From the NCBI GenBank assembly GCA_963769885.1, contig CAVYNH010000006.1, positions 96,001 through 160,000 of the forward strand: a stretch of DNA of 64,000 nt, in the 5' to 3' direction. The notes under the pieces are model-generated. The model was not told the DNA's origin. It saw only the letters and a program-made list of their open reading frames with translations, and did not search any database. The position numbers and the translations under genes are program-made. Below, one piece after another: positions 1 to 64,000 of this stretch (within the stretch, counting starts at the first letter, position 1; each line of letters starts with the position of its first letter). This DNA is from Methanobacteriota archaeon (GTDB lineage Archaea; Thermoplasmatota; E2; DHVEG-1).

Positions 1-690
1 GCCGATGGCCGGGATGTTGTAGGGGGTGTCGATGATGCCGTTTTCGTTCGCATCGGTTTTGTTGAGGTTCTCCCAGTAGTTGCCGGCGGCACCGTTATCC
101 CACTGATTGCTCTGCGTCGCGAATGCGGGGTAGGAGTTACTGAAGAAGTTGTTGAAGAAAATTATGTTTGCGTTTTGGGTAGCGTAGATGCCGTAGAAGT
201 TGTCGCGGATGATGTTCTTGGAAACGAGGCAGCCGGGAGCCGCAAGCGTGATGCCGGAGTCGTTGCCGAGGGAGCCGCTGTGTTGGATGGTGAAGTTGGT
301 GAGGATGGAGTTGGATTGGGTGAACCTGACACAGGTGCCGCTGCCGCCGGCGTCAATGGAGGTGTCGCTGCGCCGTTCGCCGAAGACGGTGATGAAGGAT
401 TTGTCGATGACGACGTGTTCAGGGTAGGTGCCGTGGAAGACGAAGACTGTGGTATGGGAGGCGGCGTGGTCGATGCCTTGTTGGATGAACTGATAGGGGT
501 GCTCGAGGGTGCCCTCCCAGGGGCCGTGGGTGTTGTTGATGTCGACGTAGATAACGAGGTCGGTCCGTTGGGTCTGACCTTGGGTTCGAGTTGGGGCGGT
601 GGATGAACTGGCGAGGGGTAGGATGAACAGGGATGCGGTGATGATGGCTGCGATGGTGATGCCTAGGCGGCTGGTTTTGATGATCCTCAT
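1..690 (-). CDS. Secreted NosD-like parallel beta-helix protein (3' end runs off the window)
   Basis: Hand-translated, not in the ORF track: MRIIKTSRLGITIAAIITASLFILPLASS signal peptide, IYVDINNTHGPWEGTLEHPYQFIQQGID, GNYWENLNKTDANENGIIDTPYNI. GGAGG upstream of the ATG at 688-690. Confidence 0.8.
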   Translation of the reverse strand, partial: MRIIKTSRLGITIAAIITASLFILPLASSSTAPTRTQGQTQRTDLVIYVDINNTHGPWEGTLEHPYQFIQQGIDHAASHTTVFVFHGTYPEHVVIDKSFITVFGERRSDTSIDAGGSGTCVRFTQSNSILTNFTIQHSGSLGNDSGITLAAPGCLVSKNIIRDNFYGIYATQNANIIFFNNFFSNSYPAFATQSNQWDNGAAGNYWENLNKTDANENGIIDTPYNIPAIG

Positions 691-1025
691 TTCGTTTCCT
701 CCCACATGGGAATATAAAGTCTGTAAGAGAGAGTACGGAATTCCATATTTATAATTTTCTGAAAAATATAATTTATGTCGTTTGGTATTGTTCCTTGGGG
801 TGTTAAAGGAGGAATTTGCCGTTTTTGAAGATGAGGTTGCCGTCGGCGTAGACTTGGCCATTTTTGTGTAGGTCGGGGGGGACATCATTGAGACTTTGAA
901 GTAGTATTGTGCAAATTTGTATTTGGGGAATGGAAAAAAACCTTCTAAATTCTTCTTAAATACCAAGAATGGTTCGAAAATTAGATAAGGAGCTTTTATC
1001 ATTCATTTTCTAGGGGAGGAATCCC

Positions 1026-2828
1026 GTGAAGAAACTGCTGGTAATTGGATTGATTTTGCTTTTTCTTTGTTCAAGTTTTCTCACCGCTACTCAGACGGCG
1101 AGTAAAAACATGCTGAGAGGCAATGGGGATATTCTTTATGTTGGGGGATCTGGGCCGGGTAATTACTCAACGATACAGACGGCTATTAATGCTGCATCAG
1201 AAGGCAGCCTCATTATTGTCTATGGGAAAACGTATCATGAGAATGTAGTTTTGAACAAATCCCACCTCACCTTAAGGGGAGTGCAGGGTGGGAAGAGCTT
1301 TCCCTTCGTGAGCGCCGGTTCGGGCAATTGGGCTTTCTTCTTTGAAAATGACTCATGCGCGATTGAGAATTTCACGGCGATGAATGGACGCACAGCGGCG
1401 ATCTATATTGTTTCCAATCATAACACCATTATAAATTGTAATACAATCGATTACTGGCTAGGAGTCCTAATTAGTGGTGGTGATTTCAATAACGTTAGTT
1501 ACTGTAGCATGAGCGGGAATGGTTTAAGGGGAATCGAATTACGATCCTCAAACAACAATACGTTTATTGGGAATCATATTAGTGAGCAAGGGCAATACGC
1601 GATTCTAATCGGCGGTTCGGCACATAATTGGATACGACAGAACATCTGTGAACAGTGTCCTATTCAGATAGAGAATTCGCCGATGAACTTGGTGGAAGAG
1701 AACACTATCGTGAACGACTCAAAAGGACTCGTACTTACTAATTCCAATTTCTCAAAGGTTCTTTGCAACAATTTTGTTAACAATGGACTCTCTGTGAATG
1801 GACCTCTGGATGAACTTTTGTCTTATACGGTCGAAGGGAATCTCAACAATGGAAAGCCGATGATGTATTACAAGAATCTTAACGGAGTCATTGTCCCCAA
1901 GGATGTCGGCGAAATCATTCTTGTGAACTGTTCTCATTTCCTAATTGAAAACAGCAGCAATTGCGAACACCGACTCTTGATTTTTTATTCATCAAATATT
2001 ACGATTACGCGAAACTCTTGTCTTGAGTACATCCAATTGGTCCACTCACAAAATAATATTATTTCAAACAATAGACTTGTGGACGTATGGGGCGGGATCG
2101 CATTAGATCATTCAAACAGGAATGTTATTGCCAATAACACTGTCAAAAATAAAGGCTCCTCTGCTGGAATCAAAATTTCTAGTTCGAACGACGACATTAT
2201 TGAAAACAATTTAATTTCCAGTTGTGAATTTGGCGTAGATATCTCTGGTACAAGAATGAGCATCTGTAATAACTCAATCAAAAACATATCAGCTTGGGCG
2301 ATATCAATCAGCATCGATGATTCGAAAGTCTGCAATAATATTCTTTATAATGGAGAAGAAGGAATCACTATCACTGGTTCCAATAATATTTTAAATGGCA
2401 ACTATATCGAATCATGTCATGTTGGAATCGACTCCGGTTCCAGTTCTTCGACAATATCCAATAACACCATCACAAAAAATAGGATAGGAATTGCGCTGTT
2501 TTATTCAACCGACAAAGTCATATTAAATCAAATTCAATGGAATGTCATTGGTATTTTCGCCTTTTCCTCTGAAGCGTTTATTGAAAAAAACAACATAGTA
2601 AAGAACCTGATTGACTCAAGTTTTTCTTGTTTTCAACTACGAGGAATAGTATTTTTAAAATGGAAGAATAATTATTGGGGGTTTTTCCATTTGTTTAGAA
2701 AGCACATTCTAGGCTCTATTGTAATTTTATTTCCTATAGGTTATTATAGCGGGTTTTCGATTTTCCTGCCTTGGCTAAAATCTGATCGAAGACCTGCTCA
2801 TACTCCCTATAATATTACGCCCAATTAG
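1026..2828 (+). CDS. Secreted NosD/right-handed parallel beta-helix repeat protein
   Basis: Signal peptide, LYVGGSGPGNYSTIQTAIN start motif, many Asn-rich SNN(x)I repeats, GGAGG RBS. AT-rich relative to its neighbours. Confidence 0.85.
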   Translation: MKKLLVIGLILLFLCSSFLTATQTASKNMLRGNGDILYVGGSGPGNYSTIQTAINAASEGSLIIVYGKTYHENVVLNKSHLTLRGVQGGKSFPFVSAGSGNWAFFFENDSCAIENFTAMNGRTAAIYIVSNHNTIINCNTIDYWLGVLISGGDFNNVSYCSMSGNGLRGIELRSSNNNTFIGNHISEQGQYAILIGGSAHNWIRQNICEQCPIQIENSPMNLVEENTIVNDSKGLVLTNSNFSKVLCNNFVNNGLSVNGPLDELLSYTVEGNLNNGKPMMYYKNLNGVIVPKDVGEIILVNCSHFLIENSSNCEHRLLIFYSSNITITRNSCLEYIQLVHSQNNIISNNRLVDVWGGIALDHSNRNVIANNTVKNKGSSAGIKISSSNDDIIENNLISSCEFGVDISGTRMSICNNSIKNISAWAISISIDDSKVCNNILYNGEEGITITGSNNILNGNYIESCHVGIDSGSSSSTISNNTITKNRIGIALFYSTDKVILNQIQWNVIGIFAFSSEAFIEKNNIVKNLIDSSFSCFQLRGIVFLKWKNNYWGFFHLFRKHILGSIVILFPIGYYSGFSIFLPWLKSDRRPAHTPYNITPN

Positions 2829-2858
2829 AAAAATTCTGTTTTAATTTTTCCTGGGAAC

Positions 2859-3962
2859 CTAAAAAAGAAATTTACCGTTCTCAAAGATGAGTTCCTCATC
2901 GGCATACACCTGCCCGTTTTTGCGCAGGTCGCAGACCATGTCCCAGTGGAGTCCGGATTTGTTAGTGCTGCCGGTCTCGGGGTAGCCGTTGCCGAGGGCG
3001 AGGTGCATGGTGCCGCCGATCTTTTCGTCGAAGAGGGTGTTCTTCGTATATTGTGCGATGCCGTCGTTGGTGCCGAAGGCGAACTCGCCGAGGCGCTGGG
3101 CGCCGGGGTCCATCGCAATCATCGTTGTAAGAAACTCCTCCCCTTGCGACGCCTCTGCCTTCACGACCTTTCCTTTTGAGAAGGTGAGGGCAACGTCGTG
3201 GACCTCGCGACCGCCGTGGGAGATGGGGAACGAGTAGCGGATGTGGCCGTCCGCGGAGGTTTCGACCGGCCCGGTGAAGATCTCGCCGTCCGGGAAGTTT
3301 TCGCGGCCGTAGCAGCTGATCCATTTCCTGCCGGCGGTGGAGAGGGTGAGGTCCGTGTCTTTGGCGAGGATGTGGAAGGCTTTCTTCTTGTCCAGCATCG
3401 TCTTTATCTTTTCTTGTTTGCGTTGCATCGCGCGCCAGTAGCGCAACGGGTTCTTTGTGGTGACGTGGGCGGCGGTGTAGACGAAGTCTTCGTAGTCGGC
3501 GAGGCTCATTTCTGCGTCCTGGGCGGCGGCGTTGGTGGGGTAGAGGGTGAGGCACCAGCGGAGTTGGTGGCGGGCGGCGCGGGTGAGGAAGATCTGGGAG
3601 AGTTTTTGGTGGGAGTGGCTGACGGTGGCCATTTTTTTGGGGTCGACGTGGGTGAGGGCTTTGGTGTTTTCTTCGCTGATGATGGTGAGTTGGGCGGTGA
3701 TGGTTTTGATTTCGTGGAGGGCGAGGGGGCTGATGTAGCGGAGTTGGGATGGGGCGGCGTGTTTGTAGAAGAGTTCGGTGAGGCCTTCGAGGCCGATGCG
3801 GACGTGGGTGTGGGCGCCGGTTTGGATGGCTTCGTTGTAGACGGCTTTGACGAGGGGGGCGGCGGAAGGTCCGCTGTTGAGGATGAAGAGGTCGCCTTTG
3901 CGCAGTTGGAGGGAGTGGTGGACGAGGACGTGGGCGAGGCTGTCGATGCGGGGGTCGGTCAT
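2859..3962 (-). CDS. Aminopeptidase, M29 (AmpS/PepS-like)
   Basis: NFPDGEIFTGP, LGEFAFGTN, LFDEKIGGTMHLALG and SGLHWDMV motifs. Confidence 0.93.
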   Translation of the reverse strand: MTDPRIDSLAHVLVHHSLQLRKGDLFILNSGPSAAPLVKAVYNEAIQTGAHTHVRIGLEGLTELFYKHAAPSQLRYISPLALHEIKTITAQLTIISEENTKALTHVDPKKMATVSHSHQKLSQIFLTRAARHQLRWCLTLYPTNAAAQDAEMSLADYEDFVYTAAHVTTKNPLRYWRAMQRKQEKIKTMLDKKKAFHILAKDTDLTLSTAGRKWISCYGRENFPDGEIFTGPVETSADGHIRYSFPISHGGREVHDVALTFSKGKVVKAEASQGEEFLTTMIAMDPGAQRLGEFAFGTNDGIAQYTKNTLFDEKIGGTMHLALGNGYPETGSTNKSGLHWDMVCDLRKNGQVYADEELIFENGKFLF

Positions 3963-4010
3963 ATGCTTGGGAAACTCTTGGGGGATTAAAAGACTGTGTC
4001 CAGCATTTCG

Positions 4011-5264
4011 TTAGATGTTTTCCCAGTCGCGCAGGACGGAGGCCCAGCGGTATTTCTGGACCTCGGGGATCTCCTCGATTTTTCTGATGATGCGTTCGTA
4101 GCCTTTGAGGAGCGTGCGGGTGGAGACTTTGACGATGATGTCGTATTTGCCGGCGGTGACGGTGACGTGGGTGATGCCTTTGATGTTCCAGAGTTTGTCC
4201 ATGACGGCCTTGTGTGGTTTGCCGGGTTTGACGGTGATGAAGATGTAGGCTTTGACGACGGTGAAGGCGAAGCTGACGATGCCGAAGATGATGAGGGTGA
4301 TGCCGATGATCTTGATGATGAGCATGACGGGGTCGGTGCTGAATTGGCTGATGACGCCGAGTTGCAGGAGGATGATTGAGAAGGGGATGGCGAAGATGAT
4401 GGTGGATGCCCGTATGGCATTGTTGACGCTGGTTTTGCCTAATCCCAGGGAGCGGATGTAGAGGACGTAGGCGAAGAACGTGGTGCTCATGGTTGCCGCG
4501 AGCAGCAGGAACAGGTACGGGGAGAGGACGGCTTTAAACCCGCTGACGAGATGGCCGCCGCCAGTGATCATGTCGAAGCCGAGGAGGATCGCGGCGGTGA
4601 ACAGCAGGGAGAAGAACACGTTCCAGAGGCGGATGTTGATGGCGTCGTTAGGTTTGTTTCGGATGCGCATGAGTTTCAGGCGACGTTGGTAGATGGAGAA
4701 GATCGCCCATGTCGGGTTAATGACGATGAAGACGATGGCCATGGAGAGGGGGTTGATTTCCCCGTTCAGGCTTAAGGAGGCGAGGATCGCGCCGAAGGTG
4801 ACGATGACCGAGGATTGTACTTCCACCAGGGTCGGGACGTCTTTTTCGGTGATGGACTCCATGAGGAGGAGGTATAGGATGACGACCTGGGAGAAGGAGA
4901 GGATGACTGAGGGGTCCTTGACGGTGGAGACGATGGCGCAGTAGCCGACCGTGTTGATGGCGTTCATGAGGCCGGCGACGAGATGATTCTTTACCTCGCC
5001 TCGTTGAATGAGGCGGATGCGATGGAACGACGGGTCGAGAACCTTTGCCCCGACAGACTTGCCGTTGAGATGGAGGGAGAAAAACAGGGTGATAAGGAGC
5101 GTGACGATGGCGCCGACGAAAAAGATAGCGAAGGCGAACGCCCAGGGATCGGTTTCGAACGCGGGTTGGCTGCCGACGAAGCTGTCTAACCCTGTGACGG
5201 CCGCGGCGATGAACGCGGACGAGATCGCAAGGACATAGAACAGGTGTTTCTTAGGGATGTTCAT
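4011..5264 (-). CDS. EamA/DMT-family membrane transporter fused to a C-terminal Lrp/AsnC ligand-binding (RAM) domain
   Basis: About 10 hydrophobic segments in two EamA-like halves, then KAYIFITVKPGK...TAGKYDIIVKV. Confidence 0.75.
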   Translation of the reverse strand: MNIPKKHLFYVLAISSAFIAAAVTGLDSFVGSQPAFETDPWAFAFAIFFVGAIVTLLITLFFSLHLNGKSVGAKVLDPSFHRIRLIQRGEVKNHLVAGLMNAINTVGYCAIVSTVKDPSVILSFSQVVILYLLLMESITEKDVPTLVEVQSSVIVTFGAILASLSLNGEINPLSMAIVFIVINPTWAIFSIYQRRLKLMRIRNKPNDAINIRLWNVFFSLLFTAAILLGFDMITGGGHLVSGFKAVLSPYLFLLLAATMSTTFFAYVLYIRSLGLGKTSVNNAIRASTIIFAIPFSIILLQLGVISQFSTDPVMLIIKIIGITLIIFGIVSFAFTVVKAYIFITVKPGKPHKAVMDKLWNIKGITHVTVTAGKYDIIVKVSTRTLLKGYERIIRKIEEIPEVQKYRWASVLRDWENI

Positions 5265-5296
5265 GGCCGGTCAGATCCCAAGAGGCAAATGGGGGT

Positions 5297-5539
5297 TTAT
5301 TGGACGGAGATTTCTTTTTCGATGATCTGGGTTGTGGTCTTGCTGACGCCCTCGACGACCTGGAGCTTGTCGGTGACCTCCAGGAGCTCCTCGAGGTTCT
5401 TGACCTGCGCGCGGACCACGATGTCGTACTCACCGGCGATAATCGAGATCTTGACGATGTTAGTGATGCTACGCATCTCCTTGATGGCCTTGTCGGTCTT
5501 GCCTGGCTGCATTGTAATCAGGATATAAGCACTGATCAT
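5297..5539 (-). CDS. Stand-alone Lrp/AsnC ligand-binding domain protein (no HTH)
   Basis: 80 aa, AYILITMQPGK...IAGEYDIVVRAQV...VEGVSKTTTQII. Confidence 0.88.
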   Translation of the reverse strand: MISAYILITMQPGKTDKAIKEMRSITNIVKISIIAGEYDIVVRAQVKNLEELLEVTDKLQVVEGVSKTTTQIIEKEISVQ

Positions 5540-5785
5540 GGTCGCTCACCCATCTTTCAGGGGCGAATAGGAAGGCGTGCTATAAATTTATCTATCTGGA
5601 TTATTTTCTAGGTGAGACATTCGACTTTAGCCTCAAATGACAAAATCAGGTAGAGACACCAGAATGGGCTTAAGAATCTTTTAGAATTCAGTGTGCAATT
5701 GTCATTTCAAAATATTGTAGAGATCAGCTAACAATCTCAAGAGGAATTCAATAAAAGAAGAAATTTTGAACTAGATTCAATGGTA

Positions 5786-7279
5786 TTAAAAACAGTGCAA
5801 GTACCATAGGGGAATTGTCTCAGTCCAACTATTTTGTCCACGGTAATATCCGACTACGGTAAGGGTCAGTTGCTCCAATGCTTTATCTTCGAACTTCTGT
5901 TTCATAGTCCATTCATATGGGGGTGCTGTATCGACAGCGTAGATTTTTCCTCCTATCATGAATGTGACATTGAGGAGCTTGTCTTCTTGATAGACATTAA
6001 CCTTCACTTTCGTTCTCCCAATAACCACGGTTTGATTCAAGAGAGTCGGACAGAGAGCGACTCCGAAGACTGTAAGTCTCCCAATTTTTGGGGTAAGAAC
6101 CTCTATCTTCTTAGGTTCTCCTGAGCCGATGGCATTGAGATACCCCTTATCCTCGCTACCCATCGATCCGACATAGACCGTCCCATCTTCCCCTATGGCC
6201 GGTGCGGACTGGCATGCTCCAATGCGGATTTGCCACAGCAACGTCCCGTTCGGATGTAAGGCAATAAAGTCGCCGCCGGAGGTACCAAAAAAGATTGTGC
6301 CGTCTGAAGAAGTACATGGCGTCCCACCTTCAATGTACCCTGCAGGATAGGCCCATTTAACCGAGCCGTTGAGCGGGTTCACGGCATATAGTGCGTTCCA
6401 TCCGGCATAGATGGTACCGTCTCGTCCTATCGTTGGTGACGTCCCTGCGTTAACATTTGTGTTCCATTTCATCGTCCCATTGCTGGGAAAGAGCGCATAC
6501 AGGTATCCATCTGTGGAAACAAAGAAGATGGTACCATCATCGCCGATGCAGGGGCTTACTCCGATTCCGTAGCCTGTTTTGAATTGCCAGTTGAGGGTCC
6601 CATTTGGGTTAAGGGCGTAGAAGTAGGTGTTCCAGCATCCGAAATAAATTGTTCCATCATCGCCAATTGCAGGGGCTGAATATACATCGTCGGTTGTCGA
6701 GTATTTCCAGCGTAAAGTGCCATTCGGATTCAGAGCGATGAGGCCATCGCCAACTCCGAAATAAATGGTTCCATCGATTCCTATTGTCACTGAAGATTTA
6801 TAAGTATCCATTTCAAGTGGATATGTCCATTTCGTAGTTCCATCCGGTTTTACTGCGTAAAGATAGGATGGATATGCGAAGGATGTGCTAAAATACAGTG
6901 TTCCATCGGAGCCAATGGCAGGGGTGTTTTCTCCATGTCCGTTTGTCAAATATTTCCATTTTAATGTTCCATTTGGATATATTGCAAATAAATTCGCAGC
7001 ATTGAGATAAAGAGTGCCGTCTGAATCAATCGCAGTCGAACCATAACATCCTGTAAATTCAGTTGGAAATGACCATTCTAGAATTCCGGGATTGGTACTT
7101 GCGTTGAATTGACTTCTACTAGTATGATGGACGTCATGGCAGAACATTGGCCAGATATTTTCAGAGGAAAAAACTTCGGAATTATATTGTTTTATACTGA
7201 TGCCTTGAACTCCAGAAATACTAACTAAAAATAGAGTTAAAAAAGTAAGAGCAACGAGATAGATTTTCAAATCATCCAC
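5786..7279 (-). CDS. Secreted PQQ-binding-like beta-propeller repeat protein with C-terminal Ig-like module
   Basis: Signal peptide, WPMFCHDVHHTSRS, repeated SPAIGxDGTIYFG...LYALNPNGTLKW. Confidence 0.88.
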   Translation of the reverse strand: MDDLKIYLVALTFLTLFLVSISGVQGISIKQYNSEVFSSENIWPMFCHDVHHTSRSQFNASTNPGILEWSFPTEFTGCYGSTAIDSDGTLYLNAANLFAIYPNGTLKWKYLTNGHGENTPAIGSDGTLYFSTSFAYPSYLYAVKPDGTTKWTYPLEMDTYKSSVTIGIDGTIYFGVGDGLIALNPNGTLRWKYSTTDDVYSAPAIGDDGTIYFGCWNTYFYALNPNGTLNWQFKTGYGIGVSPCIGDDGTIFFVSTDGYLYALFPSNGTMKWNTNVNAGTSPTIGRDGTIYAGWNALYAVNPLNGSVKWAYPAGYIEGGTPCTSSDGTIFFGTSGGDFIALHPNGTLLWQIRIGACQSAPAIGEDGTVYVGSMGSEDKGYLNAIGSGEPKKIEVLTPKIGRLTVFGVALCPTLLNQTVVIGRTKVKVNVYQEDKLLNVTFMIGGKIYAVDTAPPYEWTMKQKFEDKALEQLTLTVVGYYRGQNSWTETIPLWYLHCF

Positions 7280-7408
7280 CGCGGATAAAAAATGATATTA
7301 ATAGTATAAATATTTTTTCGGTTTCATTTATGTAAACTTCGACTCGAGACTGTGAACTTGGAAGCTTTATAACATCGGACTCGATTGAATCTCCAGCGTT
7401 CGGTTCTT

Positions 7409-9103
7409 ATGACGCGGGTCGCGATTCTCGACGGGTACGTGGACGAGCCCACCTGCCTAGGCGTACCGCCGTATATCAGCCCGTATCCGCGGTATGTCGC
7501 TGGGGCGGCCTGGGAGAGCGAACCGAAGGCCGACGTCCGGTACCTCACCATCGACCAACTTCGGAGCAATCCGGCGCTGAGTAAGACGCTGGAGAATGCT
7601 GACCTCATCATCGTCATCGCCGGCATGGTCGTCCCCGGCCGGTACTTGTCAGGGCATCCCGCCAATCCTCAGGAACTCGCCATGGTTCTGCAAGGGGTCG
7701 AGGCGACGACGCTGCTGTGCGGCCCGGCCGCGCGCTACGGCTTCGGCGTCTCCGGCGGCCGACGAACAAGAACCGCTAATCAGTCCTATGACCTCGTTGT
7801 GCCCGGTGACGCGGAGTTCGCCGTCTACGATCTGCTGCAAGGTCGGACATTAGGAGATATTAATCCGTTGCGGTGCCGGTCGAGCCCTGATGAGATCCGA
7901 AAGTTCGCAGTCCTCGGAGCAAAGATCGTCTGTCAGCATCCGTTCTTCCCCCAGTATTGCATCACAGAGATGGAGACCTATCGGGGTTGTCCACGCAGCA
8001 TCTCTGGCGGCTGCTCGTTTTGCAGCGAGCCGAAGAAAGGCAAGCCGCAGTTCCGCCGGCCTCAGGACATCCATGCAGAAATTAAAGCATTGTATGAGGC
8101 TGGAATCCGGCATTTCCGTCTGGGGAACCAACCATGCATCTTCTCCTACATGGCGAAGACGGCAGGGACCGAGGAGTTCCCGCGTCCGAACCCCCAGGCG
8201 TTAGAAACGCTTTTCTCCGGAATAAGGAAGGTTGCGCCCGATCTCAAAACGCTGCATATCGATAATGCGAACCCGGGCGTCCTCGCTCGGTACCCGGAGG
8301 AATGTCGTCGAATTGCTCAGACCATTATCAAATATCATACTTCTGGAGACATCGCGGCGCTTGGTGTTGAGAGTGTGGACCCAGTAGTTATTGAACAGAA
8401 TAATCTGAAGGCCACCGCTGAGGAAGCGACTGAAGCGATACGACTGCTCAACGACGTTGGTAGTCGGCGGGGGGAATCAGGGCTGCCAGAGCTGCTGCCT
8501 GGCTTGAATTTCGTGTTCGGCTTAAAAGGTGAGACGAAGCGCACATTCACCCAGGACTATGCATTCCTGAAGGGATTATACGAGCAAAGGTTGTTGCTGC
8601 GTCGAATCAATCTGCGTCAGGTGATGCCATTGCCGGGGACGCCGATGGAGGCGGTGGGCGAGTCAATCGTGCGGCGGCATCACGGCGTGTTCCTGCAGTT
8701 CAAACGTCAGGTACGGGTATCGGTGGAGCGGCCGATGCTTGAACGCCTCGTGCCGATGGGTACGGTGCTGCGTGAGGTTTACTCTGAGTTGCATGAGGGA
8801 AAGGTAACGTTCGGCCGGCAGTTAGGCACCTATCCGCTGCTCATCGGCATCCCAGGAGTGTTCCCGCTGCACGCATTCACCAATGTGAAGATCATTGACT
8901 ACGGGTATCGATCGGTGACGGGGGTGCCGTACCCGTTGGATGTGAACGTGGCGCCGCGGGAGACGCTGGAGGCGATCCCTGGGATCGGGCGGCGGCGGGC
9001 GCAGCGGCTGCTGTTGGGCCGACCGTTCTCGTCGGTGGACGATATGGTGGCGGCGTTGGATGATCCCGGGGTTGCTCGCATGCTGCGTGCATACCTTGTC
9101 TGA
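7409..9103 (+). CDS. Radical SAM protein with C-terminal helix-hairpin-helix (COG1031-like)
   Basis: LDGYVDEPTCLGVPPYISPYPRY N-terminus, ETYRGCPRSISGGCSFC cluster motif, C-terminal LDVNVAPRETLEAIPGIGRRRA. Confidence 0.88.
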   Translation: MTRVAILDGYVDEPTCLGVPPYISPYPRYVAGAAWESEPKADVRYLTIDQLRSNPALSKTLENADLIIVIAGMVVPGRYLSGHPANPQELAMVLQGVEATTLLCGPAARYGFGVSGGRRTRTANQSYDLVVPGDAEFAVYDLLQGRTLGDINPLRCRSSPDEIRKFAVLGAKIVCQHPFFPQYCITEMETYRGCPRSISGGCSFCSEPKKGKPQFRRPQDIHAEIKALYEAGIRHFRLGNQPCIFSYMAKTAGTEEFPRPNPQALETLFSGIRKVAPDLKTLHIDNANPGVLARYPEECRRIAQTIIKYHTSGDIAALGVESVDPVVIEQNNLKATAEEATEAIRLLNDVGSRRGESGLPELLPGLNFVFGLKGETKRTFTQDYAFLKGLYEQRLLLRRINLRQVMPLPGTPMEAVGESIVRRHHGVFLQFKRQVRVSVERPMLERLVPMGTVLREVYSELHEGKVTFGRQLGTYPLLIGIPGVFPLHAFTNVKIIDYGYRSVTGVPYPLDVNVAPRETLEAIPGIGRRRAQRLLLGRPFSSVDDMVAALDDPGVARMLRAYLV

Positions 9104-9138
9104 GGTAGGTTTTTGTACCTGGTTGGCATTCGGGGATT

Positions 9139-9606
9139 ATGGAGCAAGGGCAGGTCACTCCCCTCGAGTTGCGTCTTGGCCACTCATTTTTGAACAAGGA
9201 CCTGCTCGTGACGGCGATGACGCATAAGACGTATGCGTTCGAGGCGCCGACGCCCTTGGAGTTCAACGAGCGGTTGGAGTTCCTCGGGGACAGTATCCTG
9301 AATTTTGTGGTCGCTGAACAATTGTCCTCGACGAACAAGTATTTCTCCGAGGGGGAGTTGACGCGGCGGCGGGCGATCGGGGTGAACAACAAGCTGCTGG
9401 CGGACGTTGCCAGGCAGCTGGGCATCGGGGAGTTCCTGTTGCTGGGCCGTGGCGAGCAGAAGCAGGGCGGGTCGGCGAACCTGTCGAACCTGGCGAACGC
9501 CCTGGAGGCGGTCATCGGGGCGATCTACCTAGACGCAGGGCTTTCGGCTGCACGGGACTTCATCCTGCAGAAGGTCTTCACCGCGGACCTCTTCTTCCTG
9601 AAGTAG
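9139..9606 (+). CDS. rnc: Ribonuclease III catalytic domain, lacking a dsRBD
   Basis: AMTHKTY, NERLEFLGDSIL signature, LANALEAVIGAIYLD. Stops at 155 aa. Confidence 0.85.
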   Translation: MEQGQVTPLELRLGHSFLNKDLLVTAMTHKTYAFEAPTPLEFNERLEFLGDSILNFVVAEQLSSTNKYFSEGELTRRRAIGVNNKLLADVARQLGIGEFLLLGRGEQKQGGSANLSNLANALEAVIGAIYLDAGLSAARDFILQKVFTADLFFLK

Positions 9607-9642
9607 TTTCGTTTCGAAAAAAAGAAAAAAGGACGGGGTGTC

Positions 9643-9756
9643 TTATCCGACCATGAGTCGGAGGCAGAGCCCGATCATGAACACACTGGATAGAGTCGCG
9701 AGGTAGAACCAGGTCTTATCCCAGTCCTCTCTGACGAGCGCGTGCACTTTATCCAA
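9643..9756 (-). CDS. Putative 37-aa single-pass membrane protein
   Basis: TTG start after GAGGA, reads MDKVHALVREDWDKTWFYLATLSSVFMIGLCLRLMVG, followed by a T-tract on the minus strand. Too short for the ORF track. Confidence 0.5.
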   Translation of the reverse strand: MDKVHALVREDWDKTWFYLATLSSVFMIGLCLRLMVG

Positions 9757-9918
9757 CGTCCTCAGTCTCCTCGGATACGAGAATTCAGATGGTATTAATA
9801 AGCTTTCCCGCTAAAAACACCCGTTAAATAGACAGTACGGAAATTTGGCAGTCAAAATAACAAACAATGCTTTTATAGTGGGTCCTAGAAAAAGTACCTG
9901 GCCCTGAGAGGTTAGGCA

Positions 9919-10353
9919 ATGCTCGTAAGAGATATCATGACCAAAGAGGTCGTCACCATCGAAGCCAGTCAGACCGCAAAAGCCGCCTGCGAGATGTACA
10001 AGGACCGCGGCGTCGGCTGCCTCATCGTCACCCAAAACAGCCTCATCATCGGCATCCTCACCGAACGCGACATCATCGAACGCATCATCCTCGGCGAACG
10101 CAACCCCAAGACCACCACCGTCCACGACATCATGTCCACCAACATCAAGACCATCCACGGCTACGCCACCATCGAGACCGCCACCAAAGTCATGAAAGAC
10201 AACCACATCAAAAAACTCCCCGTCATCCTCAACAACAAGATCGTCGGCATCATCACCGCCACCGACATCTCCAACCGTGTTCCCCAATACACGCGCGAGG
10301 TCCAACTCTACGCCACCCAGGATGGCCCCTACCAACTCATCCCCGAACGATAA
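9919..10353 (+). CDS. CBS-domain pair protein
   Basis: VRDIMTKEVVTI, IGILTERDII, HDIMSTNIKTI, KKLPVI...VGIITATDI. Confidence 0.92.
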   Translation: MLVRDIMTKEVVTIEASQTAKAACEMYKDRGVGCLIVTQNSLIIGILTERDIIERIILGERNPKTTTVHDIMSTNIKTIHGYATIETATKVMKDNHIKKLPVILNNKIVGIITATDISNRVPQYTREVQLYATQDGPYQLIPER

Positions 10354-10426
10354 GACACCAAGGAAAAAACGTGGGCTCCACCGCTTCCCTCACCAATATT
10401 ATATGTTGGCGACCCCGCGGCTCTTT

Positions 10427-10981
10427 CTATTTCTGATACTTCCAGTCCCGGTAGTACGCGAACCGACGACTGCGGGAAAATTGGTCCGGCGAGCCATCCG
10501 ACGACAGCGCGTCCCGGATGATGCCTTCGATGTCCCGCAACAAAATAGCGGACTCCTCCGTATCATAGTCCACCGTCATACTCGACCCATCCCGGTACAC
10601 CACGCCCTCCTCCGAGTCGAACGACATGGTCGGGCTCAGCTGCAGGTCCGGGTCGAACCGGTCGATCTCCTCCAGCTGCTTAAGCTGATAACAATCCTCC
10701 GCCATCCCAATCATGGTCCGGTACCGCTGGATCTCCTGCGGGCCCCGCGCGGCCTTGATGCAGTCCTGCAGCGTCGAGACCACCGCCGGCAGCTCCGCTA
10801 TCGACAGGCCCAACAGGACCTCGCGCCAGAACCAGCTGTAGACCTTGCTGCCCCGCGCATTGACATGCTCCGGGGCACGATCCGGATACAGGATCACCCG
10901 GCCGCCCAGCGTCCGATGACGACGACGCCACTCCGACCGCTGACGGTCAAGCTCCCGCTTCTTCGGTGCACTCACTGCCAT
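10427..10981 (-). CDS. Hypothetical protein (184 aa)
   Basis: ATG ORF with protein-like composition that fills the gap, with an AT-rich promoter upstream. No family recognised. Confidence 0.6.
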   Translation of the reverse strand: MAVSAPKKRELDRQRSEWRRRHRTLGGRVILYPDRAPEHVNARGSKVYSWFWREVLLGLSIAELPAVVSTLQDCIKAARGPQEIQRYRTMIGMAEDCYQLKQLEEIDRFDPDLQLSPTMSFDSEEGVVYRDGSSMTVDYDTEESAILLRDIEGIIRDALSSDGSPDQFSRSRRFAYYRDWKYQK

Positions 10982-11197
10982 GCATTCTCACGACACATTA
11001 TTACAAATAGTATAATATAAATATTATGGAATAAATAAAAGACGCCGTCGCGCCGAGAAAAAAACGAGGCCACGGACAACGCGCCAACGCTCCCCGACTT
11101 TTCTTCCCTCAACACCTAAAAAAACCCGCTCAGCCCCTTCCCGAAGCTCGGAACATTTAAATAGATTGCAACAAATAGATAAGTTGGGGAACCTCAT

Positions 11198-13090
11198 ATG
11201 AAGAAACTCCTTTCCTGCTTCCTCTTAGCCATGGTGCTACTCCCGACTGCCGCTGCAGCCGCCACCATCCTTCCCCTACCCTCCACCCACACCCTCACCC
11301 AGACCATCATCTTCCATCCCCCACAGATCACCCAAACCGGCGGCCATAGCACCATCGCCATCGACAACACCAACACCCGCCTCAGCCAACCAGGCGCCCC
11401 AAGCCTCCCCGAACAGCTCCTCACCTACACCTTCCCCCTCGGCACCATTATCACCTCAATTTCCGTCCACTTAGCCGCCGACCAGACCTACCAGCTCCCG
11501 ACAGCCCTCGACTGCCTCGCATCGCCCCTGACCATCGTTGATGACACCGCCCTGTCTGCACCCGTGATGGCCGCAAGCCTCGAAGCCTATCCTCAGCAGC
11601 ACTGGACCTATGACCTGGGCGCCGGCCTCCTCGGAACACAGCACACCCTCTACCTCAATGTCCGTCTCACCCCCGTCCAGTACCACCAGGCGGCCCAGAC
11701 CATCAGCTTCTCCCCCACCGCGTCTGTGACAATCCAGTATCAAGACCCGGTCTCGAATCCCGCTTCCCTCAAAGGGAGCTATGACCTGGTCATCATCGCC
11801 CCTGAGAAGTTCACGGATGCCCTCACGCCCCTTGTCAACCATAAAATCGCCCATGGAGTCTCAACCCTGCTCGTGGCCAGGGAAACAATCTGCAACAATA
11901 CCAACTACTCCCAAGGCCGCGACTGCGCCGAGAAACTCAAACTCTTCATCAAAGACTGCATCGAGCAGTACAACATCTCCAGCGTCCTGCTCGTCGGCGG
12001 CCGCAAGGGCGGCATCCTGAAAGAGAAATGGTGGATGCCCGTCCGCTACAGCCACCTCGACGATGAATCCGATTTCGAGGCAAGCTACCTTTCCGACCTC
12101 TACTTCGCCGACATCTACAAGTACGACAACCAATCGGGAAAAACCTTCGAAGACTGGGACTCCAACGGCAACGGCGTCTTCGCCGAATGGAACAGCAACG
12201 GCAAAGACATCCTCGACATGTACCCCGATATCGCAATCGGCAGGCTCGCCTGCAAAAACCTCCATGAGGTCAAGACCGTCGTCAAGAAGATCATGACCTA
12301 TGAGAACACCACCGCAGGCACAGACTGGTTCAAGACCCTGATCGTCGCCGGCGGCGACAGCTCCCCCTGGGACAAGTGGAACGAAGGCGAAGAGGAGAAC
12401 AAGGTCGCGATCAGCTACCTGCCCGACTTCACCTCCGTCAAGCTGTGGACCTCGGACGGCAGCCTCAACAGCACAGACGACGTCATCACCGCCGCCCGCA
12501 ACGGCAGCGGGTTCCTGTTCTTCGACGGCCACGGCAACCCCTCGCTGTGGGCCACGCATCCCCACAACTCAACAACATGGATCGACGGCCTCTTCTCCTC
12601 GGACATGATCAAACTGCGCAACGGCGACAAGCTGCCCATCATCGTCTGCGGCGCCTGCCATAACGCCCAGTTCAACGTCTCCCTCGGCAACCTCATTAAA
12701 TGCTTCCTGCAGCAGCCGCTCACGTATTTCAAGCACCGGTTCTATTACATGGACTGGATCCCCGAATGCTGGGCCTGGCGGTCCGTCAGCGTCCCCAACG
12801 GCGGCAGCATCGCCTGCCTGGCGTACGCCGGCCTCGACTGGTTCACCGAAGGGGACGGTAACCATGACGGCATCCCGGACTGCGTCCAGCTCTACAGCGG
12901 ATACATGAACTGTAACTTCTTCTATAACTACGGCGTCCGCAACATCACCACGCTCGGGCAGACCGTTGCCCAGGACATCACCGGCTACCTCACGAAATAC
13001 CCCCCCATGGCCTACAAACTCGACTGCAAGACCTGCCAGGAGTTCACCCTCCTCGGCGACCCGACCCTCATGATCGGCGGGTACTCATAA
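11198..13090 (+). CDS. Secreted C25 (gingipain-like) cysteine peptidase with propeptide
   Basis: Signal peptide, PGAPSLP propeptide, VLLVGG, SDLYFADI, PDIAIGRL, catalytic FDGHGN and CGACHN, C-terminal LLGDPTL. Confidence 0.9.
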   Translation: MKKLLSCFLLAMVLLPTAAAAATILPLPSTHTLTQTIIFHPPQITQTGGHSTIAIDNTNTRLSQPGAPSLPEQLLTYTFPLGTIITSISVHLAADQTYQLPTALDCLASPLTIVDDTALSAPVMAASLEAYPQQHWTYDLGAGLLGTQHTLYLNVRLTPVQYHQAAQTISFSPTASVTIQYQDPVSNPASLKGSYDLVIIAPEKFTDALTPLVNHKIAHGVSTLLVARETICNNTNYSQGRDCAEKLKLFIKDCIEQYNISSVLLVGGRKGGILKEKWWMPVRYSHLDDESDFEASYLSDLYFADIYKYDNQSGKTFEDWDSNGNGVFAEWNSNGKDILDMYPDIAIGRLACKNLHEVKTVVKKIMTYENTTAGTDWFKTLIVAGGDSSPWDKWNEGEEENKVAISYLPDFTSVKLWTSDGSLNSTDDVITAARNGSGFLFFDGHGNPSLWATHPHNSTTWIDGLFSSDMIKLRNGDKLPIIVCGACHNAQFNVSLGNLIKCFLQQPLTYFKHRFYYMDWIPECWAWRSVSVPNGGSIACLAYAGLDWFTEGDGNHDGIPDCVQLYSGYMNCNFFYNYGVRNITTLGQTVAQDITGYLTKYPPMAYKLDCKTCQEFTLLGDPTLMIGGYS

Positions 13091-13126
13091 GAAAAGAAAA
13101 GGAACGAAAGCAAAAGGTGAACCGTA

Positions 13127-15406
13127 ATGCCCATCAAAAAAACCCTATGTTTTAGCCTCGGCACGCTACTGCTCGCCAGCGCGCTCATCGTCCCCAGCGC
13201 CCTCGCAAACCAAAATAGTCTCTATGTCGATGACCTCGTACGCATCCCCATCACCAACGGGTTGCCCACCCTCCCGCGAGGCGTGGAGATCGCCGGCGGC
13301 GTCACAGGACAGGCCGTCGACATCATCATCCCCGCCTACCGCGAAGGCGAACTCACCGCCCTCGGCCTCACCTACAGCATCCTGGTCCACGACATCGACG
13401 CCTACAGCGCCGGCTACCGCGGCCAGTACCACAGCCTCGCCCAGATGGAGACGTTCCTGCAGACCACGGCCAGCGCCTACTCCAACATCTGCCAGCTCAC
13501 CAGCCTCGGAAAAACCTACCTCAACCGCGACATCTGGTGCCTAGAGATCTCCGACCACCCTGGCGTCGAGGAAGGAGAACTCGCCGTCGCGTTCATCGGC
13601 GTCCACCACGCCAGAGAATGGCCCGGCATGGAGATCACCCTCAACCTCATCAACCTCCTCACCAGCGGATACGCCTCCAACACCACAATCCAGAACCTCG
13701 TCAACAACCGCCGCATCTTCATCGTCCCCTGCATGAACGCCGACGGCTACTACCACAGCCACGACCAAAGCGTCGACTGGCGTAAGAACATGCACTACTT
13801 CCCCCAATACAGTAGCACCGGCGTCGACCTCAACCGCAACTACGCCGGCTCCTGCAACGGCGTCGGCCTCGGCGAATGGGGCACCGTCTACCAAGACGCC
13901 GCCAGCCACCACGCCCCTGAAGAAGTCTACTGCGGACCCGGCCCCAACTCAGAGCTCGAAGTCCAAGCCATCGAAAGCCTCTTCACCGCCCACAACATCT
14001 GCGCCGCCATCAGCTGGCACACCTATGAAGAACTCGTCCTCTGGCCCTACGGCTACGCCAACACCCAGACCCCGGACAATACCTACCTCGTCCAGGTCGG
14101 CCAACAGATCGCCGCCCGCATCCACAAACAGTCCGGCGGCGGCACCTACACCCCCCAGCAGAGCGTCGGCCTCTACCCGACCACCGGAGACATGCTCGAC
14201 TGGCTCTACGGCTACTCCTACTACGAACTCGGCCACTCCTGCTTCTGCTACACCATCGAAGCCTGCAGCTCCTTCCAACCTTCCCAAAGCTACCTCGACC
14301 AGATCTGCGCCGAGAACGCCCGCGGCGGCTTTTATCTTCTCACTGAAGCCCAGAACATCAGCCAGATCGCCCAACACCCCACCCGACCCACCATCACCCC
14401 CATACCCGTCAACGACACCGGCACCTACACCCTTCACTGGCAGGTCGCCAACCCCACCTGCAACCCCGACCAATACGAGCTCGACGAGCTCACCGGCCTA
14501 AGCCTGACCACCGACGGCGCCGAGACCGGCATGACCAACTGGGCCAGCAGCGGCTTCACCGTCTCCACCCAGCACGCCCACTCCGGCACCAGCAGCTTCA
14601 AAGGAAACCCCGCCAACGACCAGACCTCCACCCTCACCTCCGCCACCCCCATCCCCGTCACCCCCGGCATGACCCTGGACTACTGGACCTACTTCAACAC
14701 CGAACAATACTTCGACTACGGCTTCGCCGAGGCCAGCATCGACGGCCGCGTCTACGACGTCCTCGGCAACTTCACCGGCACCGGCACCACCTGGACCGAG
14801 CACCAAGCAGACCTCAGCGCATACGTCGGCAAATCCGTGTTCCTCCGCTTCCGCTACGTCACCGACAGCAGCACCGCCGGCGAAGGCTTCTACGTCGACG
14901 ACATCACCCCCGTCGCCACCTTCGCCCAGAACACCACCCTCTCCAACACCCTCACCGCCCCGCAGTACACCTGCCACGACCGGCCCAACGGCACTTACTA
15001 CTACCGCGCCAGGGCCCACACCGCCGCCCGCGGCTGGGGCGACTTCTCCACGATCCAGACCGTGACCGTCGCCATCACCCACCACGGCAACGACACCACC
15101 CCACCGACCGTCAACATCACCAGCCCCACCTCCCGCTACCTCTACTTATTCAACCACCCCATCTGCCCGTTCTTCACCACCCTGATTATCGGAAAGATTA
15201 CGGTCAGCGCGGCGGCCACAGATGATGTCGGCATCGCCCAAGTCGACTTCTACGTCGACGACGTCCTGATGTACACCGACATCACACAGCCCTACAGCTG
15301 GGACTGGACCAACCACACCACCGGTAAACACACCCTCAAAGTCGTCGCCACCGACACCTCCGACAACACCGCCGAACAAGATCTCACCGTCCGCAAGTTC
15401 CTCTAA
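13127..15406 (+). CDS. Secreted M14 zinc carboxypeptidase with beta-sandwich accessory domains and C-terminal Ig-like module
   Basis: HHAREW, WRKN, GVDLNRNY, ISWHTY, YTIE motifs. Confidence 0.92.
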   Translation: MPIKKTLCFSLGTLLLASALIVPSALANQNSLYVDDLVRIPITNGLPTLPRGVEIAGGVTGQAVDIIIPAYREGELTALGLTYSILVHDIDAYSAGYRGQYHSLAQMETFLQTTASAYSNICQLTSLGKTYLNRDIWCLEISDHPGVEEGELAVAFIGVHHAREWPGMEITLNLINLLTSGYASNTTIQNLVNNRRIFIVPCMNADGYYHSHDQSVDWRKNMHYFPQYSSTGVDLNRNYAGSCNGVGLGEWGTVYQDAASHHAPEEVYCGPGPNSELEVQAIESLFTAHNICAAISWHTYEELVLWPYGYANTQTPDNTYLVQVGQQIAARIHKQSGGGTYTPQQSVGLYPTTGDMLDWLYGYSYYELGHSCFCYTIEACSSFQPSQSYLDQICAENARGGFYLLTEAQNISQIAQHPTRPTITPIPVNDTGTYTLHWQVANPTCNPDQYELDELTGLSLTTDGAETGMTNWASSGFTVSTQHAHSGTSSFKGNPANDQTSTLTSATPIPVTPGMTLDYWTYFNTEQYFDYGFAEASIDGRVYDVLGNFTGTGTTWTEHQADLSAYVGKSVFLRFRYVTDSSTAGEGFYVDDITPVATFAQNTTLSNTLTAPQYTCHDRPNGTYYYRARAHTAARGWGDFSTIQTVTVAITHHGNDTTPPTVNITSPTSRYLYLFNHPICPFFTTLIIGKITVSAAATDDVGIAQVDFYVDDVLMYTDITQPYSWDWTNHTTGKHTLKVVATDTSDNTAEQDLTVRKFL

Positions 15407-15426
15407 AACGGACGACCTCCCCTCTC

Positions 15427-15442
15427 TTTTTTTCTCCTTTTT
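15427..15442 (+). terminator. Oligo-T tracts after the M14 gene, possible archaeal terminator
   Basis: TTTTTTTCTCCTTTTT about 20 nt after the stop codon. Confidence 0.4.
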
Positions 15443-15503
15443 AAGCTTCGAGCAAGATTTTAAATAGACTCTCAGCCTACTTTCCTCCATAGGGGGAAAC
15501 ACG

Positions 15504-17370
15504 TTGAAAAAATGCCTTTCGCTACTCATCATCGGAGGCCTTCTCTTCACCGGACTCGGCGCAAGTCAACCCGCGTCTACGACCGCGCCACTACTCACCC
15601 AGACTATGACTGTCTCATTCTCCCCACCACGGTTTCTTGACACGAACAGCGCACTCAACATTATCCTGCCCGAGGCAACCTCGTATACAAAGACACCTGG
15701 GCAGCCGATGCTCCCGGTCGTCACCCAAGTCTTCACCCTCCCCTTCCGCACCCAGGTCACCTCTGTCTCCGTCAGCTTCTCCCAACCCCACCAGTACCTC
15801 CCTAGAGATGCCCCTTGCCGCCGCAATGTCGCCCCTTACTGACACCCCCGAACCAATTTCCACGACAGACTCGACCAGCAGCTACTCCACGCCAAGCTTC
15901 AGCTCCCACGTCGCTGCCGGGCGCAGCGGCGATTCGCTCGCGACCTATCTCGCCGTGAACCTCCGGCCTGTCGGCGTCGACCCCGCAGCCATGACCGCCA
16001 TCTATGCCGGGCAGGCGACCATCACGTTCGATTATGTCCTGCCGCAGCCGATGCCCGCTCCACGTGAAAACTACACGCTCGTGGTCATCGCCCCACAAAA
16101 ATTTATCTCGGCCCTCCAGCCGCTCATCACTCACAAGACCGCCAACGGAATAACATCGCGGCTCGTCGCCCGCGAGGACGTCTGCAACGGCACCATCTTC
16201 CCCGCCGTCGGCCGTGACTGCGCTGAGAGAATCAAGTATTTCATCAAAGACGCCATCGAACAGTGGAACACCTCCTACGTCCTGCTCGTCGGCGGCCGCA
16301 AAGGCGGCATCCAGAAAGAGACCTGGTGGATGCCCCCACGGTACTCGCACCTCAACGACGGTGGTGAAGCAACCTACCTGACCGACCTGTACTTCGAGGA
16401 TATCTACACCCCGAACGGCAGCTTCTCCAGCTGGGACAGCAACGGCAACGGCGTCTTCGCGGAATGGACCAACACCAGCAAGGACATCCTTGATATGTAC
16501 CCAGACGTCTATGTGAGCCGGCTGCCGTGCACCTCCGTAGCCCAAGTGAAGACCATCGTTAAGAAGATCACAACCTATGAAACCAAGACCGCGGGGTCGG
16601 ACTGGTTCCATACGTTCATCGGCGTCGCCGGCGACACCTACCCTGAGAACGATACCTACTACGAAGGCGAGATGGCGACCAACATGTCCTACAGCTTCCT
16701 GAAGCCGCTGGGGTTCACCCCCGTCTTCCTGTGGACGTCGCTAGGGACCTTGACCGATAAGCAGGATATCATCGCCGCGATGAACCAGGGTGCGGGGTTC
16801 GTGCACTTCTCCGGACATGGCAACCCCTCGGTCTGGAGCACGCATGCGCCGCACAACAAGACGTTCATTGATGGTCCCACAACGTTTGACATGCACAAGC
16901 TGCGGAACGGGGCGAAGCTGCCGGTGGTCATCGTCGGCGGCTGCCACAACGCCCAGTACAACACGAACCTCTGCAACATCATCCTTGGCGTTCTTCATGA
17001 TGGCCTGCATTATTTTGCTTGGAAGAAGCCGATCGGCCGGTTCTGGTACAACGAGTGGGTGCCGCGGTGCTGGGCATGGAGCATGGCGGTGCAGCCCCAG
17101 GGCGGCTGCATCGGCATCATCGCCAACACCGGGCTGGGGTACGGGCAGCCTGGGTCTCAGACGCTGAATATGTCTGGTCGGTTCCTGGAATGGCTGTTCT
17201 TCAAGAGCTATGCGGAGGGGAATACGCATCTCGGGGCGACTCATGGTGTCGAGCTCATGGAGTACATGAATGAGTATCCGCCCATGGAGAATCAGATGGA
17301 CTGCAAGATCATCCAGGAATGGGGGCTGCTGGGGGATCCGAGCCTGCAGATCGGTGGGTTCTCGTCGTAG
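15504..17370 (+). pseudogene. Second C25 gingipain-like peptidase with a +1 frameshift near 15800 (pseudogene or sequencing error)
   Basis: ORF 15504-15842 has the signal peptide and propeptide. ORF 15637-17370 has the catalytic domain (FSGHGN, VGGCHN, LLGDPSL). Removing one C at 15797-15802 gives a 621-aa protein collinear with the paralog at 11198. Confidence 0.8.
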
Positions 17371-17419
17371 ACCATTTCCTGAAGAAATATTTATATACTC
17401 TCCAGGATTAATTTACGTT

Positions 17420-18730
17420 ATGCGTCGCCTGGGACGGCTTGGGACATTGATGCTCTGCATTTTCTGCATGGTGCTTCTCCTTTGTCCGATGGCCGTTTCC
17501 AGATCCGTGCCTTGTGATGGTGCTGCCGTTCCTGTGAGTGTAGGGGATGCCCACTCGCTTATTGGGCGGATCACGCCTGAGCTTTTGCATGAGTATCTTG
17601 GGCGCCTGTGCGCGTTCGGCCCTCGGTATACGGGGACGGTGACCTGCGGGGTCGCCAGCGAGTATATCTATGATGCGTTCGCGGCGTTGGGTTTGGCAGT
17701 TGAGTACCATCCATGGGAGTATGATAGGATCATTGGTCGGGATGTGGTCGCGACGCTTCCTGGTATCCTGCCGGATAGTGATGGGGTGTACATCGTCTGC
17801 GGCCATTACGATACCGTGTTGGTGTCGCCGGGGGCGGATGATGACGGCTCGGGCGCGATGGCGGTGCTGGCGATCGCGACGGCGTTGAAGGACCAGCGGT
17901 TGAACCATACGGTGAAGTTCATCACGTTTGCGGGGGAGGAGCGGGGGACGTACGGGAGTTTCACGTATGCGCGTGAGGCTGCGGCGCGGGGGGACAATAT
18001 CCTCGCCGTGTTGAATATGGATATGGTTGGGTACGCGAACACGACTGCAGGGGGTCGGGTGCTGCGGTTTTATCCGCCGGACCGGGCCGTGTGGATCGGA
18101 CAGTATGCGACGGAGATCTGTCGGAAGTACCATGATGTCGTGGATTTGTCGATTGAGATTCGGCCGAACTATCGGGGGAATGATGCGCAGTCGTTTCTTG
18201 ACTACGGGTACGATGGTGTGTGGATTGCGCATGCGGATGGGTACCCGTGGGGGCATTCGCAGTACGATAACCTGTCGCACATCAACTGGTCATATTATAC
18301 GAAAGTGGCGCGGTTCATGTGTGCGTTGACCTGGGAGATCGGGATGCGGCCGGTGCCGGTGCAGGTGCATCTGACGGCGCCGGATGAGGGCCGGGTGTAT
18401 GTGTTGAACCGGTCGTTGTTCCGGGCGGATTTCGGGAAGGAGTGGACGACTGGGCTGCGGGGGACGACGATCATCTTTGGGCATCGGGTGGTGGCACGTG
18501 CCGAGGTGATTAGTAGCGAACCGGTGCAGAATGTGGTGTTCTGCATCGACGGGGATTTCATGAGGTGGGAGTCGTCGCCGCCGTATGCGTGGACGATCTT
18601 GGGGTGGATGGCCCCGCTCTTTGGGCGTCACACGCTGCGGGTGATTGCGTACACGACGGCTGGGCATACCGCTGAGGATGAGATGGATTTGATAGTGTTC
18701 AGTCTTAAGGATTCGTTCAGCCGTTGGTGA
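17420..18730 (+). CDS. Secreted M28 family metallopeptidase with C-terminal Ig-like module
   Basis: CGHYDT, PGADDDGSG, FAGEERG, LNMDMVG, distal His. ATG at 17420 lies about 25 nt after TTTATATA. Confidence 0.9.
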   Translation: MRRLGRLGTLMLCIFCMVLLLCPMAVSRSVPCDGAAVPVSVGDAHSLIGRITPELLHEYLGRLCAFGPRYTGTVTCGVASEYIYDAFAALGLAVEYHPWEYDRIIGRDVVATLPGILPDSDGVYIVCGHYDTVLVSPGADDDGSGAMAVLAIATALKDQRLNHTVKFITFAGEERGTYGSFTYAREAAARGDNILAVLNMDMVGYANTTAGGRVLRFYPPDRAVWIGQYATEICRKYHDVVDLSIEIRPNYRGNDAQSFLDYGYDGVWIAHADGYPWGHSQYDNLSHINWSYYTKVARFMCALTWEIGMRPVPVQVHLTAPDEGRVYVLNRSLFRADFGKEWTTGLRGTTIIFGHRVVARAEVISSEPVQNVVFCIDGDFMRWESSPPYAWTILGWMAPLFGRHTLRVIAYTTAGHTAEDEMDLIVFSLKDSFSRW

Positions 18731-18744
18731 ATGGGGGAAGAGGA

Positions 18745-19431
18745 GTGACGATACGTAGGATGCGCTGTGTTGCTGTTTTCTGTCTTGTGGTGGTTGGGTT
18801 TGGCTGGGTGCCGGCCCATGGGTCTGCGGGCGGGTCGCGGGTGGTGTTGGTGACGGGGTTTGAGCCGTTTGGGAACTACTTGGTGAACCCGTCGGGGTTG
18901 ATCGCGGAGGCGTTGAATGGAACCGTGATTGGGAATGCCACCATCGTTGGGGTGGTGTTGCCGGTGAATTTCACGACGGCGGTGGAGGCGGTGGACGCGG
19001 CGATCGATGTGTATCGTCCGGTGGTGGTGGTGAGTGTGGGGTTGAATGCGCGGGTGCATCGGTTGGCGGTGGAGCATTGGGGGGTGAATCTGATGCGGCT
19101 GCCGCGGGGGAGCGCGGTCGTGCGGTTGCGGCGTCTGGTGGTGGGTGGGCCGTGGGTGCGTCCGGTGTCGGTGCCGGTCTCGGAGTGTGTTCGTTCTTTG
19201 CGGGGGGTGGGTGTGCCGGTGCGGGGGAGTTGGTGGGCGGGGACGTATGTGTGTAATGCGGTGTTGTATGGGGAGCTTGGGCATGTTGCTGCGGTGGGGT
19301 TGGGGGCGGTGGTGGGGTTTGTGCATGTGCCGCTGCTGGATTCGCAGGATCCTGGTGGGCTGCCGCTTGCGGTCGAGGTTGAGGGGATCCGTGGTGTGGT
19401 GTCGTGCTGTCTGGGGTCGGTCGCGGGCTGA
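18745..19431 (+). CDS. pcp: Pyroglutamyl-peptidase I (C15) with N-terminal signal-like segment
   Basis: VLVTGFEPFG...NPS, VEHWGVN (Glu), AGTYVCNAVLY (Cys), GFVHVP (His). Confidence 0.88.
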   Translation: MTIRRMRCVAVFCLVVVGFGWVPAHGSAGGSRVVLVTGFEPFGNYLVNPSGLIAEALNGTVIGNATIVGVVLPVNFTTAVEAVDAAIDVYRPVVVVSVGLNARVHRLAVEHWGVNLMRLPRGSAVVRLRRLVVGGPWVRPVSVPVSECVRSLRGVGVPVRGSWWAGTYVCNAVLYGELGHVAAVGLGAVVGFVHVPLLDSQDPGGLPLAVEVEGIRGVVSCCLGSVAG

Positions 19432-19489
19432 TTTGTGATCGTTGGTTGTTGAAAATATTTATAAGGGTTTGTGTGCTGTTTGGGTGTGG

Positions 19490-19750
19490 ATGCGTGACAT
19501 TACCAAGGCGCAGCTGACGGTGGGTCTGCTGGCGCTGTTTACGACGCTGTGGGGGTTGGTGTTGGGGACCAGTAACCTGGTGACTGCCGTGGAGATGGTG
19601 GCGTTGCAGGCGGTGGTGCTGCTGGTGTTGAGTTATACGTTAATCGCGTTGTTGGAGTGGGTGGGGGTGTTTGATCTGCGGACGAACGCGGTGATGGTGT
19701 TGGTGGTGTTGGTGACGTTCCGGATCTTGTCGACGGTGCGGCTGCTGTAA
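19490..19750 (+). CDS. Small membrane protein (about 3 TM)
   Basis: Hydrophobic 86-aa ORF with TTTATAAG about 25 nt upstream of the ATG. Confidence 0.65.
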   Translation: MRDITKAQLTVGLLALFTTLWGLVLGTSNLVTAVEMVALQAVVLLVLSYTLIALLEWVGVFDLRTNAVMVLVVLVTFRILSTVRLL

Positions 19751-19770
19751 AAAGAATTTCGGTTGGTGGG

Positions 19771-20694
19771 TTAGGTGTCGGTGGGTTTTTGCGGTTTTGT
19801 TTTGATGATGTGGATGGCGCCGGTGTAGTCGCCGGCTGGTGAGAGGAGGGGGGCGGCGAGGACTTCGAGGGTGTGGCCGTCGTTGGGGGCGGGGAAGGTC
19901 TCGCGTTGGGGTTGTTTGGTGGCTTTCATGGCGGGGCAGAGGCAGTGTTCTGGTGGTCGGGTGGTGTGGTGGATGAGTTGGTAGCATTTTTTGCCGATGC
20001 AGGTGTCGGGGGTGAGGTTGAGGTAGGCGGTGAAGGCGGTGTTGATGCGGGTGAGGTTTTGGTCGGTGTCGATGAGGAAGATGAGGTCGGTGAGGTGGTC
20101 GACGGTGGTCTGCCAGAGGGTGGTGGCGGTGTGGAGCTGGCGGTGGAGGTCGTCGTGGGTGGTGGTGTTAGAGAGGATGATGGCGACGCCGGGCTGGCCG
20201 TCGTCGAAGGTGGTGGGGAGGGCGCGGATCTGGAGGGTGTAGTGGCGGTTGTGGTGGGTGTAGTCGGTGCTCAGTTGGGTTTCTTTGCCGTTGAGTGCGG
20301 TTTGGGCGCTGGTGGCGAGGTTGGGGAGGTTGAGGATGGTGCTGGAGAGGGTGGTGATGGTGGTGCCGAGGAGCTCGGGTTTGGTGACGCCCAGGAGTGT
20401 GAGGAGGGTGGCGTTGGTTTGGATGATTCTGAGGTCTTTGTTGAGGAGGAGGATGCCGTCGGGGTTGACGTCGATGAGGTTGGCGAGGGGGAGGCGGGTG
20501 CTTGGGAAGTAGACCTTGGCGGGGCCGAAGGTGAGCATGTCGACGTGGCCGGTGATGAGGAGGATGTCGAGGTATTTGGCGATGCTGTTGCGGTTGGTTT
20601 TGGTTTCTCTGGCGATGTCGGTGACGGTCATGCCCTTGGGGTGGGCTTTCAGGATGGCGATGATGGCTTGGAGCTCGTCTTGGTAGTCGTCCAC
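19771..20694 (-). CDS. Winged-HTH plus two PAS domains, one-component regulator
   Basis: HPKGMTVTDIARETKTNRNSIAKYLDIL HTH, PDGILLLNKDLRIIQTN and DLIFLIDTDQNLTRIN PAS starts. Confidence 0.85.
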   Translation of the reverse strand: MDDYQDELQAIIAILKAHPKGMTVTDIARETKTNRNSIAKYLDILLITGHVDMLTFGPAKVYFPSTRLPLANLIDVNPDGILLLNKDLRIIQTNATLLTLLGVTKPELLGTTITTLSSTILNLPNLATSAQTALNGKETQLSTDYTHHNRHYTLQIRALPTTFDDGQPGVAIILSNTTTHDDLHRQLHTATTLWQTTVDHLTDLIFLIDTDQNLTRINTAFTAYLNLTPDTCIGKKCYQLIHHTTRPPEHCLCPAMKATKQPQRETFPAPNDGHTLEVLAAPLLSPAGDYTGAIHIIKTKPQKPTDT

Positions 20695-21115
20695 GGGAGG
20701 GTAATATCAGGAGGAGAGTATTTATGCATTTCGTTTTGCGTGGCGGTTCTGCCATGCATAAGGCGAAGGCTTTATATAGTGTTGGTGATATGCAGGTATT
20801 GCCAAGCAGAAGTGCTAGGCAAAACGTAGTGGTGCGAGGGAACCTAATGACCATGACGAATTCCTCCGTCTCCGGATCTTCTGAACACCCTTGTGGGGGA
20901 GCGCATTCTCCTCGTCCGTCCTCTCCTCTCTTCCTCCACATCCCTCCCCACTCCCATCCTCTCTCCGGCTTTTTTCATCCTTCCTATACGAGGGGGTACC
21001 GCTCCCGGTAAAAAAACCGCATCCGCCTCCTTCTTTTCCCCGGTACCTCCCCCAACACCTCCAGAGGAAACCAGAATTATAAAAGAAAACCTTATAATAA
21101 TCAGGACGCCTATTA

Positions 21116-22393
21116 ATGTCTGATATGCGCCGCGCCCTTCTCCTCGTCTGCATCCTGACCCTGCTCCTCTCCTCCGCGCCCCTCGCCCGCCCGGTCCCCG
21201 CCCAGCCCATCGCCGGCTCAAAGCTCGCCGCAGTCCTCGACAAGATCACCCCCGCCCTCCTCACCGGGTACCTCACCAGCCTCGTCTCCTACGGCCCCCG
21301 CGTCAGCGGCACCTACGGCTGCCTGCTCGCCGGCGCCTACATCAATGATCAGTTCACCAGCATGGGCCTCGCCACCCGCTTCATTAACTACTCCGCATGG
21401 GGCAACAGGTACAACTTCCACCACGTCACCGACCGCGACGTCGAAGCCACCCTCCCCGGCACCAATACTGATGATCACAGCGTCCTCCTCTTCAACGCGC
21501 ACTTCGACAACGCCCACTTGTCGGTGGGCGCCAACGACGACGGCACGGGCGCCGCCGCGGTCCTCGCCGCCGCCTACGCCCTCAGCCACTTCACCTTCAA
21601 CCGCACCATCCGCTTCGTCGAATTCTCCGGCGAAGAACAAGGGCTCCTCGGCAGCCGCGCCTACCTCAAAGAGATCTACCCCCGCGGCGACGACGTCCTC
21701 CTCGACGTCGACGCGGACATGATCGGCCACGCAGTAACGACTGCGGGCGCACACGCCGCCCGCCTCAGCGTCACCGAGGACACCGGCTTCGCCACCACCA
21801 CCTTCCAGATCGTCAACGCCGGCTACATCGACTTCAATATCACCACCCATAACATCACCCGGATCACGAAGGACTTCGGCGGCAGTGACTACAGCGCCTT
21901 CGTCAACGACGGCTACGAGGCCGTCGCCTGCTGGGAGGCTGAGCACGACCCCAACATGCACACCCCGGCCGACAACCTCAGCAACGTCAACATCCCGTAC
22001 CTCGTCAACTACACCAAGCTGATCGCCGGCAGCCTCGCCCTCCTCGCCGACGCCGACCCCGTCCCTCCCCAGGTCCGCCTCGTCTCCCCAGCGCAGGGCA
22101 CCCTCAGCATCCACAGCCGGCTCATCAAAAACATCGACGAGCGGAAGACCATCTGCCTCAACGACGTCTGGCTCTGGGCCGAGGTCTTCCACCCCTCGCA
22201 ACCGATCCTGCGCGTTGATTTCTACATGGACAACAAGCTCGCCTATTCAGACACGACTCCTCCCTACAACTGGCATCTGGAGAGGCTCTCCATCCGAAAG
22301 CATACCATCACGGTGATCGCCTACGATTCCCAGGGTCGGACCACCTCAGACATCCGGGAGATCCACTACGTTAACCTCTTACGAAAAAAGTGA
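21116..22393 (+). CDS. Secreted M28 family metallopeptidase with C-terminal Ig-like module
   Basis: NAHFDN, GANDDGTG, FSGEEQGLLGS, DADMIG, SDYSAF, MHTPADN. Confidence 0.92.
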   Translation: MSDMRRALLLVCILTLLLSSAPLARPVPAQPIAGSKLAAVLDKITPALLTGYLTSLVSYGPRVSGTYGCLLAGAYINDQFTSMGLATRFINYSAWGNRYNFHHVTDRDVEATLPGTNTDDHSVLLFNAHFDNAHLSVGANDDGTGAAAVLAAAYALSHFTFNRTIRFVEFSGEEQGLLGSRAYLKEIYPRGDDVLLDVDADMIGHAVTTAGAHAARLSVTEDTGFATTTFQIVNAGYIDFNITTHNITRITKDFGGSDYSAFVNDGYEAVACWEAEHDPNMHTPADNLSNVNIPYLVNYTKLIAGSLALLADADPVPPQVRLVSPAQGTLSIHSRLIKNIDERKTICLNDVWLWAEVFHPSQPILRVDFYMDNKLAYSDTTPPYNWHLERLSIRKHTITVIAYDSQGRTTSDIREIHYVNLLRKK

Positions 22394-22442
22394 GGCTTCC
22401 ACCGTAAAAAACAATCCCCCCTTATGTCCTATTTTTAAACCT

Positions 22443-23876
22443 CTAAGAAGAACCATACAGCCGCATTAGTATGTTCCTCCAGAGAGGGGGGCAGTCCGGA
22501 GACGGCCGGACAGTAAACTTCACAGAGAAGGAAGGCAGGATCATAATCTTGGTTGTATAATCAATATGGAGGTAATGGTTCCGACCGGAGATGATTATCC
22601 CCAGGCCCTCCGGGGGGAAAATCCAGTCCACGTCAGTGGACATATACTTCACGCGACTTGGGATAAACCGCATCGGGGTGTTCGTCCCTCTCCCGTCAGT
22701 TAAGGTGGTGATGTGGCCGTTCTGCTCCACGGTCGCGTTCGCCACCCCTGCCACGAGGAAGTTGCCGAGCTCAAACGGCCCGGTCTTGAAGTACATCTTT
22801 GTGATATTGGTAGTGCTCCGGAAGAAGACCTGGAGTTTCATCGAGCCTTTCCCTGCATCAATCTCGAAATCCATCGGCAGGTACGCATCGCGGTCGCCGA
22901 GATACTGATCGCGAAGGATCCGGGTAGTGATATCCCCAAACTCCCAGTAGCTCGTCCCGTCGGTTACAATCAAGAGAGCAGCGGACGGACCGTCCTTCAC
23001 GGTCAAGGCCGTCGCCCGAAAGAGGATCATGCTCCATCCGCACGGAAACCCGATCCAAATCCAGTCATAGCCGACGATACTGTCGGTACTTGAGTGATAA
23101 AAGGTCCAGTCGATGAGCCCGTTTTGCAGGTATTGCATGAAGATCCATTTCGACAGTTCGCAGTATAAGGTACCCGCCTTCACCGCATTCTGAAGACCAA
23201 GACCCCGGAAGAACGTGTCATAGAAATGGGCGTCGGCGAACTGGTGCTCCATGTACCCGATGCCGGTGACGTTCTCCGACTGGCCTTGGAACGTGAGCCT
23301 GCCGGCAACCTTCCCCAGCGGCATGAGCCAGTAATGGAAGGTCCCGCTCCCGCACGGGATCGTCCCGTTTACCGCTTCCTGGCCGATGTAGTGCGGCGGG
23401 GCGCTAGCATTGAAGTAGATAGACATGGTGATGTTATTGACGTCGTCGTTGATGAACACCGTATAGTATGGATAGAGGCCGCGGAACGTCGAGTTATAAT
23501 AGGAGAGGTTCACGCAGTTCTTCTCATGGTGGAAGGGACCGGGGTGCGGATCGGCGTGGAGGCAGTCGTAATAGCTACCGGTGTGGCGGTCCCAGCACTC
23601 GATCCGGATGTAGGAAAAGCCGTCGGTGCTGGACCAGTGGCCTGACGACCAGTTCATCTGATAAAAGAACATGATGCAGACATCCCACTGCCCGCCGTCC
23701 TCCAACGTGAGCGTGGTGTACAGCCACCACCATTCGATGCCGCAGGGGAAATGATCGCCCTCGTCCGCGGGCGTCTCACGCGGCTCCGTGATGGTTCCAG
23801 AGTCAGCGTGAATCCCCGGAAACAGAAGAAGGGACAGCAGCAGGAAACCGCAAAAGGCGGCGACAAATCGTTTCAT
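22443..23876 (-). CDS. Secreted AttH/CrtC-like (lipocalin-like) domain protein
   Basis: Signal peptide, DEGDHFPCGIEWWWLY, VTGIGYMEHQF, GYDWIWIGF. Confidence 0.6.
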   Translation of the reverse strand: MKRFVAAFCGFLLLSLLLFPGIHADSGTITEPRETPADEGDHFPCGIEWWWLYTTLTLEDGGQWDVCIMFFYQMNWSSGHWSSTDGFSYIRIECWDRHTGSYYDCLHADPHPGPFHHEKNCVNLSYYNSTFRGLYPYYTVFINDDVNNITMSIYFNASAPPHYIGQEAVNGTIPCGSGTFHYWLMPLGKVAGRLTFQGQSENVTGIGYMEHQFADAHFYDTFFRGLGLQNAVKAGTLYCELSKWIFMQYLQNGLIDWTFYHSSTDSIVGYDWIWIGFPCGWSMILFRATALTVKDGPSAALLIVTDGTSYWEFGDITTRILRDQYLGDRDAYLPMDFEIDAGKGSMKLQVFFRSTTNITKMYFKTGPFELGNFLVAGVANATVEQNGHITTLTDGRGTNTPMRFIPSRVKYMSTDVDWIFPPEGLGIIISGRNHYLHIDYTTKIMILPSFSVKFTVRPSPDCPPLWRNILMRLYGSS

Positions 23877-23965
23877 GGTCTTTCCCCCACTAGACATTCT
23901 CTCACAAGTATTTCAATTTATCTTCATTGATTTTTAATTACACAAGGTTTCAAAAAAAGAAGTAA

Positions 23966-24154
23966 TTATAATCGAATTTCTCGACACATGGCATCGTGAC
24001 CACCCCGCCGTGCAAATGGCGCGTTCGGTCCCAGTCCATACGGCCCCGCCGATTCACCGTCGTCACCTACGGCACCTTCGGACGTACCACCACGGACATC
24101 CGCGACATCCACTGCATCAACCTCCTCCTGCGACACTAAAGGAAATATTTTCAT
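23966..24154 (-). CDS. Small hypothetical peptide (62 aa)
   Basis: ATG preceded by GAAGGTGT, 17 nt downstream of the Zn-ribbon gene on the same strand. Confidence 0.5.
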   Translation of the reverse strand: MKIFPLVSQEEVDAVDVADVRGGTSEGAVGDDGESAGPYGLGPNAPFARRGGHDAMCREIRL

Positions 24155-24171
24155 ACACCTTCATTCGCATC

Positions 24172-24447
24172 TTAAGCGGTTGGATGTAGCCGCAGATCGC
24201 TGACCTTGCCTTGCATCTTTTTCAGAGCTATCGTGATCTTGTCTGCCATCCTTTGATGATCAACACCTATCGATGATTTTCTAGTGAAAAAATCAACATA
24301 AGGCAAGTTGACCTTACCCCATCTCTCTACACTTTCAGAAACAGTATCAAAACAATGACCGCATAACAGATGATCTTGCCCCATTGTCGGATGTCGGTAG
24401 CCTTCGATGATTCCCAGGTTCTTTCCACATTCTTCACATGCTTTCAT
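24172..24447 (-). CDS. Small zinc-ribbon protein
   Basis: CEECGK...LCGHC, GGAGA RBS. Confidence 0.75.
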   Translation of the reverse strand: MKACEECGKNLGIIEGYRHPTMGQDHLLCGHCFDTVSESVERWGKVNLPYVDFFTRKSSIGVDHQRMADKITIALKKMQGKVSDLRLHPTA

Positions 24448-24504
24448 TTTCTTATCTCCAATATACTGTATAGGGGCTGAACGACATCAAATGGCTCACC
24501 AAAA

Positions 24505-24555
24505 AACTCGACAGAATAGTAATATAGTCAGAATAAAATATGCTTTTGTCGAGTT
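24505..24555. promoter_or_regulatory. Inverted repeat in the divergent promoter, candidate operator
   Basis: AACTCGACAGAA (24505-24516) versus TTTTGTCGAGTT (24544-24555), 11/12 match, flanking an AT-rich core. Confidence 0.5.
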
Positions 24556-24558
24556 CGT

Positions 24559-25512
24559 ATGGAAAAGATAGATTTGAAAGATAGGAGAATACTATATGAG
24601 CTTGATGTAGATAGCAGGCAATCGTTTCGAAATATCGGCAGAAAGGTTGGTCTCTCCAAAGATGTGGTGGCCAGTAGAGTCAAAAAATTAAGAGACAGGG
24701 GAGTCATTCTCCGTTTTTTTGCCTACTACGACATCCTCCACTTAGGGTATAATTTTCTAAGATTTTACTTTAAGTTCCAATACGTCACCCCTGAAATTAA
24801 AAAAGAAATTATCAATCACTTCATGAATGATGATCATGTAAACAATCTGTTTTCAACTGAGGGTAGCTACGATTTAGGCGTTTTAATGATGGTGGAAAAC
24901 ATTTCTGATATCTATCCTCTCTGGAGAAAAACCCTCGAGAAATATGGTGATTATTTTTCAACGCAAGTCTTTTCAGCATACATGGGTGAATTAATCTACG
25001 GGCATGGGTTTTTGCTTGAAGGTATCGAAAAACCACAGAGGACTCCCTTACGAAAGAATTTGGGGAAAGTAAAGATTGATGCTCTTGATGTAGAGATATT
25101 AAAATTATTGTCGGTTGATTCAAGAATACCTACAGTTGAGATTGCGAAAAAACTCCAGTCAAATGTGACAACTATTAATTCAAGAATTAACAGACTTGTG
25201 AAGTCGAAAGTCATCCTTGGTTTTTCCGTCGAGCTTGATATGGATAAACTGGGGTATCAAACTTGGAAAGTGGATTTCTTTTTAAGTGAGTATACGAAAT
25301 TAAACCAAATTGTTACCTATTTAGAAAAAAATCCTCTGTTATACTGTGTCGATTATACCATAGGATATGCTGATTTGGAGATAGAAATCAATGTAAGAGA
25401 CAATAGTCAACTCCATGATATTATTGAAGATCTGCATGCAAAATTTCCGAAAATAATTCGGAACTATTCATTTTTCCGCGGTATAAAATTTTATAAATGG
25501 TATAGTTTATAA
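24559..25512 (+). CDS. Lrp/AsnC-family regulator with two tandem HTH+RAM units
   Basis: IDLKDRRILYELDVDSRQS...EGSYDL and IDALDVEILKLLSVDSRIP...IGYADLEIE. AT-rich. Confidence 0.9.
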   Translation: MEKIDLKDRRILYELDVDSRQSFRNIGRKVGLSKDVVASRVKKLRDRGVILRFFAYYDILHLGYNFLRFYFKFQYVTPEIKKEIINHFMNDDHVNNLFSTEGSYDLGVLMMVENISDIYPLWRKTLEKYGDYFSTQVFSAYMGELIYGHGFLLEGIEKPQRTPLRKNLGKVKIDALDVEILKLLSVDSRIPTVEIAKKLQSNVTTINSRINRLVKSKVILGFSVELDMDKLGYQTWKVDFFLSEYTKLNQIVTYLEKNPLLYCVDYTIGYADLEIEINVRDNSQLHDIIEDLHAKFPKIIRNYSFFRGIKFYKWYSL

Positions 25513-25777
25513 TATTAACAATATACTTGAAAACGAAAATGTGGTACGAGCACTGACACGGTTTTAGAACTACTGTTTGTGTGTCAGAATAGGGGATCCA
25601 CGGTGACTGTCCTATTGCACGTATTTCCGTATGTCGAGATCGATTGATATCCACATCAAACACCCTACGACCTCCAAGGATTCTCTATGAATTGACCCCA
25701 ACAAAGGATACATGAATTTTCTCCTTAGCTTTTCCACCCCACCTATTTTTAAAGGGACGTCTCGTTGACATACAACT

Positions 25778-27733
25778 ATGGTACGAGGACTCGCCGCCCT
25801 CGACGTCTACACCATCACCACCGAGCTCCAAAGCCTCCTCGGCTCCTACATCGAAAAGGTGTACCAGCTTGCCCCAGACACCCTTCTCCTCAAAACCAAG
25901 ACCCCCAAAGCCGGCGCGGACCAACTCTTCATCCGCAACCAAAACTTGCTCTGCCTCACCAGCCGCCGCTTCGACACCCCCGAGACACCCAGCGTCTTCG
26001 CCATGACCCTCCGCAAGTACCTCCAAGGCGGACGCATCACCCAGATCATCCAACACCAACTCGACCGGATCCTCATCCTCACCATCACCAAAGGCGACCA
26101 GCCCTACCGCCTCATCCTCGAACTCTTCACCCACGGCAACATCATCCTCACCACCCCAGACGACACCATCATCCGCCCCCTCCTCCAACAAACCTGGGCG
26201 AAACGCATCCTACGCAGCAACCAACCCTACCTCCCCCCACCACCCCAAGCCAACCCCCTCACCCTCACCCAAGAAGCATTCAACGAGATTCTCGCAAAAA
26301 GCACCAAGGACCTCGTCCGGACCCTCGCCATCACCGTCAACCTCAGCGGCCTCTACGCCGAAGAACTCTGCCACCGCGCCGGACTCGACAAAAACACAAA
26401 AATCCCAAGCCTCACACCAGAAGACCGCCAACGACTCTACGCCTGTCTCCAAGAACTTCTAAGGCCCTTCAAAGAAAAGACATTCACGCCAGTCCTCGTG
26501 AAAGAAAACGACGCTATCGTCGATGTCCTGCCGATCCCATTTGAAACCTACAAAGACAAGACCCAAGAACCCATCCCCGAGTTCACCCGCGGCCTCGACG
26601 CCTTCATCAACCAACCCAAAGAAGCCACCCCCGACCAACAAGCCCACACCGCCCTCCACGACCGCCTCACCCGCCAACTCCACCAACAACAACAAACTGC
26701 GTCAACCTTCGAAACCCAGATTGCCATCAAAAAACAAGAAGGAGACCTCATCTACCAACACTACCAACCACTTGAGTTTCTCCTTAAACAAATAGCTGAA
26801 GACATGCGACTCAAGGACAAAACCGCCGCTCTTAATCAAATCCGCAAAAACCCACTCGTCAAATCTTTCATCCCTGAAGCCGACAACCTAAAAGTCACCC
26901 TAAAAGACCAAGCAGAAACCGAACACACCCTCAGCCTCGACTTCCGCAAAACCGCCGCCGCCAACGCCCAGGCCGCCTACCAAGACAGCAAAAAACTCCA
27001 AGAAAAACTCAAAGGCGCAAAAGACGCCATCAAAAAAACCAAACACGACCTCCACACCCTCACCGAAGAAACCACCACCGAAAAACCCAAGAAACCAGTC
27101 CAACAAAAATGGTGGTTCCAACAATACCGCTGGTTCATCACCACCGACGGCAACATCGTCGTCGGCGGCCGCGACGCCCGCACCAACGAACAAATCGTCA
27201 AAAAATACCTCACCGAAGGCGACCGCTACGTCCACGCCGACATCCACGGCGCCCCCAGCGTCATCGTCAAACACACCGACATCCACGGCAACACCATCCC
27301 CATCACCGACCAAACACTAGAACAAGCCTGCATCTTCGCCACCTCCTACAGCAAAGCCTGGAGCCAATACGCCACCGCCCAGGCCTACTGGGTCACCCCC
27401 GAACAAGTCAGCAAAACACCAGAAACCGGCGAATACGTCCCCAAAGGCGCCTTCATCATCCGCGGCAAACGCACCTACCACCAATGCATCCTCCAACTCG
27501 CCATCGGCCTCGCCACCCTCGACGACCACCCCGTCCTCATGGCCGGCCCCCTCGACGCCATCAAAACACACACCAAAAACTACCTCGTCATCACCCCCGG
27601 CACCACCAAAAGACCCACCCTCGCCAAAAAAATCGCAGCCATCCTCCACGTCCCCGTCGATGACGCCGACAGACTCCTCCCACCCGGCAACGCCACCATC
27701 ACCACCCCGCCCAAGGGAGGCAAACCCAAGTGA
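25778..27733 (+). CDS. rqcH: Ribosome quality-control protein RqcH/Rqc2 (NFACT family)
   Basis: FAMTLRKYL, LDRIL, ELFTHGNIIL, WFQQYRWFITTDG...GGRDARTNE, HADIHGAP, QVSKTPETGEYVPKGAFIIRGKR. Confidence 0.93.
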   Translation: MVRGLAALDVYTITTELQSLLGSYIEKVYQLAPDTLLLKTKTPKAGADQLFIRNQNLLCLTSRRFDTPETPSVFAMTLRKYLQGGRITQIIQHQLDRILILTITKGDQPYRLILELFTHGNIILTTPDDTIIRPLLQQTWAKRILRSNQPYLPPPPQANPLTLTQEAFNEILAKSTKDLVRTLAITVNLSGLYAEELCHRAGLDKNTKIPSLTPEDRQRLYACLQELLRPFKEKTFTPVLVKENDAIVDVLPIPFETYKDKTQEPIPEFTRGLDAFINQPKEATPDQQAHTALHDRLTRQLHQQQQTASTFETQIAIKKQEGDLIYQHYQPLEFLLKQIAEDMRLKDKTAALNQIRKNPLVKSFIPEADNLKVTLKDQAETEHTLSLDFRKTAAANAQAAYQDSKKLQEKLKGAKDAIKKTKHDLHTLTEETTTEKPKKPVQQKWWFQQYRWFITTDGNIVVGGRDARTNEQIVKKYLTEGDRYVHADIHGAPSVIVKHTDIHGNTIPITDQTLEQACIFATSYSKAWSQYATAQAYWVTPEQVSKTPETGEYVPKGAFIIRGKRTYHQCILQLAIGLATLDDHPVLMAGPLDAIKTHTKNYLVITPGTTKRPTLAKKIAAILHVPVDDADRLLPPGNATITTPPKGGKPK

Positions 27734-28788
27734 AGATCATCCACCAGAACCCCAAAACCGGCGAGATCAAACTCGTCGCCGAAAACCTCGACGACATCTG
27801 GCACCTCTACAACATCATCCAAGAAGGCGACCTCGTCAGAGCCGTCACCTTCCGAACCGCAGACGACCACAAAGACGACCGCATCCGCGCCGTTAAAACC
27901 GAAAAAAAACGCATGAAACTCGGCATCAAAGTCGAAAAAGTCGCCTTCCACGAATTCAGCAACCGCCTCCGCATCCAAGGAACCATCATCGAAGGAATCC
28001 AAGACCTCGGACAACACCACACCTTCAACGTCGACACCGATATCCTCGAACCCATCACCCTCATCAAAGAACACTGGCGGCCCCACGACCTCCAACGCCT
28101 CCAAGAAGCCGTCAACCAACGCACCGTACCCGTCCTCCTCTTCGTCAGTCTCGACGAGGACACCGCCACCATCGCGGTCCTGCGCCAAAGCGGCGTCCAA
28201 CAGGTCGCCGACATCGACGCCCACCGCAGCGGCAAGATGTACGAAACCAAAGAAATCAGTTCCGAATACTACGACGACATCCTCGGAATCATCAAAACCA
28301 CCAAGGCCCCCGGCGCCCCCCTCGTCGTCATCGGCTCCGGCTTCGCCCGCGAACACCTTATCGACTTCATCAAAAACAAAGACCCCGGCCTCCTCGACTC
28401 CTACGTCAGCTACGCCACCGGCAACGCCGGCATGAACGGCGTCCACGAGGCCATCAAAGCCGGCATCGTCGACAAGCTCACCAAAGAAAACCGCGTCTCC
28501 AAAGAAACCCAGGCAGTCGAACGCCTCCTCGAAGAAGTCAAAAAAGACGGCCTCGCCACCTACGGCCCCAAGGAAGTCGAGAGCGCACTTGAGCAAGGCG
28601 CGGTCGAGACCCTGTTGATTTCGGACGTCTGCATCCGCAGCCGCCAGGGGGAACACCTCCTCGACCTCGCCAGAAAAACAAACAGCGGCTTCCTCATCAT
28701 CAACTCCCTACATGAAGCCGGGAAAAAATTCGAAAGCCTCGGCGGCGTCGCCGCCATCCTGCGCTACAAGCCCACGGCTCAGACGTAG
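27730..28788 (+). CDS. pelA: mRNA surveillance protein pelota
   Basis: ENLDDIWHLYNII, FHEFSNRLRIQG, GQHHTFNV, C-terminal LGGVAAILRY. GTGA overlap with rqcH. Confidence 0.95.
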   Translation: MKIIHQNPKTGEIKLVAENLDDIWHLYNIIQEGDLVRAVTFRTADDHKDDRIRAVKTEKKRMKLGIKVEKVAFHEFSNRLRIQGTIIEGIQDLGQHHTFNVDTDILEPITLIKEHWRPHDLQRLQEAVNQRTVPVLLFVSLDEDTATIAVLRQSGVQQVADIDAHRSGKMYETKEISSEYYDDILGIIKTTKAPGAPLVVIGSGFAREHLIDFIKNKDPGLLDSYVSYATGNAGMNGVHEAIKAGIVDKLTKENRVSKETQAVERLLEEVKKDGLATYGPKEVESALEQGAVETLLISDVCIRSRQGEHLLDLARKTNSGFLIINSLHEAGKKFESLGGVAAILRYKPTAQT

Positions 28789-29534
28789 CGGCCGCAGCCC
28801 GTGCCGATAATCATCGACATGTACGGCGGCGTCCAGTTGCTCGTCTCCGACGGGAAGCCAACAGGCAGGTCATCAAGGCCCGTCCCCGTCATGTTCTCCT
28901 TGAACGTAAAGCTGTAATACGAGTAGTTGACGTCCAGGGTGAAGTGGTTGCCCTTGTCGCGGAACCGAAGCGGGAACCGCTCCCCGATCTTGACGGTCAC
29001 GGTGACGTTGATGGGCTTGTTCGTCCAGCTGGTACTCTTGAACATCGCCTCCAGCCTCTTCTCGGCGTCCTGCGTGTTGTTCGCCTGGATCGTCTTCGGG
29101 GGCATCAACTTCGTCGAGACATTGATAGAAAAGTCCCCCGCCTTCGTCCGCGGCGCGCTCTTGTCAGAAAAGGACGTCGTCTTGTTGTCCGGCGTCTTAA
29201 TCGAAAGCGTCAGGGTGTCGAGGCCGAAGCGGCGTAGCAAGGCCTTGTCGTCGACCCACTGAAGCCTAAACGAAACTGACTTCAGGTTCGCCTGATTAAT
29301 CGTGACGGGTGTCGAAACTCCGGTCCCCTTCGGCGCGTTCCCCTCAATCTGTGACAGGGAGGCGTTCACGGTATGCCACGTGACCGAGTACGTCATCCAC
29401 GTGGATTGCTCTTGACTCGGGGTGGACGGGGGCGTGACCGAGGGCGAATACAGCGCGACCCCGGCGCCCGCAATGAGGAGAATGAAGACACCGACAATGA
29501 TGATGATTTTGTCGTTGCGGCGAAGGGTAATCAT
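28779..29534 (-). CDS. Membrane-anchored hypothetical protein
   Basis: N-terminal TM (DKIIIIVGVFILLIAGAGVALY), beta-rich body, C-terminal WTPPYMSMIIGTGCGRYV. Confidence 0.7.
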   Translation of the reverse strand: MITLRRNDKIIIIVGVFILLIAGAGVALYSPSVTPPSTPSQEQSTWMTYSVTWHTVNASLSQIEGNAPKGTGVSTPVTINQANLKSVSFRLQWVDDKALLRRFGLDTLTLSIKTPDNKTTSFSDKSAPRTKAGDFSINVSTKLMPPKTIQANNTQDAEKRLEAMFKSTSWTNKPINVTVTVKIGERFPLRFRDKGNHFTLDVNYSYYSFTFKENMTGTGLDDLPVGFPSETSNWTPPYMSMIIGTGCGRYV

Positions 29535-29675
29535 ATCGTCACCTACGGGAGGCGGTTTATTTAAAGTCTCTGGAGAGATTTTTGTCTTATTTAGAAGTAT
29601 GTTTAGGGCTTTATTAAATTTTTCCTTGTTTAAATATATATATCCCTGATTTAAATTTTCTAAGGAAGAGCCCGG

Positions 29676-30692
29676 CTACGGGAAGGCGGTGACAATCGGG
29701 ATTGGACTCTTACAGATGGCACAGCGGCCATCGACAAGCCCGGTGATCCGGGCTAAAAACCCATGCCGCTCCACTAGAAGGGCATGGCAAGACGGACAGT
29801 AGGTGTTCTCGTAATCCCCGTGCGGGACGTTGCCCACGTAGACGTACTGCAGGCCTGCCTCGACGGCAAGGGACCGCGCCTGCAGCAGGGTTCCCGCGGG
29901 GGTGGGCGCCACCGCGGTCATCTTATGGTCCGGGTGGAACCGGGAGAAATGGACTGGGGTCTGCAGGGAGAGCCGGTCGGCGACCCACCGGCAAAACGCG
30001 CTGAGCTCCTCCCGGGCGTCGTTGTAGCCGGGGATGATGAGGTACGTGATCTCGAGGTGGACGCCGAGGCGGTGGGCGAGCTCGCAGGCTTCGAGGACCG
30101 GGGCGAGGCGGGCCTTGCAGACCCGGTGGTAGAAGGACTCGGTGAAGGCCTTGACGTCGACGTTCATCGCATCGAGGAGGGGGGCGAGCTCCTTGAGGGG
30201 CTCGGGGTTGATGAAGCCGTTGGTGACGGAGACGGTGGCGAGGCGGGCGGCTTTGGCGAGCCTGGCGCTGTCCCGGACGTACTCGTGCCAGATGGTGGGT
30301 TCGTTGTAGGTCCAGGCGATGCCCGCGCAGCCACTTTCCTGTGCGGCGGCGACTGCATCCTGCGGGGAGAGTTCTTGGAGAGGATAGGATTCAGGGGTGG
30401 CGGTGGCGATGTGGTAGTTCTGGCAGTGCAGGCAGCTCAGGGTGCAACCGACGGACCCGAGGGAGAGGACGGTGGAGCCGGGGAGGAAGTGGTAGAGTGG
30501 TTTTTTTTCGATGGGGTCTGCGGCGATGCCGGAGCAGAGGCCATAGATGAGGGAGACGAGGCTGCCGCCTTGGTTTTCCCGGACACCGCAGCGGCCGCGT
30601 TTGCCGGGAGGGATGCGGCAGTGGTGGGGGCAGAGTTGGCACTGAACCGAGTTGTGGTCTTGTGAGGTCCAGAAGGCTGCGGGGGTGCTCAT
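29676..30692 (-). CDS. amrS: AmmeMemoRadiSam system radical SAM enzyme
   Basis: CQLCPHHC...CGVREN, DPIEKKPLYHF, GCTLSCLHCQN, WTYNEPTIW, HFSRFHP, YVYVGNV. Confidence 0.92.
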   Translation of the reverse strand: MSTPAAFWTSQDHNSVQCQLCPHHCRIPPGKRGRCGVRENQGGSLVSLIYGLCSGIAADPIEKKPLYHFLPGSTVLSLGSVGCTLSCLHCQNYHIATATPESYPLQELSPQDAVAAAQESGCAGIAWTYNEPTIWHEYVRDSARLAKAARLATVSVTNGFINPEPLKELAPLLDAMNVDVKAFTESFYHRVCKARLAPVLEACELAHRLGVHLEITYLIIPGYNDAREELSAFCRWVADRLSLQTPVHFSRFHPDHKMTAVAPTPAGTLLQARSLAVEAGLQYVYVGNVPHGDYENTYCPSCHALLVERHGFLARITGLVDGRCAICKSPIPIVTAFP

Positions 30693-30719
30693 CCTAGTGG
30701 GTTCGATGGTGGTTGGGTT

Positions 30720-32021
30720 TTATTTACTTTGGCCTAGGACGAGGCCGGGGTTGTTGAGGAGGCGGCTGGGGTAACGGTCGTTGATCTGGGGGCGCATGCC
30801 TTTGTAGGCGGCGAGGTCTTTGTCGGTACGGAGCAGGTATTTGGCGTAGTAGAAGGCTTCTTCGACGCTAACTTTGCCGTCTTTGAAGAGGCGGGAGTGG
30901 GTGGGTCGGCCGAGGTTGAGGGGGCCGGGACGGTAGCCGTCGGCGGTTCCTTGGAGGCCTTGGAACCAGAGGAGGGTGAAGAGGGGTCCTTGGGTGGTGC
31001 TGGCGTAGCCGATGTCGAATTTGCTGGCGCCGGTGAGGATGATGCGTCCGTTTTCGGGGATGCCGGAGCGCATGAAGATGCTGGTGGGGAGGCTGGCGAC
31101 GGTGCGGTCGGCGAAGCCGCCGGCGTAGCAGGCGTCGACGATGATGGTGGTGCGGTGGCTGTTGAGGGGTTTGAGGAGTTGGCCGAGGTCTTTGTCGGTG
31201 AGGAGGCTATCCCAGAGGTAGAGGGCGCTGCTCTGCAGGATCTTGCCGCCGTTGCGTTGGTTGGCGTTGCCGTAGCCGTGGTTGAAGAACCAGAGGAAGA
31301 CTTCGCTGTCTTTGAATTGGTTGGATTCGTTGATGACTTGGGTGAGGGTCGCGACGACGTTGTCTTTGGTGGCGCCGCCGTAGGTGATGGCGTAGTCGTG
31401 GGGGCGTTCTTGGAGGGTCATAAGGCGTTGTCCGAGGCCGTTGTCGGTGCGGATCCAGCCGTCGTCGAAGAGGATGATGGTGTGGTTGGTGTCGTAGCCG
31501 AGGGTGTTGATGAAGTAGGCGGCCATCTGTTCGGAGAGGAGGAGGCCGCCGTTGCCGAGTTTGCTTTGGTTGTCGGCGGGGAAGTTGCCGGTGGCGATGA
31601 AGACGGCCCAGCGGTGGCTGCCGGTGGTCATGGCGCGTTCGTTGTCGACGGTGATGGTGATGGTCTGGGTCTTGGAGTAGGATTTGCCGTCGCTGGCGCG
31701 GACGCTGATGGTGACGGCGCCGTCTGGGCCTTGGTTGGTGTTCCAGTCGTAGCTCCAGAGGGTGGTGCCTTCGGCGGTGGCCCAGGCTTTGTCGCCTATC
31801 TTGACTTGGATGCTAGTAAGTTCGTTGTCGCCGTCTTTGTCGTGGGCGGTGCCGCTGATCATGACGAGGCGGCTGAGGGTGGTTTCGTCGGAGGGGTAGG
31901 TAAGGGTGACGGTGGGTGGGGTGTTGATGAGGTGGAGGTTGGTGGTGAGGACGCCGGAGTACATGGTGAGGATAACGACGACGGCGATGACTGCGACGGC
32001 GATGATCCAGGCGTGTTTCAT
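30720..32021 (-). CDS. Membrane-anchored Ig-like plus caspase/legumain-fold (clan CD) peptidase
   Basis: N-terminal TM, NTPPTVTLTYP Ig domain, FFNHG and IVDACYAGGF His-Cys dyad, DGKVSVEEAFYYA. Confidence 0.8.
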   Translation of the reverse strand: MKHAWIIAVAVIAVVVILTMYSGVLTTNLHLINTPPTVTLTYPSDETTLSRLVMISGTAHDKDGDNELTSIQVKIGDKAWATAEGTTLWSYDWNTNQGPDGAVTISVRASDGKSYSKTQTITITVDNERAMTTGSHRWAVFIATGNFPADNQSKLGNGGLLLSEQMAAYFINTLGYDTNHTIILFDDGWIRTDNGLGQRLMTLQERPHDYAITYGGATKDNVVATLTQVINESNQFKDSEVFLWFFNHGYGNANQRNGGKILQSSALYLWDSLLTDKDLGQLLKPLNSHRTTIIVDACYAGGFADRTVASLPTSIFMRSGIPENGRIILTGASKFDIGYASTTQGPLFTLLWFQGLQGTADGYRPGPLNLGRPTHSRLFKDGKVSVEEAFYYAKYLLRTDKDLAAYKGMRPQINDRYPSRLLNNPGLVLGQSK

Positions 32022-32097
32022 AAGGTGTCTTGGTATAGAAGTGAGAATTCAGGGTTTATAGGTTTTACTGTACAATCCTTATCTGTTCCAGGGCGGT

Positions 32098-33096
32098 TTA
32101 GGGCAGGGGGCCCCAGGGGTGACGGGTGAAGTGCTCGTAGCCTTCGTTGGGGAGTGGAGTGGTGGTTTTCCCTTTTTTCAGGAGTATTTTATTATTTTTG
32201 GTGACGGTGCCAATGCGGGTCAGCTGGCAGCCCTGGCGTTTTAGGAGGCGAAAGACCTGGAGGAATCGATCCTCTGGGAGGGTGATGAGAAGTTCGTAGT
32301 CGCCGCCGAAGTGCAGGAGAAGGCGTCTCGTGTCGATATCTGGATGTCGTTTGCTTAGGAGAAGGAGTTCCTTGGAGGCCGGAAGCAAGGATGCATCGAT
32401 GGTGAACCCGACGTGGTTCATCTCCTGGAGCTGGTACAGTGAGGAGGAGAGGCCGTCGGAGAGGTCCATGGAGGAGGTTACGGCGCGGCTGCGGGCGAGG
32501 AGTCGGCCTTCTCGGAGCCGAGGCCAGGGCTCGAACAAGGCTTTTGTCAGGGACGGCCGGGTGTCGCCGTGCTCCAGGGCTGTATATCCAGCGCCGGCTT
32601 TCCCGAGGGTGCCGGTGACGGCGACGACGTCTCCTGGGCGTGTGCCTTTCCGGGGCATGAACTCCGTTTTCTTGACGAGACCGAACGCGGTCCCACAGAG
32701 GGTGACGTCCGCGGCCTCCTTGGTGTCGCCGCCGACGATGCGGGTGCCGCAGCGGCGGGCGCAGGCCATCGCCCCGGTGGTCATCTCCTTCAGGAACGTA
32801 TCCGTGGTGTCGGCGGGTAGCCCGTAGGAGAGGACGAGGCCGAGCGGGGTGCCGCCTTTGGCGGCGATGTCGCTGAGGTTGACGGCAGCCAGCATCCAAC
32901 CAATTTGGTATGGGGTCATCTGCTTGGCGATGTGGGTCTGCCGGGCGATGAGGTCCGTCGTCACCAGGAGATATTTGGTTCCGAAGTCGATGGCGGCGCA
33001 ATCGTCGCCAAGAAGTTCTTTACTGCCGCCTTTCGCAAGGATTTGTTCGATGCGTCTGATCGCCTGTCGTTCCCCCAGGCTGGATAGTTTCCTCAC
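32098..33096 (-). CDS. thiL: Thiamine-monophosphate kinase
   Basis: LGERQAI, GDDCAAI, AVNLSDIAAKGG, VGGDT, MDLSDGL, GGDYELL, GYEHF. Start uncertain (33096 or 33126). Confidence 0.93.
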   Translation of the reverse strand: MRKLSSLGERQAIRRIEQILAKGGSKELLGDDCAAIDFGTKYLLVTTDLIARQTHIAKQMTPYQIGWMLAAVNLSDIAAKGGTPLGLVLSYGLPADTTDTFLKEMTTGAMACARRCGTRIVGGDTKEAADVTLCGTAFGLVKKTEFMPRKGTRPGDVVAVTGTLGKAGAGYTALEHGDTRPSLTKALFEPWPRLREGRLLARSRAVTSSMDLSDGLSSSLYQLQEMNHVGFTIDASLLPASKELLLLSKRHPDIDTRRLLLHFGGDYELLITLPEDRFLQVFRLLKRQGCQLTRIGTVTKNNKILLKKGKTTTPLPNEGYEHFTRHPWGPLP

Positions 33097-33191
33097 AGGT
33101 CCCTGATGTAGGTGTGCCTCCTTCAAAAAGTTTATGACAATCCGGGGGTTACAGCCTCCTAGGGAAGAGGTGAATCACTATTCCGAAGCGA

Positions 33192-34208
33192 ATGACGTAC
33201 GTCGGCGTCGGCGTTGACATTGACGAGAAAGAGAAGGCGATCGCCACCCTGCTCTCCAGCATCACGACTAGCCGGAAGGGGTTCGGTGAGCCCATGGGAG
33301 GGCACTATGCGGGGCTCATCGACTTCGGGGACTACGCGCTCGTCCTGTGCACGGATGGGGTCGGCACGAAGATCAGGATTGCGGAGGCGCTCAAGAAATA
33401 CGACACCATCGGCATTGACTGCATCGCGATGAACGTCAACGACGCCCTCTGCGTGGGCGCGGAGCCGCTCGCGTTCGTCGACTACCTCGCCATGCAGAAC
33501 CCAGACCCTGAGATCACCAGGGAGATCGGCAAGGGGTTGGATGCGGGCGCCGCCCTCTCCAATATCTCGATCATCGGCGGGGAGACCGCGGACTTGCCGG
33601 AGCTGATCAACGGCTTCGACCTCGCGGGCACTTGCCTCGCCTACGTCAAAAAAGACCGCATCATCCTGGGGAAGAACATCTCCCACGGCGACAAGATCAT
33701 CGGCCTGAGCAGCAGCGGGATCCACTCCAACGGCTACACCTTGGCCCGGAAGGTTGTGGAGAGCGCCGGGTTCAAGTACACGGACAAGTTCCCAAACAAC
33801 CTCTACTCCGGCAAGACCATCGGCGAGGTCATGCTGACACCGACCCGGATCTACGTCAAGGAGATCCTCGCCTTGCTGCAGACCGTGGACGTCCATGGCC
33901 TCGCGCACATCACGGGCAGCGGACTGTGGAACCTGCCGCGGCTCAAAGAAACGGTGCGGTACGTGATCGAAGACCCGATGCCGCCGCAGCCGATCTTCAC
34001 ATTCCTCCAGGAGCAGGGCAACATCGACAATCACGAGATGTACCAGACCTTCAACATGGGCATGGGCTTCGCCGTCATCGTCGGCGAGGAGGACGCGGAC
34101 CATGCGGTGTCCTTCCTCTCGAAGCATTCCGAGGCGAAGATCAAGAAAGTCGGCATCATCAAGAAAGGTAGCCACGTCGAGGTCCCCTCGCTCGGGTTAA
34201 CGTATTGA
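33192..34208 (+). CDS. purM: Phosphoribosylformylglycinamidine cyclo-ligase
   Basis: TDGVGTK, IAMNVND, GGETA, SSGIHSNGY, HITGSG, TFNMGMG. Confidence 0.97.
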   Translation: MTYVGVGVDIDEKEKAIATLLSSITTSRKGFGEPMGGHYAGLIDFGDYALVLCTDGVGTKIRIAEALKKYDTIGIDCIAMNVNDALCVGAEPLAFVDYLAMQNPDPEITREIGKGLDAGAALSNISIIGGETADLPELINGFDLAGTCLAYVKKDRIILGKNISHGDKIIGLSSSGIHSNGYTLARKVVESAGFKYTDKFPNNLYSGKTIGEVMLTPTRIYVKEILALLQTVDVHGLAHITGSGLWNLPRLKETVRYVIEDPMPPQPIFTFLQEQGNIDNHEMYQTFNMGMGFAVIVGEEDADHAVSFLSKHSEAKIKKVGIIKKGSHVEVPSLGLTY

Positions 34209-34215
34209 TTTCGGT

Positions 34216-35154
34216 ATGCACATCGGTCCTGTCAACGTTGATCCTCCGTTCGTGCTCGCGCCGCTTTCGGGCGTCAGCGAGACCGCGTTCCGGATGCTGT
34301 GCAAGGAGAACGGCGCCGGGCTCGTCTACATGCAGATGATCGACGCCGCGGTCATTAGCACCAAGACCCATGATGAGGTTGCTGCGTTCCTTAATATTCA
34401 GGAGACAGAGCATCCGATTACGGTGCAGTTAATCGGTGGGGACAAACCCACCTTAGTCAAGGCTGTGCAGGCCGTGGAGGAGTTCGCTGACGTCATTGAT
34501 TTGAATGTCGGTTGCATCGAGGAGGATTATATCGCAAAGTGCACAGGCTCGGCGCTCCTTGACAAACCTGAGTTGTTGAAGACGCTTCTGTCGGCGATGG
34601 TCTCAGCCACGAGCAAGCCGGTGACGGCGAAGATCCGAATCGGCCGGGACCCGCAGCATATCAACGGCGTTGCTGTCGCGCAGCTCGTCGAAGATTGCGG
34701 GGCACAGGCCATCTGCGTCCATGGCCGCACTGCAGATCAGCAGTATGCGGGGAAGGTCAACTGGACCATTATGAGGCAGATTCACGAGAAGCTGTCGATT
34801 CCGGTTATCGCGAACGGGGATATCACGAGCCTGCGGAAAGGCGAGCGGCTGATGAAGGATACGGGCTGTGAGCTGGCGATGATTGGTCGCGAGGCGATGC
34901 ACCGCCCCTGGGTCTTCAACCCCAAGCCCGTCGACATGAGGCAGCAGATTCTGCGGTACATCGACTTGTACGAGAAGTACAGCCTGCGTCGGTCCGCGGT
35001 GGAGTGCGCGGACCATGTGTTCTGGATGCTGCGTGATTATCCGACGACGCAGGAGAAGAAGAACGTGCACCTCATTGGGACGATCCCGCGGCTTAGAAGA
35101 TTCGTGCTCCGGTTAGAGCCGCCAGCATCCCCAGCAGAATCGGCTGGTGGATGA
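34216..35154 (+). CDS. tRNA-dihydrouridine synthase family protein
   Basis: LAPLSGVSETAFR, IDLNVGC, PVTAKIRIG, VHGRT, PVIANGDI, MIGR. Confidence 0.88.
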   Translation: MHIGPVNVDPPFVLAPLSGVSETAFRMLCKENGAGLVYMQMIDAAVISTKTHDEVAAFLNIQETEHPITVQLIGGDKPTLVKAVQAVEEFADVIDLNVGCIEEDYIAKCTGSALLDKPELLKTLLSAMVSATSKPVTAKIRIGRDPQHINGVAVAQLVEDCGAQAICVHGRTADQQYAGKVNWTIMRQIHEKLSIPVIANGDITSLRKGERLMKDTGCELAMIGREAMHRPWVFNPKPVDMRQQILRYIDLYEKYSLRRSAVECADHVFWMLRDYPTTQEKKNVHLIGTIPRLRRFVLRLEPPASPAESAGG

Positions 35155-35845
35155 AGTAGATTAGCAGCGAGTGCCGTCCGAGGAGACTCATCCCTTTCAC
35201 GACCTTTTTGTCTGAATAGTCTGGGAAGTTGAATTTCCGGGTGTATCCTTGGTAGAGGCTGAGTCCGAGGAAGATACCGATGAGGATGACGCCGAACCAG
35301 GGGAGGAGCGGGAAGTAATCCAGGGTCGCGAAGTTCTGTGGCGTGAACCCTGCCCAGAGGAGCCAGGGGAAATCCACGGTCACGGTCGTGAGAAGATAGA
35401 CGCCGGAGACGATGCAGATCGAGCCGAGAAGGAGCGCGGTCACTCGGAGCTCAATGAACGGGTACGCCAGGATGATGGAGACGCCAATGCAGTGCAGGAC
35501 GCCGAAGACGATGTACTCCTGCGGGAGATACAGCCAGGTGACGAGCGTGATGACCATGCCACCGGCGAAGATGAGGAGACCCCGTAGGATGAATTTTTTT
35601 CGCAGTTGCCACGGAGTGAGCTTCTCGTAGGCTCGATGATAGCTGATGGTGAGGGAGACGCCGACGAGCAGGAGGAACAGGGTGCCGATGGGATACAGGA
35701 AAATCTGTATCGGCAGTGACCACAGGTCGATGTGGTAGATGCCGTAGAACGTGAGGTCGAACATCAGATGGTAGACAATCATCATGATGATGGCGACGCC
35801 GCGCAGGACGTCGATCTCCCAGAACCGCTGCCGTGCCGTGCTCAC
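35093..35845 (-). CDS. DUF1624 / heparan-alpha-glucosaminide N-acetyltransferase-like membrane protein
   Basis: RFWEIDVLRGVAIIMMIVYH, FGVLHCIG, DYFPLLPW, GRHSLLIYFIHQP. Confidence 0.9.
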   Translation of the reverse strand: MSTARQRFWEIDVLRGVAIIMMIVYHLMFDLTFYGIYHIDLWSLPIQIFLYPIGTLFLLLVGVSLTISYHRAYEKLTPWQLRKKFILRGLLIFAGGMVITLVTWLYLPQEYIVFGVLHCIGVSIILAYPFIELRVTALLLGSICIVSGVYLLTTVTVDFPWLLWAGFTPQNFATLDYFPLLPWFGVILIGIFLGLSLYQGYTRKFNFPDYSDKKVVKGMSLLGRHSLLIYFIHQPILLGMLAALTGARIF

Positions 35846-35898
35846 GAGAATCAGTCAGGTGAGTAATTCGTCCGGGGTTTTAATGGGTTCGTCGAGAG

Positions 35899-36435
35899 TT
35901 ACCCGCCTGCGATGACGTCCAGAATAGATTCTGCGTTATAACCGTTAATGAGTGTGAGAATCCCGAAGGGCCCCTTGTAGCTCTTGATCGAGAGGTGGAG
36001 CCAGATAGATCCTAGCCCATACGGTGGCGCATCTGGATGGACCGTGACCGTCAAGTTCACAGAGTTCACATATGGGGTCATATCGGTGATGTAGCTAGTG
36101 AGTTCAGTGTGGTCGAAAGAGGCGTTAAGCCATTCGGACTTGTTCGCAACCTCTAATGTCACGGGGAATGGTTTTCCTGATAACACTATAAGAATCCATT
36201 TACCTAGGAAGCTTCCGCGCGAAACAATCGTGCTTATGTTCACGGGAATTATCCGGGTTTCACCAGGGGGAATCGGGTGTGAGGTAATGTTCCCACTCCA
36301 GCTAATAGACCCGACGAACTGCAATCTATAGGGATTAGAACCCTCCTTCGTCGTAGCAGATGCCATCGGGGTAAGCGCCGAAACAAGCACAAGGACAAAC
36401 GTAACCAGTGTCGCCAGAACCACGTTTTTTCGCAC
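35899..36435 (-). CDS. Exported hypothetical protein
   Basis: GTG start after GGGAG, signal peptide (RKNVVLATLVTFVLVLVSALTPMASA), beta-rich. Confidence 0.6.
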   Translation of the reverse strand: MRKNVVLATLVTFVLVLVSALTPMASATTKEGSNPYRLQFVGSISWSGNITSHPIPPGETRIIPVNISTIVSRGSFLGKWILIVLSGKPFPVTLEVANKSEWLNASFDHTELTSYITDMTPYVNSVNLTVTVHPDAPPYGLGSIWLHLSIKSYKGPFGILTLINGYNAESILDVIAGG

Positions 36436-36516
36436 ATTCTCCCTATAAAAGAATCCAAGGCAACGCATAAATGCTTTGCGGACAAGGTATAAAAGCCAGG
36501 GAGAAAAGAAAGAGAG

Positions 36517-36668
36517 TAGCGGGGAATGGATTTGAACCATTGATCTACGGGTTATGGGCCCGTCGGGATTTCCTGACTACCCTACCCTTCTAGGCAGGAC
36601 CAAAGAATCAGTCTCCGAATCCTACTCGCTATGGAGGGCAGCCGCGGTGTTCTCCTTTCTGGACCGCT
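36517..36668 (-). tRNA. tRNA-iMet (CAT), interrupted by 77 nt (36588-36664) in the acceptor stem
   Basis: Joined sequence AGCG|GGGTAGGGTAGTCAGGAAATCCCGACGGGCCCATAACCCGTAGATCAATGGTTCAAATCCATTCCCCGCTA gives a perfect 7-bp acceptor stem with A1:U72, three G:C pairs in the anticodon stem and a TTCAAAT T-loop. Confidence 0.85.
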
Positions 36669-36696
36669 ACTGACTCGATGGGGAATATCTTCATCG

Positions 36697-36704
36697 TACT
36701 TAAA
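36697..36704 (-). promoter_or_regulatory. TATA box for the tRNA-iMet precursor
   Basis: TTTAAGTA on the minus strand, ending 28 nt upstream of the AGCG 5' segment. Confidence 0.55.
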
Positions 36705-36778
36705 GCTAACACACATCCACATCAGAGGTGGGGAAACATTTAAACGAAACCAACGAATAAAACTCCCGTGAGGAGAAG

Positions 36779-36979
36779 ATGGAAAAGCCGATTACTCAGC
36801 GTCACCTCGTCCCCCGACAGTCCACCTCACCGTGCCTCTGCATCGGCTGCAACAAGATGATCCCGGCCAACGAAGTCTACTACGCCGAAGAAGGCGTAGG
36901 AGTCCACCTCCACAGCCTCGTCGCACGCCGATTCTGCTACCGCTGCTACAGCATGCACGGCGAAAAACTCATCGCCTAA
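36779..36979 (+). CDS. Small zinc-finger protein (66 aa)
   Basis: CIGC...CYRC, GAGGAG RBS, TTTAAA upstream. Confidence 0.7.
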   Translation: MEKPITQRHLVPRQSTSPCLCIGCNKMIPANEVYYAEEGVGVHLHSLVARRFCYRCYSMHGEKLIA

Positions 36980-37053
36980 AGACCCGGGGGCTGGCCAGGG
37001 AGAAAAGATTTTTCAGACGCCTGGTGATGTCTCCAGCACACCACCACATGACT

Positions 37054-37169
37054 GCAGGGGTACCCGAGCTTGGTCCAAGGGGCAGGGCTTAGGAGCAACC
37101 GCAACACCAACTGTGGGCGAAGAGACCCTGTTGCGTAGGCACTCGAGCGTTCAAATCGCTCCCCCTGCA
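37054..37169 (+). tRNA. tRNA-Leu (TAG) with a 31-nt intron at 37/38 (37094-37124)
   Basis: GCAGGGG/CCCCTGC acceptor with A73, CAGGG-CT TAG G^A-CCCTG anticodon arm, long variable arm, GAGCG TTCAAAT CGCTC T-arm. Confidence 0.9.
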
Positions 37170-37263
37170 CTCCAATCCTTTCTTTTCAAGGCGTAAAGAC
37201 CACACAAGAACCTTTAATAAACCATCACTCTCTTTCCTGCTGAAAAAGAGGGACGAAGCAGCC

Positions 37264-37818
37264 TTGAAAGTCATCATCTTCACCGGGATGCCCTTCGCCG
37301 GCAAATCCATCGCCGTCGACGTCGCCAAAGCCAAAGGCTACCCCGTCATCCGCATGGGCGACTTCGTCTGGGAAGAGACCCGCAGACAAGGCAAGCCCCT
37401 CACCGCCGAGGACGTCGGCGAGGTCGCCAACACCATGCGCGACACCCAGGGCAAAGACATCTGGGCCCGACGCGCCGCCGACGCCCTCAAACGATACAAA
37501 CGCCTCCCCCTCGTCATCATCGACGGCGCTCGCAACCCCGAGGAGATCGCCTACTTCAAGCAGGCCCTCGGCCCGGAATGCTACGTCGTCGCCATCGTCG
37601 CACCCGCCGAAGTCCGCTTCGAGCGCGCCCAAGAACGCGGACGCGTCGACGACAGCCCCATGCATGCGGACATCGAAGAGCGAGACCAGCGCGAGACCCG
37701 TTGGGGACTCCCCCAGGTCATCGCCGCTGCGAACTACACCATCAGCAACGACGGCAGCGTCGTCGCTTTCCAGACCCAAGTCGAAAAAATCCTCAAACTC
37801 CTCGCCTCCCGACGATAA
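37264..37818 (+). CDS. UPF0200-type P-loop nucleotide kinase (dephospho-CoA kinase-like)
   Basis: TGMPFAGKS Walker A, MGDFVWEE, IIDGAR, RGRVDD, ERDQRETRWG. Confidence 0.85.
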   Translation: MKVIIFTGMPFAGKSIAVDVAKAKGYPVIRMGDFVWEETRRQGKPLTAEDVGEVANTMRDTQGKDIWARRAADALKRYKRLPLVIIDGARNPEEIAYFKQALGPECYVVAIVAPAEVRFERAQERGRVDDSPMHADIEERDQRETRWGLPQVIAAANYTISNDGSVVAFQTQVEKILKLLASRR

Positions 37819-37912
37819 TCTCTGTCTTTTTTCTAATAAAGAACAGGAGTTTTCCCTAAGAAAATTTATTAACTAGGTTTTATTATTAATTCAGTTGAAA
37901 AGGTCGGAGGAA

Positions 37913-39700
37913 ATGAGTATGGCTTGGGGAAAGCTGAGGGTAGTTACTATTTTCATCATTCTAAGTATTCCGTCATTCTTTTCGCCAACCCTCGCGTTTT
38001 CTTCATCCATCAATAATTCACAATCCAATCCGGCTCACAATGAGCTTTCAGGCTCGAATTCTTCTTGGCCGATGTATTGCCATGATTCTCATCACACTGG
38101 ACGAAGCCCCTATTCCACCGCCAACAATCCTCCAGATCACATCAAATGGGTATTCAACACAGGCAAAGTAAGCTTTTATGGAGATACCTCGATTGGTGCC
38201 GACGGAATGATATATGCGGCGGCCAATGGCTTATTTGCAGTGTGGCCTAATGGGACGTTGAAATGGTATTTTCCAGTGAATGGATGGTGTGAAGGTTGCC
38301 CAGCAATCAGCGACGAAGGGATCATTTATCTCGGATGCTCAGGAGGCGGTAGTACTAGTTATTTGTATGCGTTATATCCGAATGGTCAATTAGAATGGCG
38401 GTATGGAGTAGGGGGCGAAGAAATAAAATCATCGCCTGTTATCGGGACTGAGGGCACAATTTACTTCGGCACAGGTGGAGGTTATCCAATTAAAGGATCG
38501 ATTACAGCACTGTATCCAAACGGGACGCTTAAATGGAAGTATCCAACGAACTATGTCGTCTACTCATCACCGGCAATCGGGAATGACGGAACGGTGTATT
38601 GCGGTTGCCATGATTCAAATCTTTACGCCTTCTACCCGAACAATGGATCCTTAAAATGGAAGTATAAAACTGGGAATTGGGTCCGACTTAGCCCCTGCAT
38701 CGCCGATGACGGCACCATCTACTGTGTTTCAGACGATGAATATCTGTATGCCTTGCGTCCCAACGGGACCCTGAAATGGAAAACCAAAGTCGAACCAGGA
38801 GGATCGCCTACGATCGCCTCCGACAGCACCATTTACGCAGGGATGAGCACACTCTATGCGATAAGTCCCGGTGATGGTTCGGTGAAATGGACGTTCCCCG
38901 TCGGAGGAGACATAATGTGGAGCGCTGCCGTTACCTCCGCAGAAGGAACCATCTACTTCGGGATGACCACCTCGGGTTTCGATGGCTATCTTATCGCCGT
39001 GAACCCAAACGGCACCGAGCAATGGAGGACGGAAATCGGTCACTGTGAATCAGTCCCCGCGATCGCCACGGATGGTACCGTCTACATTGGATCAACAGAT
39101 GAACCCGACGCAACAGGGTTTCTGAATGCCTTCGGCCCAGGGGGGCCGCTCCGAGCAATGGCGAACGGACCCTACCAAGCCTTTTACAATCGGACCCTCC
39201 AATTCAAAGGCACAACCTACGGCGGCTTCCCACCCATGACGTACCATTGGGACTTCGGCGACGGAAACACCTCAGACCAACAAAACCCACAACACACGTA
39301 TCACGCCCTCGGGTGCTTCCATGCGACCTTCACCGTCACCGACTCTCAAGGCAACACCAGCAACGACACCGCCTCTGTCAGCGTCTATGCAGACTTACCT
39401 ACTTTGACTATTACTCGACCGGAGAACGCCCTCTACTTCCGAGATAAAAAGATCCACTCATGGGTATGGCCCGTCGCCATCGGCAAGATCACCTTCCAAG
39501 CAACCGCCTTCCAAGAGCCCTACGGCATAGATTGCGTCGAATTCAGCGTCGACGACAAACTCATCGCCACAGACAACGAAGCGCCCTACGAATGGACCTG
39601 GACGACACCTGCCTTCGGCTACCACGTAGTCACTGTCACCGCTCGCGATACCATGGGGTATAGCACAAGCAAAAGCATCGAGATGAAGAAGTTCTTCTAA
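37913..39700 (+). CDS. Secreted PQQ-like beta-propeller plus PKD plus C-terminal Ig-like module
   Basis: WPMYCHDSHHTGRSPY, SSPAIGNDGTVY repeats, YHWDFGDGNTSDQQNPQHTY PKD. Confidence 0.9.
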   Translation: MSMAWGKLRVVTIFIILSIPSFFSPTLAFSSSINNSQSNPAHNELSGSNSSWPMYCHDSHHTGRSPYSTANNPPDHIKWVFNTGKVSFYGDTSIGADGMIYAAANGLFAVWPNGTLKWYFPVNGWCEGCPAISDEGIIYLGCSGGGSTSYLYALYPNGQLEWRYGVGGEEIKSSPVIGTEGTIYFGTGGGYPIKGSITALYPNGTLKWKYPTNYVVYSSPAIGNDGTVYCGCHDSNLYAFYPNNGSLKWKYKTGNWVRLSPCIADDGTIYCVSDDEYLYALRPNGTLKWKTKVEPGGSPTIASDSTIYAGMSTLYAISPGDGSVKWTFPVGGDIMWSAAVTSAEGTIYFGMTTSGFDGYLIAVNPNGTEQWRTEIGHCESVPAIATDGTVYIGSTDEPDATGFLNAFGPGGPLRAMANGPYQAFYNRTLQFKGTTYGGFPPMTYHWDFGDGNTSDQQNPQHTYHALGCFHATFTVTDSQGNTSNDTASVSVYADLPTLTITRPENALYFRDKKIHSWVWPVAIGKITFQATAFQEPYGIDCVEFSVDDKLIATDNEAPYEWTWTTPAFGYHVVTVTARDTMGYSTSKSIEMKKFF

Positions 39701-39808
39701 AAAGTATCTTCTCCGATACCTGCTCTGGCTTGCTTCAAGTACTTTTTTCTCCTGGAAAGCGAAATCTTAATTACCCATCCACCGTTGAGGCGCCCAGGGG
39801 CATTCGGC

Positions 39809-40060
39809 ATGTACGAAGCACACGTCACCATCACTCTTAAAAAAGGAATCTCAGACCCCGAAGGCGCTAACACCCTCAAAGCCCTCCACCTCCTCGGATT
39901 CACCGACGTCAAAAGCGCCTCCACCATCCGCACCTTCAACATCACCGTCGACAGCACCGACAAGAAAAAAGTCGAAGCCGACGTCGAACAAATGTGCCAA
40001 CGCCTGCTGACCAACCCCGTCATCCACACCTACACCATCACCGTCACACCAACAAAATAA
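39809..40060 (+). CDS. purS: FGAM synthase subunit PurS
   Basis: LKKGISDPEG, MCQRLLTNPVIHTY. Confidence 0.95.
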   Translation: MYEAHVTITLKKGISDPEGANTLKALHLLGFTDVKSASTIRTFNITVDSTDKKKVEADVEQMCQRLLTNPVIHTYTITVTPTK

Positions 40061-40090
40061 CACCAAACTTAGGAGGGGGAACGAACGCTC

Positions 40091-42442
40091 ATGCACCTCG
40101 ACAACCTCTTCACCAAACGACCAGGACCAGACGACGTCTACGAAATCAACGTCAAAGACGCCACCGACCAAGACCTCCAGCAAATCAGCGACCAGCTCGG
40201 CCTCGCCCTCGCCCTCCCCGAAATGAAACGCATCCAAACCTATTTCAACGACCGTCACCGCCACCCCACCGACATCGAACTCCAAGCCCTCGGCCAAGCC
40301 TGGAGCGAACACTGCTGCTACAAATCCAGCAAAGTCCCGCTCAAGAAATACGTCTTCAACGTCGACGAACAACGCATCATCGCCCGCGAGGACGCCGGCG
40401 TCATGGACTTCACCGACGACTACTACTACTGCGTCGCCCTCGAATCCCATAACCATCCGTCAGCCATCGAACCCTACGGAGGCGCCGCCACCGGCATCGG
40501 CGGCATCGTCCGCGACGTCGTCTGCATGGGCGCCCAGCCCATCGCCTTCGTCGACCCCCTCTTCTTCGGACCACTCAACACCCCGCAGAATCAATTACCG
40601 AAGGGCGTCAAGCACCCCCGGTATCTCATGAAGGGTGTCGTCGACGGTATTCGTGATTACGGTAACAGAATCGGCATCCCGACTGTGACCGGCCAGGTCA
40701 CCTTCCACGACGGCTACACCGGCAACTGCCTCGTCAACGTCGGCTGCCTTGGCATCATGAAGAAAAAAGAACTCATCCATTCCTGGGCCACTGCCCCCGG
40801 CGAAGTCTATATCTACGTCGGCGGTAAAACCGGCCGCGACGGCATCCACGGCGTCACCTTTGCCTCAGCAGAATTAACGGAGAAAAGCGAGGAGAGCAGC
40901 AGATCAGCGGTCCAAGTCGGCGACCCCATCACCAAAGAACCCGTTATCCACGCCTGCCTCGAAGCTAACCGCAAAGGACTCCTCCAAGGATTCAAAGACT
41001 TCGGCGGCGGCGGACTGTCCTGCGTCAGCGGCGAACTCGCCTACAGCAACAACCTCGGCGCCGAAATCCACCTCGACGACGTCCCCCTCAAAGCCGAAGA
41101 CCTCAAACCCTGGGAAATCTGGGTCAGTGAAAGCCAAGAACGCATGATGCTCGTCGCCAAACCCCAGCATGTCCAAGAAATCCTCCACATCTGCAAACAA
41201 TGGGACGTCCCAGCCGCAGCCGTCGGCCACGTCATCAAAGACCCCGCCATCCGCGTCTTCATCCACGGCCAAAAAATCCTGGAGATGGACTTGGAATTCA
41301 TGACCGGCGGCCCCATCTACGACAGCTGTCAGCGCCCCTACACGATCCCCCAACCCGCCGAACAAGACACCCCAGTCCCGCAGCCAAAAGATCTGAACAA
41401 GACGCTAACAAAACTCCTCTCCTCACTCAACATCGCCAGCAAGGACTGGGTCATCCGCCAATACGACCACGAAGTCAGAGCCAACACCGTCATCAAACCC
41501 CTCCAAGGCAAACTCGGCTCCGAGACCCACGGCGACGCCGCCGTCATCCAACCCCTCGAACACTCCTACAAAGGCATCGCCCTCACCGCCGACATCAACC
41601 CCCGCTACATGGAGCGCCACCCCTACTGGGGCGCCGCCAGCGCCATCGACGAAGCCTGCCGCAACCTCACCGCCGTCGGCGCACGACCCGACAGCCTCCT
41701 GGACTGCCTCAACTTCGGCAACCCCGAAAAACCAGAACGCATGGGCGAACTCTATGAAGCCTGCCGCGGCCTCGGCGACATGGCACGCGCCCTCGACCTC
41801 CCCTTCGTCTCCGGCAACGTCAGCCTCTACAACCAATCCACCAAGACCGCCGTCCCACCCACCCCCGAGATTATGGGCGTCGGCATCGCCGACGATATCC
41901 GTCACTGCACCACCAGCGACCTCAAAGCCGAAGGCGACAGTCTCTACCTCATCGGGAGGAAGACCGACAACGAACTCGGCGGCAGCGAATACTACGCCCT
42001 CCTCAAACACAACAGCGGAAAAGTCCCCCGCACCGACCCCGCCCTCCTCAAAGCCTGCATCAATGGACTCCTCACCGCCATGAAATCAGACCTCATCGCC
42101 GCCTGCCACAACCCCAGCGAAGGAGGCCTCGCCGTCGCCCTCGCCGAGATGACCATCGGCGGAGACCTCGGCGCCACCATCGACCTCACCAGTCTTGGCG
42201 ACCTGCGCAGCGACCTCCTCATGTTCAGCGAAACCAACACCCGCTGGCTTGCCGAAATCCACCCAGACCACCAGAAAGACTTCGAAACAACCCTCAAAGA
42301 ACACCATGTCCCATTCACAAAGATCGGCACCGTCACCGGAAACCGGCTCATCATCACCAAAGGCAAGAAACCCCTCATCGACCTCCCCATAAGCACCCTA
42401 CGGGACAGCTGGAAGAAGACGCTCTGGGATTATATGGGATAA
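40091..42442 (+). CDS. purL: FGAM synthase subunit PurL
   Basis: WSEHCCYKSS, ESHNHPSAIEPYGGAATGIGGIVRD, GRDGIHG, SESQERM, LNFGNPEK, VSGNVSLYN. Confidence 0.97.
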   Translation: MHLDNLFTKRPGPDDVYEINVKDATDQDLQQISDQLGLALALPEMKRIQTYFNDRHRHPTDIELQALGQAWSEHCCYKSSKVPLKKYVFNVDEQRIIAREDAGVMDFTDDYYYCVALESHNHPSAIEPYGGAATGIGGIVRDVVCMGAQPIAFVDPLFFGPLNTPQNQLPKGVKHPRYLMKGVVDGIRDYGNRIGIPTVTGQVTFHDGYTGNCLVNVGCLGIMKKKELIHSWATAPGEVYIYVGGKTGRDGIHGVTFASAELTEKSEESSRSAVQVGDPITKEPVIHACLEANRKGLLQGFKDFGGGGLSCVSGELAYSNNLGAEIHLDDVPLKAEDLKPWEIWVSESQERMMLVAKPQHVQEILHICKQWDVPAAAVGHVIKDPAIRVFIHGQKILEMDLEFMTGGPIYDSCQRPYTIPQPAEQDTPVPQPKDLNKTLTKLLSSLNIASKDWVIRQYDHEVRANTVIKPLQGKLGSETHGDAAVIQPLEHSYKGIALTADINPRYMERHPYWGAASAIDEACRNLTAVGARPDSLLDCLNFGNPEKPERMGELYEACRGLGDMARALDLPFVSGNVSLYNQSTKTAVPPTPEIMGVGIADDIRHCTTSDLKAEGDSLYLIGRKTDNELGGSEYYALLKHNSGKVPRTDPALLKACINGLLTAMKSDLIAACHNPSEGGLAVALAEMTIGGDLGATIDLTSLGDLRSDLLMFSETNTRWLAEIHPDHQKDFETTLKEHHVPFTKIGTVTGNRLIITKGKKPLIDLPISTLRDSWKKTLWDYMG

Positions 42443-42524
42443 CCAAGAAAAACACGGCCCCCTCTCCCTTCCTTTTTATAAATACGCGATATCCTTAAAA
42501 CAATCAGCGCGTTATCTGTTGGCA

Positions 42525-43580
42525 ATGATGACCACTGACCAGGTCCGAAAGAGGGATACAGTGAAGAACGAGAAGAAAAATCTCCTCAGCCGTCCCATCA
42601 AGCACATCGACATCACCAGCTTCAACGCCATCCCCATCATCGAAGCCTTCGACAATATGGCGTTCCAATCCCGCAACCTCGCCAACGCCGCCCACATCTA
42701 CAACATGATGCTCGAGGACAAGGACTGCACCGTCATCCTCTGCCTCGCCGGCTCCCTCGTCAGCGCTGGCCTCAAGAAAGCCATCATCAACCTCATCCAC
42801 CACAACATGGTCGATGCCGTCGTCTCCACCGGAGCCATCGTCGTCGACCAGGACTTCTTCGAAGGCCTCGGATTCAAACACTACCGCGGCCAGATCCAAG
42901 TCGACGACACCAAGCTGCAGCAGCTCGCCGTCGACCGCATCTACGACACCTATATCGACGAGGACCAGCTGCGCATCTGCGACATGACCGTTAAAAAGAT
43001 CGCGGATGGCCTCGACCCACGGCCGTACTCCTCCCGGGAATTCATCGTCGAGATGGGCCGGTACCTCAACGAGCATCACGCGAACGCCGAGTCCTTCGTC
43101 CTGGAGGCGTACCGCCAACAGATGCCCATTTTCGTCCCCGCATTCTCAGACTCCAGTGCCGGCTTCGGTCTCGTCGCCCACCAGACCGAGAAGAAACAGA
43201 AGCATGTGACCATCGACTCGGTCCAGGATTTCCGGGAGCTCACTAGCCTGAAGGTCGCCTCGAAACAGACGGGCCTCTTGATGATCGGCGGCGGCGTCCC
43301 CAAGAACTTCGTGCAGGACACGGTCGTCGCGGCGGATATCCTCGGTGAAAATGCGCCTATGCACAAGTACGCGGTGCAGCTGACGGTCGCGGACGAGCGC
43401 GACGGCGCCCTCTCCGGCTCGACGCTGAAGGAGGCGAACTCTTGGGGCAAGGTCGACACCGGCCATGAGCAGATGGTGTACGGTGAGGCCTCGATCCTGT
43501 TCCCCCTGCTGGCCAGCTACGGGTACCATAAGGGAGCCTGGCGGCAGCGCAAGCCCCGGAAGCTCAACACCTTGTTTTAG
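42525..43580 (+). CDS. Deoxyhypusine synthase-like protein
   Basis: DRIYDTYI, PAFSDSSAG, GGGVPKNF, DGALSGSTLKEANSWGKV (catalytic Lys). Start uncertain. Confidence 0.9.
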   Translation: MMTTDQVRKRDTVKNEKKNLLSRPIKHIDITSFNAIPIIEAFDNMAFQSRNLANAAHIYNMMLEDKDCTVILCLAGSLVSAGLKKAIINLIHHNMVDAVVSTGAIVVDQDFFEGLGFKHYRGQIQVDDTKLQQLAVDRIYDTYIDEDQLRICDMTVKKIADGLDPRPYSSREFIVEMGRYLNEHHANAESFVLEAYRQQMPIFVPAFSDSSAGFGLVAHQTEKKQKHVTIDSVQDFRELTSLKVASKQTGLLMIGGGVPKNFVQDTVVAADILGENAPMHKYAVQLTVADERDGALSGSTLKEANSWGKVDTGHEQMVYGEASILFPLLASYGYHKGAWRQRKPRKLNTLF

Positions 43581-43621
43581 GTGCAATCATTAATATAGGG
43601 GGAGATTTCTCCGTTTCTCCT

Positions 43622-44428
43622 GTGACTTCGGCAGAGGGAAAGCTTTTGGCGCTGCGTAACCGGCTGCGTGGGCTACGTCGGGTCGCGGTCGCTTATTCCG
43701 GGGGGTTGGATAGCTCGTTTCTCTTGACGGTCGCGGTACAATCCCTTCCTGATAATGTCTTGGCGATTACTCTTGTGTCTGCGGCGCAGCCGTCCCAGGA
43801 TATTGATGGGGCATGTGCGTATTCGGCCAGCCTTGGCATCCCGCATCGGGTGGAGAATGTCGACGTGTTCGCAATCCCTGGATTTGTGGAGAACTCGCCG
43901 CAACGGTGCTACTTCTGTAAGAAAGAGGATTTTCTGCTGGCCAAGCAGGTCGCGGCCGCCGAGGGTTTCGATGTGGTGTGCGATGGGAGTACTTCGGATG
44001 ATACCAAGGATTTTCGCCCGGGGATGAAGGCATCTCGGGAGTTGGGCATTCTGAGTCCGTTGCTTGAGGTCGGGTTGACGAAGGCGGAGGTCAGGGTGTT
44101 GGCGAAGTCGTTGAGGATGCCGCAGTGGGATCGGCCGGCATCGCCGTGTCTGGCGTCGCGGATCCCGTATGGGACGCGGATCACGCCGGAGATGCTTCGG
44201 CAGGTGCAGGAGGCGGAGGCGGTGCTGCATCGGTTAGGGATTCTAGAGGTTCGCGTGCGTCATCATGGGACGGTGGCGCGGCTTGAGGTGCCGCGATCGC
44301 AGTTTCCTGTTGTGCTTGAGCATTCTGAAGAAATTGTTACCGCTTTAAAGGCACTTGGTTTCGCCTATGTCACTTTGGATATCGAGGGGTTTCGGTCGGG
44401 GAGTCTCAATGAGGTGATGTCGCGGTGA
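43622..44428 (+). CDS. larE: ATP-dependent sacrificial sulfur transferase LarE
   Basis: AYSGGLDS PP-loop, RCYFCKK, DFRPG, PCLASRIPYG, VRVRHHG, GFRSGSLN. Confidence 0.93.
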   Translation: MTSAEGKLLALRNRLRGLRRVAVAYSGGLDSSFLLTVAVQSLPDNVLAITLVSAAQPSQDIDGACAYSASLGIPHRVENVDVFAIPGFVENSPQRCYFCKKEDFLLAKQVAAAEGFDVVCDGSTSDDTKDFRPGMKASRELGILSPLLEVGLTKAEVRVLAKSLRMPQWDRPASPCLASRIPYGTRITPEMLRQVQEAEAVLHRLGILEVRVRHHGTVARLEVPRSQFPVVLEHSEEIVTALKALGFAYVTLDIEGFRSGSLNEVMSR

Positions 44429-45153
44429 AGAAGCTGCTGCAGGAGTATAAGGCGGGGAGGGCGAGTCTCGCGGAGGTGTTGTCGTCGTTGGAAAATCTGC
44501 CGTACCAGGATTTGGGGTTTGCTCGGGTGGATACGCATCGGTCGGTGCGGAAGGGCTGGCCGGAGGCGGTGTTCTGCCCGGGGAAGACGACGGCGCAGAT
44601 CCTGGATATCGTTGAGGTGTTGTATAGGCAGGGGGCGAGTGTGATGCTGACGAAAGCGTCGAAGCGGGTGTTCACAGGGGTGAAGAAAAGGTATCCGTCT
44701 GCGGAGTTTTTTGAGCGGGCGCGGATGGTGGTAGTGCGTCAGGGGCGGGTGCGTCGGAAGCGGGGGCGTGTGCTGGTGGTGACGGCGGGGACGTCTGATC
44801 TGCCGGTGGCGGAGGAGGCGATGGTGACGGCGGAGGTGATGGGCAGTCCCGTGGAGTTGGTGTGCGATGTAGGGGTCGCTGGGGTGCATCGGTTGTTGGC
44901 GGTGCGGGAGAAGCTGCAGCGGGCGAGTGTGGTGGTGGTGGTTGCGGGGATGGAGGGGGCGTTGGCGAGTATCATCGGGGGGTTGACGTCTCGGCCAGTG
45001 GTGGCGGTGCCGACGAGTGTGGGGTATGGGGCGAGTTTTGGGGGGGTGGCGCCGCTGTTGACGATGTTGAATTGTTGTGCGGAGGGGGTGGTGGTGGTGA
45101 ATATCGATAACGGGTTTGGGGCCGGGTATTTTGCGAGTCTGATTAATAGGTGA
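44425..45153 (+). CDS. larB: Nickel-pincer cofactor biosynthesis protein LarB
   Basis: ARVDTHRSVRKGWPEAVF, AGTSDLPVAEEA, DVGVAGVHRL, AGMEGAL, VPTSVGYG, VNIDNGFGAG. Confidence 0.95.
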   Translation: MKKLLQEYKAGRASLAEVLSSLENLPYQDLGFARVDTHRSVRKGWPEAVFCPGKTTAQILDIVEVLYRQGASVMLTKASKRVFTGVKKRYPSAEFFERARMVVVRQGRVRRKRGRVLVVTAGTSDLPVAEEAMVTAEVMGSPVELVCDVGVAGVHRLLAVREKLQRASVVVVVAGMEGALASIIGGLTSRPVVAVPTSVGYGASFGGVAPLLTMLNCCAEGVVVVNIDNGFGAGYFASLINR

Positions 45154-45171
45154 TTTCGTCTGACTAGAATA

Positions 45172-45909
45172 TTGTATTTTGATTGTTTTTCTGGGGTCGC
45201 CGGGGACATGATCCTCGGGGCGCTTCTGGATGTGGGGGTGAATGTGGAGTGGTTAAGTGATCAGATTGGTTTGTTGGGATTAACTGGGTTTTCTTTGGCG
45301 GTGCGGAAGGTTGAGAGTCATCATCTCATGGGGACAGATGTCGTGGTGTCGGTTGAGGAGGATCAGCCGCATCGGGGTCTCGCTGACATTCGAAGGATAG
45401 TGATGAGGAGTGGGCTTTCCGCCGAGGTCAAGCGGAAGAGTATGCTGGTGTTTTCCCGGCTGGCTGAGGTTGAGGGGAAGATCCACGGCATTCCTCCAAA
45501 GCAGGTTCATTTCCATGAGGTGGGGGCGGTGGATAGCATCATTGATGTGGTCGGGTCGGTGGCCGGTCTTTCTGTCCTCGGTGTTGATGTGGTGATGTGT
45601 TCTCCGTTGCCGTTGGGTCGTGGGTTCGTGCGGTGTGCGCATGGGGTGTTGCCGGTGCCTGCGCCGGCGACGGTGGAGCTGCTGCGTGGGGTGCCGGTGT
45701 ACCAGACGGAGCGTGAGCAGGAGTTGGTGACGCCGACGGGTGCGGCGATTATGGTGAGTTGTGCGCAGTCGTTTGGTCCGGTACCGCCGATGCGGATCGA
45801 GAAGGTTGGGTACGGGGCCGGGAAAATCGAGAGTGAATACCCCAATCTCTTGCGTGTTTTTCTTGGGGAGTTGGAAGAAAAGAAAAGGGTGCGGAAGAAA
45901 GCCGTTTGA
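45172..45909 (+). CDS. larC: LarC nickel-insertion protein, N-terminal part only
   Basis: YFDCFSGVAGDMILGAL, VHFHEVGAVDSIID, CAHGVLPVPAPAT, ELVTPTGAA, PNLLRV. Ends at 245 aa. Confidence 0.88.
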   Translation: MYFDCFSGVAGDMILGALLDVGVNVEWLSDQIGLLGLTGFSLAVRKVESHHLMGTDVVVSVEEDQPHRGLADIRRIVMRSGLSAEVKRKSMLVFSRLAEVEGKIHGIPPKQVHFHEVGAVDSIIDVVGSVAGLSVLGVDVVMCSPLPLGRGFVRCAHGVLPVPAPATVELLRGVPVYQTEREQELVTPTGAAIMVSCAQSFGPVPPMRIEKVGYGAGKIESEYPNLLRVFLGELEEKKRVRKKAV

Positions 45910-45915
45910 ATGTCT

Positions 45916-46206
45916 TTAGGCTTTGACCGCGTGCTTGTGTTTTGCCTTGTCGTAGGTGACGAGTGCCGCCCAGAGGGCGATGGTGACGAGCGTGATGGTG
46001 ACGCCGAGCAGGAGATCGTTTGCCAGGTTAGGTCCGATGAGGGTTAGTTCTCCGTTCCAGAGGTGGTCGATGAAGCCGAAGATGCCGGCGCCGGCGAGCA
46101 TGAGGTTCAGCCAGAGCTGGTAGTTATTTTTCTTTAGTGAATCCACTTTTTTTCTCAAGGTGCCGTGGACGAGAGCGGCGATGGTTGGGACGACGTAGCA
46201 GACCAT
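45916..46206 (-). CDS. Small membrane protein
   Basis: WLNLMLAGAGIFGFIDHLWNGEL...DLLLG, GGAGG RBS. Confidence 0.75.
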   Translation of the reverse strand: MVCYVVPTIAALVHGTLRKKVDSLKKNNYQLWLNLMLAGAGIFGFIDHLWNGELTLIGPNLANDLLLGVTITLVTIALWAALVTYDKAKHKHAVKA

Positions 46207-46411
46207 AAGGAAGTCAGCCTCCTTGGAGGGAGGTAAGGCGGGGGTAGGCTAAATAATTTACTGCCCGAAGATTCCGGGGTGTCTTTGCTTCTTTTTGTAG
46301 AGAATTGGCCGGTACAGAAAGGCGGATTATTGAAACAAATGGTGCTTATAAATCAGATAGAAAAAGTTTATTAGAGCAAACCTCCTTCTTTTCTTGGGAG
46401 AAATTTTCTCC

Positions 46412-47254
46412 ATGATGAAAAGATGGATCGGAGTCGGCATTGTGAGTATTCTGATTTGCACGAGCGTTCCGGTTTTTTCGTTGATCCCCACTCGGAATCT
46501 TCATGTTTACCTTGGCGGAATCGAAGACGACGATGTGACGCCGCCGGCCACCACGATCACCTTGAACCCGGCCACCCCGAACGGGCAACATGACTGGTAT
46601 ATTACCAATCCGCAGGTCACCTTGACCGCCATCGACAACGAATCAGGGGTCTTTGTCACTAAATATAGAATCGATGCCGGTGCAGAGATGACTTACAATT
46701 ATCCCTTTATCGTTTCAGGGGATGGAACACATACCATTACGTACTGGTCGATTGACAACGCAAGCAATGTCGAGCCATGGAAATACCAGATTCTCAAGAT
46801 AGACACAACGGTTCCTCTTGAAAATTTGACAAAAGAAAAGAAGTTTAAAATGATAATCTGGACTGCGACTTGTTGGGATGCTACAAGTGGCGTCAATCGC
46901 GTAGAATTCTATTTGAATGGCGTGCTCCGCTACAATGACACCGAACCGCCATACCAGTGGACGTATTATTTCGACTCACCCCCAATTACATTAACCGGAA
47001 TCACCAAGAAACCTCAAATCGCGGAGAACAATATCACAATCCCTGTCATCATAGGGGTAATAAAAGATAATAGTGATAATATGACAATGAAAGCTGTTGT
47101 CTATGATAATGCGGGATTGTACTCTTTTACCTCTCCAAGCTACGTTCTTGGGCCCTTTTACTACCTGGTTTTTCACAGGACCTTGGTCGTGCCTAATCAT
47201 TACACCGGACATCTAGGATGGTTCTTCGTCCACGCTACGTTTCTTGAGGATTAA
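46412..47254 (+). CDS. Exported Ig-like domain protein
   Basis: Signal peptide, DVTPPATTI...GTHTITYWSIDNASNVE, SGVNRVEFYLNG...DTEPPYQW. Confidence 0.8.
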   Translation: MMKRWIGVGIVSILICTSVPVFSLIPTRNLHVYLGGIEDDDVTPPATTITLNPATPNGQHDWYITNPQVTLTAIDNESGVFVTKYRIDAGAEMTYNYPFIVSGDGTHTITYWSIDNASNVEPWKYQILKIDTTVPLENLTKEKKFKMIIWTATCWDATSGVNRVEFYLNGVLRYNDTEPPYQWTYYFDSPPITLTGITKKPQIAENNITIPVIIGVIKDNSDNMTMKAVVYDNAGLYSFTSPSYVLGPFYYLVFHRTLVVPNHYTGHLGWFFVHATFLED

Positions 47255-47421
47255 CCCAAGGCACTGATTTCCTTCTATTCAATCATGCATTGAAATAATT
47301 TGGAAGGTACCGCCGCAGAGGAACCCATTTCCCGAGATGTTTCAAGGGCCATTCTCACGAACGATTTCACCCTACAGTAAATCAGAATACTGCTTGAAAG
47401 GAAGAGAAGAAAACGTACTGT

Positions 47422-47655
47422 TTATTGGAGCGCGGCGTTGAGGTCTTTGACGAGCTGGGTGGTGTCGATGCCGTGAACGGCGGCGATGTCCTTGACTTTT
47501 TCGAAGGAGGCGGCGAGGCAGCCGATGCAGCCGACGTTGTATTTCATGAAGACCATGGCGGTCTGGGGGTACTTGTCGATGACGTCCTTGATGGTCCAGT
47601 CTTCGGTGATCGTCTGTGTGCCGGTCGTTTGTGGTTTGCCGGTGGTCTGTTTCAT
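47422..47655 (-). CDS. DUF1858 (hybrid-cluster-associated redox disulfide) domain protein
   Basis: ITEDWTIKDVIDKYPQT...GCIGCLAASFE...AAVHGID. Confidence 0.88.
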   Translation of the reverse strand: MKQTTGKPQTTGTQTITEDWTIKDVIDKYPQTAMVFMKYNVGCIGCLAASFEKVKDIAAVHGIDTTQLVKDLNAALQ

Positions 47656-47971
47656 AGTACGAACCGGTAAGCCCATGCGTTATATATAGGTTTGCCATGG
47701 AGAACGGGAGGGGGAAGTGAGGAGAGACCGGACGGGAAGGTCTGGGAGAAAAACGCGCCTTGCTCTGGGAGGAAGGGGTGGTTTCCGTCCGGTTGTCGAT
47801 TGCCAAGACTAGGGATTGGGCCCGTGATATTTAAACCGGGGCGGGGGGTCGGTGAAACTATTTAAAAACTTTGTCTCAAATCTGTGCTTTCCCTCCTTTA
47901 AACGACGATCATGGTCCGTCCGTGACCGATGAAAGTATTCGATTCAAAGGGAACGCGGCATGCTCGGTTTA

Positions 47972-48682
47972 TCAAAGTAGTTTCCGTAGCTCTCGGCAGA
48001 TGTTTAGCAGGAATAAAAGGGGATGGCCAGCCAAGGGGCTTCCGGGGAGGGTGTAGGGATGGATTCCGGGTTTCGTGATGTTGGTGATGTTGCGGTTCCC
48101 GGCGTTGTCGTAGACGCGGACCTGATAGTTGACGGTGCAATGGGGCACCGGGCTAATAACATACTGATACGGGGCCTCAGTGTCGGTGAACTGAAGGCTG
48201 CCATTGCAATAGAATTCCACTCGGTTGATACCGCTTATGGCGTCGTTAGCGTTTGCTGTGATGATGCGCTTCTTTGTGAGAATCCCTTGCTGCTCGATGG
48301 AGACCGTGGCTGTGGGCGGCGTCCAGTCGATTTTGACGGGTGGTAGCATGGTCTGGTTGTAAATCCATTGGCCTCCACTTTGTGTGGTGGTGTATCGCCA
48401 TTGGAACGGGTAAAGGTCGCTTTCGTTCTTGATGGTGAACAGTCCGGTGTAGGGGACCCAGGATCCTGAGGAGCGGTATTGGATTTCGAGGACGAAACCT
48501 GGGTCGTACTCGAAGGTGACGTTGATGCGGATGATCCAGTGATTGTCGCCAAAGATGAAGTCGAACACGGGGGTGCAATCGCCTGAGGTTCTGGTGGTTG
48601 GGGTGCTCGTCACGGCTGGGAGCATGGGGGTGCTGAGAAAAAGGACGGCTACAAGTAGAGCACATTTTCCTGTGTGTATCAT
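47972..48682 (-). CDS. Exported Ig-like domain protein
   Basis: Signal peptide, KIDWTPP, SGINRVEFYCNG...DTEAPYQY, VYDNAGN, amphipathic C-terminal helix. Confidence 0.78.
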   Translation of the reverse strand: MIHTGKCALLVAVLFLSTPMLPAVTSTPTTRTSGDCTPVFDFIFGDNHWIIRINVTFEYDPGFVLEIQYRSSGSWVPYTGLFTIKNESDLYPFQWRYTTTQSGGQWIYNQTMLPPVKIDWTPPTATVSIEQQGILTKKRIITANANDAISGINRVEFYCNGSLQFTDTEAPYQYVISPVPHCTVNYQVRVYDNAGNRNITNITKPGIHPYTLPGSPLAGHPLLFLLNICRELRKLL

Positions 48683-48828
48683 GGATAAATCCTCCCTTTA
48701 CCTTGATACAATATCATTGTAAGGTTATTTCAAGTTTTTTACGTGTTTTTTGTAACTTTTTTCCTGGTTTCTTGAAGATGAGAAGATTTAAATAATCATT
48801 CCCGCATCCTTCCCACAAGGGATTTTTG

Positions 48829-49509
48829 ATGCGGGGACAAAAGAAAATAACTATCATCATCGCCATGCTCCTCCTCACCACCACGCCACTCGGCTATCTC
48901 TTCCTCGCCCAACGCGACCAAGCCACACCCGCTCTGCCGCAAACCCTGGAAACCATCACGACCACGGACGACACCCAAATCTATACCAAGGACCTGATCA
49001 GCGCCGGACCGCTGGAGGGCTACAGCCCGCTCACCGTCAGCTTCTACGGCAACCCCGACAACGACACCTGCATCACCTCGTACCACTGGGACTTCGGCCC
49101 CCAAGGCGCAGGCATCATCCAATCCGACATCTACACCCAGCTCACCCAACGACCCATCAGACTCCAACGACTCATCTCCATCATCGCCATTGCATCAGGC
49201 ATCGGCATCGGAACCGCCAGTCCACCCCTCGCCTTTGGGGCCATCGCCGCCTGCATGATCGCCCTGCTTCTCGTCTCGGTAAAAATGGAGGCACAGACCA
49301 GACTCCATTACAGCTTCCAATCAGACGACCGCGGCACCAGCATGGTCTTCCTCTACCCCGGCTCCTACTCCGCGACCCTCACCGTCACCGACGCCCAGGG
49401 CCACACAGCCCAGGACACCGTCTGGGTCATGGCCCTCAAATACCCACCCAACCCCCCGCCAGACTACGACACCCACTACCTACTGCATCAGATATCGAGA
49501 AGGACCTGA
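48829..49509 (+). CDS. Membrane protein with a PKD domain interrupted by a hydrophobic hairpin
   Basis: GYSPLTVSF...SYHWDFG, then an insert, then PGSYSATLTVTDAQG. Confidence 0.7.
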   Translation: MRGQKKITIIIAMLLLTTTPLGYLFLAQRDQATPALPQTLETITTTDDTQIYTKDLISAGPLEGYSPLTVSFYGNPDNDTCITSYHWDFGPQGAGIIQSDIYTQLTQRPIRLQRLISIIAIASGIGIGTASPPLAFGAIAACMIALLLVSVKMEAQTRLHYSFQSDDRGTSMVFLYPGSYSATLTVTDAQGHTAQDTVWVMALKYPPNPPPDYDTHYLLHQISRRT

Positions 49510-49901
49510 ACCCAGTACGGCGGCTGGTTGTGGACCTCGAGCATATGGTAGGTCACGGCCTTGACCTCCGTCCCCATCCGATACTTCTTCACGTCGTACT
49601 CGTCGCCGTAGACCGTCGCCGACAGCGCGGTCCCCGTTATTTTGACGTCGAACCGCCCGAACACCAGGTTCCGCGCCCCGTTTAAGAACACCAGCTCCGA
49701 CAGCCAATCCACCAACAGCTGCTCCAGCGACGGCGCCGCAGGAAGCGATACCGGAATCTTCAGCACCGGACGGATCTCAGAGTCATCCGTTATGATGTCG
49801 AACATCCCCTTCGCCACATGCGCGAACGCCTCATCGAGCGTCCGGCCGAACGCCCGGATGCCGACATCCGCGGTATGATTAATGAGCTCGTACTCCTTCA
49901 T
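49488..49901 (-). CDS. Archease
   Basis: YELINHTADVGIRAFG, EVKAVTYH, terminal LLDI. Confidence 0.93.
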   Translation of the reverse strand: MKEYELINHTADVGIRAFGRTLDEAFAHVAKGMFDIITDDSEIRPVLKIPVSLPAAPSLEQLLVDWLSELVFLNGARNLVFGRFDVKITGTALSATVYGDEYDVKKYRMGTEVKAVTYHMLEVHNQPPYWVQVLLDI

Positions 49902-50662
49902 AACCGCGCCTGCGCAAGCGACCGCGGACACGGACACGACAGCCCCGACGGCACCATCTCCAGCGCCCCTGCAAGCACCTTGGCAAGCATCGGCTCCCGC
50001 TGCGAATAAATCCTAACGATCTCTTCCGCATTCAACCGATGCTGCAGGCCGGCAGCCATATTGCACACCAGGCATATGGCGGCAAAACAAATCCCCTTCT
50101 CACGCGCCAACACCACTTCAGGCACCAGCGTCATCCCCACGATGTCCGCGAACGAAGAGAACACCCGGATCTCCGCCGCTGTTTCCAACCGCGGGCCCTC
50201 CGTCACCAACAGCACCCCCCGCCCATGAACCTTAGCATTGGGTTGCGTCTTCGCTGCCTTAAGAAGACACGCACGCAACGCCGGGCAGAACGGATCAGTC
50301 ATGTCCACATGCACCCGCGACTCATCAAAGAACGTCGACGGGCGCGACCTCGTCATATCGATGAAATCATGAGGCACGACGAAATCCCCAGGCTCAAACG
50401 ACTTCTTCAAGGAACCGACCGTCCCCACCGAGAGAATCGCCTCCACTTGACTCTCCGCCAAGGCCGAGATCGTCGCCCGGGCGTTCACCCGATGCGGGGG
50501 AAGATTGGCCTCCTCCCCATGGCGGTTGACGAAAAACAAGGTATGACCCTTCGCCTTCGCAATCCGAAGCACGACCGAGCCGTACGGCGTCTCAACCGTG
50601 ACCAACTCCGGACGCCTGATGAGCCCGGGAATCAAATGCCCGCTGATGATGCCGATGTTCAT
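49898..50662 (-). CDS. MTAP-family purine nucleoside (methylthioadenosine/methylthioinosine) phosphorylase
   Basis: VETPYG, RHG...PPHRVN, VGSL, TEGPRLETAAE, VGMTLVPEVVLARE, VCNMAAG. Confidence 0.9.
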   Translation of the reverse strand: MNIGIISGHLIPGLIRRPELVTVETPYGSVVLRIAKAKGHTLFFVNRHGEEANLPPHRVNARATISALAESQVEAILSVGTVGSLKKSFEPGDFVVPHDFIDMTRSRPSTFFDESRVHVDMTDPFCPALRACLLKAAKTQPNAKVHGRGVLLVTEGPRLETAAEIRVFSSFADIVGMTLVPEVVLAREKGICFAAICLVCNMAAGLQHRLNAEEIVRIYSQREPMLAKVLAGALEMVPSGLSCPCPRSLAQARL

Positions 50663-50766
50663 CCAGAACTCCTCTCAAAAGCAAAGACATCCCCTGTTCG
50701 TAAATTAACCTTTCTTCCGGCCCGTGAACAGCTTTTAGTACACCGCCCCCCATACCCCAGGACATC

Positions 50767-51438
50767 ATGAGGGTCGCTGTACTCTTCTCCGGAGGAAAGG
50801 ACTCCACCTATGCTGCCTACATCGTCCAACAATGGGGCTGGGACCTTACCCACCTGGTCACCCTCATCCCCCAGAACACCGAATCCTGGATGTTCCACTC
50901 CCTCAACCTCACCCTCACCGGACTACTCGCCGAAGCACTTCAAATCCCTTTCACATCGAAGACAACCAAAGGCCACAAGGAGGACGAACTGATGGATCTC
51001 GAATCACTCCTCAAGACGCTGCCCATCGACGGCGTCGTCAGCGGCGCCATCGCCTCCGAGTACCAGCGGACCCGCATCGAACGCGTCTGCGACCGCCTCG
51101 GCCTCAAAAGCTTCACCCCCCTCTGGCACAAGGACCAGGGACTCCTCCTGGAAGACCAGCTCCACGCCGGATTCAAAATCATGATCGTCGGCGTCTTCGC
51201 CGAAGGCCTCACCAAAGACTGGCTCGGCCGCCTTATCGACCCCGCCGCCCTCGCCACACTGCGCAGCCTCCACGAGACCACGGGCATCAACATCGCAGGC
51301 GAAGGCGGGGAGTACCAGACCCTCGTCCTCGACGGACCCGGCTTCCACGCCCCGCTCATCATCGACGAGCAAGAGACCCGCTGGGACCGCGACAGCGGCA
51401 CCATCCAGATAAAAAAAGCGCACCTGGGACGACGCTAG
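50767..51438 (+). CDS. Diphthine--ammonia ligase (Dph6)
   Basis: LFSGGKDS, SWMFH, GAIASEYQ, PLWH, GEGGEYQTLV. Confidence 0.92.
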   Translation: MRVAVLFSGGKDSTYAAYIVQQWGWDLTHLVTLIPQNTESWMFHSLNLTLTGLLAEALQIPFTSKTTKGHKEDELMDLESLLKTLPIDGVVSGAIASEYQRTRIERVCDRLGLKSFTPLWHKDQGLLLEDQLHAGFKIMIVGVFAEGLTKDWLGRLIDPAALATLRSLHETTGINIAGEGGEYQTLVLDGPGFHAPLIIDEQETRWDRDSGTIQIKKAHLGRR

Positions 51439-51755
51439 TACGTCAGGTAATGCAAGGCCTTCAACTGCTGCAGGAACAGGAACAGCCGCTGGTCGATATT
51501 CTCCTCAGCCGGGAACTTCTCCTTCACCCGGCCCAAAACATCCTTGACCGTCAACTGACCGTCAATCGTCACCCAGACGAACGACCCCAGGGCATCAAGG
51601 TTCGCCTCAATCTTGTTCTCCTTATGAAGCAGCTTGACGAATTTCGCCCCGGTCTTGCTCGTGAACTTCGGCACAGAAATCACGACCCGGTCCTCCGCAG
51701 TCGCCCGCCAGGGCCATTCCTCCCGACTCGGTCGATACGACAGAAACTCATCCAC
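51435..51755 (-). CDS. PqqD-family (RRE-like) protein
   Basis: NLDALGSFVWVTIDGQLTVKDV...RLFLFLQQL. Directly downstream of OPT. Confidence 0.78.
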   Translation of the reverse strand: MDEFLSYRPSREEWPWRATAEDRVVISVPKFTSKTGAKFVKLLHKENKIEANLDALGSFVWVTIDGQLTVKDVLGRVKEKFPAEENIDQRLFLFLQQLKALHYLTY

Positions 51756-51768
51756 GGTCGGCAGCGGG

Positions 51769-53817
51769 TTACCTCTCTTTCGTGTCTTTGGCGTAGATAT
51801 ACCTCAAGGGGATATACCAGAGGAGCGCCCCGATAAAGATGAAGACAAGAATGCTCGGCAGAATCGGCGGGAACTCAAAGACCTGGAAGTTCAACCCGAA
51901 CACGATGCAGAACGCGACCGTCACCCCCATCAGGGCCTCTCCAGCAATCAACCCCGCTGTCAGCAGCAGCCCGGTTCTTATAATCTTTTCTTTCGGTTTG
52001 ACATCCGTCTGTTTGATCGCCAGCTCCCACTCGCTAATCTGCTCCTCCTCCGCCGAGCCGTACTTCTTCGTAATCGCCCGATCGGTGAGGTACCGGATGA
52101 TGCCACCGAGGAAAATCGGCGTCGTGAGCGTAAACGGCAGATAAATCCCAATCGCCACCGGAAGCACCGGCAGATTAATCAGAATCAATACGAACGCCAG
52201 GACCATGCCGGCGATGACGAACGGCCAGACCATCTGACCACCCAGCACCCCCTGCACGATCCCCTTCATAAGGAACGCCTGGGGCGCAGGAAGATTCGTA
52301 CTCCCAATCCGGTACGCCTTATCCAAGGCCTGGACGACGAGCGCCAGAATCGGCGCCGCAGCCATGACCCCGATGATCTCCGCGATCTGCTGGTTCCGCG
52401 GCGTCGCACCAACCATTTGACCACACGTCAGCGACTGCAGCACGTCACCAGAAATCGCCGCCGCACAGCAAATCACCGCGGCGATGAGAATCGCGACCCC
52501 CGCCGCTTGGATATTCCCAGACAGCCCAAACCCAAGAAGGATCAGCGCCGTGATCAGTAACACCGAGACAGTCACCCCAGAAATCGGGTTATTCGAAGAC
52601 CCAAGCAGTCCGGCCATGTACCCCGCAATCGCGCTCGCCACGAAGGCGAACAGAACCGCGAAGACCGCCATGACCGCCGAGACCACCCACAACGAAGAAA
52701 TCCAGACATAGACCAAGAAAATCGGGATTGTCAACAGCCCGATCATCAAGAACACGAACTTGAAGTTCAGATCCTGATCCGTGCGCTTCTTCACAACCCC
52801 GCTGCCGCCACGGAGCCCCGCGATCGCCTCACGGATCCCACTAGCGAGGTTCGACCGCAGACGGAAAATCGTATACAGACCGCCGACAACCATCGTGCCG
52901 ACTCCAATATACCGAATATAATTCCCCCAGATGGCGAAGAATCCCCAGATCTGGTACCCCGTATTCGCATTCCCGAATCCTAAGGCCAGCGCATCGGTGA
53001 TATCCGAAGGCGTCGTCGGCGTCGGCAATCCGGTCGCAAGCGCGATGAGCGGTGCCAGGATGACCCAGCCGAGTAGCCCGCCAACGAAGACGAATGAGGA
53101 GATCTTCGGGCCGATGATCCACCCGACACCAAGCAGTGCAGGCGAGGCCGCAACCCCACCATAAAAAAACCCTTCTTTTGTGCCACCACCGATGTTGAAC
53201 TTCCCAATATCCGCAATACCGTGAATAGCGCCGCCGAAAATCTTTAAGCCCACCTGGCCGAATTTAAATATCGCAGCGACGAGTGCACCGACCACAAGCC
53301 AGATGCCGCTCACGCCGGATTCGCCCTTCTTCTCCCGGGCGACCTCCCCGCCGACCGTCGTGGTCAGCACCGCAGCGACCGCAACACCCTCGGGGAACGG
53401 CAAATCTGTCTTGATGATGAGCGCGCGACGGAGAGGAACCATCCAAAGGACACCAAGGATGCCACCGAACATGGCGATAAGCGTCGTCTCAACATAGTGG
53501 ATCTCCGTCCAGGTTCCCAGGAGGACCAGGGCAGGGATTGTGAAAATAACCCCAGCGGCGAGCGCCTCACCGGAGGCAGCGCCCATCATCCCCAGGTTGA
53601 CTTCAAGGATGGTACCTTTCAGGGGACGTAGGATGGCAAACGCCATGACGGCACCGGGAATGACCGCGGAGACCGTCATCCCGGCGTACAAGCCGAGATA
53701 CGCGTTCGCCGCACCGAGAATAACCGCGAGGATGGCTCCGACGAGCACGGCCTTAAGGGTGAGCTCAGGGATCGATTTACTCGCAGGAATGAACGATTGG
53801 AAGTCTTCGCGCGACAT
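51769..53817 (-). CDS. OPT-family oligopeptide transporter
   Basis: ELTLKAV, NAYLGLYAG, IFTIPAL, LPFPEG, GSSNNPISG, GATPRNQQ, LPAPQA, GLIAGEAL. Confidence 0.95.
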   Translation of the reverse strand: MSREDFQSFIPASKSIPELTLKAVLVGAILAVILGAANAYLGLYAGMTVSAVIPGAVMAFAILRPLKGTILEVNLGMMGAASGEALAAGVIFTIPALVLLGTWTEIHYVETTLIAMFGGILGVLWMVPLRRALIIKTDLPFPEGVAVAAVLTTTVGGEVAREKKGESGVSGIWLVVGALVAAIFKFGQVGLKIFGGAIHGIADIGKFNIGGGTKEGFFYGGVAASPALLGVGWIIGPKISSFVFVGGLLGWVILAPLIALATGLPTPTTPSDITDALALGFGNANTGYQIWGFFAIWGNYIRYIGVGTMVVGGLYTIFRLRSNLASGIREAIAGLRGGSGVVKKRTDQDLNFKFVFLMIGLLTIPIFLVYVWISSLWVVSAVMAVFAVLFAFVASAIAGYMAGLLGSSNNPISGVTVSVLLITALILLGFGLSGNIQAAGVAILIAAVICCAAAISGDVLQSLTCGQMVGATPRNQQIAEIIGVMAAAPILALVVQALDKAYRIGSTNLPAPQAFLMKGIVQGVLGGQMVWPFVIAGMVLAFVLILINLPVLPVAIGIYLPFTLTTPIFLGGIIRYLTDRAITKKYGSAEEEQISEWELAIKQTDVKPKEKIIRTGLLLTAGLIAGEALMGVTVAFCIVFGLNFQVFEFPPILPSILVFIFIGALLWYIPLRYIYAKDTKER

Positions 53818-53902
53818 AAGACAACCTACAAGAATAATATATTTAAGTATTTATAAAACTTCCCCATGTAATCTAACCCTTTTTTCAGGAGATACACGAG
53901 CC

Positions 53903-55150
53903 TCAGACCTCGACCGCGTACCGCAAAATCCCCGCGAGACCCCCAAAAGCACTATACAAGGATTCGCCCTCCTCGCTGCCCCGGGAAATCAAACGGACTA
54001 TTCCGTTCGTCTTCTCCGCCAGATCGGAGAGCTCATCGACCAGGTCGACCTTCTCCGTGATGACCATGGGCAGCTGGGACTTGCACATGGTGCAAGGAGG
54101 CGGCGAGAATGACTCCAGGGCATCCTCCGCTATCGTCTTCTGAAGCGTGAACGAACAGGACTGGCACTTCATCGTGACCCGATACCGCCGGAGATCCTCA
54201 GAGATCAACAGTGTGTCGACAACCCCCATCTCGAGGGCGCGGCGCACCTGGGGCTCCCCGTAGACCGCCAGGCTCTTCTCCGACTTCATCACCTCAGAGA
54301 GGAACCGTTTCATCACCTTCTTCTCCTTGGAGATCTTCAAGTCGGCCATGCGGCCGCCTGCGGAATCCACAAGCTCCCGCAGGCCGTACTCATCGGTATA
54401 CCCGGTGTCGAAGAGGTCGACGATCTTCTTTTGTAGCTCATAGTGCAGATAACCCTCCTCGATGAAGTACTGCTTCGTCGGCCCAGAGCCGCCGACGAGG
54501 ATCCCCTTGAGACCAGGCTCGTTCAGGAAGATTTCGCTGGCGCGCTCCCCGCATTTCACGAACCATTCATGGGCCGCGATCTCGGTGAGACGCTCGAACC
54601 GCCGCTGGGACTGACCACCACGCCCGTGTTTACCGGGGACCTGAGAGGTCATATACTTCAGCAACTCAATGTGATTGCCCCGCAGCATCCCGATGGTGCA
54701 TTCCCGGCGGTCCAACAACAGAAGGCCATAGATCTCTTTTTCAGAGAGCATCCCCTCGATGGGCTCAAGGTAGAACTCGGAGTCACAGCGGTACAAGAAC
54801 GTCGTTAGCGGAAGCGGCGGCTCGATGACGAACGCGACCATCTCCGTCTGGTCGCTGCCGATGCTCTTATGCCCGACGAACATCGCGAGGCCGTTGAGCG
54901 GCGGCTGCTTGAAGGGCTTCAGCCGGTTCATCAACGATTCAATCGCGGACGTCACGTTCTTCCGGGTCGTCTTGGACTTGATGTTCTGGGACTGGGAGAA
55001 CTCGTTGCGCAGGTAGGAGACCACATCGAAAATCTGCTTGGAGGCAGGGACGTACAAGGAGATCAGCTCCGTGTGCTTCCCACGAGCCTTCTTGAGCTCC
55101 TCAAGAAGCCGTCGTAAGTCGTAGATCTGCCGCTGGGTCAGCTCAGCCAT
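53903..55150 (-). CDS. prf1: Peptide chain release factor aRF1
   Basis: NIKS, YRCDS, GRGGQSQRRF, FGGLAGILRY. Confidence 0.97.
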   Translation of the reverse strand: MAELTQRQIYDLRRLLEELKKARGKHTELISLYVPASKQIFDVVSYLRNEFSQSQNIKSKTTRKNVTSAIESLMNRLKPFKQPPLNGLAMFVGHKSIGSDQTEMVAFVIEPPLPLTTFLYRCDSEFYLEPIEGMLSEKEIYGLLLLDRRECTIGMLRGNHIELLKYMTSQVPGKHGRGGQSQRRFERLTEIAAHEWFVKCGERASEIFLNEPGLKGILVGGSGPTKQYFIEEGYLHYELQKKIVDLFDTGYTDEYGLRELVDSAGGRMADLKISKEKKVMKRFLSEVMKSEKSLAVYGEPQVRRALEMGVVDTLLISEDLRRYRVTMKCQSCSFTLQKTIAEDALESFSPPPCTMCKSQLPMVITEKVDLVDELSDLAEKTNGIVRLISRGSEEGESLYSAFGGLAGILRYAVEV

Positions 55151-55212
55151 GGGTCACCCGCCCTCGGTACACAATCACAATCAACCTGAGAAGAAATCAT
55201 GGGTACCGCCTG

Positions 55213-56460
55213 CTACAACGGGAACGTTTCGCCGTTCATCGGCGCCAGCACCTCTGCCGTGTCCCGCAGGGACTCGATGAGCGGCTGGCGGTTGTCGCTG
55301 TGAAAGAGCACGATCTTCTCCGGTTTACACGCTTTGGCGAAGTTCACCAGCTCCGTATGCCCGGCATGCGCAGAGAAATCGAAGTACTCGACCTCACAGT
55401 CCACGGTCTCCACGACACCGTAGAACGCCATCTTTCCTTTTTCAAAGAGCAGGCGGCTGTTCGTCCCCTCCACCTGGTACCCCGTGAGCAGGACCGCGCA
55501 TTTCTTGTCGTTCTTCAGCTTCATCATATATGACATGATCGGACCGCCGTCCATCATGCCGCTGGAGGTGACGATGACGTCAGCCTTCAGCGCAAGCTTC
55601 CGGCCATGGTCGGAATGCACGAGGTTGACCTCTTTCATCGCCTTCTTCAGGTCCTTCGGGGACCGTAAATACTGGGGGTACTTCAGGAAGATCTTGGAGA
55701 TCTTCGTGCCCATGCCGTCGAACCAGACGTCCAGGTTTTGGTCCTTGAGCGCGATGAGGATCTCCTGCGAACGGGCAAGGGCGAACGCGGGGATGATGGC
55801 GATGCCGCCGCGGTCGACGACCTCATGGATCTTGTCGATGAACGCCTTCTCCATCTGCTGGCGGTTGACATGATCCCGGCCGGCGTAGGTCCCTTCCATG
55901 AACAGAACGTCGCACTTGACCGGACGCGTGCCCTTGACGAGATGGGTGTCGACGACGTTGAAGTCCCCCGTGAACAGTGTGGTCTTGGCGCCCTGAAGCT
56001 CGAACATCAACCCCCCGGGGATGTGCCCAGAGGAATGGAACCGGATCTCCGTGTCCTCGCCGATCTGCCGGGTCGTCCCCGGCTCCACCGGCATCAGGCT
56101 GTGCTCCGCCTCGCGCACATCATTACTTCCATAGGGAATCGAGTAGCCGTCCATCTGCGCGATCTTGATTGAATCCTTCTGCAGCAGATTACTCAGAGCG
56201 CCTGTGACTTCCGTGGCGTTGATCGTCTGATTCGACTGGGCGCACAGCCACGGGATCATCCCGGAATGGTCCAGATGCCCGTGACTCAAGAGCGTGAGGT
56301 CCACGGGCGGCGGCGGCAGGGGAAACGACGGCGGTTTGCCCGGCGCTAACCCATAATCGAAGAGGAACCGGCGGCGGTTATAGTCCAGCACCATCGCCAC
56401 GTTGCCCACTTCGTTACCACCGCCAAGAAATTGACAATTCAGCTGAGAAGACATACTCAC
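55213..56460 (-). CDS. Beta-CASP metallo-beta-lactamase ribonuclease (aCPSF2-like, no KH domains)
   Basis: SHGHLDHSG, GHIPG, FTGD, MEGTY, PAFALARSQE, GYQVEGT, FSAHAG. Confidence 0.9.
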   Translation of the reverse strand: MSMSSQLNCQFLGGGNEVGNVAMVLDYNRRRFLFDYGLAPGKPPSFPLPPPPVDLTLLSHGHLDHSGMIPWLCAQSNQTINATEVTGALSNLLQKDSIKIAQMDGYSIPYGSNDVREAEHSLMPVEPGTTRQIGEDTEIRFHSSGHIPGGLMFELQGAKTTLFTGDFNVVDTHLVKGTRPVKCDVLFMEGTYAGRDHVNRQQMEKAFIDKIHEVVDRGGIAIIPAFALARSQEILIALKDQNLDVWFDGMGTKISKIFLKYPQYLRSPKDLKKAMKEVNLVHSDHGRKLALKADVIVTSSGMMDGGPIMSYMMKLKNDKKCAVLLTGYQVEGTNSRLLFEKGKMAFYGVVETVDCEVEYFDFSAHAGHTELVNFAKACKPEKIVLFHSDNRQPLIESLRDTAEVLAPMNGETFPL

Positions 56461-56502
56461 TCTAGTTCCGTTTAATCTGGCACCGAAAAGAAGAGGGAGT
56501 TA

Positions 56503-57828
56503 TTAATTCTTTGGTGAATGCAAGGGTTGGACGTGCAGAAGCTGCTCTTCCTTGCGCAGAATCAGAACTTTTGTCCCCGGCTCAATCTCCACCGCCGAGG
56601 TCGCCAGCCAGTACTCCCCTTTATACCGCACGTACCCCGGCTTCCCGGGGGCCAGCAGGTCCAGCGTCACCGCCGTCTCACCCGCAAACACGCCGATTGA
56701 CGGCCGCTTCCGCCGGATCTGAATCACCTTATACAAGACAAACGCAAAGAACACCGCGAAGATGATGATCACCAAGAGCAGGATGAGGAACGCCGTCGTC
56801 ATGTAGTCACCGGAAATCAGCCACTCCCGGGTCGGATAGCTCGGGATGAGGAACACGCCGCCGAAGACCAGACAGATGATCCCGCCGATCCCCACCACCG
56901 TGAACCCCGGAGTAACATAGATTTCGACCAGGAGCAGAACCGCACCCAGAATTATAAAGATTATGCTGAGCGCCGAGATGCTAAACCCGATGCCCACCAA
57001 TCCCAAGAGGATCATGATGCCGCCGAAGACCTCCGCGCCATACCCCGGCGTCGACAACCCGATCAGCAACGCAAATACCCCCAGCATCAGTAACAACGCC
57101 GACAGGATTGGATTCGTCAACAGACTATACAGCCGCAGGGACAATGGACGCTCATAGGTCAGCTGCGGCGCCCCCGCCGTCTCCAGCGTCACCGTCCCCG
57201 AAACCACCGAGACATTACGCCCATCCAAAACCATAAGCAATTCTGGGATGCTATCAGCGAGGACCTCGACGACCCCCAGCTGCCTTGCGACAGTCGCATT
57301 CACATTCCGATTTTGCGTGATGAACTCCGCGGCTAACGTCTCGTTCCGGTCATACATCTGTGCCCGTTCCTGCAGCCAACCCACGAGAGCATTGATGGTC
57401 TTTGAATCATCGATGAGCCGTGTTCCGGTTATTCCGATTTCAACGGGCTGGCATGAGCCGATGACCGTATGGTTGGCCATGGCTGCCACGTGAGAACTGA
57501 GCAGCAGGAACGTTCCCGCGGACCAGGCCGCCGCACCGGACGGAGATACGTACCCGATGACGGGGATGGTGCTGTTCTGAATCAGACTGGCCATCGCAAA
57601 AGTCTGCTGCAGCCCACCTCCCGGAGTATTGAGGAGCGCGATGACCGCCTGGGCGTCGTGTGCCCTCGCATACGCCATCGCGTTAGCGAAGGCGTCGGCG
57701 GTCGTCTGATCAATCTCATCAGTGATGCTGACGAGGACCACGGGTCGCTGCTGCTGGGCGACCGCAAGCGGAGTCGCCAGTAGGACGGAAAAGAAGAGAA
57801 GAAGTAAGAGAAGAGGACCGCGTCTCAT
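56503..57828 (-). CDS. NfeD-family membrane-bound serine protease (stomatin operon partner)
   Basis: LNTPGG, AWSAG ClpP-like domain, TM region, C-terminal GYVRYKGEYWLA OB domain. Confidence 0.92.
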   Translation of the reverse strand: MRRGPLLLLLLFFSVLLATPLAVAQQQRPVVLVSITDEIDQTTADAFANAMAYARAHDAQAVIALLNTPGGGLQQTFAMASLIQNSTIPVIGYVSPSGAAAWSAGTFLLLSSHVAAMANHTVIGSCQPVEIGITGTRLIDDSKTINALVGWLQERAQMYDRNETLAAEFITQNRNVNATVARQLGVVEVLADSIPELLMVLDGRNVSVVSGTVTLETAGAPQLTYERPLSLRLYSLLTNPILSALLLMLGVFALLIGLSTPGYGAEVFGGIMILLGLVGIGFSISALSIIFIILGAVLLLVEIYVTPGFTVVGIGGIICLVFGGVFLIPSYPTREWLISGDYMTTAFLILLLVIIIFAVFFAFVLYKVIQIRRKRPSIGVFAGETAVTLDLLAPGKPGYVRYKGEYWLATSAVEIEPGTKVLILRKEEQLLHVQPLHSPKN

Positions 57829-58592
57829 TCTTTCTTGTGGGTCACTGCCCGTGCGATCCCCGCGATGTTCCCGATCTCGCCGCCGGGGACGACGATGAGG
57901 TTCTTTTCTCGGGCGATCTCAGTGAGCGTCTGAAGTTCACGCAAGCGTAAGGCAACCGGTGTTTGCTCGTAGAGTTTCGCCGCATCAGCCATTTTCTGCG
58001 ACGCGAGGAACTCTCCTTCGGCCATGATGATACGCGAGCGCTTCTCCCGCTCCGCCTCGGCTTGTTTGGCGATAGCCCGGAGCATCTCCTCAGGCAAAGA
58101 GACATCCTTAATCGTGACCGCTGAGATCTTTATCCCCCAGGGGTCGGTCCCAATATCAAGGATCTCCTGCAGGCTCTTATTCAGTTCTTCGCGTTGAGCG
58201 AGAAGCTCATCAAGACTCTTCTGCCCAAGGATATCACGAAGGGTCGTCTGGGCAAGCAGACTCGTCGCGACATCGTACCGCTGTACCTCGACAATCGCCT
58301 TTTGGGCGTCGGTGATCCGGAAATAGACGACAGCGTCCACGTCCACCGTCACGTTATCACGGGTGATCACGCGTTGTTTGGGGACGTCGATGACACGGGT
58401 ACGGAGATCGAGCTTGATGATACGGTCAACAACCGGGATGATGAAGACGAGACCGGGGCCTTTGATGCCGGCCAGCCTCCCAAGTCGGAAGACGACAATC
58501 CGCTGGTACTCCGCCATGATGCGGATTGCGGCCGCGAGCAGGACGACAATTAAGATTAGAATGACGATGCCGACGATAACAAAATCGACCAT
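57825..58592 (-). CDS. Stomatin/SPFH (slipin) protein
   Basis: VVFRLGR...GPGL, ITRDNVTVDVDAVVY, AQTTLR, DPWGIK, QAEAERE. Confidence 0.95.
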   Translation of the reverse strand: MVDFVIVGIVILILIVVLLAAAIRIMAEYQRIVVFRLGRLAGIKGPGLVFIIPVVDRIIKLDLRTRVIDVPKQRVITRDNVTVDVDAVVYFRITDAQKAIVEVQRYDVATSLLAQTTLRDILGQKSLDELLAQREELNKSLQEILDIGTDPWGIKISAVTIKDVSLPEEMLRAIAKQAEAEREKRSRIIMAEGEFLASQKMADAAKLYEQTPVALRLRELQTLTEIAREKNLIVVPGGEIGNIAGIARAVTHKKE

Positions 58593-58685
58593 TTTTTCTC
58601 ACCTTGGGAGCATTCAACCTGTGTTACTTCTTAAGAGTTTCGCTCCTAAGGCGACGGGGATCGTGGTGTAACGATATTTTTTTAA

Positions 58686-60011
<1,326 letters not shown>

Positions 60012-60091
60012 TTTTTTTAGGGTTTTTTTGTCTGGAATTGCCATAAAATATTTGATGGTAGACCGGTTACCTGTGGGCGAGGCGGAAAGTT

Positions 60092-61030
60092 ATGAAGATT
60101 CTGGTTACCGACAAGACCGAGCAGGAAGTGCTCAATCAGCTGAAGTCATCTGGCCACGAGATCGTTTTCAATGAGATGGATCCCGCGACGTTACTCGCTG
60201 AGATTGGGAAGTATGATGCGTTGATGGTGCGGAGCCGGACGAAGGTGACGGCTGAGGTCATCGAGAGGGGGAAGAACAGCCTGAAGGTGATTGGTCGTGC
60301 GGGGATCGGGGTGGATAACATCGATCTCGCGGCGGCGTCGAAGTACAATATCAAGGTGGTGAATGCGCCGACGGGGTCGACGGTGAGCGTCGCGGAGCTG
60401 ACGTTGGGGTTGCTGCTGTGCGCGGCGCGGTCGATTCCGCAGGCGGACCGGTCGATGAAGCAGGGGTTGTGGGAGAAGAAGACGTTCAAGGGTGTTGAGC
60501 TCTCTGAGAAGACGCTGGGGATCATTGGGATCGGGCGGATTGGGGTGGAGCTGGCGAAGCGGGCGATGGCCTGTAACATGAAGGTGATTGCGTACGATAA
60601 GTATGTGACGAAGTCGCCGATGCATGGGATCGCGCTGGTGCCTCTTGATCAATTGCTGGCGTCCGCTGATTATATCTCGCTGCATATCCCATTCAATAAA
60701 CAGGAGGGTGCGGTGTTGAAGGAGGCTGAGTTTGCGATGATGAAGAAGGGTGTTATCCTCGTGAACTGCGCCCGTGGCGGGACGGTTGATGAAAAGGCGT
60801 TATTGAAAGCGCTGCAGGAGGGGAGGGTCCGTGCCGCAGGGTTGGATGTGTATGAGGCCGAGCCGCCGGTGCTCAAGGATCTTGTGAATCAGCCGAATGT
60901 GATTTGCACGCCGCATATCGGCGCCTCGACGAAGGAAGGGCAGCTGCGCGCTGGGTCGATTTGCGCGGAGCAGATGCTTCTGGTGTTGTCGGGGAAGACG
61001 CCGGAGTTCTGGGTGAATCGACCAAAATAA
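60092..61030 (+). CDS. serA: D-3-phosphoglycerate dehydrogenase-like D-2-hydroxyacid dehydrogenase (no ACT domain)
   Basis: VRSRTKVT, GRAGIGVDNID, GIIGIGRIG, NCARGG, LDVYEAEPP, TPHIGAST. Confidence 0.85.
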   Translation: MKILVTDKTEQEVLNQLKSSGHEIVFNEMDPATLLAEIGKYDALMVRSRTKVTAEVIERGKNSLKVIGRAGIGVDNIDLAAASKYNIKVVNAPTGSTVSVAELTLGLLLCAARSIPQADRSMKQGLWEKKTFKGVELSEKTLGIIGIGRIGVELAKRAMACNMKVIAYDKYVTKSPMHGIALVPLDQLLASADYISLHIPFNKQEGAVLKEAEFAMMKKGVILVNCARGGTVDEKALLKALQEGRVRAAGLDVYEAEPPVLKDLVNQPNVICTPHIGASTKEGQLRAGSICAEQMLLVLSGKTPEFWVNRPK

Positions 61031-61069
61031 ATGTTCAGGGGGCGGTCGCCCCCGTGATAGGTGGTTGCA

Positions 61070-61756
61070 ATGAAGAACCTCGATCGTGTAATGGAGGCGA
61101 TAGACAAGGATATTTCGGCGAAGGAGAAGGTCCGTGAGGCGGCGCTGCGGCTTTCGCGGGAGATTGTCATCACCTGCCGCCGGGCAATCCAGCATCTGCA
61201 TCGGGGGCTTGTGACTGAGTCCGAAGGGTTCATCGGTCAGGCCGCGGGGCTGCATACTGAGCTGATTGCGGCGACCAAGGACCACCAGGATATTTTCTAT
61301 GCGGGGTACGTGGAGAACGCGGAGCAGGAGTACGTCGAGGCGAGCGTCCTGATGAGCATCATGCAGGGGCGGGACTTGCCGGGTCCGCTGGAGCTTCAGG
61401 TGACGTCGAGTGCGTACCTGCTGGGGCTCTGCGATGTGGTGGGGGAGTTGCGCCGGGCGGCCTTGGATTTCATGTTGGCTGGCACGACCGCGAAGGCCTC
61501 GGAGTACCTCGAGATGATGGACCAGATCTATGATGCGGTCATGAGCTTCGATTATCCGTCGGGGCTGGTCCCGATTAAGAAGAAGCAGGACGTGATCCGC
61601 AGTCTGGTGGAGAAGACGCGGGGGGAGCTGGTCGTGGCGACATCGGAGCAGCGGATGGAGGGCCGGGCGCGTGAGGTGCACGGGTTGTTGGAGAAGGGGC
61701 GTCGGCGGTCGTCGTCGGATGAGGAGCCGGACCTTGACGTGGACAAGGTTTGGTGA
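61070..61756 (+). CDS. Archaeal translin-family RNA-binding protein
   Basis: REAALRLSREI, QEYVEA, YLLGLCDVVGELRR. Confidence 0.88.
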   Translation: MKNLDRVMEAIDKDISAKEKVREAALRLSREIVITCRRAIQHLHRGLVTESEGFIGQAAGLHTELIAATKDHQDIFYAGYVENAEQEYVEASVLMSIMQGRDLPGPLELQVTSSAYLLGLCDVVGELRRAALDFMLAGTTAKASEYLEMMDQIYDAVMSFDYPSGLVPIKKKQDVIRSLVEKTRGELVVATSEQRMEGRAREVHGLLEKGRRRSSSDEEPDLDVDKVW

Positions 61757-61803
61757 ATAAATTCCCTTGATTCCTGGACTAAAAGAAATCCTTATAAATA
61801 CCC

Positions 61804-61811
61804 TTTATATA
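61804..61811 (+). promoter_or_regulatory. TATA box upstream of the TBP pair
   Basis: TTTATATA. A second TTATAAAT lies just upstream, and GGAGAGG precedes the ATG at 61836. Confidence 0.45.
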
Positions 61812-61835
61812 CTATAAGGAGAGGAAATATCAATA

Positions 61836-62375
61836 ATGCCCGAGGTACAGGTGGAAAACATTGTTATTTCCTGCCCGATTGCGCAGACGCTCGACCTGGC
61901 CGCCCTCGCCTCAGCGTTGGCCCACGCGCGGTATAAGCCGGAGGAGTCGCCGGCGTTGATGATCCCTGTGTCTCGGCCTCGTGCCGCGGTGTTCTTGACT
62001 GCGACGGGGGAGATGACGGTGACTGGCGTGACGTCGCTGGCGGAGGGGGAGGAGGTCATCGGGATGATGCGTGAGCGGCTCGGGCTGCTTGGCGTCTCGG
62101 CGGTGCCGCATCCGGAAGTGACGGTGCGCAACGTGGTGGCGTCATTGGAGTATGGGGCGCCGTTGCCCTTGCGGTCCCTGGGCAGCTCGTTCGATGTGAT
62201 TCCTTCTGATCAGGAGGGGTTTCCTGGGTTAATGGTGCGCTCCGAGGACCCAAATACAGTTATACTCTTGTTTGATTCGGGGAAGATGGTCGCGGACGGT
62301 CCTTCGGTGGATGCGGTCTCGGCTGCGCTGACCCGGGTTGCGTCGCAACTAGCATCAGAGGTGAGAAGGAGTTAG
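61836..62375 (+). CDS. Divergent TATA-binding protein paralog
   Basis: Two TBP repeats (VENIVISC...LDL, RNVVASL...FPGL...LLFDSGKMV). The start MPEVQVENIV nearly matches the neighbouring TBP. Confidence 0.8.
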   Translation: MPEVQVENIVISCPIAQTLDLAALASALAHARYKPEESPALMIPVSRPRAAVFLTATGEMTVTGVTSLAEGEEVIGMMRERLGLLGVSAVPHPEVTVRNVVASLEYGAPLPLRSLGSSFDVIPSDQEGFPGLMVRSEDPNTVILLFDSGKMVADGPSVDAVSAALTRVASQLASEVRRS

Positions 62376-62390
62376 GAGGAAAGTTGGATC

Positions 62391-62942
62391 ATGCCGGAAG
62401 TAATCGTGGAAAACATCGTGGCATCGACGTCTTTTTCCGATAAGTTGGATCTGGACGTAATCGCCCAATCGCTGGAGGAAGCCGAGTATGAGCCGGAGCA
62501 GTTCCCTGGGCTCGTCTACCGGTTGAACAACCCGAAGACTGCGACTCTGCTGTTCCGGAGCGGGAAGGCGAATTGCACCGGGGCGAAGAACATTGAGGAT
62601 GTCCGGACGACGATCAACATCATCGCGGAGAAGCTGAAGAAACTGGGTGTGGATGTGTACAAGGACCCGGAGATCGTCATCCAGAACATCGTGGCGATCT
62701 CGGATCTCGGCGGTGAGCTGAATCTCAATGAGGTCGCGATGGCGCTGGGGCTGGAGAACGTGGAGTATGAGCCGGAGCAGTTCCCTGGTCTGGTGTATCG
62801 GATCAAGGAGCCGAAGGTGGCCATGCTACTGTTTGGTTCTGGGAAGATCGTCTGCACGGGCGCGCGGCGCATCGCGGACGTGTCGCTGGCGGTGGAGAAG
62901 CTGTCGCAGGAGCTGACGTCGCTCGGCTTGATCCATCATTGA
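62391..62942 (+). CDS. tbp: TATA-box-binding protein
   Basis: Two YEPEQFPGLVYR...LLFxSGK repeats. Confidence 0.97.
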   Translation: MPEVIVENIVASTSFSDKLDLDVIAQSLEEAEYEPEQFPGLVYRLNNPKTATLLFRSGKANCTGAKNIEDVRTTINIIAEKLKKLGVDVYKDPEIVIQNIVAISDLGGELNLNEVAMALGLENVEYEPEQFPGLVYRIKEPKVAMLLFGSGKIVCTGARRIADVSLAVEKLSQELTSLGLIHH

Positions 62943-63086
62943 CGGTTGTTGCGAGTTCCGGATACGGCCCCTTCGGATTTGTTATTTTTGTTGCATAGGT
63001 ATTTGGTTTTTTACTCGTACTATTGGCTCTTTGTGGTGGCTGCGGATGCGTAGATTTATGTACTCAGACGGGATATCAGCCTGCAG

Positions 63087-63156
63087 AGGGGTCTAATGAA
63101 AGAATATTAAGATCTGTTTCTTTTTCATTCTTTTCCTCCCAGACAATTAGACCCCT
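63087..63156. repeat. 70-bp element bounded by perfect 11-bp inverted repeats
   Basis: AGGGGTCTAAT (63087-63097) and ATTAGACCCCT (63146-63156). Confidence 0.55.
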
Positions 63157-63253
63157 TTTCCTTTCACTTTCTCCCTTCTCTTTCCCTTATGAAAACGACT
63201 CTAGACTAGGTGAGTGGAAAAGGAAAAAAGAGGGAGGGGCGGCCTATAGTGGT

Positions 63254-63788
63254 TTAGACCGAGGCGTAAAAGTCTTTGAGTTCGTCGAGCTTGGGGTTGA
63301 GCATCCCGCAGATCTTGATGGAGAAGATGTCCTCCAGCAGGAGTGTCTCGCGGACGAGGGCGGAGTAGCGCTTGTTGATGAACTCGATGAACTTCTTGGC
63401 GCCGGAGATGTCTTTGGCCGTGAAGCAGATGATGCCGTCGGTACTGGCCGTGTAGGACGCAGGCGGTGCGGATATAGATGCCGATGGACTTGGCGCTGCT
63501 CTTTTTGAAGGCGTTGATGAGGTCTTCAACGGCGTTGCCCAGCGGCTCGTTTGACCGCTTGATGAGCAGGAAGTAGTGGCGGACACCTTGCTTCTCTTTA
63601 TCGGGGACCGCGGTGTACCCCCAGATGGTTTTGTTGCTTTCGAGCCGTTTTATGATTCGCCAGACCTTTTGCCTGGAGAATCCGCACTGTTTTGCTATTT
63701 TATCGATGCTTTCGTTTGAGTTGCGCTGAAGCTGCTCGATGACCTTCTTCTCGTCTTGATCGATTTGTTTTTTGCTACTTTTGGCCAT
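63254..63788 (-). pseudogene. Lrp/AsnC regulator with a +1 frameshift near 63440 (pseudogene or sequencing error)
   Basis: HTH (NESIDKIAKQCGFSRQKVWRIIKRLE) is in one frame and the RAM C-terminus (DGIICFTAKD) in another. Removing one base at 63440-63441 restores LHGQYDGIICF and a 177-aa protein. Confidence 0.8.
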
Positions 63789-64000
63789 AGGACTCTTGCC
63801 TCCTTGGGATTTTTTTCTCCTCTCTAGATTGTTTTACGGCGTGTTGGGTGTCTATCCTGGAGAAGGAAATCACCCGGGTCTGTGTTGGTTAAATGTTATT
63901 TTTGTGTTGTAACAGGCTATTACAAAGCTCCTTATAATGTTTTTGCACAACATTTATATTACGATTCAATTCTGCGGTATTCTTTGGACAAGAAAGACAA

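What the first reader, a model, noticed from the sequence alone, without database searches (positions are those of the whole stretch)
1..64000. Sawtooth strand-skew domains (C+A versus G+T) independent of gene direction
Seen by eye: the + strand is strongly C/A-rich at about 9.9-15.4, 20.9-22.2, 25.8-28.8, 36.8-43 and 48.85-53 kb. It is strongly G/T-rich at about 0-0.9, 3.4-4.4, 17.5-20.7, 30-32, 43.7-46.2, 47.4-48.7 and 58.7-63.8 kb. G-to-C flips are abrupt at intergenic sites (about 9.8, 20.8, 48.75 kb), while C-to-G changes are gradual. It is not simply codon preference: co-oriented + genes drift from C-ending codons (M14) to G/T-ending codons (pcp), and likewise from purL to larB. Minus-strand genes (10427, archease, MTAP, OPT) sit in C-rich domains. 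Protein composition follows (Val/Gly/Arg-rich Pcp and LarB, Thr/Gln/His-rich RqcH and PAS). Known: replication skew normally flips only at origins and termini, far more widely spaced. Inference: a strand-asymmetric mutation or repair process tied to fixed sites every 10-15 kb, such as dense origins or fork barriers, or a translocating factor.
Basis: partly seen in the sequence, partly recalled or inferred. Interest (0 to 1): 0.78.

Follow-up and report, generated by a model that had tools for sequence, protein, structure and literature searches.

The report
Kilobase strand-bias domains in an archaeon
The whole chromosome of this uncultured sediment archaeon is divided into about 150-175 blocks of roughly 10 kb in which mutations push one DNA strand towards C/A and the other towards G/T at least ten times harder than the reverse, most likely a record of DNA copying that starts at many promoter regions instead of one origin.

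Summary
Confirmed and genome-wide. The host is a Thermoplasmata archaeon related to SM1-50 (MBG-D-like). Fourfold-site G/C skew swings between about -0.9 and +0.9, with 152-175 G-to-C flips about 9.6 kb apart.

The bias is mutational: Y- and R-ending codons mirror each other, intergenic DNA follows, and low-GC genes acquire it as their GC rises. A two-state mirror model fits closely (rms 0.009), with T>C and G>A favoured 10-17-fold on the C/A strand.

Corrections: skew is not independent of gene direction genome-wide (R2 0.24; 0.05 here), and the return is a 1-2 kb sigmoid, not a ramp. Transcription alone fails, because the ribosomal-protein operon oscillates and an independent lineage has the pattern with no sense bias.

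New here: the ORB-flanked oriC is itself a flip, with no replichore offset. No flip motif or lost repair gene was found. The best reading is replication from many promoter-region sites with a C/A-rich leading strand (0.45); the mechanism is inferred, not shown. The scan noted the pattern before in this genome and in other archaea.

The parts
9607..9918 (.). Abrupt G-to-C flip in an intergenic gap that also holds a small minus-strand ORF, so it is a hidden divergent promoter region
   Evidence: drop 1.31; fitted 9592, width 66 bp; ORF 9643-9798 conserved in G001
9919..16000 (+). C/A plateau on + (CBS, a minus-strand gene, M14 peptidase); fourfold keto skew -0.5 to -0.9
16000..17700 (.). Sigmoid C-to-G return inside a + gene, 3 kb before the convergent junction at 19.76 kb
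   Evidence: fitted 16846, width 1749 bp
17534..20694 (+). G/T plateau on + covering three + genes (incl. pcp) and the minus-strand PAS gene; keto skew +0.72 to +0.94
20695..21124 (.). Strongest flip of the window, in a divergent promoter gap; also a flip in the independent lineage G014
   Evidence: drop 1.72; base-level change point near 20839; G014 drop 0.97
21125..22393 (+). Short C/A arm
   Evidence: keto skew -0.63
25513..25777 (.). Flip beside an unskewed low-GC gene; start of the RqcH/pelota C/A plateau
   Evidence: drop 0.82
25778..28788 (+). C/A plateau (RqcH, pelota); keto skew -0.86 and -0.82
28500..30400 (.). Sigmoid C-to-G return
   Evidence: fitted 29432, width 1913 bp
29676..33096 (+). 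G/T plateau on + (minus-strand genes), ending in a broad flip near 32.6 kb
36424..36778 (.). Flip at a divergent gap holding the tRNA-Met gene
   Evidence: drop 1.05; tRNA 36517-36591
36779..43000 (+). C/A domain including purL (-0.82), interrupted by a lower-GC, weakly skewed gene at 38207-39700
42800..44200 (.). Sigmoid C-to-G return within co-oriented + genes, 2.4 kb before the convergent junction
   Evidence: fitted 43514, width 1433 bp
43622..48625 (+). G/T domain including larB-like (+0.86), interrupted by an unskewed low-GC gene at 46415-47254
48626..48828 (.). Abrupt flip in a divergent, AT-rich promoter gap
   Evidence: drop 1.24; fitted 48771
48829..53817 (+). C/A arm on + over mostly minus-strand genes (archease, MTAP-like, OPT)
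57250..59700 (.). Broad C-to-G return
   Evidence: fitted 58472, width 2437 bp
58728..63529 (+). G/T domain over co-oriented + genes, ending at a flip near 63.5-64.1 kb
1110..2828 (+). Low-GC gene with no skew inside a G/T domain: an internal control for recently acquired DNA (also 24559-25512 and 46415-47254)
   Evidence: keto skew 0.00, 0.04 and -0.05; amelioration gradient

Best explanation
The pattern records local direction of DNA synthesis. Shown: every native base experiences a mixture of two mirror-image substitution processes, with T>C and G>A favoured at least 10-fold on one strand. The mixing ratio switches sharply at a subset of AT-rich, mostly divergent promoter regions and switches back over 1-2 kb about 2-7 kb away. 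Inferred: those regions are ORB-independent replication start sites, about 150-175 per chromosome, with oriC as one of them. Forks run outward a few kb and meet in the sigmoid zones. G:T wobble errors (template T with dG, template G with dT) are made or escape repair mainly during lagging-strand synthesis, so the strand read as leading becomes C/A-rich, as in budding yeast. A raised A:T>G:C mutation pressure in this lineage makes the signal saturate.
For: Mirror symmetry at twofold sites: C 92% / A 66% in sense-C genes, G 93% / T 65% in sense-G genes. The two-state mixture fits 14 skew classes at rms 0.009. The process acts evenly: GC4 is 0.80-0.82 in unskewed core genes at every distance from a flip, and synonymous retention against G001 is nearly flat, 0.17-0.24. 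The promoter kernel is antisymmetric, +0.1 to +0.2 upstream and -0.1 to -0.2 downstream to about 4.5 kb, after allowing for local strand. The one ORB-flanked oriC is a G-to-C flip at a tandem junction in G000 (1.2) and G001. No replichore offset on either side of oriC (-0.03 and -0.05). With this polarity 81% of strongly skewed genes are co-directional with forks. Returns do not track the transcription convergence point (r 0.20, n.s.) and are modestly centred between strong flips (p 0.03). Precedent: C+A-rich leading strand in yeast (PMC3459929); Haloferax ori3 at a local maximum of third-position cumulative GC skew (PMC12999951); dispersed initiation with Cdc6 and ori retained in Thermococcus (PMC5663688).
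Against: No fork data exist. Only two Cdc6/Orc1 genes, one ORB pair and no motif at flips after correction. Plateaus of +/-0.9 at 10-kb spacing need near-synchronous, near-certain firing, which is unknown in prokaryotes. Over all transitions, left and right arm lengths are uncorrelated (rho 0.05) and flips are as centred between returns as returns are between flips, so the midpoint evidence is weak. oriC is not a flip in G014, G015 or G032. oriC is strongly conserved between G000 and G001, so it may still be the main origin. No lost or broken fidelity gene was found. Known strand biases in mismatch-repair mutants are about 2-fold or less and give a G/T-rich leading strand (PMC6159521; 10.1101/346874).
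Confidence: 0.45

Rival explanations
1. Directional strand replacement unrelated to replication forks. Repair synthesis or nick translation is loaded at the same promoter regions and always renews the strand running 5'-3' away from the site. G:T mismatches, or deaminated A and C in the retained strand, are then fixed in favour of the retained strand. Double-strand break resection and refill would give the same polarity.
For: Same spectrum by symmetry (A>G and C>T on the G/T strand). Antisymmetric around promoters. Characteristic arm length, median 3.4 kb, largely independent of the opposite arm. Compatible with a conserved oriC and no replichore offset. NucS, UvrABC, RNase HII and an Mre11-like gene are present.
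Against: Site-anchored tracts should fade into a different background, but GC4 and synonymous divergence are nearly flat with distance from flips. NurA was not found in five family genomes and UvrD not in G000 or G001. No known pathway renews several kb from most promoter regions.
Confidence: 0.22
2. Reverse polarity. The G/T strand is the leading strand as in bacteria, initiation occurs in the 1-2 kb C-to-G zones, and forks stop sharply at protein-bound promoter regions that act as barriers.
For: A>G and C>T on the leading strand match bacterial mismatch-repair mutants (PMC6159521). The geometry is formally symmetric. Returns are enriched at convergent junctions (31 of 176, against 6.6% at random).
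Against: oriC itself has the flip polarity in G000 and G001. 81% of strongly skewed genes, including most of the RNA polymerase operon, would be replicated head-on. Two-thirds of returns lie inside genes. Uniform initiation between barriers predicts linear ramps, which are rejected in 49 of 51 domains.
Confidence: 0.13
3. Transcription-linked damage or repair, with long read-through and antisense transcripts carrying the bias into opposite-strand genes.
For: Mean sense skew -0.28; flips at divergent gaps, and 1 of 118 at a convergent one. Arm length correlates with the outward transcription run (rho 0.31). A weak sense-C bias is also present in unskewed G003.
Against: The ribosomal-protein super-operon goes -0.95, +0.2, -0.93, +0.8 on its sense strand, and a 19-kb pilin-like operon also oscillates. 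In G014 mean sense skew is 0.00 and the first ribosomal genes are sense-G/T-rich. tRNA promoters in tandem context give no drop. 29 of 102 arms start with a gene facing the flip and still reach 2.7 kb. Gene layout predicts only 44% of the variance in cross-validation.
Confidence: 0.15
4. Codon selection, shuffling of an old two-replichore skew by inversions, or assembly artefact.
For: The assembly has a few frameshifts (DP2, cdc6-2) that are absent in G001.
Against: 154 of 358 long genes have significant internal gradients. Intergenic DNA follows (r 0.84). Opposite-strand neighbours correlate +0.34 against a null of -0.25. G001 shares gene skews (r 0.78-0.84) and junction drops (r 0.71). The identical RqcH protein occurs in an independent Logan contig.
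Confidence: 0.03

Closest known systems
Replication-associated GC/TA skew at budding-yeast origins (PMC3459929)
   Same: Many sites per chromosome, skew jumps at intergenic sites, C+A enrichment on the strand leaving the site.
   Different: Here amplitudes approach saturation (+/-0.9 at fourfold sites), spacing is about 10 kb, the host is a prokaryote with one ORB origin, no consensus motif exists, and origin activity is unproven.
Mammalian skew N-domains (described in PMC3459929)
   Same: Sharp jumps of one polarity with gradual return between them.
   Different: Opposite polarity at the jump (upward, G/T side), linear decline rather than sigmoid, and far larger scale (about 1 Mb, from my knowledge).
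Archaeal oriC skew and origin-independent replication (PMC12999951, PMC5663688, PMC7776575)
   Same: ORB/DUE origin beside cdc6; Haloferax ori3 has the same third-position polarity; Thermococcus initiates at many sites while keeping Cdc6 and ori.
   Different: Archaea are reported to have little strand-specific mutation (PMC12999951). Dispersed initiation there is not known to use fixed sites or to leave kilobase skew domains.
Strand-biased transitions in mismatch-repair mutants (C. glutamicum endoMS, PMC6159521; E. coli, 10.1101/346874)
   Same: G:T-wobble type transitions, strand-biased; A:T>G:C dominant in the E. coli mutants.
   Different: About 2-fold or less against 10-17-fold here; two replichores only; NucS looks intact here.
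GRINS (PMC8256042)
   Same: Intense local nucleotide skews that recode proteins.
   Different: GRINS are repeated elements tied to gene conversion in particular genes; here the skew tiles the whole native genome, including single-copy core genes.

Membership tests
Replication-associated strand skew (multi-origin type) | Bias is mutational and in chromosome-strand coordinates, present at silent and non-coding sites | tested here: met
Replication-associated strand skew (multi-origin type) | Polarity switches at a recognisable origin | tested here: inconclusive
   oriC is a flip in G000 and G001, weak in G034, not in G014, G015, G032
Replication-associated strand skew (multi-origin type) | Opposite switch lies where forks meet, between neighbouring origins | tested here: inconclusive
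   p 0.03 for 51 strong domains; no arm correlation over all transitions
Replication-associated strand skew (multi-origin type) | Measured fork direction follows the skew | not testable with these tools
Canonical archaeal oriC (ORB + DUE + cdc6) | Flips carry ORB repeats beside a cdc6/orc1 gene | tested here: not met
   only C6:261.7-261.9 kb has an ORB pair; the ORB core score adds nothing after covariates (t 1.1); two cdc6 genes only
Bacterial two-replichore skew | One sign on each side of oriC over hundreds of kb | tested here: not met
   strand-balanced skew -0.03 left and -0.05 right of oriC
Transcription-associated asymmetry | Sign fixed by gene strand, strongest in highly expressed operons | tested here: not met
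   expression was judged from gene identity, not measured
Mismatch-repair or proofreading-deficient mutator | Loss or inactivation of NucS, MutS or polymerase exonuclease motifs specific to skewed lineages | tested here: not met
   NucS, PolB Exo I-III and DP1 motifs intact; MutS not found in any of 31 genomes, skewed or not
GRINS | Skew confined to repeated homologous segments | tested here: not met
   skew covers single-copy core genes genome-wide

The most novel reading that the evidence does not exclude
A prokaryote replicates its 2-Mb chromosome from about 150-175 fixed, sequence-independent start sites at promoter regions, firing together about every 10 kb as in early animal embryos, and this state arose more than once in one archaeal family.
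Probability: 0.4. Interest if true: 0.92.

Novelty: new variant of a known kind. Interest (0 to 1): 0.76.

Why it matters
[quoted passage not shown] This genome shows an asymmetry of 10-fold or more that even reshapes protein composition. If the flips are start sites, the sequence itself is a base-level map of origin-independent replication in an archaeon, an open question since origin deletions in Haloferax and Thermococcus, and a model for eukaryote-like dense origins. If they are not, an undescribed directional repair process acts on most of the genome. Either way, GC-skew checks of assemblies and protein trees of such lineages can mislead.

Tried and rejected
Motif at flips: no k-mer survives length-stratified permutation (best ATTTCG, family-wise p 0.19); the ORB matrix is uninformative outside oriC. 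tRNA promoters as a sufficient cause: no drop in tandem context. Midpoint rule as proof of origins: the symmetric test showed equal centring for flips and returns, so it was downgraded. Replichore trend in the unskewed single-contig relative G003: none seen, but the scaffold contains Ns. Mutator gene search: NucS, UDG, EndoV, RNase HII, EndoIV, HhH-GPD glycosylases, UvrB, PriS, two PolB and PolD are all present in G000. MutS, NurA, PolY and histones were not found in skewed or unskewed genomes searched. A NucS C-terminal extension also occurs in AT-rich relatives, so it was rejected. Relatives' proteins missing from G000 gave no repair candidate, but only part of each genome was sampled. The DP2 and cdc6-2 frameshifts are absent in G001 and were treated as probable assembly errors. 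The metagenome scan found no relatives. Literature searches found no report of this pattern.
Full report
Setting. The window is G000:C6:96001-160000 of a 2.09-Mb, 7-contig, 92%-complete genome. Its PurL relatives are Thermoplasmata MAGs such as SM1-50 and SG8-52-3. From my knowledge these belong to MBG-D/Thermoprofundales. Genes were called with my own hexamer model (1,989 genes, 86.5% coding), so small genes may be missed.

Observation. All listed domains exist and far exceed shuffles. The pattern covers every contig. There are 152 drops of at least 0.8, median spacing 9.6 kb, or 175 drops and 176 rises by a symmetric segmentation. Median widths are 0.43 kb for drops and 1.3 kb for rises. Between strong flips the profile is plateau-sigmoid-plateau, not a linear sawtooth (49 of 51). 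Arms are 1.8-7.1 kb (10th-90th percentile), median 3.4 kb.

It is mutational and positional. Twofold sites mirror each other between sense-C and sense-G genes. Intergenic skew follows its neighbours (r 0.84), and 154 of 358 long genes have internal gradients. Opposite-strand neighbours correlate +0.34 against a null of -0.25. Genes flanked by native DNA take on the local skew in step with their GC4, slope 0.0 rising to 1.16; I read low GC4 as recent acquisition. A model in which each site mixes one process and its mirror image fits 14 skew classes at rms 0.009, with relative rates on the C/A strand of T>C 45, G>A 17, A>G 2.8, C>T 1. That is about 16-fold; my hand calculation from the extreme bins gives at least 10-fold. 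The fourfold composition (C 89%, G 1.5% at the extreme) implies that transversions are asymmetric too; I did not resolve them.

Relation to transcription. Flips favour divergent gaps (72 of 118 near a junction, 1 convergent), and sense strands are mostly C/A-rich. But gene strand explains 24% and full gene layout 44% of the variance. The promoter effect is antisymmetric, reaching upstream as well as downstream. The ribosomal-protein super-operon and a 19-kb gap-free operon oscillate internally with about 9-kb spacing. Returns ignore the point where transcription converges. Among promoter gaps, divergent orientation and an AT-rich stretch predict drop size (R2 0.21), and no motif survives correction.

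Relatives. The congener G001 has the same landscape at about half amplitude (gene r 0.78-0.84; junction r 0.71, and 0.62 for tandem junctions alone). Most family loci lack it. G014 and, more weakly, G015 and G032 have it, on separate and mostly long PurL branches; the tree needs four changes. G014 has the same polarity of sharp flips but no sense bias, and its flips are mostly elsewhere (r 0.04), except upstream of the PAS gene and at C4:66.4 kb. G000/G001 have GC4 near 0.77 against about 0.5 in the sister clade. This suggests a mutator state that exposes or amplifies the process. A faint trace of the same landscape is seen in sisters (slope 0.14-0.15, p about 0.02).

Origin. Upstream of cdc6 (C6:261.7-261.9 kb) lie inverted ORBs around an AT-rich unwinding element, conserved across the order. 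This site is a G-to-C flip at a tandem junction in G000 and G001, but its reach is only 3-4 kb, and no replichore offset exists on C6. It is not a flip in G014, G015 or G032. A promoter lies there too, so the evidence is suggestive only.

Uniformity. GC4 of unskewed core genes is 0.80-0.82 at all distances from a flip, and synonymous retention against G001 is 0.17-0.24. Every base therefore seems exposed to the same pressure, with only direction varying. This fits replication better than damage hot spots, though silent sites are near saturation and the test is coarse.

Mechanism. I favour dispersed but fixed initiation at promoter regions with a C/A-rich leading strand (0.45), over directional strand replacement (0.22), transcription (0.15) and barriers (0.13). 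Shown: the mutational nature, spectrum, geometry and phylogenetic spread. Inferred: forks, origins, and the polymerase or repair step. No candidate mutator gene was found.

Known systems and novelty. It works most like yeast origin skew (PMC3459929), with archaeal precedents for the polarity (PMC12999951) and for dispersed initiation (PMC5663688). The flips are not canonical oriCs, and the pattern is not two-replichore skew, transcription skew or GRINS. I found no paper describing it. Earlier scan notes report the same pattern in this genome and similar ones in other archaea; I did not test those other genomes, and one note describes the opposite polarity.

Verdict. Real, strong, genome-wide and unexplained by known prokaryotic mechanisms. 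New variant of replication-type strand asymmetry; interest 0.76.

Noticed in passing
window 20718-20830 (+): Conserved non-coding element at the strongest flip: a 15-bp block, a TATA box and a 10-bp-arm hairpin with stem changes, found in G001 and G014 (15-bp block also in G003). No Rfam match and no folding signal over 271 nt (z -0.6). Possibly an operator or the 5' end of a small RNA.
   Followed up: partly
window 9643-9798 (-): Unannotated ORF of about 50 codons with a hydrophobic C-terminus, 69% identical in G001 and with a match in G018; makes the 9.8-kb gap divergent.
   Followed up: partly
G000 C6:261630-262032: Textbook oriC with inverted ORBs and an AT-rich unwinding element upstream of cdc6-nucS, conserved across the order.
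   Followed up: yes
G000 C3:45380-48815 and C7:394390-395515: PolD large subunit and the second cdc6 are frameshifted in this assembly but intact in G001; probably assembly indel errors.
   Followed up: partly
window 36517-36591 (-): tRNA-Met scores only 49 bits in Rfam; scan notes suggest an insertion in its acceptor stem. It sits at a flip.
   Followed up: no
window 61836-62942 (+): Two adjacent similar genes of about 180 aa, TBP-like according to a scan note.
   Followed up: no
family-wide (G000, G001, G014, G015, G034): No histone, NurA or PolY found in five family genomes and no MutS in 31; UvrB is present in the family but not in the ten other genomes of the order searched.
   Followed up: partly
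G014 (L048, L190-L192, L219-L228): An independent lineage with its own strong skew domains and no sense bias; the best natural control for follow-up.
   Followed up: partly

Follow-up and report, generated by a model that had tools for sequence, protein, structure and literature searches.

A leader-assembled splicing motif and a very probable 39-nt acceptor-stem intron in the sole initiator tRNA gene of a sediment Thermoplasmatota archaeon

The only initiator tRNA gene that we found in the genome of a Methanobacteriota archaeon (Thermoplasmatota; E2; DHVEG-1) is very probably interrupted between nucleotides 4 and 5 of its acceptor stem by a 39-nt, protein-spliced intron, whose splicing motif is built with the help of the 5′ leader. 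The gene was found on contig CAVYNH010000006.1 of assembly GCA_963769885.1, of which we analyzed positions 96,001-160,000 (a stretch of 64,000 nt, hereafter the window, whose numbering is used throughout unless a genome and contig are named). A tRNA-Met(CAU) is called there at 36591-36517 on the minus strand, both by the Rfam tRNA model (49.2 bits) and by ARAGORN. Read contiguously, its acceptor stem is AGAAGGG/CCCCGCU and contains two non-pairs, A3·G70 and A4·C69. These mismatches had already been noted in the initial annotation, as had the initiator identity of the tRNA, and both observations hold: A1:U72, the G29-31:C39-41 pairs and the anticodon CAU, set in the arm GGG CCCAUAA CCC, are all in place. 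The spliced product would likewise carry every mark by which archaeal initiator tRNAs are recognized, namely A1:U72, three G:C pairs at 29-31:39-41 and CAU.

Most of the mature tRNA is encoded by the second exon (initiator nt 5-73; 36517-36587, minus strand), which is covered by the Rfam and ARAGORN calls, has the anticodon loop CCCAUAA, does not encode CCA and is 87-99% identical to the initiator tRNAs of relatives. It is followed by a T/C-rich trailer (36500-36516, minus strand), which we read from the sequence as a likely terminator tract; T-rich trailers are also found in relatives. On the upstream side, a TATA box, TTTAAGTA (36697-36704, minus strand), would serve as the promoter of the pre-tRNA. 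It is unchanged in 33 of 33 intron-bearing loci that were aligned and also occurs in most intronless relatives, and transcription would be expected to start about 25 nt past it, near 36679-36676. Around this predicted start lies a promoter-proximal motif, ATATTCCCC (ATTATTCCC in relatives; 36680-36688, minus strand), which forms a conserved alignment block and is also found in intronless relatives. Since independent DNA contigs from two metagenome studies span the arrangement (X1, identical over 36443-36638, and X2, covering 36492-36692 with 7 differences), it is not the misassembly that the initial annotation had considered. Two RNA runs, X19 and X20, examined as assembled contigs, match the tRNA body only, through contigs from relatives, one of them intronless with its own leader and the other intron-containing; neither a spliced joint nor a circular intron was seen in them.

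The host genome amounts to 2.09 Mb in 7 contigs, is 92% complete and gives 45 Rfam tRNA matches, three of which are CAU tRNAs. In the other two CAU tRNAs, the acceptor stem is of the G1:C72 type and the GGG/CCC anticodon stem is missing, and a BLAST search of the host genome with the tRNA body as the query returned a single copy. Only one initiator-like tRNA is therefore present in the assembled genome, a point on which the initial annotation had made its reading depend. When the initiator loci of the family were searched, no second full initiator gene was found in any intron-bearing genome, and thus splicing must work. Counted against this explanation is that the missing 8% could, in the host genome taken alone, hold a second initiator gene. 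For the second CAU tRNA (C4:138424-138546), a reading with two introns was dropped, as it is better described by one intron of ~46 nt at 37/38, with a U·U in the stem.

Three further observations concern initiator tRNA genes in general. Several relatives have additional, partial copies that comprise nt 19-71 only (G122:C81:10278-10330, G069:C43:5878-5931, G120:C169:3427-3477 and G065:C50:13385-13437) and look like att-type duplicates from elements integrated into the 3′ part of the initiator gene. The idea that the intron protects against integrating elements draws no support from these copies, which lie away from the intron, and was rejected. In two genomes of other families, the initiator body is found in two pieces (approximately nt 5-40 and 40-75 of the query) that are ~30-40 nt apart (G030:C83:7791-7902 and G039:C71:2040-2143), which suggests that their initiator tRNA has an intron at the canonical site. 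Finally, the anticodon arm GGG-CCCAUAA-CCC (36560-36548, minus strand) contains C33, which is shared by all family members and by two other sampled families of the order (L031-L060); in three other families of the class, the initiator tRNA has U33 (GGGCUCAUAACCC), the usual nucleotide. C33 characterizes the cytoplasmic initiators of vertebrates and is uncommon among archaea.

The bulge-helix-bulge motif and its conservation

Two AGCG tetranucleotides are located upstream of G5, a proximal one at 36630-36627, at a distance of 39 nt, and a distal one at 36668-36665, at a distance of 77 nt. In our reading the proximal AGCG is the 5′ exon (tRNA nt 1-4; 36627-36630, minus strand), which would be cut after G36627, and the 39 nt that separate it from G5 are the intron (36588-36626, minus strand), which sits at tRNA position 4/5 and would be cut after 36588. 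The central helix (H) of the bulge-helix-bulge (BHB) motif joins the leader dinucleotide AU (36632-36631), A1 and G2 on its 5′ strand to CUAG (36593-36590) on its 3′ strand. It is bordered by bulge 1, consisting of C3, G4 and A36626 (CG^A, where A36626 is intron nucleotide 1), and bulge 2, consisting of A36589, A36588 and G36587 (AA^G). The intron ends form a hairpin, h′, in which 36625-36618 pair with 36601-36594. The outer helix, h, is formed by the leader strand GGCUGCCCUCC (36633-36643, minus strand), which pairs with tRNA nt 6-17 (36586-36575, with U8 bulged) in folds as well as in pair counts. The arrangement is that of an archaeal BHB motif, with two 3-nt bulges on opposite strands, a 4-bp helix between them and both cuts after the second bulge nucleotide. 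Joining 36627 to 36587 would yield AGCGGGG/CCCCGCU, with seven Watson-Crick pairs, so that the perfect 7-bp stem foreseen in the initial annotation is obtained with the proximal AGCG. The joined AGCGGGG is also the contiguous sequence of intronless relatives (AGCGGGG or AGCGAGG; 49 family genomes).

Two details of the motif set this genome and its one congener apart. The outer H pair is A·G in both and A-U in the other intron-bearing genomes, and an unusual A9 pairs with leader U(-5) in this genome, the corresponding pair being G·U in the congener. Local folds of this genome and of three relatives contain two flanking helices around a 7×7 internal loop, and both splice sites fall within this loop. 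For this genome, the conformer to which the three H pairs of the BHB are added lies 2.2 kcal/mol above the local minimum free energy (MFE) structure; it is usual for such motifs to lie above the minimum, and the enzyme stabilizes them. We also counted against our explanation that the outer helix can be drawn in two registers, only one of which gives exact 3-nt bulges; the slip is possible because the strands are G-rich and C-rich. A C/D box small RNA inside the intron was considered and dropped, given that no conserved boxes were found and that the hairpin stem alone is conserved. With the other introns read from ARAGORN output, the one at 4/5 looks like the sole non-canonical intron of this genome.

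The family to which this archaeon belongs consists of Thermoplasmatota sediment MAGs and is represented by 108 genomes, 93 of which have a detectable initiator body. The intron is present in 40 of these 93 (18 of 40 genera), 49 are confirmed to be intronless and four are cut by a contig end. Among 40 relatives, many have a contiguous AGCGGGG gene and several have A(U/G)AAGGG, with CAUAGCG^A invariant 35-43 nt before it. The pattern ATAGCGR-N20-50-AAGGGTRGGGTAG was found in 35 of the 108 family genomes and its reversed control in none, and the remaining initiator loci supplied five further variants, with AC^G, AU^G or AC^A as the second bulge. The exon and its boundary, AUAGCG^A, are unchanged in 40 of 40 intron-bearing genomes, and hBHBh′ is strict in the 38 of them that lie outside this genus, with AUAG/CUAU as the central helix. 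A stricter pattern, scanned against species across GTDB, gave 33 matches, all of them Thermoplasmatota/Thermoplasmata MAGs from sediments and wetlands, including Thermoplasmatales archaeon SG8-52-3.

Evolutionary support for the two flanking helices comes from several directions. In an alignment of 33 sequences, 87.6% of the hBHBh′ cells are paired, compared to 35-50% after a shift of the partners by 1-3 columns. Both sides have changed in ten pairs, eight of which belong to h′ (eight of its nine pairs), and the observed covariation score was reached by 0 of 500 shuffles. H itself is paired in 98.5%, and helix h, which connects the leader with exon 2, in 90.6% over 33 loci, including an AU/GC swap at -12:16. 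Anchored pair counts, which were made separately, agree and recover H and h′, and RNAalifold, run without a hint, returned H, the first h′ pairs and the leader:exon-2 helix, the last with its register slipped by one. Covariation among orthologs, which the initial annotation had pointed to as informative, thus speaks for the structure that contains the proximal exon. As for the history of the intron, both states occur in four genera (g8, g18, g39 and g49), and in one of these the intronless alleles lack exactly the intron and have a colinear leader. Because four genera hold both states and the leaders of intronless alleles have decayed (see below), the sequences suggest that an ancestor of much of the family carried the intron and that precise losses then occurred repeatedly.

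These comparisons also bear on whether the locus could be a decaying or disrupted tRNA gene, either a pseudogene or an insertion leftover, with the functional initiator gene hidden in the unassembled 8%. The completeness of 92% leaves room for such a gene and the A·G in H leaves the BHB slightly degraded, but the same architecture is the sole initiator gene in 40 genomes from 18 genera, including genomes that are 94-97% complete. Moreover, the body shares 87-99% identity with relatives that look functional, and compensatory changes are seen in the structure. We therefore regard decay as very improbable.

We give even less credence to the reading of the initial annotation, which takes the distal AGCG (36668-36665) as the 5′ exon and has an intron of 77 nt removed via a relaxed BHB (GUAG-CG^g with CUAG-AA^G). 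Much of what this proposal described is present in the sequence: the distal AGCG does lie 77 nt upstream of G5, shortly past the TATA box and just past the inferred transcription start, its use would, in this genome, lead to an identical mature sequence, and the alternative pairings suggested for the insert can be formed. However, the central helix of that motif has a G·G mismatch, an h′ helix is lacking and the motif is not conserved. In most relatives, the distal element is GGCGGGG, GGCGGUGG or similar, and would produce G1·U72 in place of the initiator A1:U72. It varies in distance and in sequence and has no BHB; at the proximal site, by contrast, all 40 genomes have AUAGCG^A, which forms part of a BHB that covaries. 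In addition, the only EndA of this genome is of the α′2 type, which is reported not to cut relaxed motifs (PMC5829648). What stands of the earlier proposal is the idea of a 4-nt 5′ exon AGCG and of an acceptor-stem intron at the 4/5 site; the exon, by contrast, has to be reassigned to the proximal AGCG (36630-36627), which shortens the intron from 77 to 39 nt, and only this AGCG sits in a conserved, covarying hBHBh′. Given a near-canonical hBHBh′, the need for a relaxed endonuclease disappears as well.

Splicing enzymes and the proposed processing pathway

Excision of the 39-nt intron requires an encoded splicing endonuclease and an RtcB ligase, and both were found. EndA is encoded at a single locus (C7, minus strand). 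Counted from an internal Met, the protein has 344 aa and contains one PF01974 (catalytic) and two PF02778 (N-terminal-type) domains, and its best PDB match is the dimeric A. fulgidus enzyme 1r0v (E 6.5e-35; residues 66-334 aligned). The architecture of the endonuclease, singled out for inspection in the initial annotation, is at the sequence level that of a single α′2-type enzyme, with a length within ~300-350 aa, two N-type domains and one catalytic domain, and no second EndA gene. The EndA open frame (L096:1474-3177, minus strand, corresponding to G000:C7:530092-531795) extends 223 codons upstream of the likely start MDATGDL...; this Pro/His/Arg-rich, low-complexity stretch is probably not coding and would inflate an automatic EndA gene call to 567 aa. 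RtcB (589 bits) and Archease (131 bits) are also present, and the gene of the latter, the activator of RtcB, lies within the window at 49491-49892 (minus strand), 13 kb from the intron-bearing initiator gene.

EndA enzymes of the α′2 type are reported to be restricted to canonical BHB motifs (PMC4033280, PMC5829648), which fits a strict motif that has been moved to a new place and not a relaxed one. Set against this reported need for a canonical BHB, the A·G in H of this genome and its congener was counted against our explanation. A tRNA-Leu(UAG) gene in the window (37054-37170, plus strand), which is detected only in the intron mode of ARAGORN and missed by the Rfam gathering scan, has a 31-nt intron at 37/38, and the central helix of its BHB, CUUA/GAAG, contains an A·G mismatch, too. 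Because the two central helices share this mismatch, EndA may tolerate A·G in H at two loci, those of the initiator tRNA and of tRNA-Leu.

The idea that we consider least probable, also raised in the initial annotation, is that no splicing occurs: the contiguous AGAAGGG tRNA would be transcribed, and a Thg1-like enzyme would repair its 5′ end by template-dependent 3′-5′ addition, comparable to the 5′ tRNA editing of amoebal mitochondria. The mismatches are indeed restricted to nt 3-4 here and to nt 2-4 in relatives (AUAAGGG), the very region that such editing repairs. However, a search of the 92%-complete genome gave no match to the Thg1 family (PF04446), although Methanosarcina acetivorans, the control, did match, and repair would leave unexplained the invariant AGCG exon, the covarying BHB hairpin and the leader complementarity, which are kept with the insert and lost without it.

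For the intron at 4/5, we propose the following pathway. Transcription from past the TTTAAGTA box would produce a leader of ~49 nt. The leader strand 36643-36633 would then pair with tRNA nt 6-17, leader AU and A1G2 would pair with CUAG at the 3′ end of the intron, and the intron ends would form their hairpin. The BHB assembled in this way would place each splice site in an exposed bulge of 3 nt (CG^A and AA^G); the single α′2-type EndA would cut both bulges, and RtcB with Archease would join leader-AGCG to GGGU.... Until splicing, AGUAGCGG (GGCGGGG in most relatives) would probably hold the unpaired 3′ acceptor strand. After joining, the true acceptor stem would form and RNase P would then remove the leader. 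Since the true acceptor stem would form only after joining, splicing would precede the trimming of the 5′ end.

A spare acceptor strand in the leader

The distal AGCG belongs to a leader element, AGUAGCGG (36664-36671, minus strand), that resembles a spare copy of the 5′ acceptor strand. In the MFE fold of a 163-nt precursor, 36671-36664 are paired with the tRNA 3′ end, CCGCUACU (36522-36515). A G-rich element is found in all intron-bearing leaders, 7-30 nt upstream of the h-strand, and is complementary to the 3′ acceptor strand CCCCGCU. While it reads AGUAGCGG in this genome, its sequence is usually (A/U)GGCGGGG and sometimes AUAGCGGGG or GGCGGUGG. Since the element mostly begins with G, which would give G1·U72, it is not an exon.

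This complementarity is confined to intron-bearing loci. Over 38 distinct intron-bearing loci, the best duplex between the upstream segment and the 3′ strand has a mean energy of -14.6 kcal/mol (z -3.3 versus shuffles), compared to -4.8 kcal/mol (z -0.3) for 53 intronless leaders. In a genus with both states, the GGCGG element and the C-rich h-strand have both decayed in the intronless alleles, in the G5:C68 as well as in the A5:U68 sub-lineage, which argues that the two leader elements persist only as long as the intron does. Across the family, the 3′ acceptor strand varies at one position only, C68/U68, where the change is tolerated as a G·U wobble. With a strand this close to invariant, the pairing is backed by complementarity and co-occurrence and not by compensatory change, a point that we also counted against our explanation.

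Judging from these sequence comparisons, the spare strand is probably a placeholder for the 5′ acceptor strand. It is tempting to go further and to speculate that the element (GGCGGGG; AGUAGCGG here) is a required cis-acting placeholder, which holds the tRNA 3′ strand in an acceptor-like helix while the BHB is built from the true 5′ strand, and which hands the 3′ strand over after ligation; we put this forward as a tentative proposal, which we think possible but somewhat more likely wrong than right. If it is true, the supply of initiator tRNA would depend on an ordered pathway of splicing and then RNase P. A placeholder of this kind may also shield the 3′ end or take part in its maturation, and guard against misfolding. 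No paper describing such a leader element was found in a limited full-text search of the literature.

Two other ideas about this region did not hold up. As an anti-BHB switch acting on the leader h-strand, the spare strand gives duplex energies no better than those of shuffles (z -0.7), and the nucleotides before it show, by eye, no consistent pattern of covariation with the discriminator or the trailer. In the intronless leaders L035, L036, L049, L132 and L137, we also observed GGCUACC or CUACC ~10-20 nt before A1. This sequence is complementary to tRNA nt 12-16 (GGUAG) and represents either a remnant of the h-strand from the time of the intron or a separate leader feature.

Relation to known introns and implications

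Acceptor-stem introns are rare in archaeal tRNAs but known; in a literature search of incomplete coverage, we found no paper on an intron at 4/5 in a Thermoplasmatota initiator tRNA, and none on a leader with a spare acceptor strand. The nearest case in terms of position is that of the Thermoproteales, whose tRNAs contain non-canonical BHB introns, with 3/4 as the acceptor-stem extreme (Sugahara et al. 2008, cited in PMC4090602). Like those 3/4 introns, the present one would interrupt the 5′ side of the acceptor stem near its end and be spliced by proteins via a BHB, and in both cases a motif at this location has to draw on sequence that lies beyond the mature tRNA. Unlike them, it sits at 4/5 and in an initiator tRNA. 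The host and its enzyme differ as well, Thermoplasmatota with an α′2 EndA as opposed to Thermoproteota with an (αβ)2 EndA, and the motif is a strict hBHBh′, whereas the non-canonical motifs of the Thermoproteales are relaxed. The conserved spare acceptor strand in the leader is another feature that distinguishes it from the Thermoproteales introns.

Regarding the motif, the closest relatives are the canonical 37/38 hBHBh′ introns of Euryarchaeota (α4/α′2; A. fulgidus EndA, PDB 1r0v/2gjw), which share its geometry, with a central helix of 4 bp between two bulges of 3 nt and a helix on either flank; the EndA of our archaeon also has the same architecture as the A. fulgidus-type euryarchaeal enzyme. 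In contrast to these introns, the one described here is located in the acceptor stem and not in the anticodon loop, and its outer helix is formed by leader and exon and not by the anticodon stem. With an outer helix of this composition, the D arm and the acceptor stem cannot form before splicing. According to a review, Euryarchaeota with α4 or α′2 enzymes carry introns at the canonical site only (PMC4090602). Leader-built BHBs, on the other hand, are known from split and permuted tRNA genes in Nanoarchaeum, Caldivirga, Thermofilum and Cyanidioschyzon, where leader and trailer form the motif by pairing (PMC4033280, PMC3218864). There as here, a non-tRNA flank provides one strand of the motif, and splicing comes before end maturation, as we propose for the initiator tRNA, but in the present gene everything is in cis on one transcript, the halves are in normal order and the 5′ exon has only 4 nt.

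For annotation, the consequence is that Rfam and ARAGORN, when scanning contiguously, return a tRNA whose acceptor stem is defective and are liable to miscall the gene. tRNAscan-SE 2.0 looks for such introns by extending its candidates by 60 nt (PMC8450103), and thus standard annotation may already list the initiator intron.

In reviews, odd intron positions go together with the broad-specificity enzymes of Crenarchaeota and DPANN, and α4/α′2 archaea are described as having anticodon-adjacent introns only. A sediment family of Thermoplasmatota with an α′2 enzyme, in which the sole, essential initiator tRNA has an acceptor-stem intron spliced via a leader-built strict motif, would be a counter-case, indicating that what limits the position of an intron is the possibility of assembling a canonical motif and not the enzyme type alone. 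An intron at this site would also force the order of processing, with splicing before RNase P. Lastly, the close relatives with and without the intron offer a natural series in which to follow precise intron loss and the coevolution of the helper elements in the leader.
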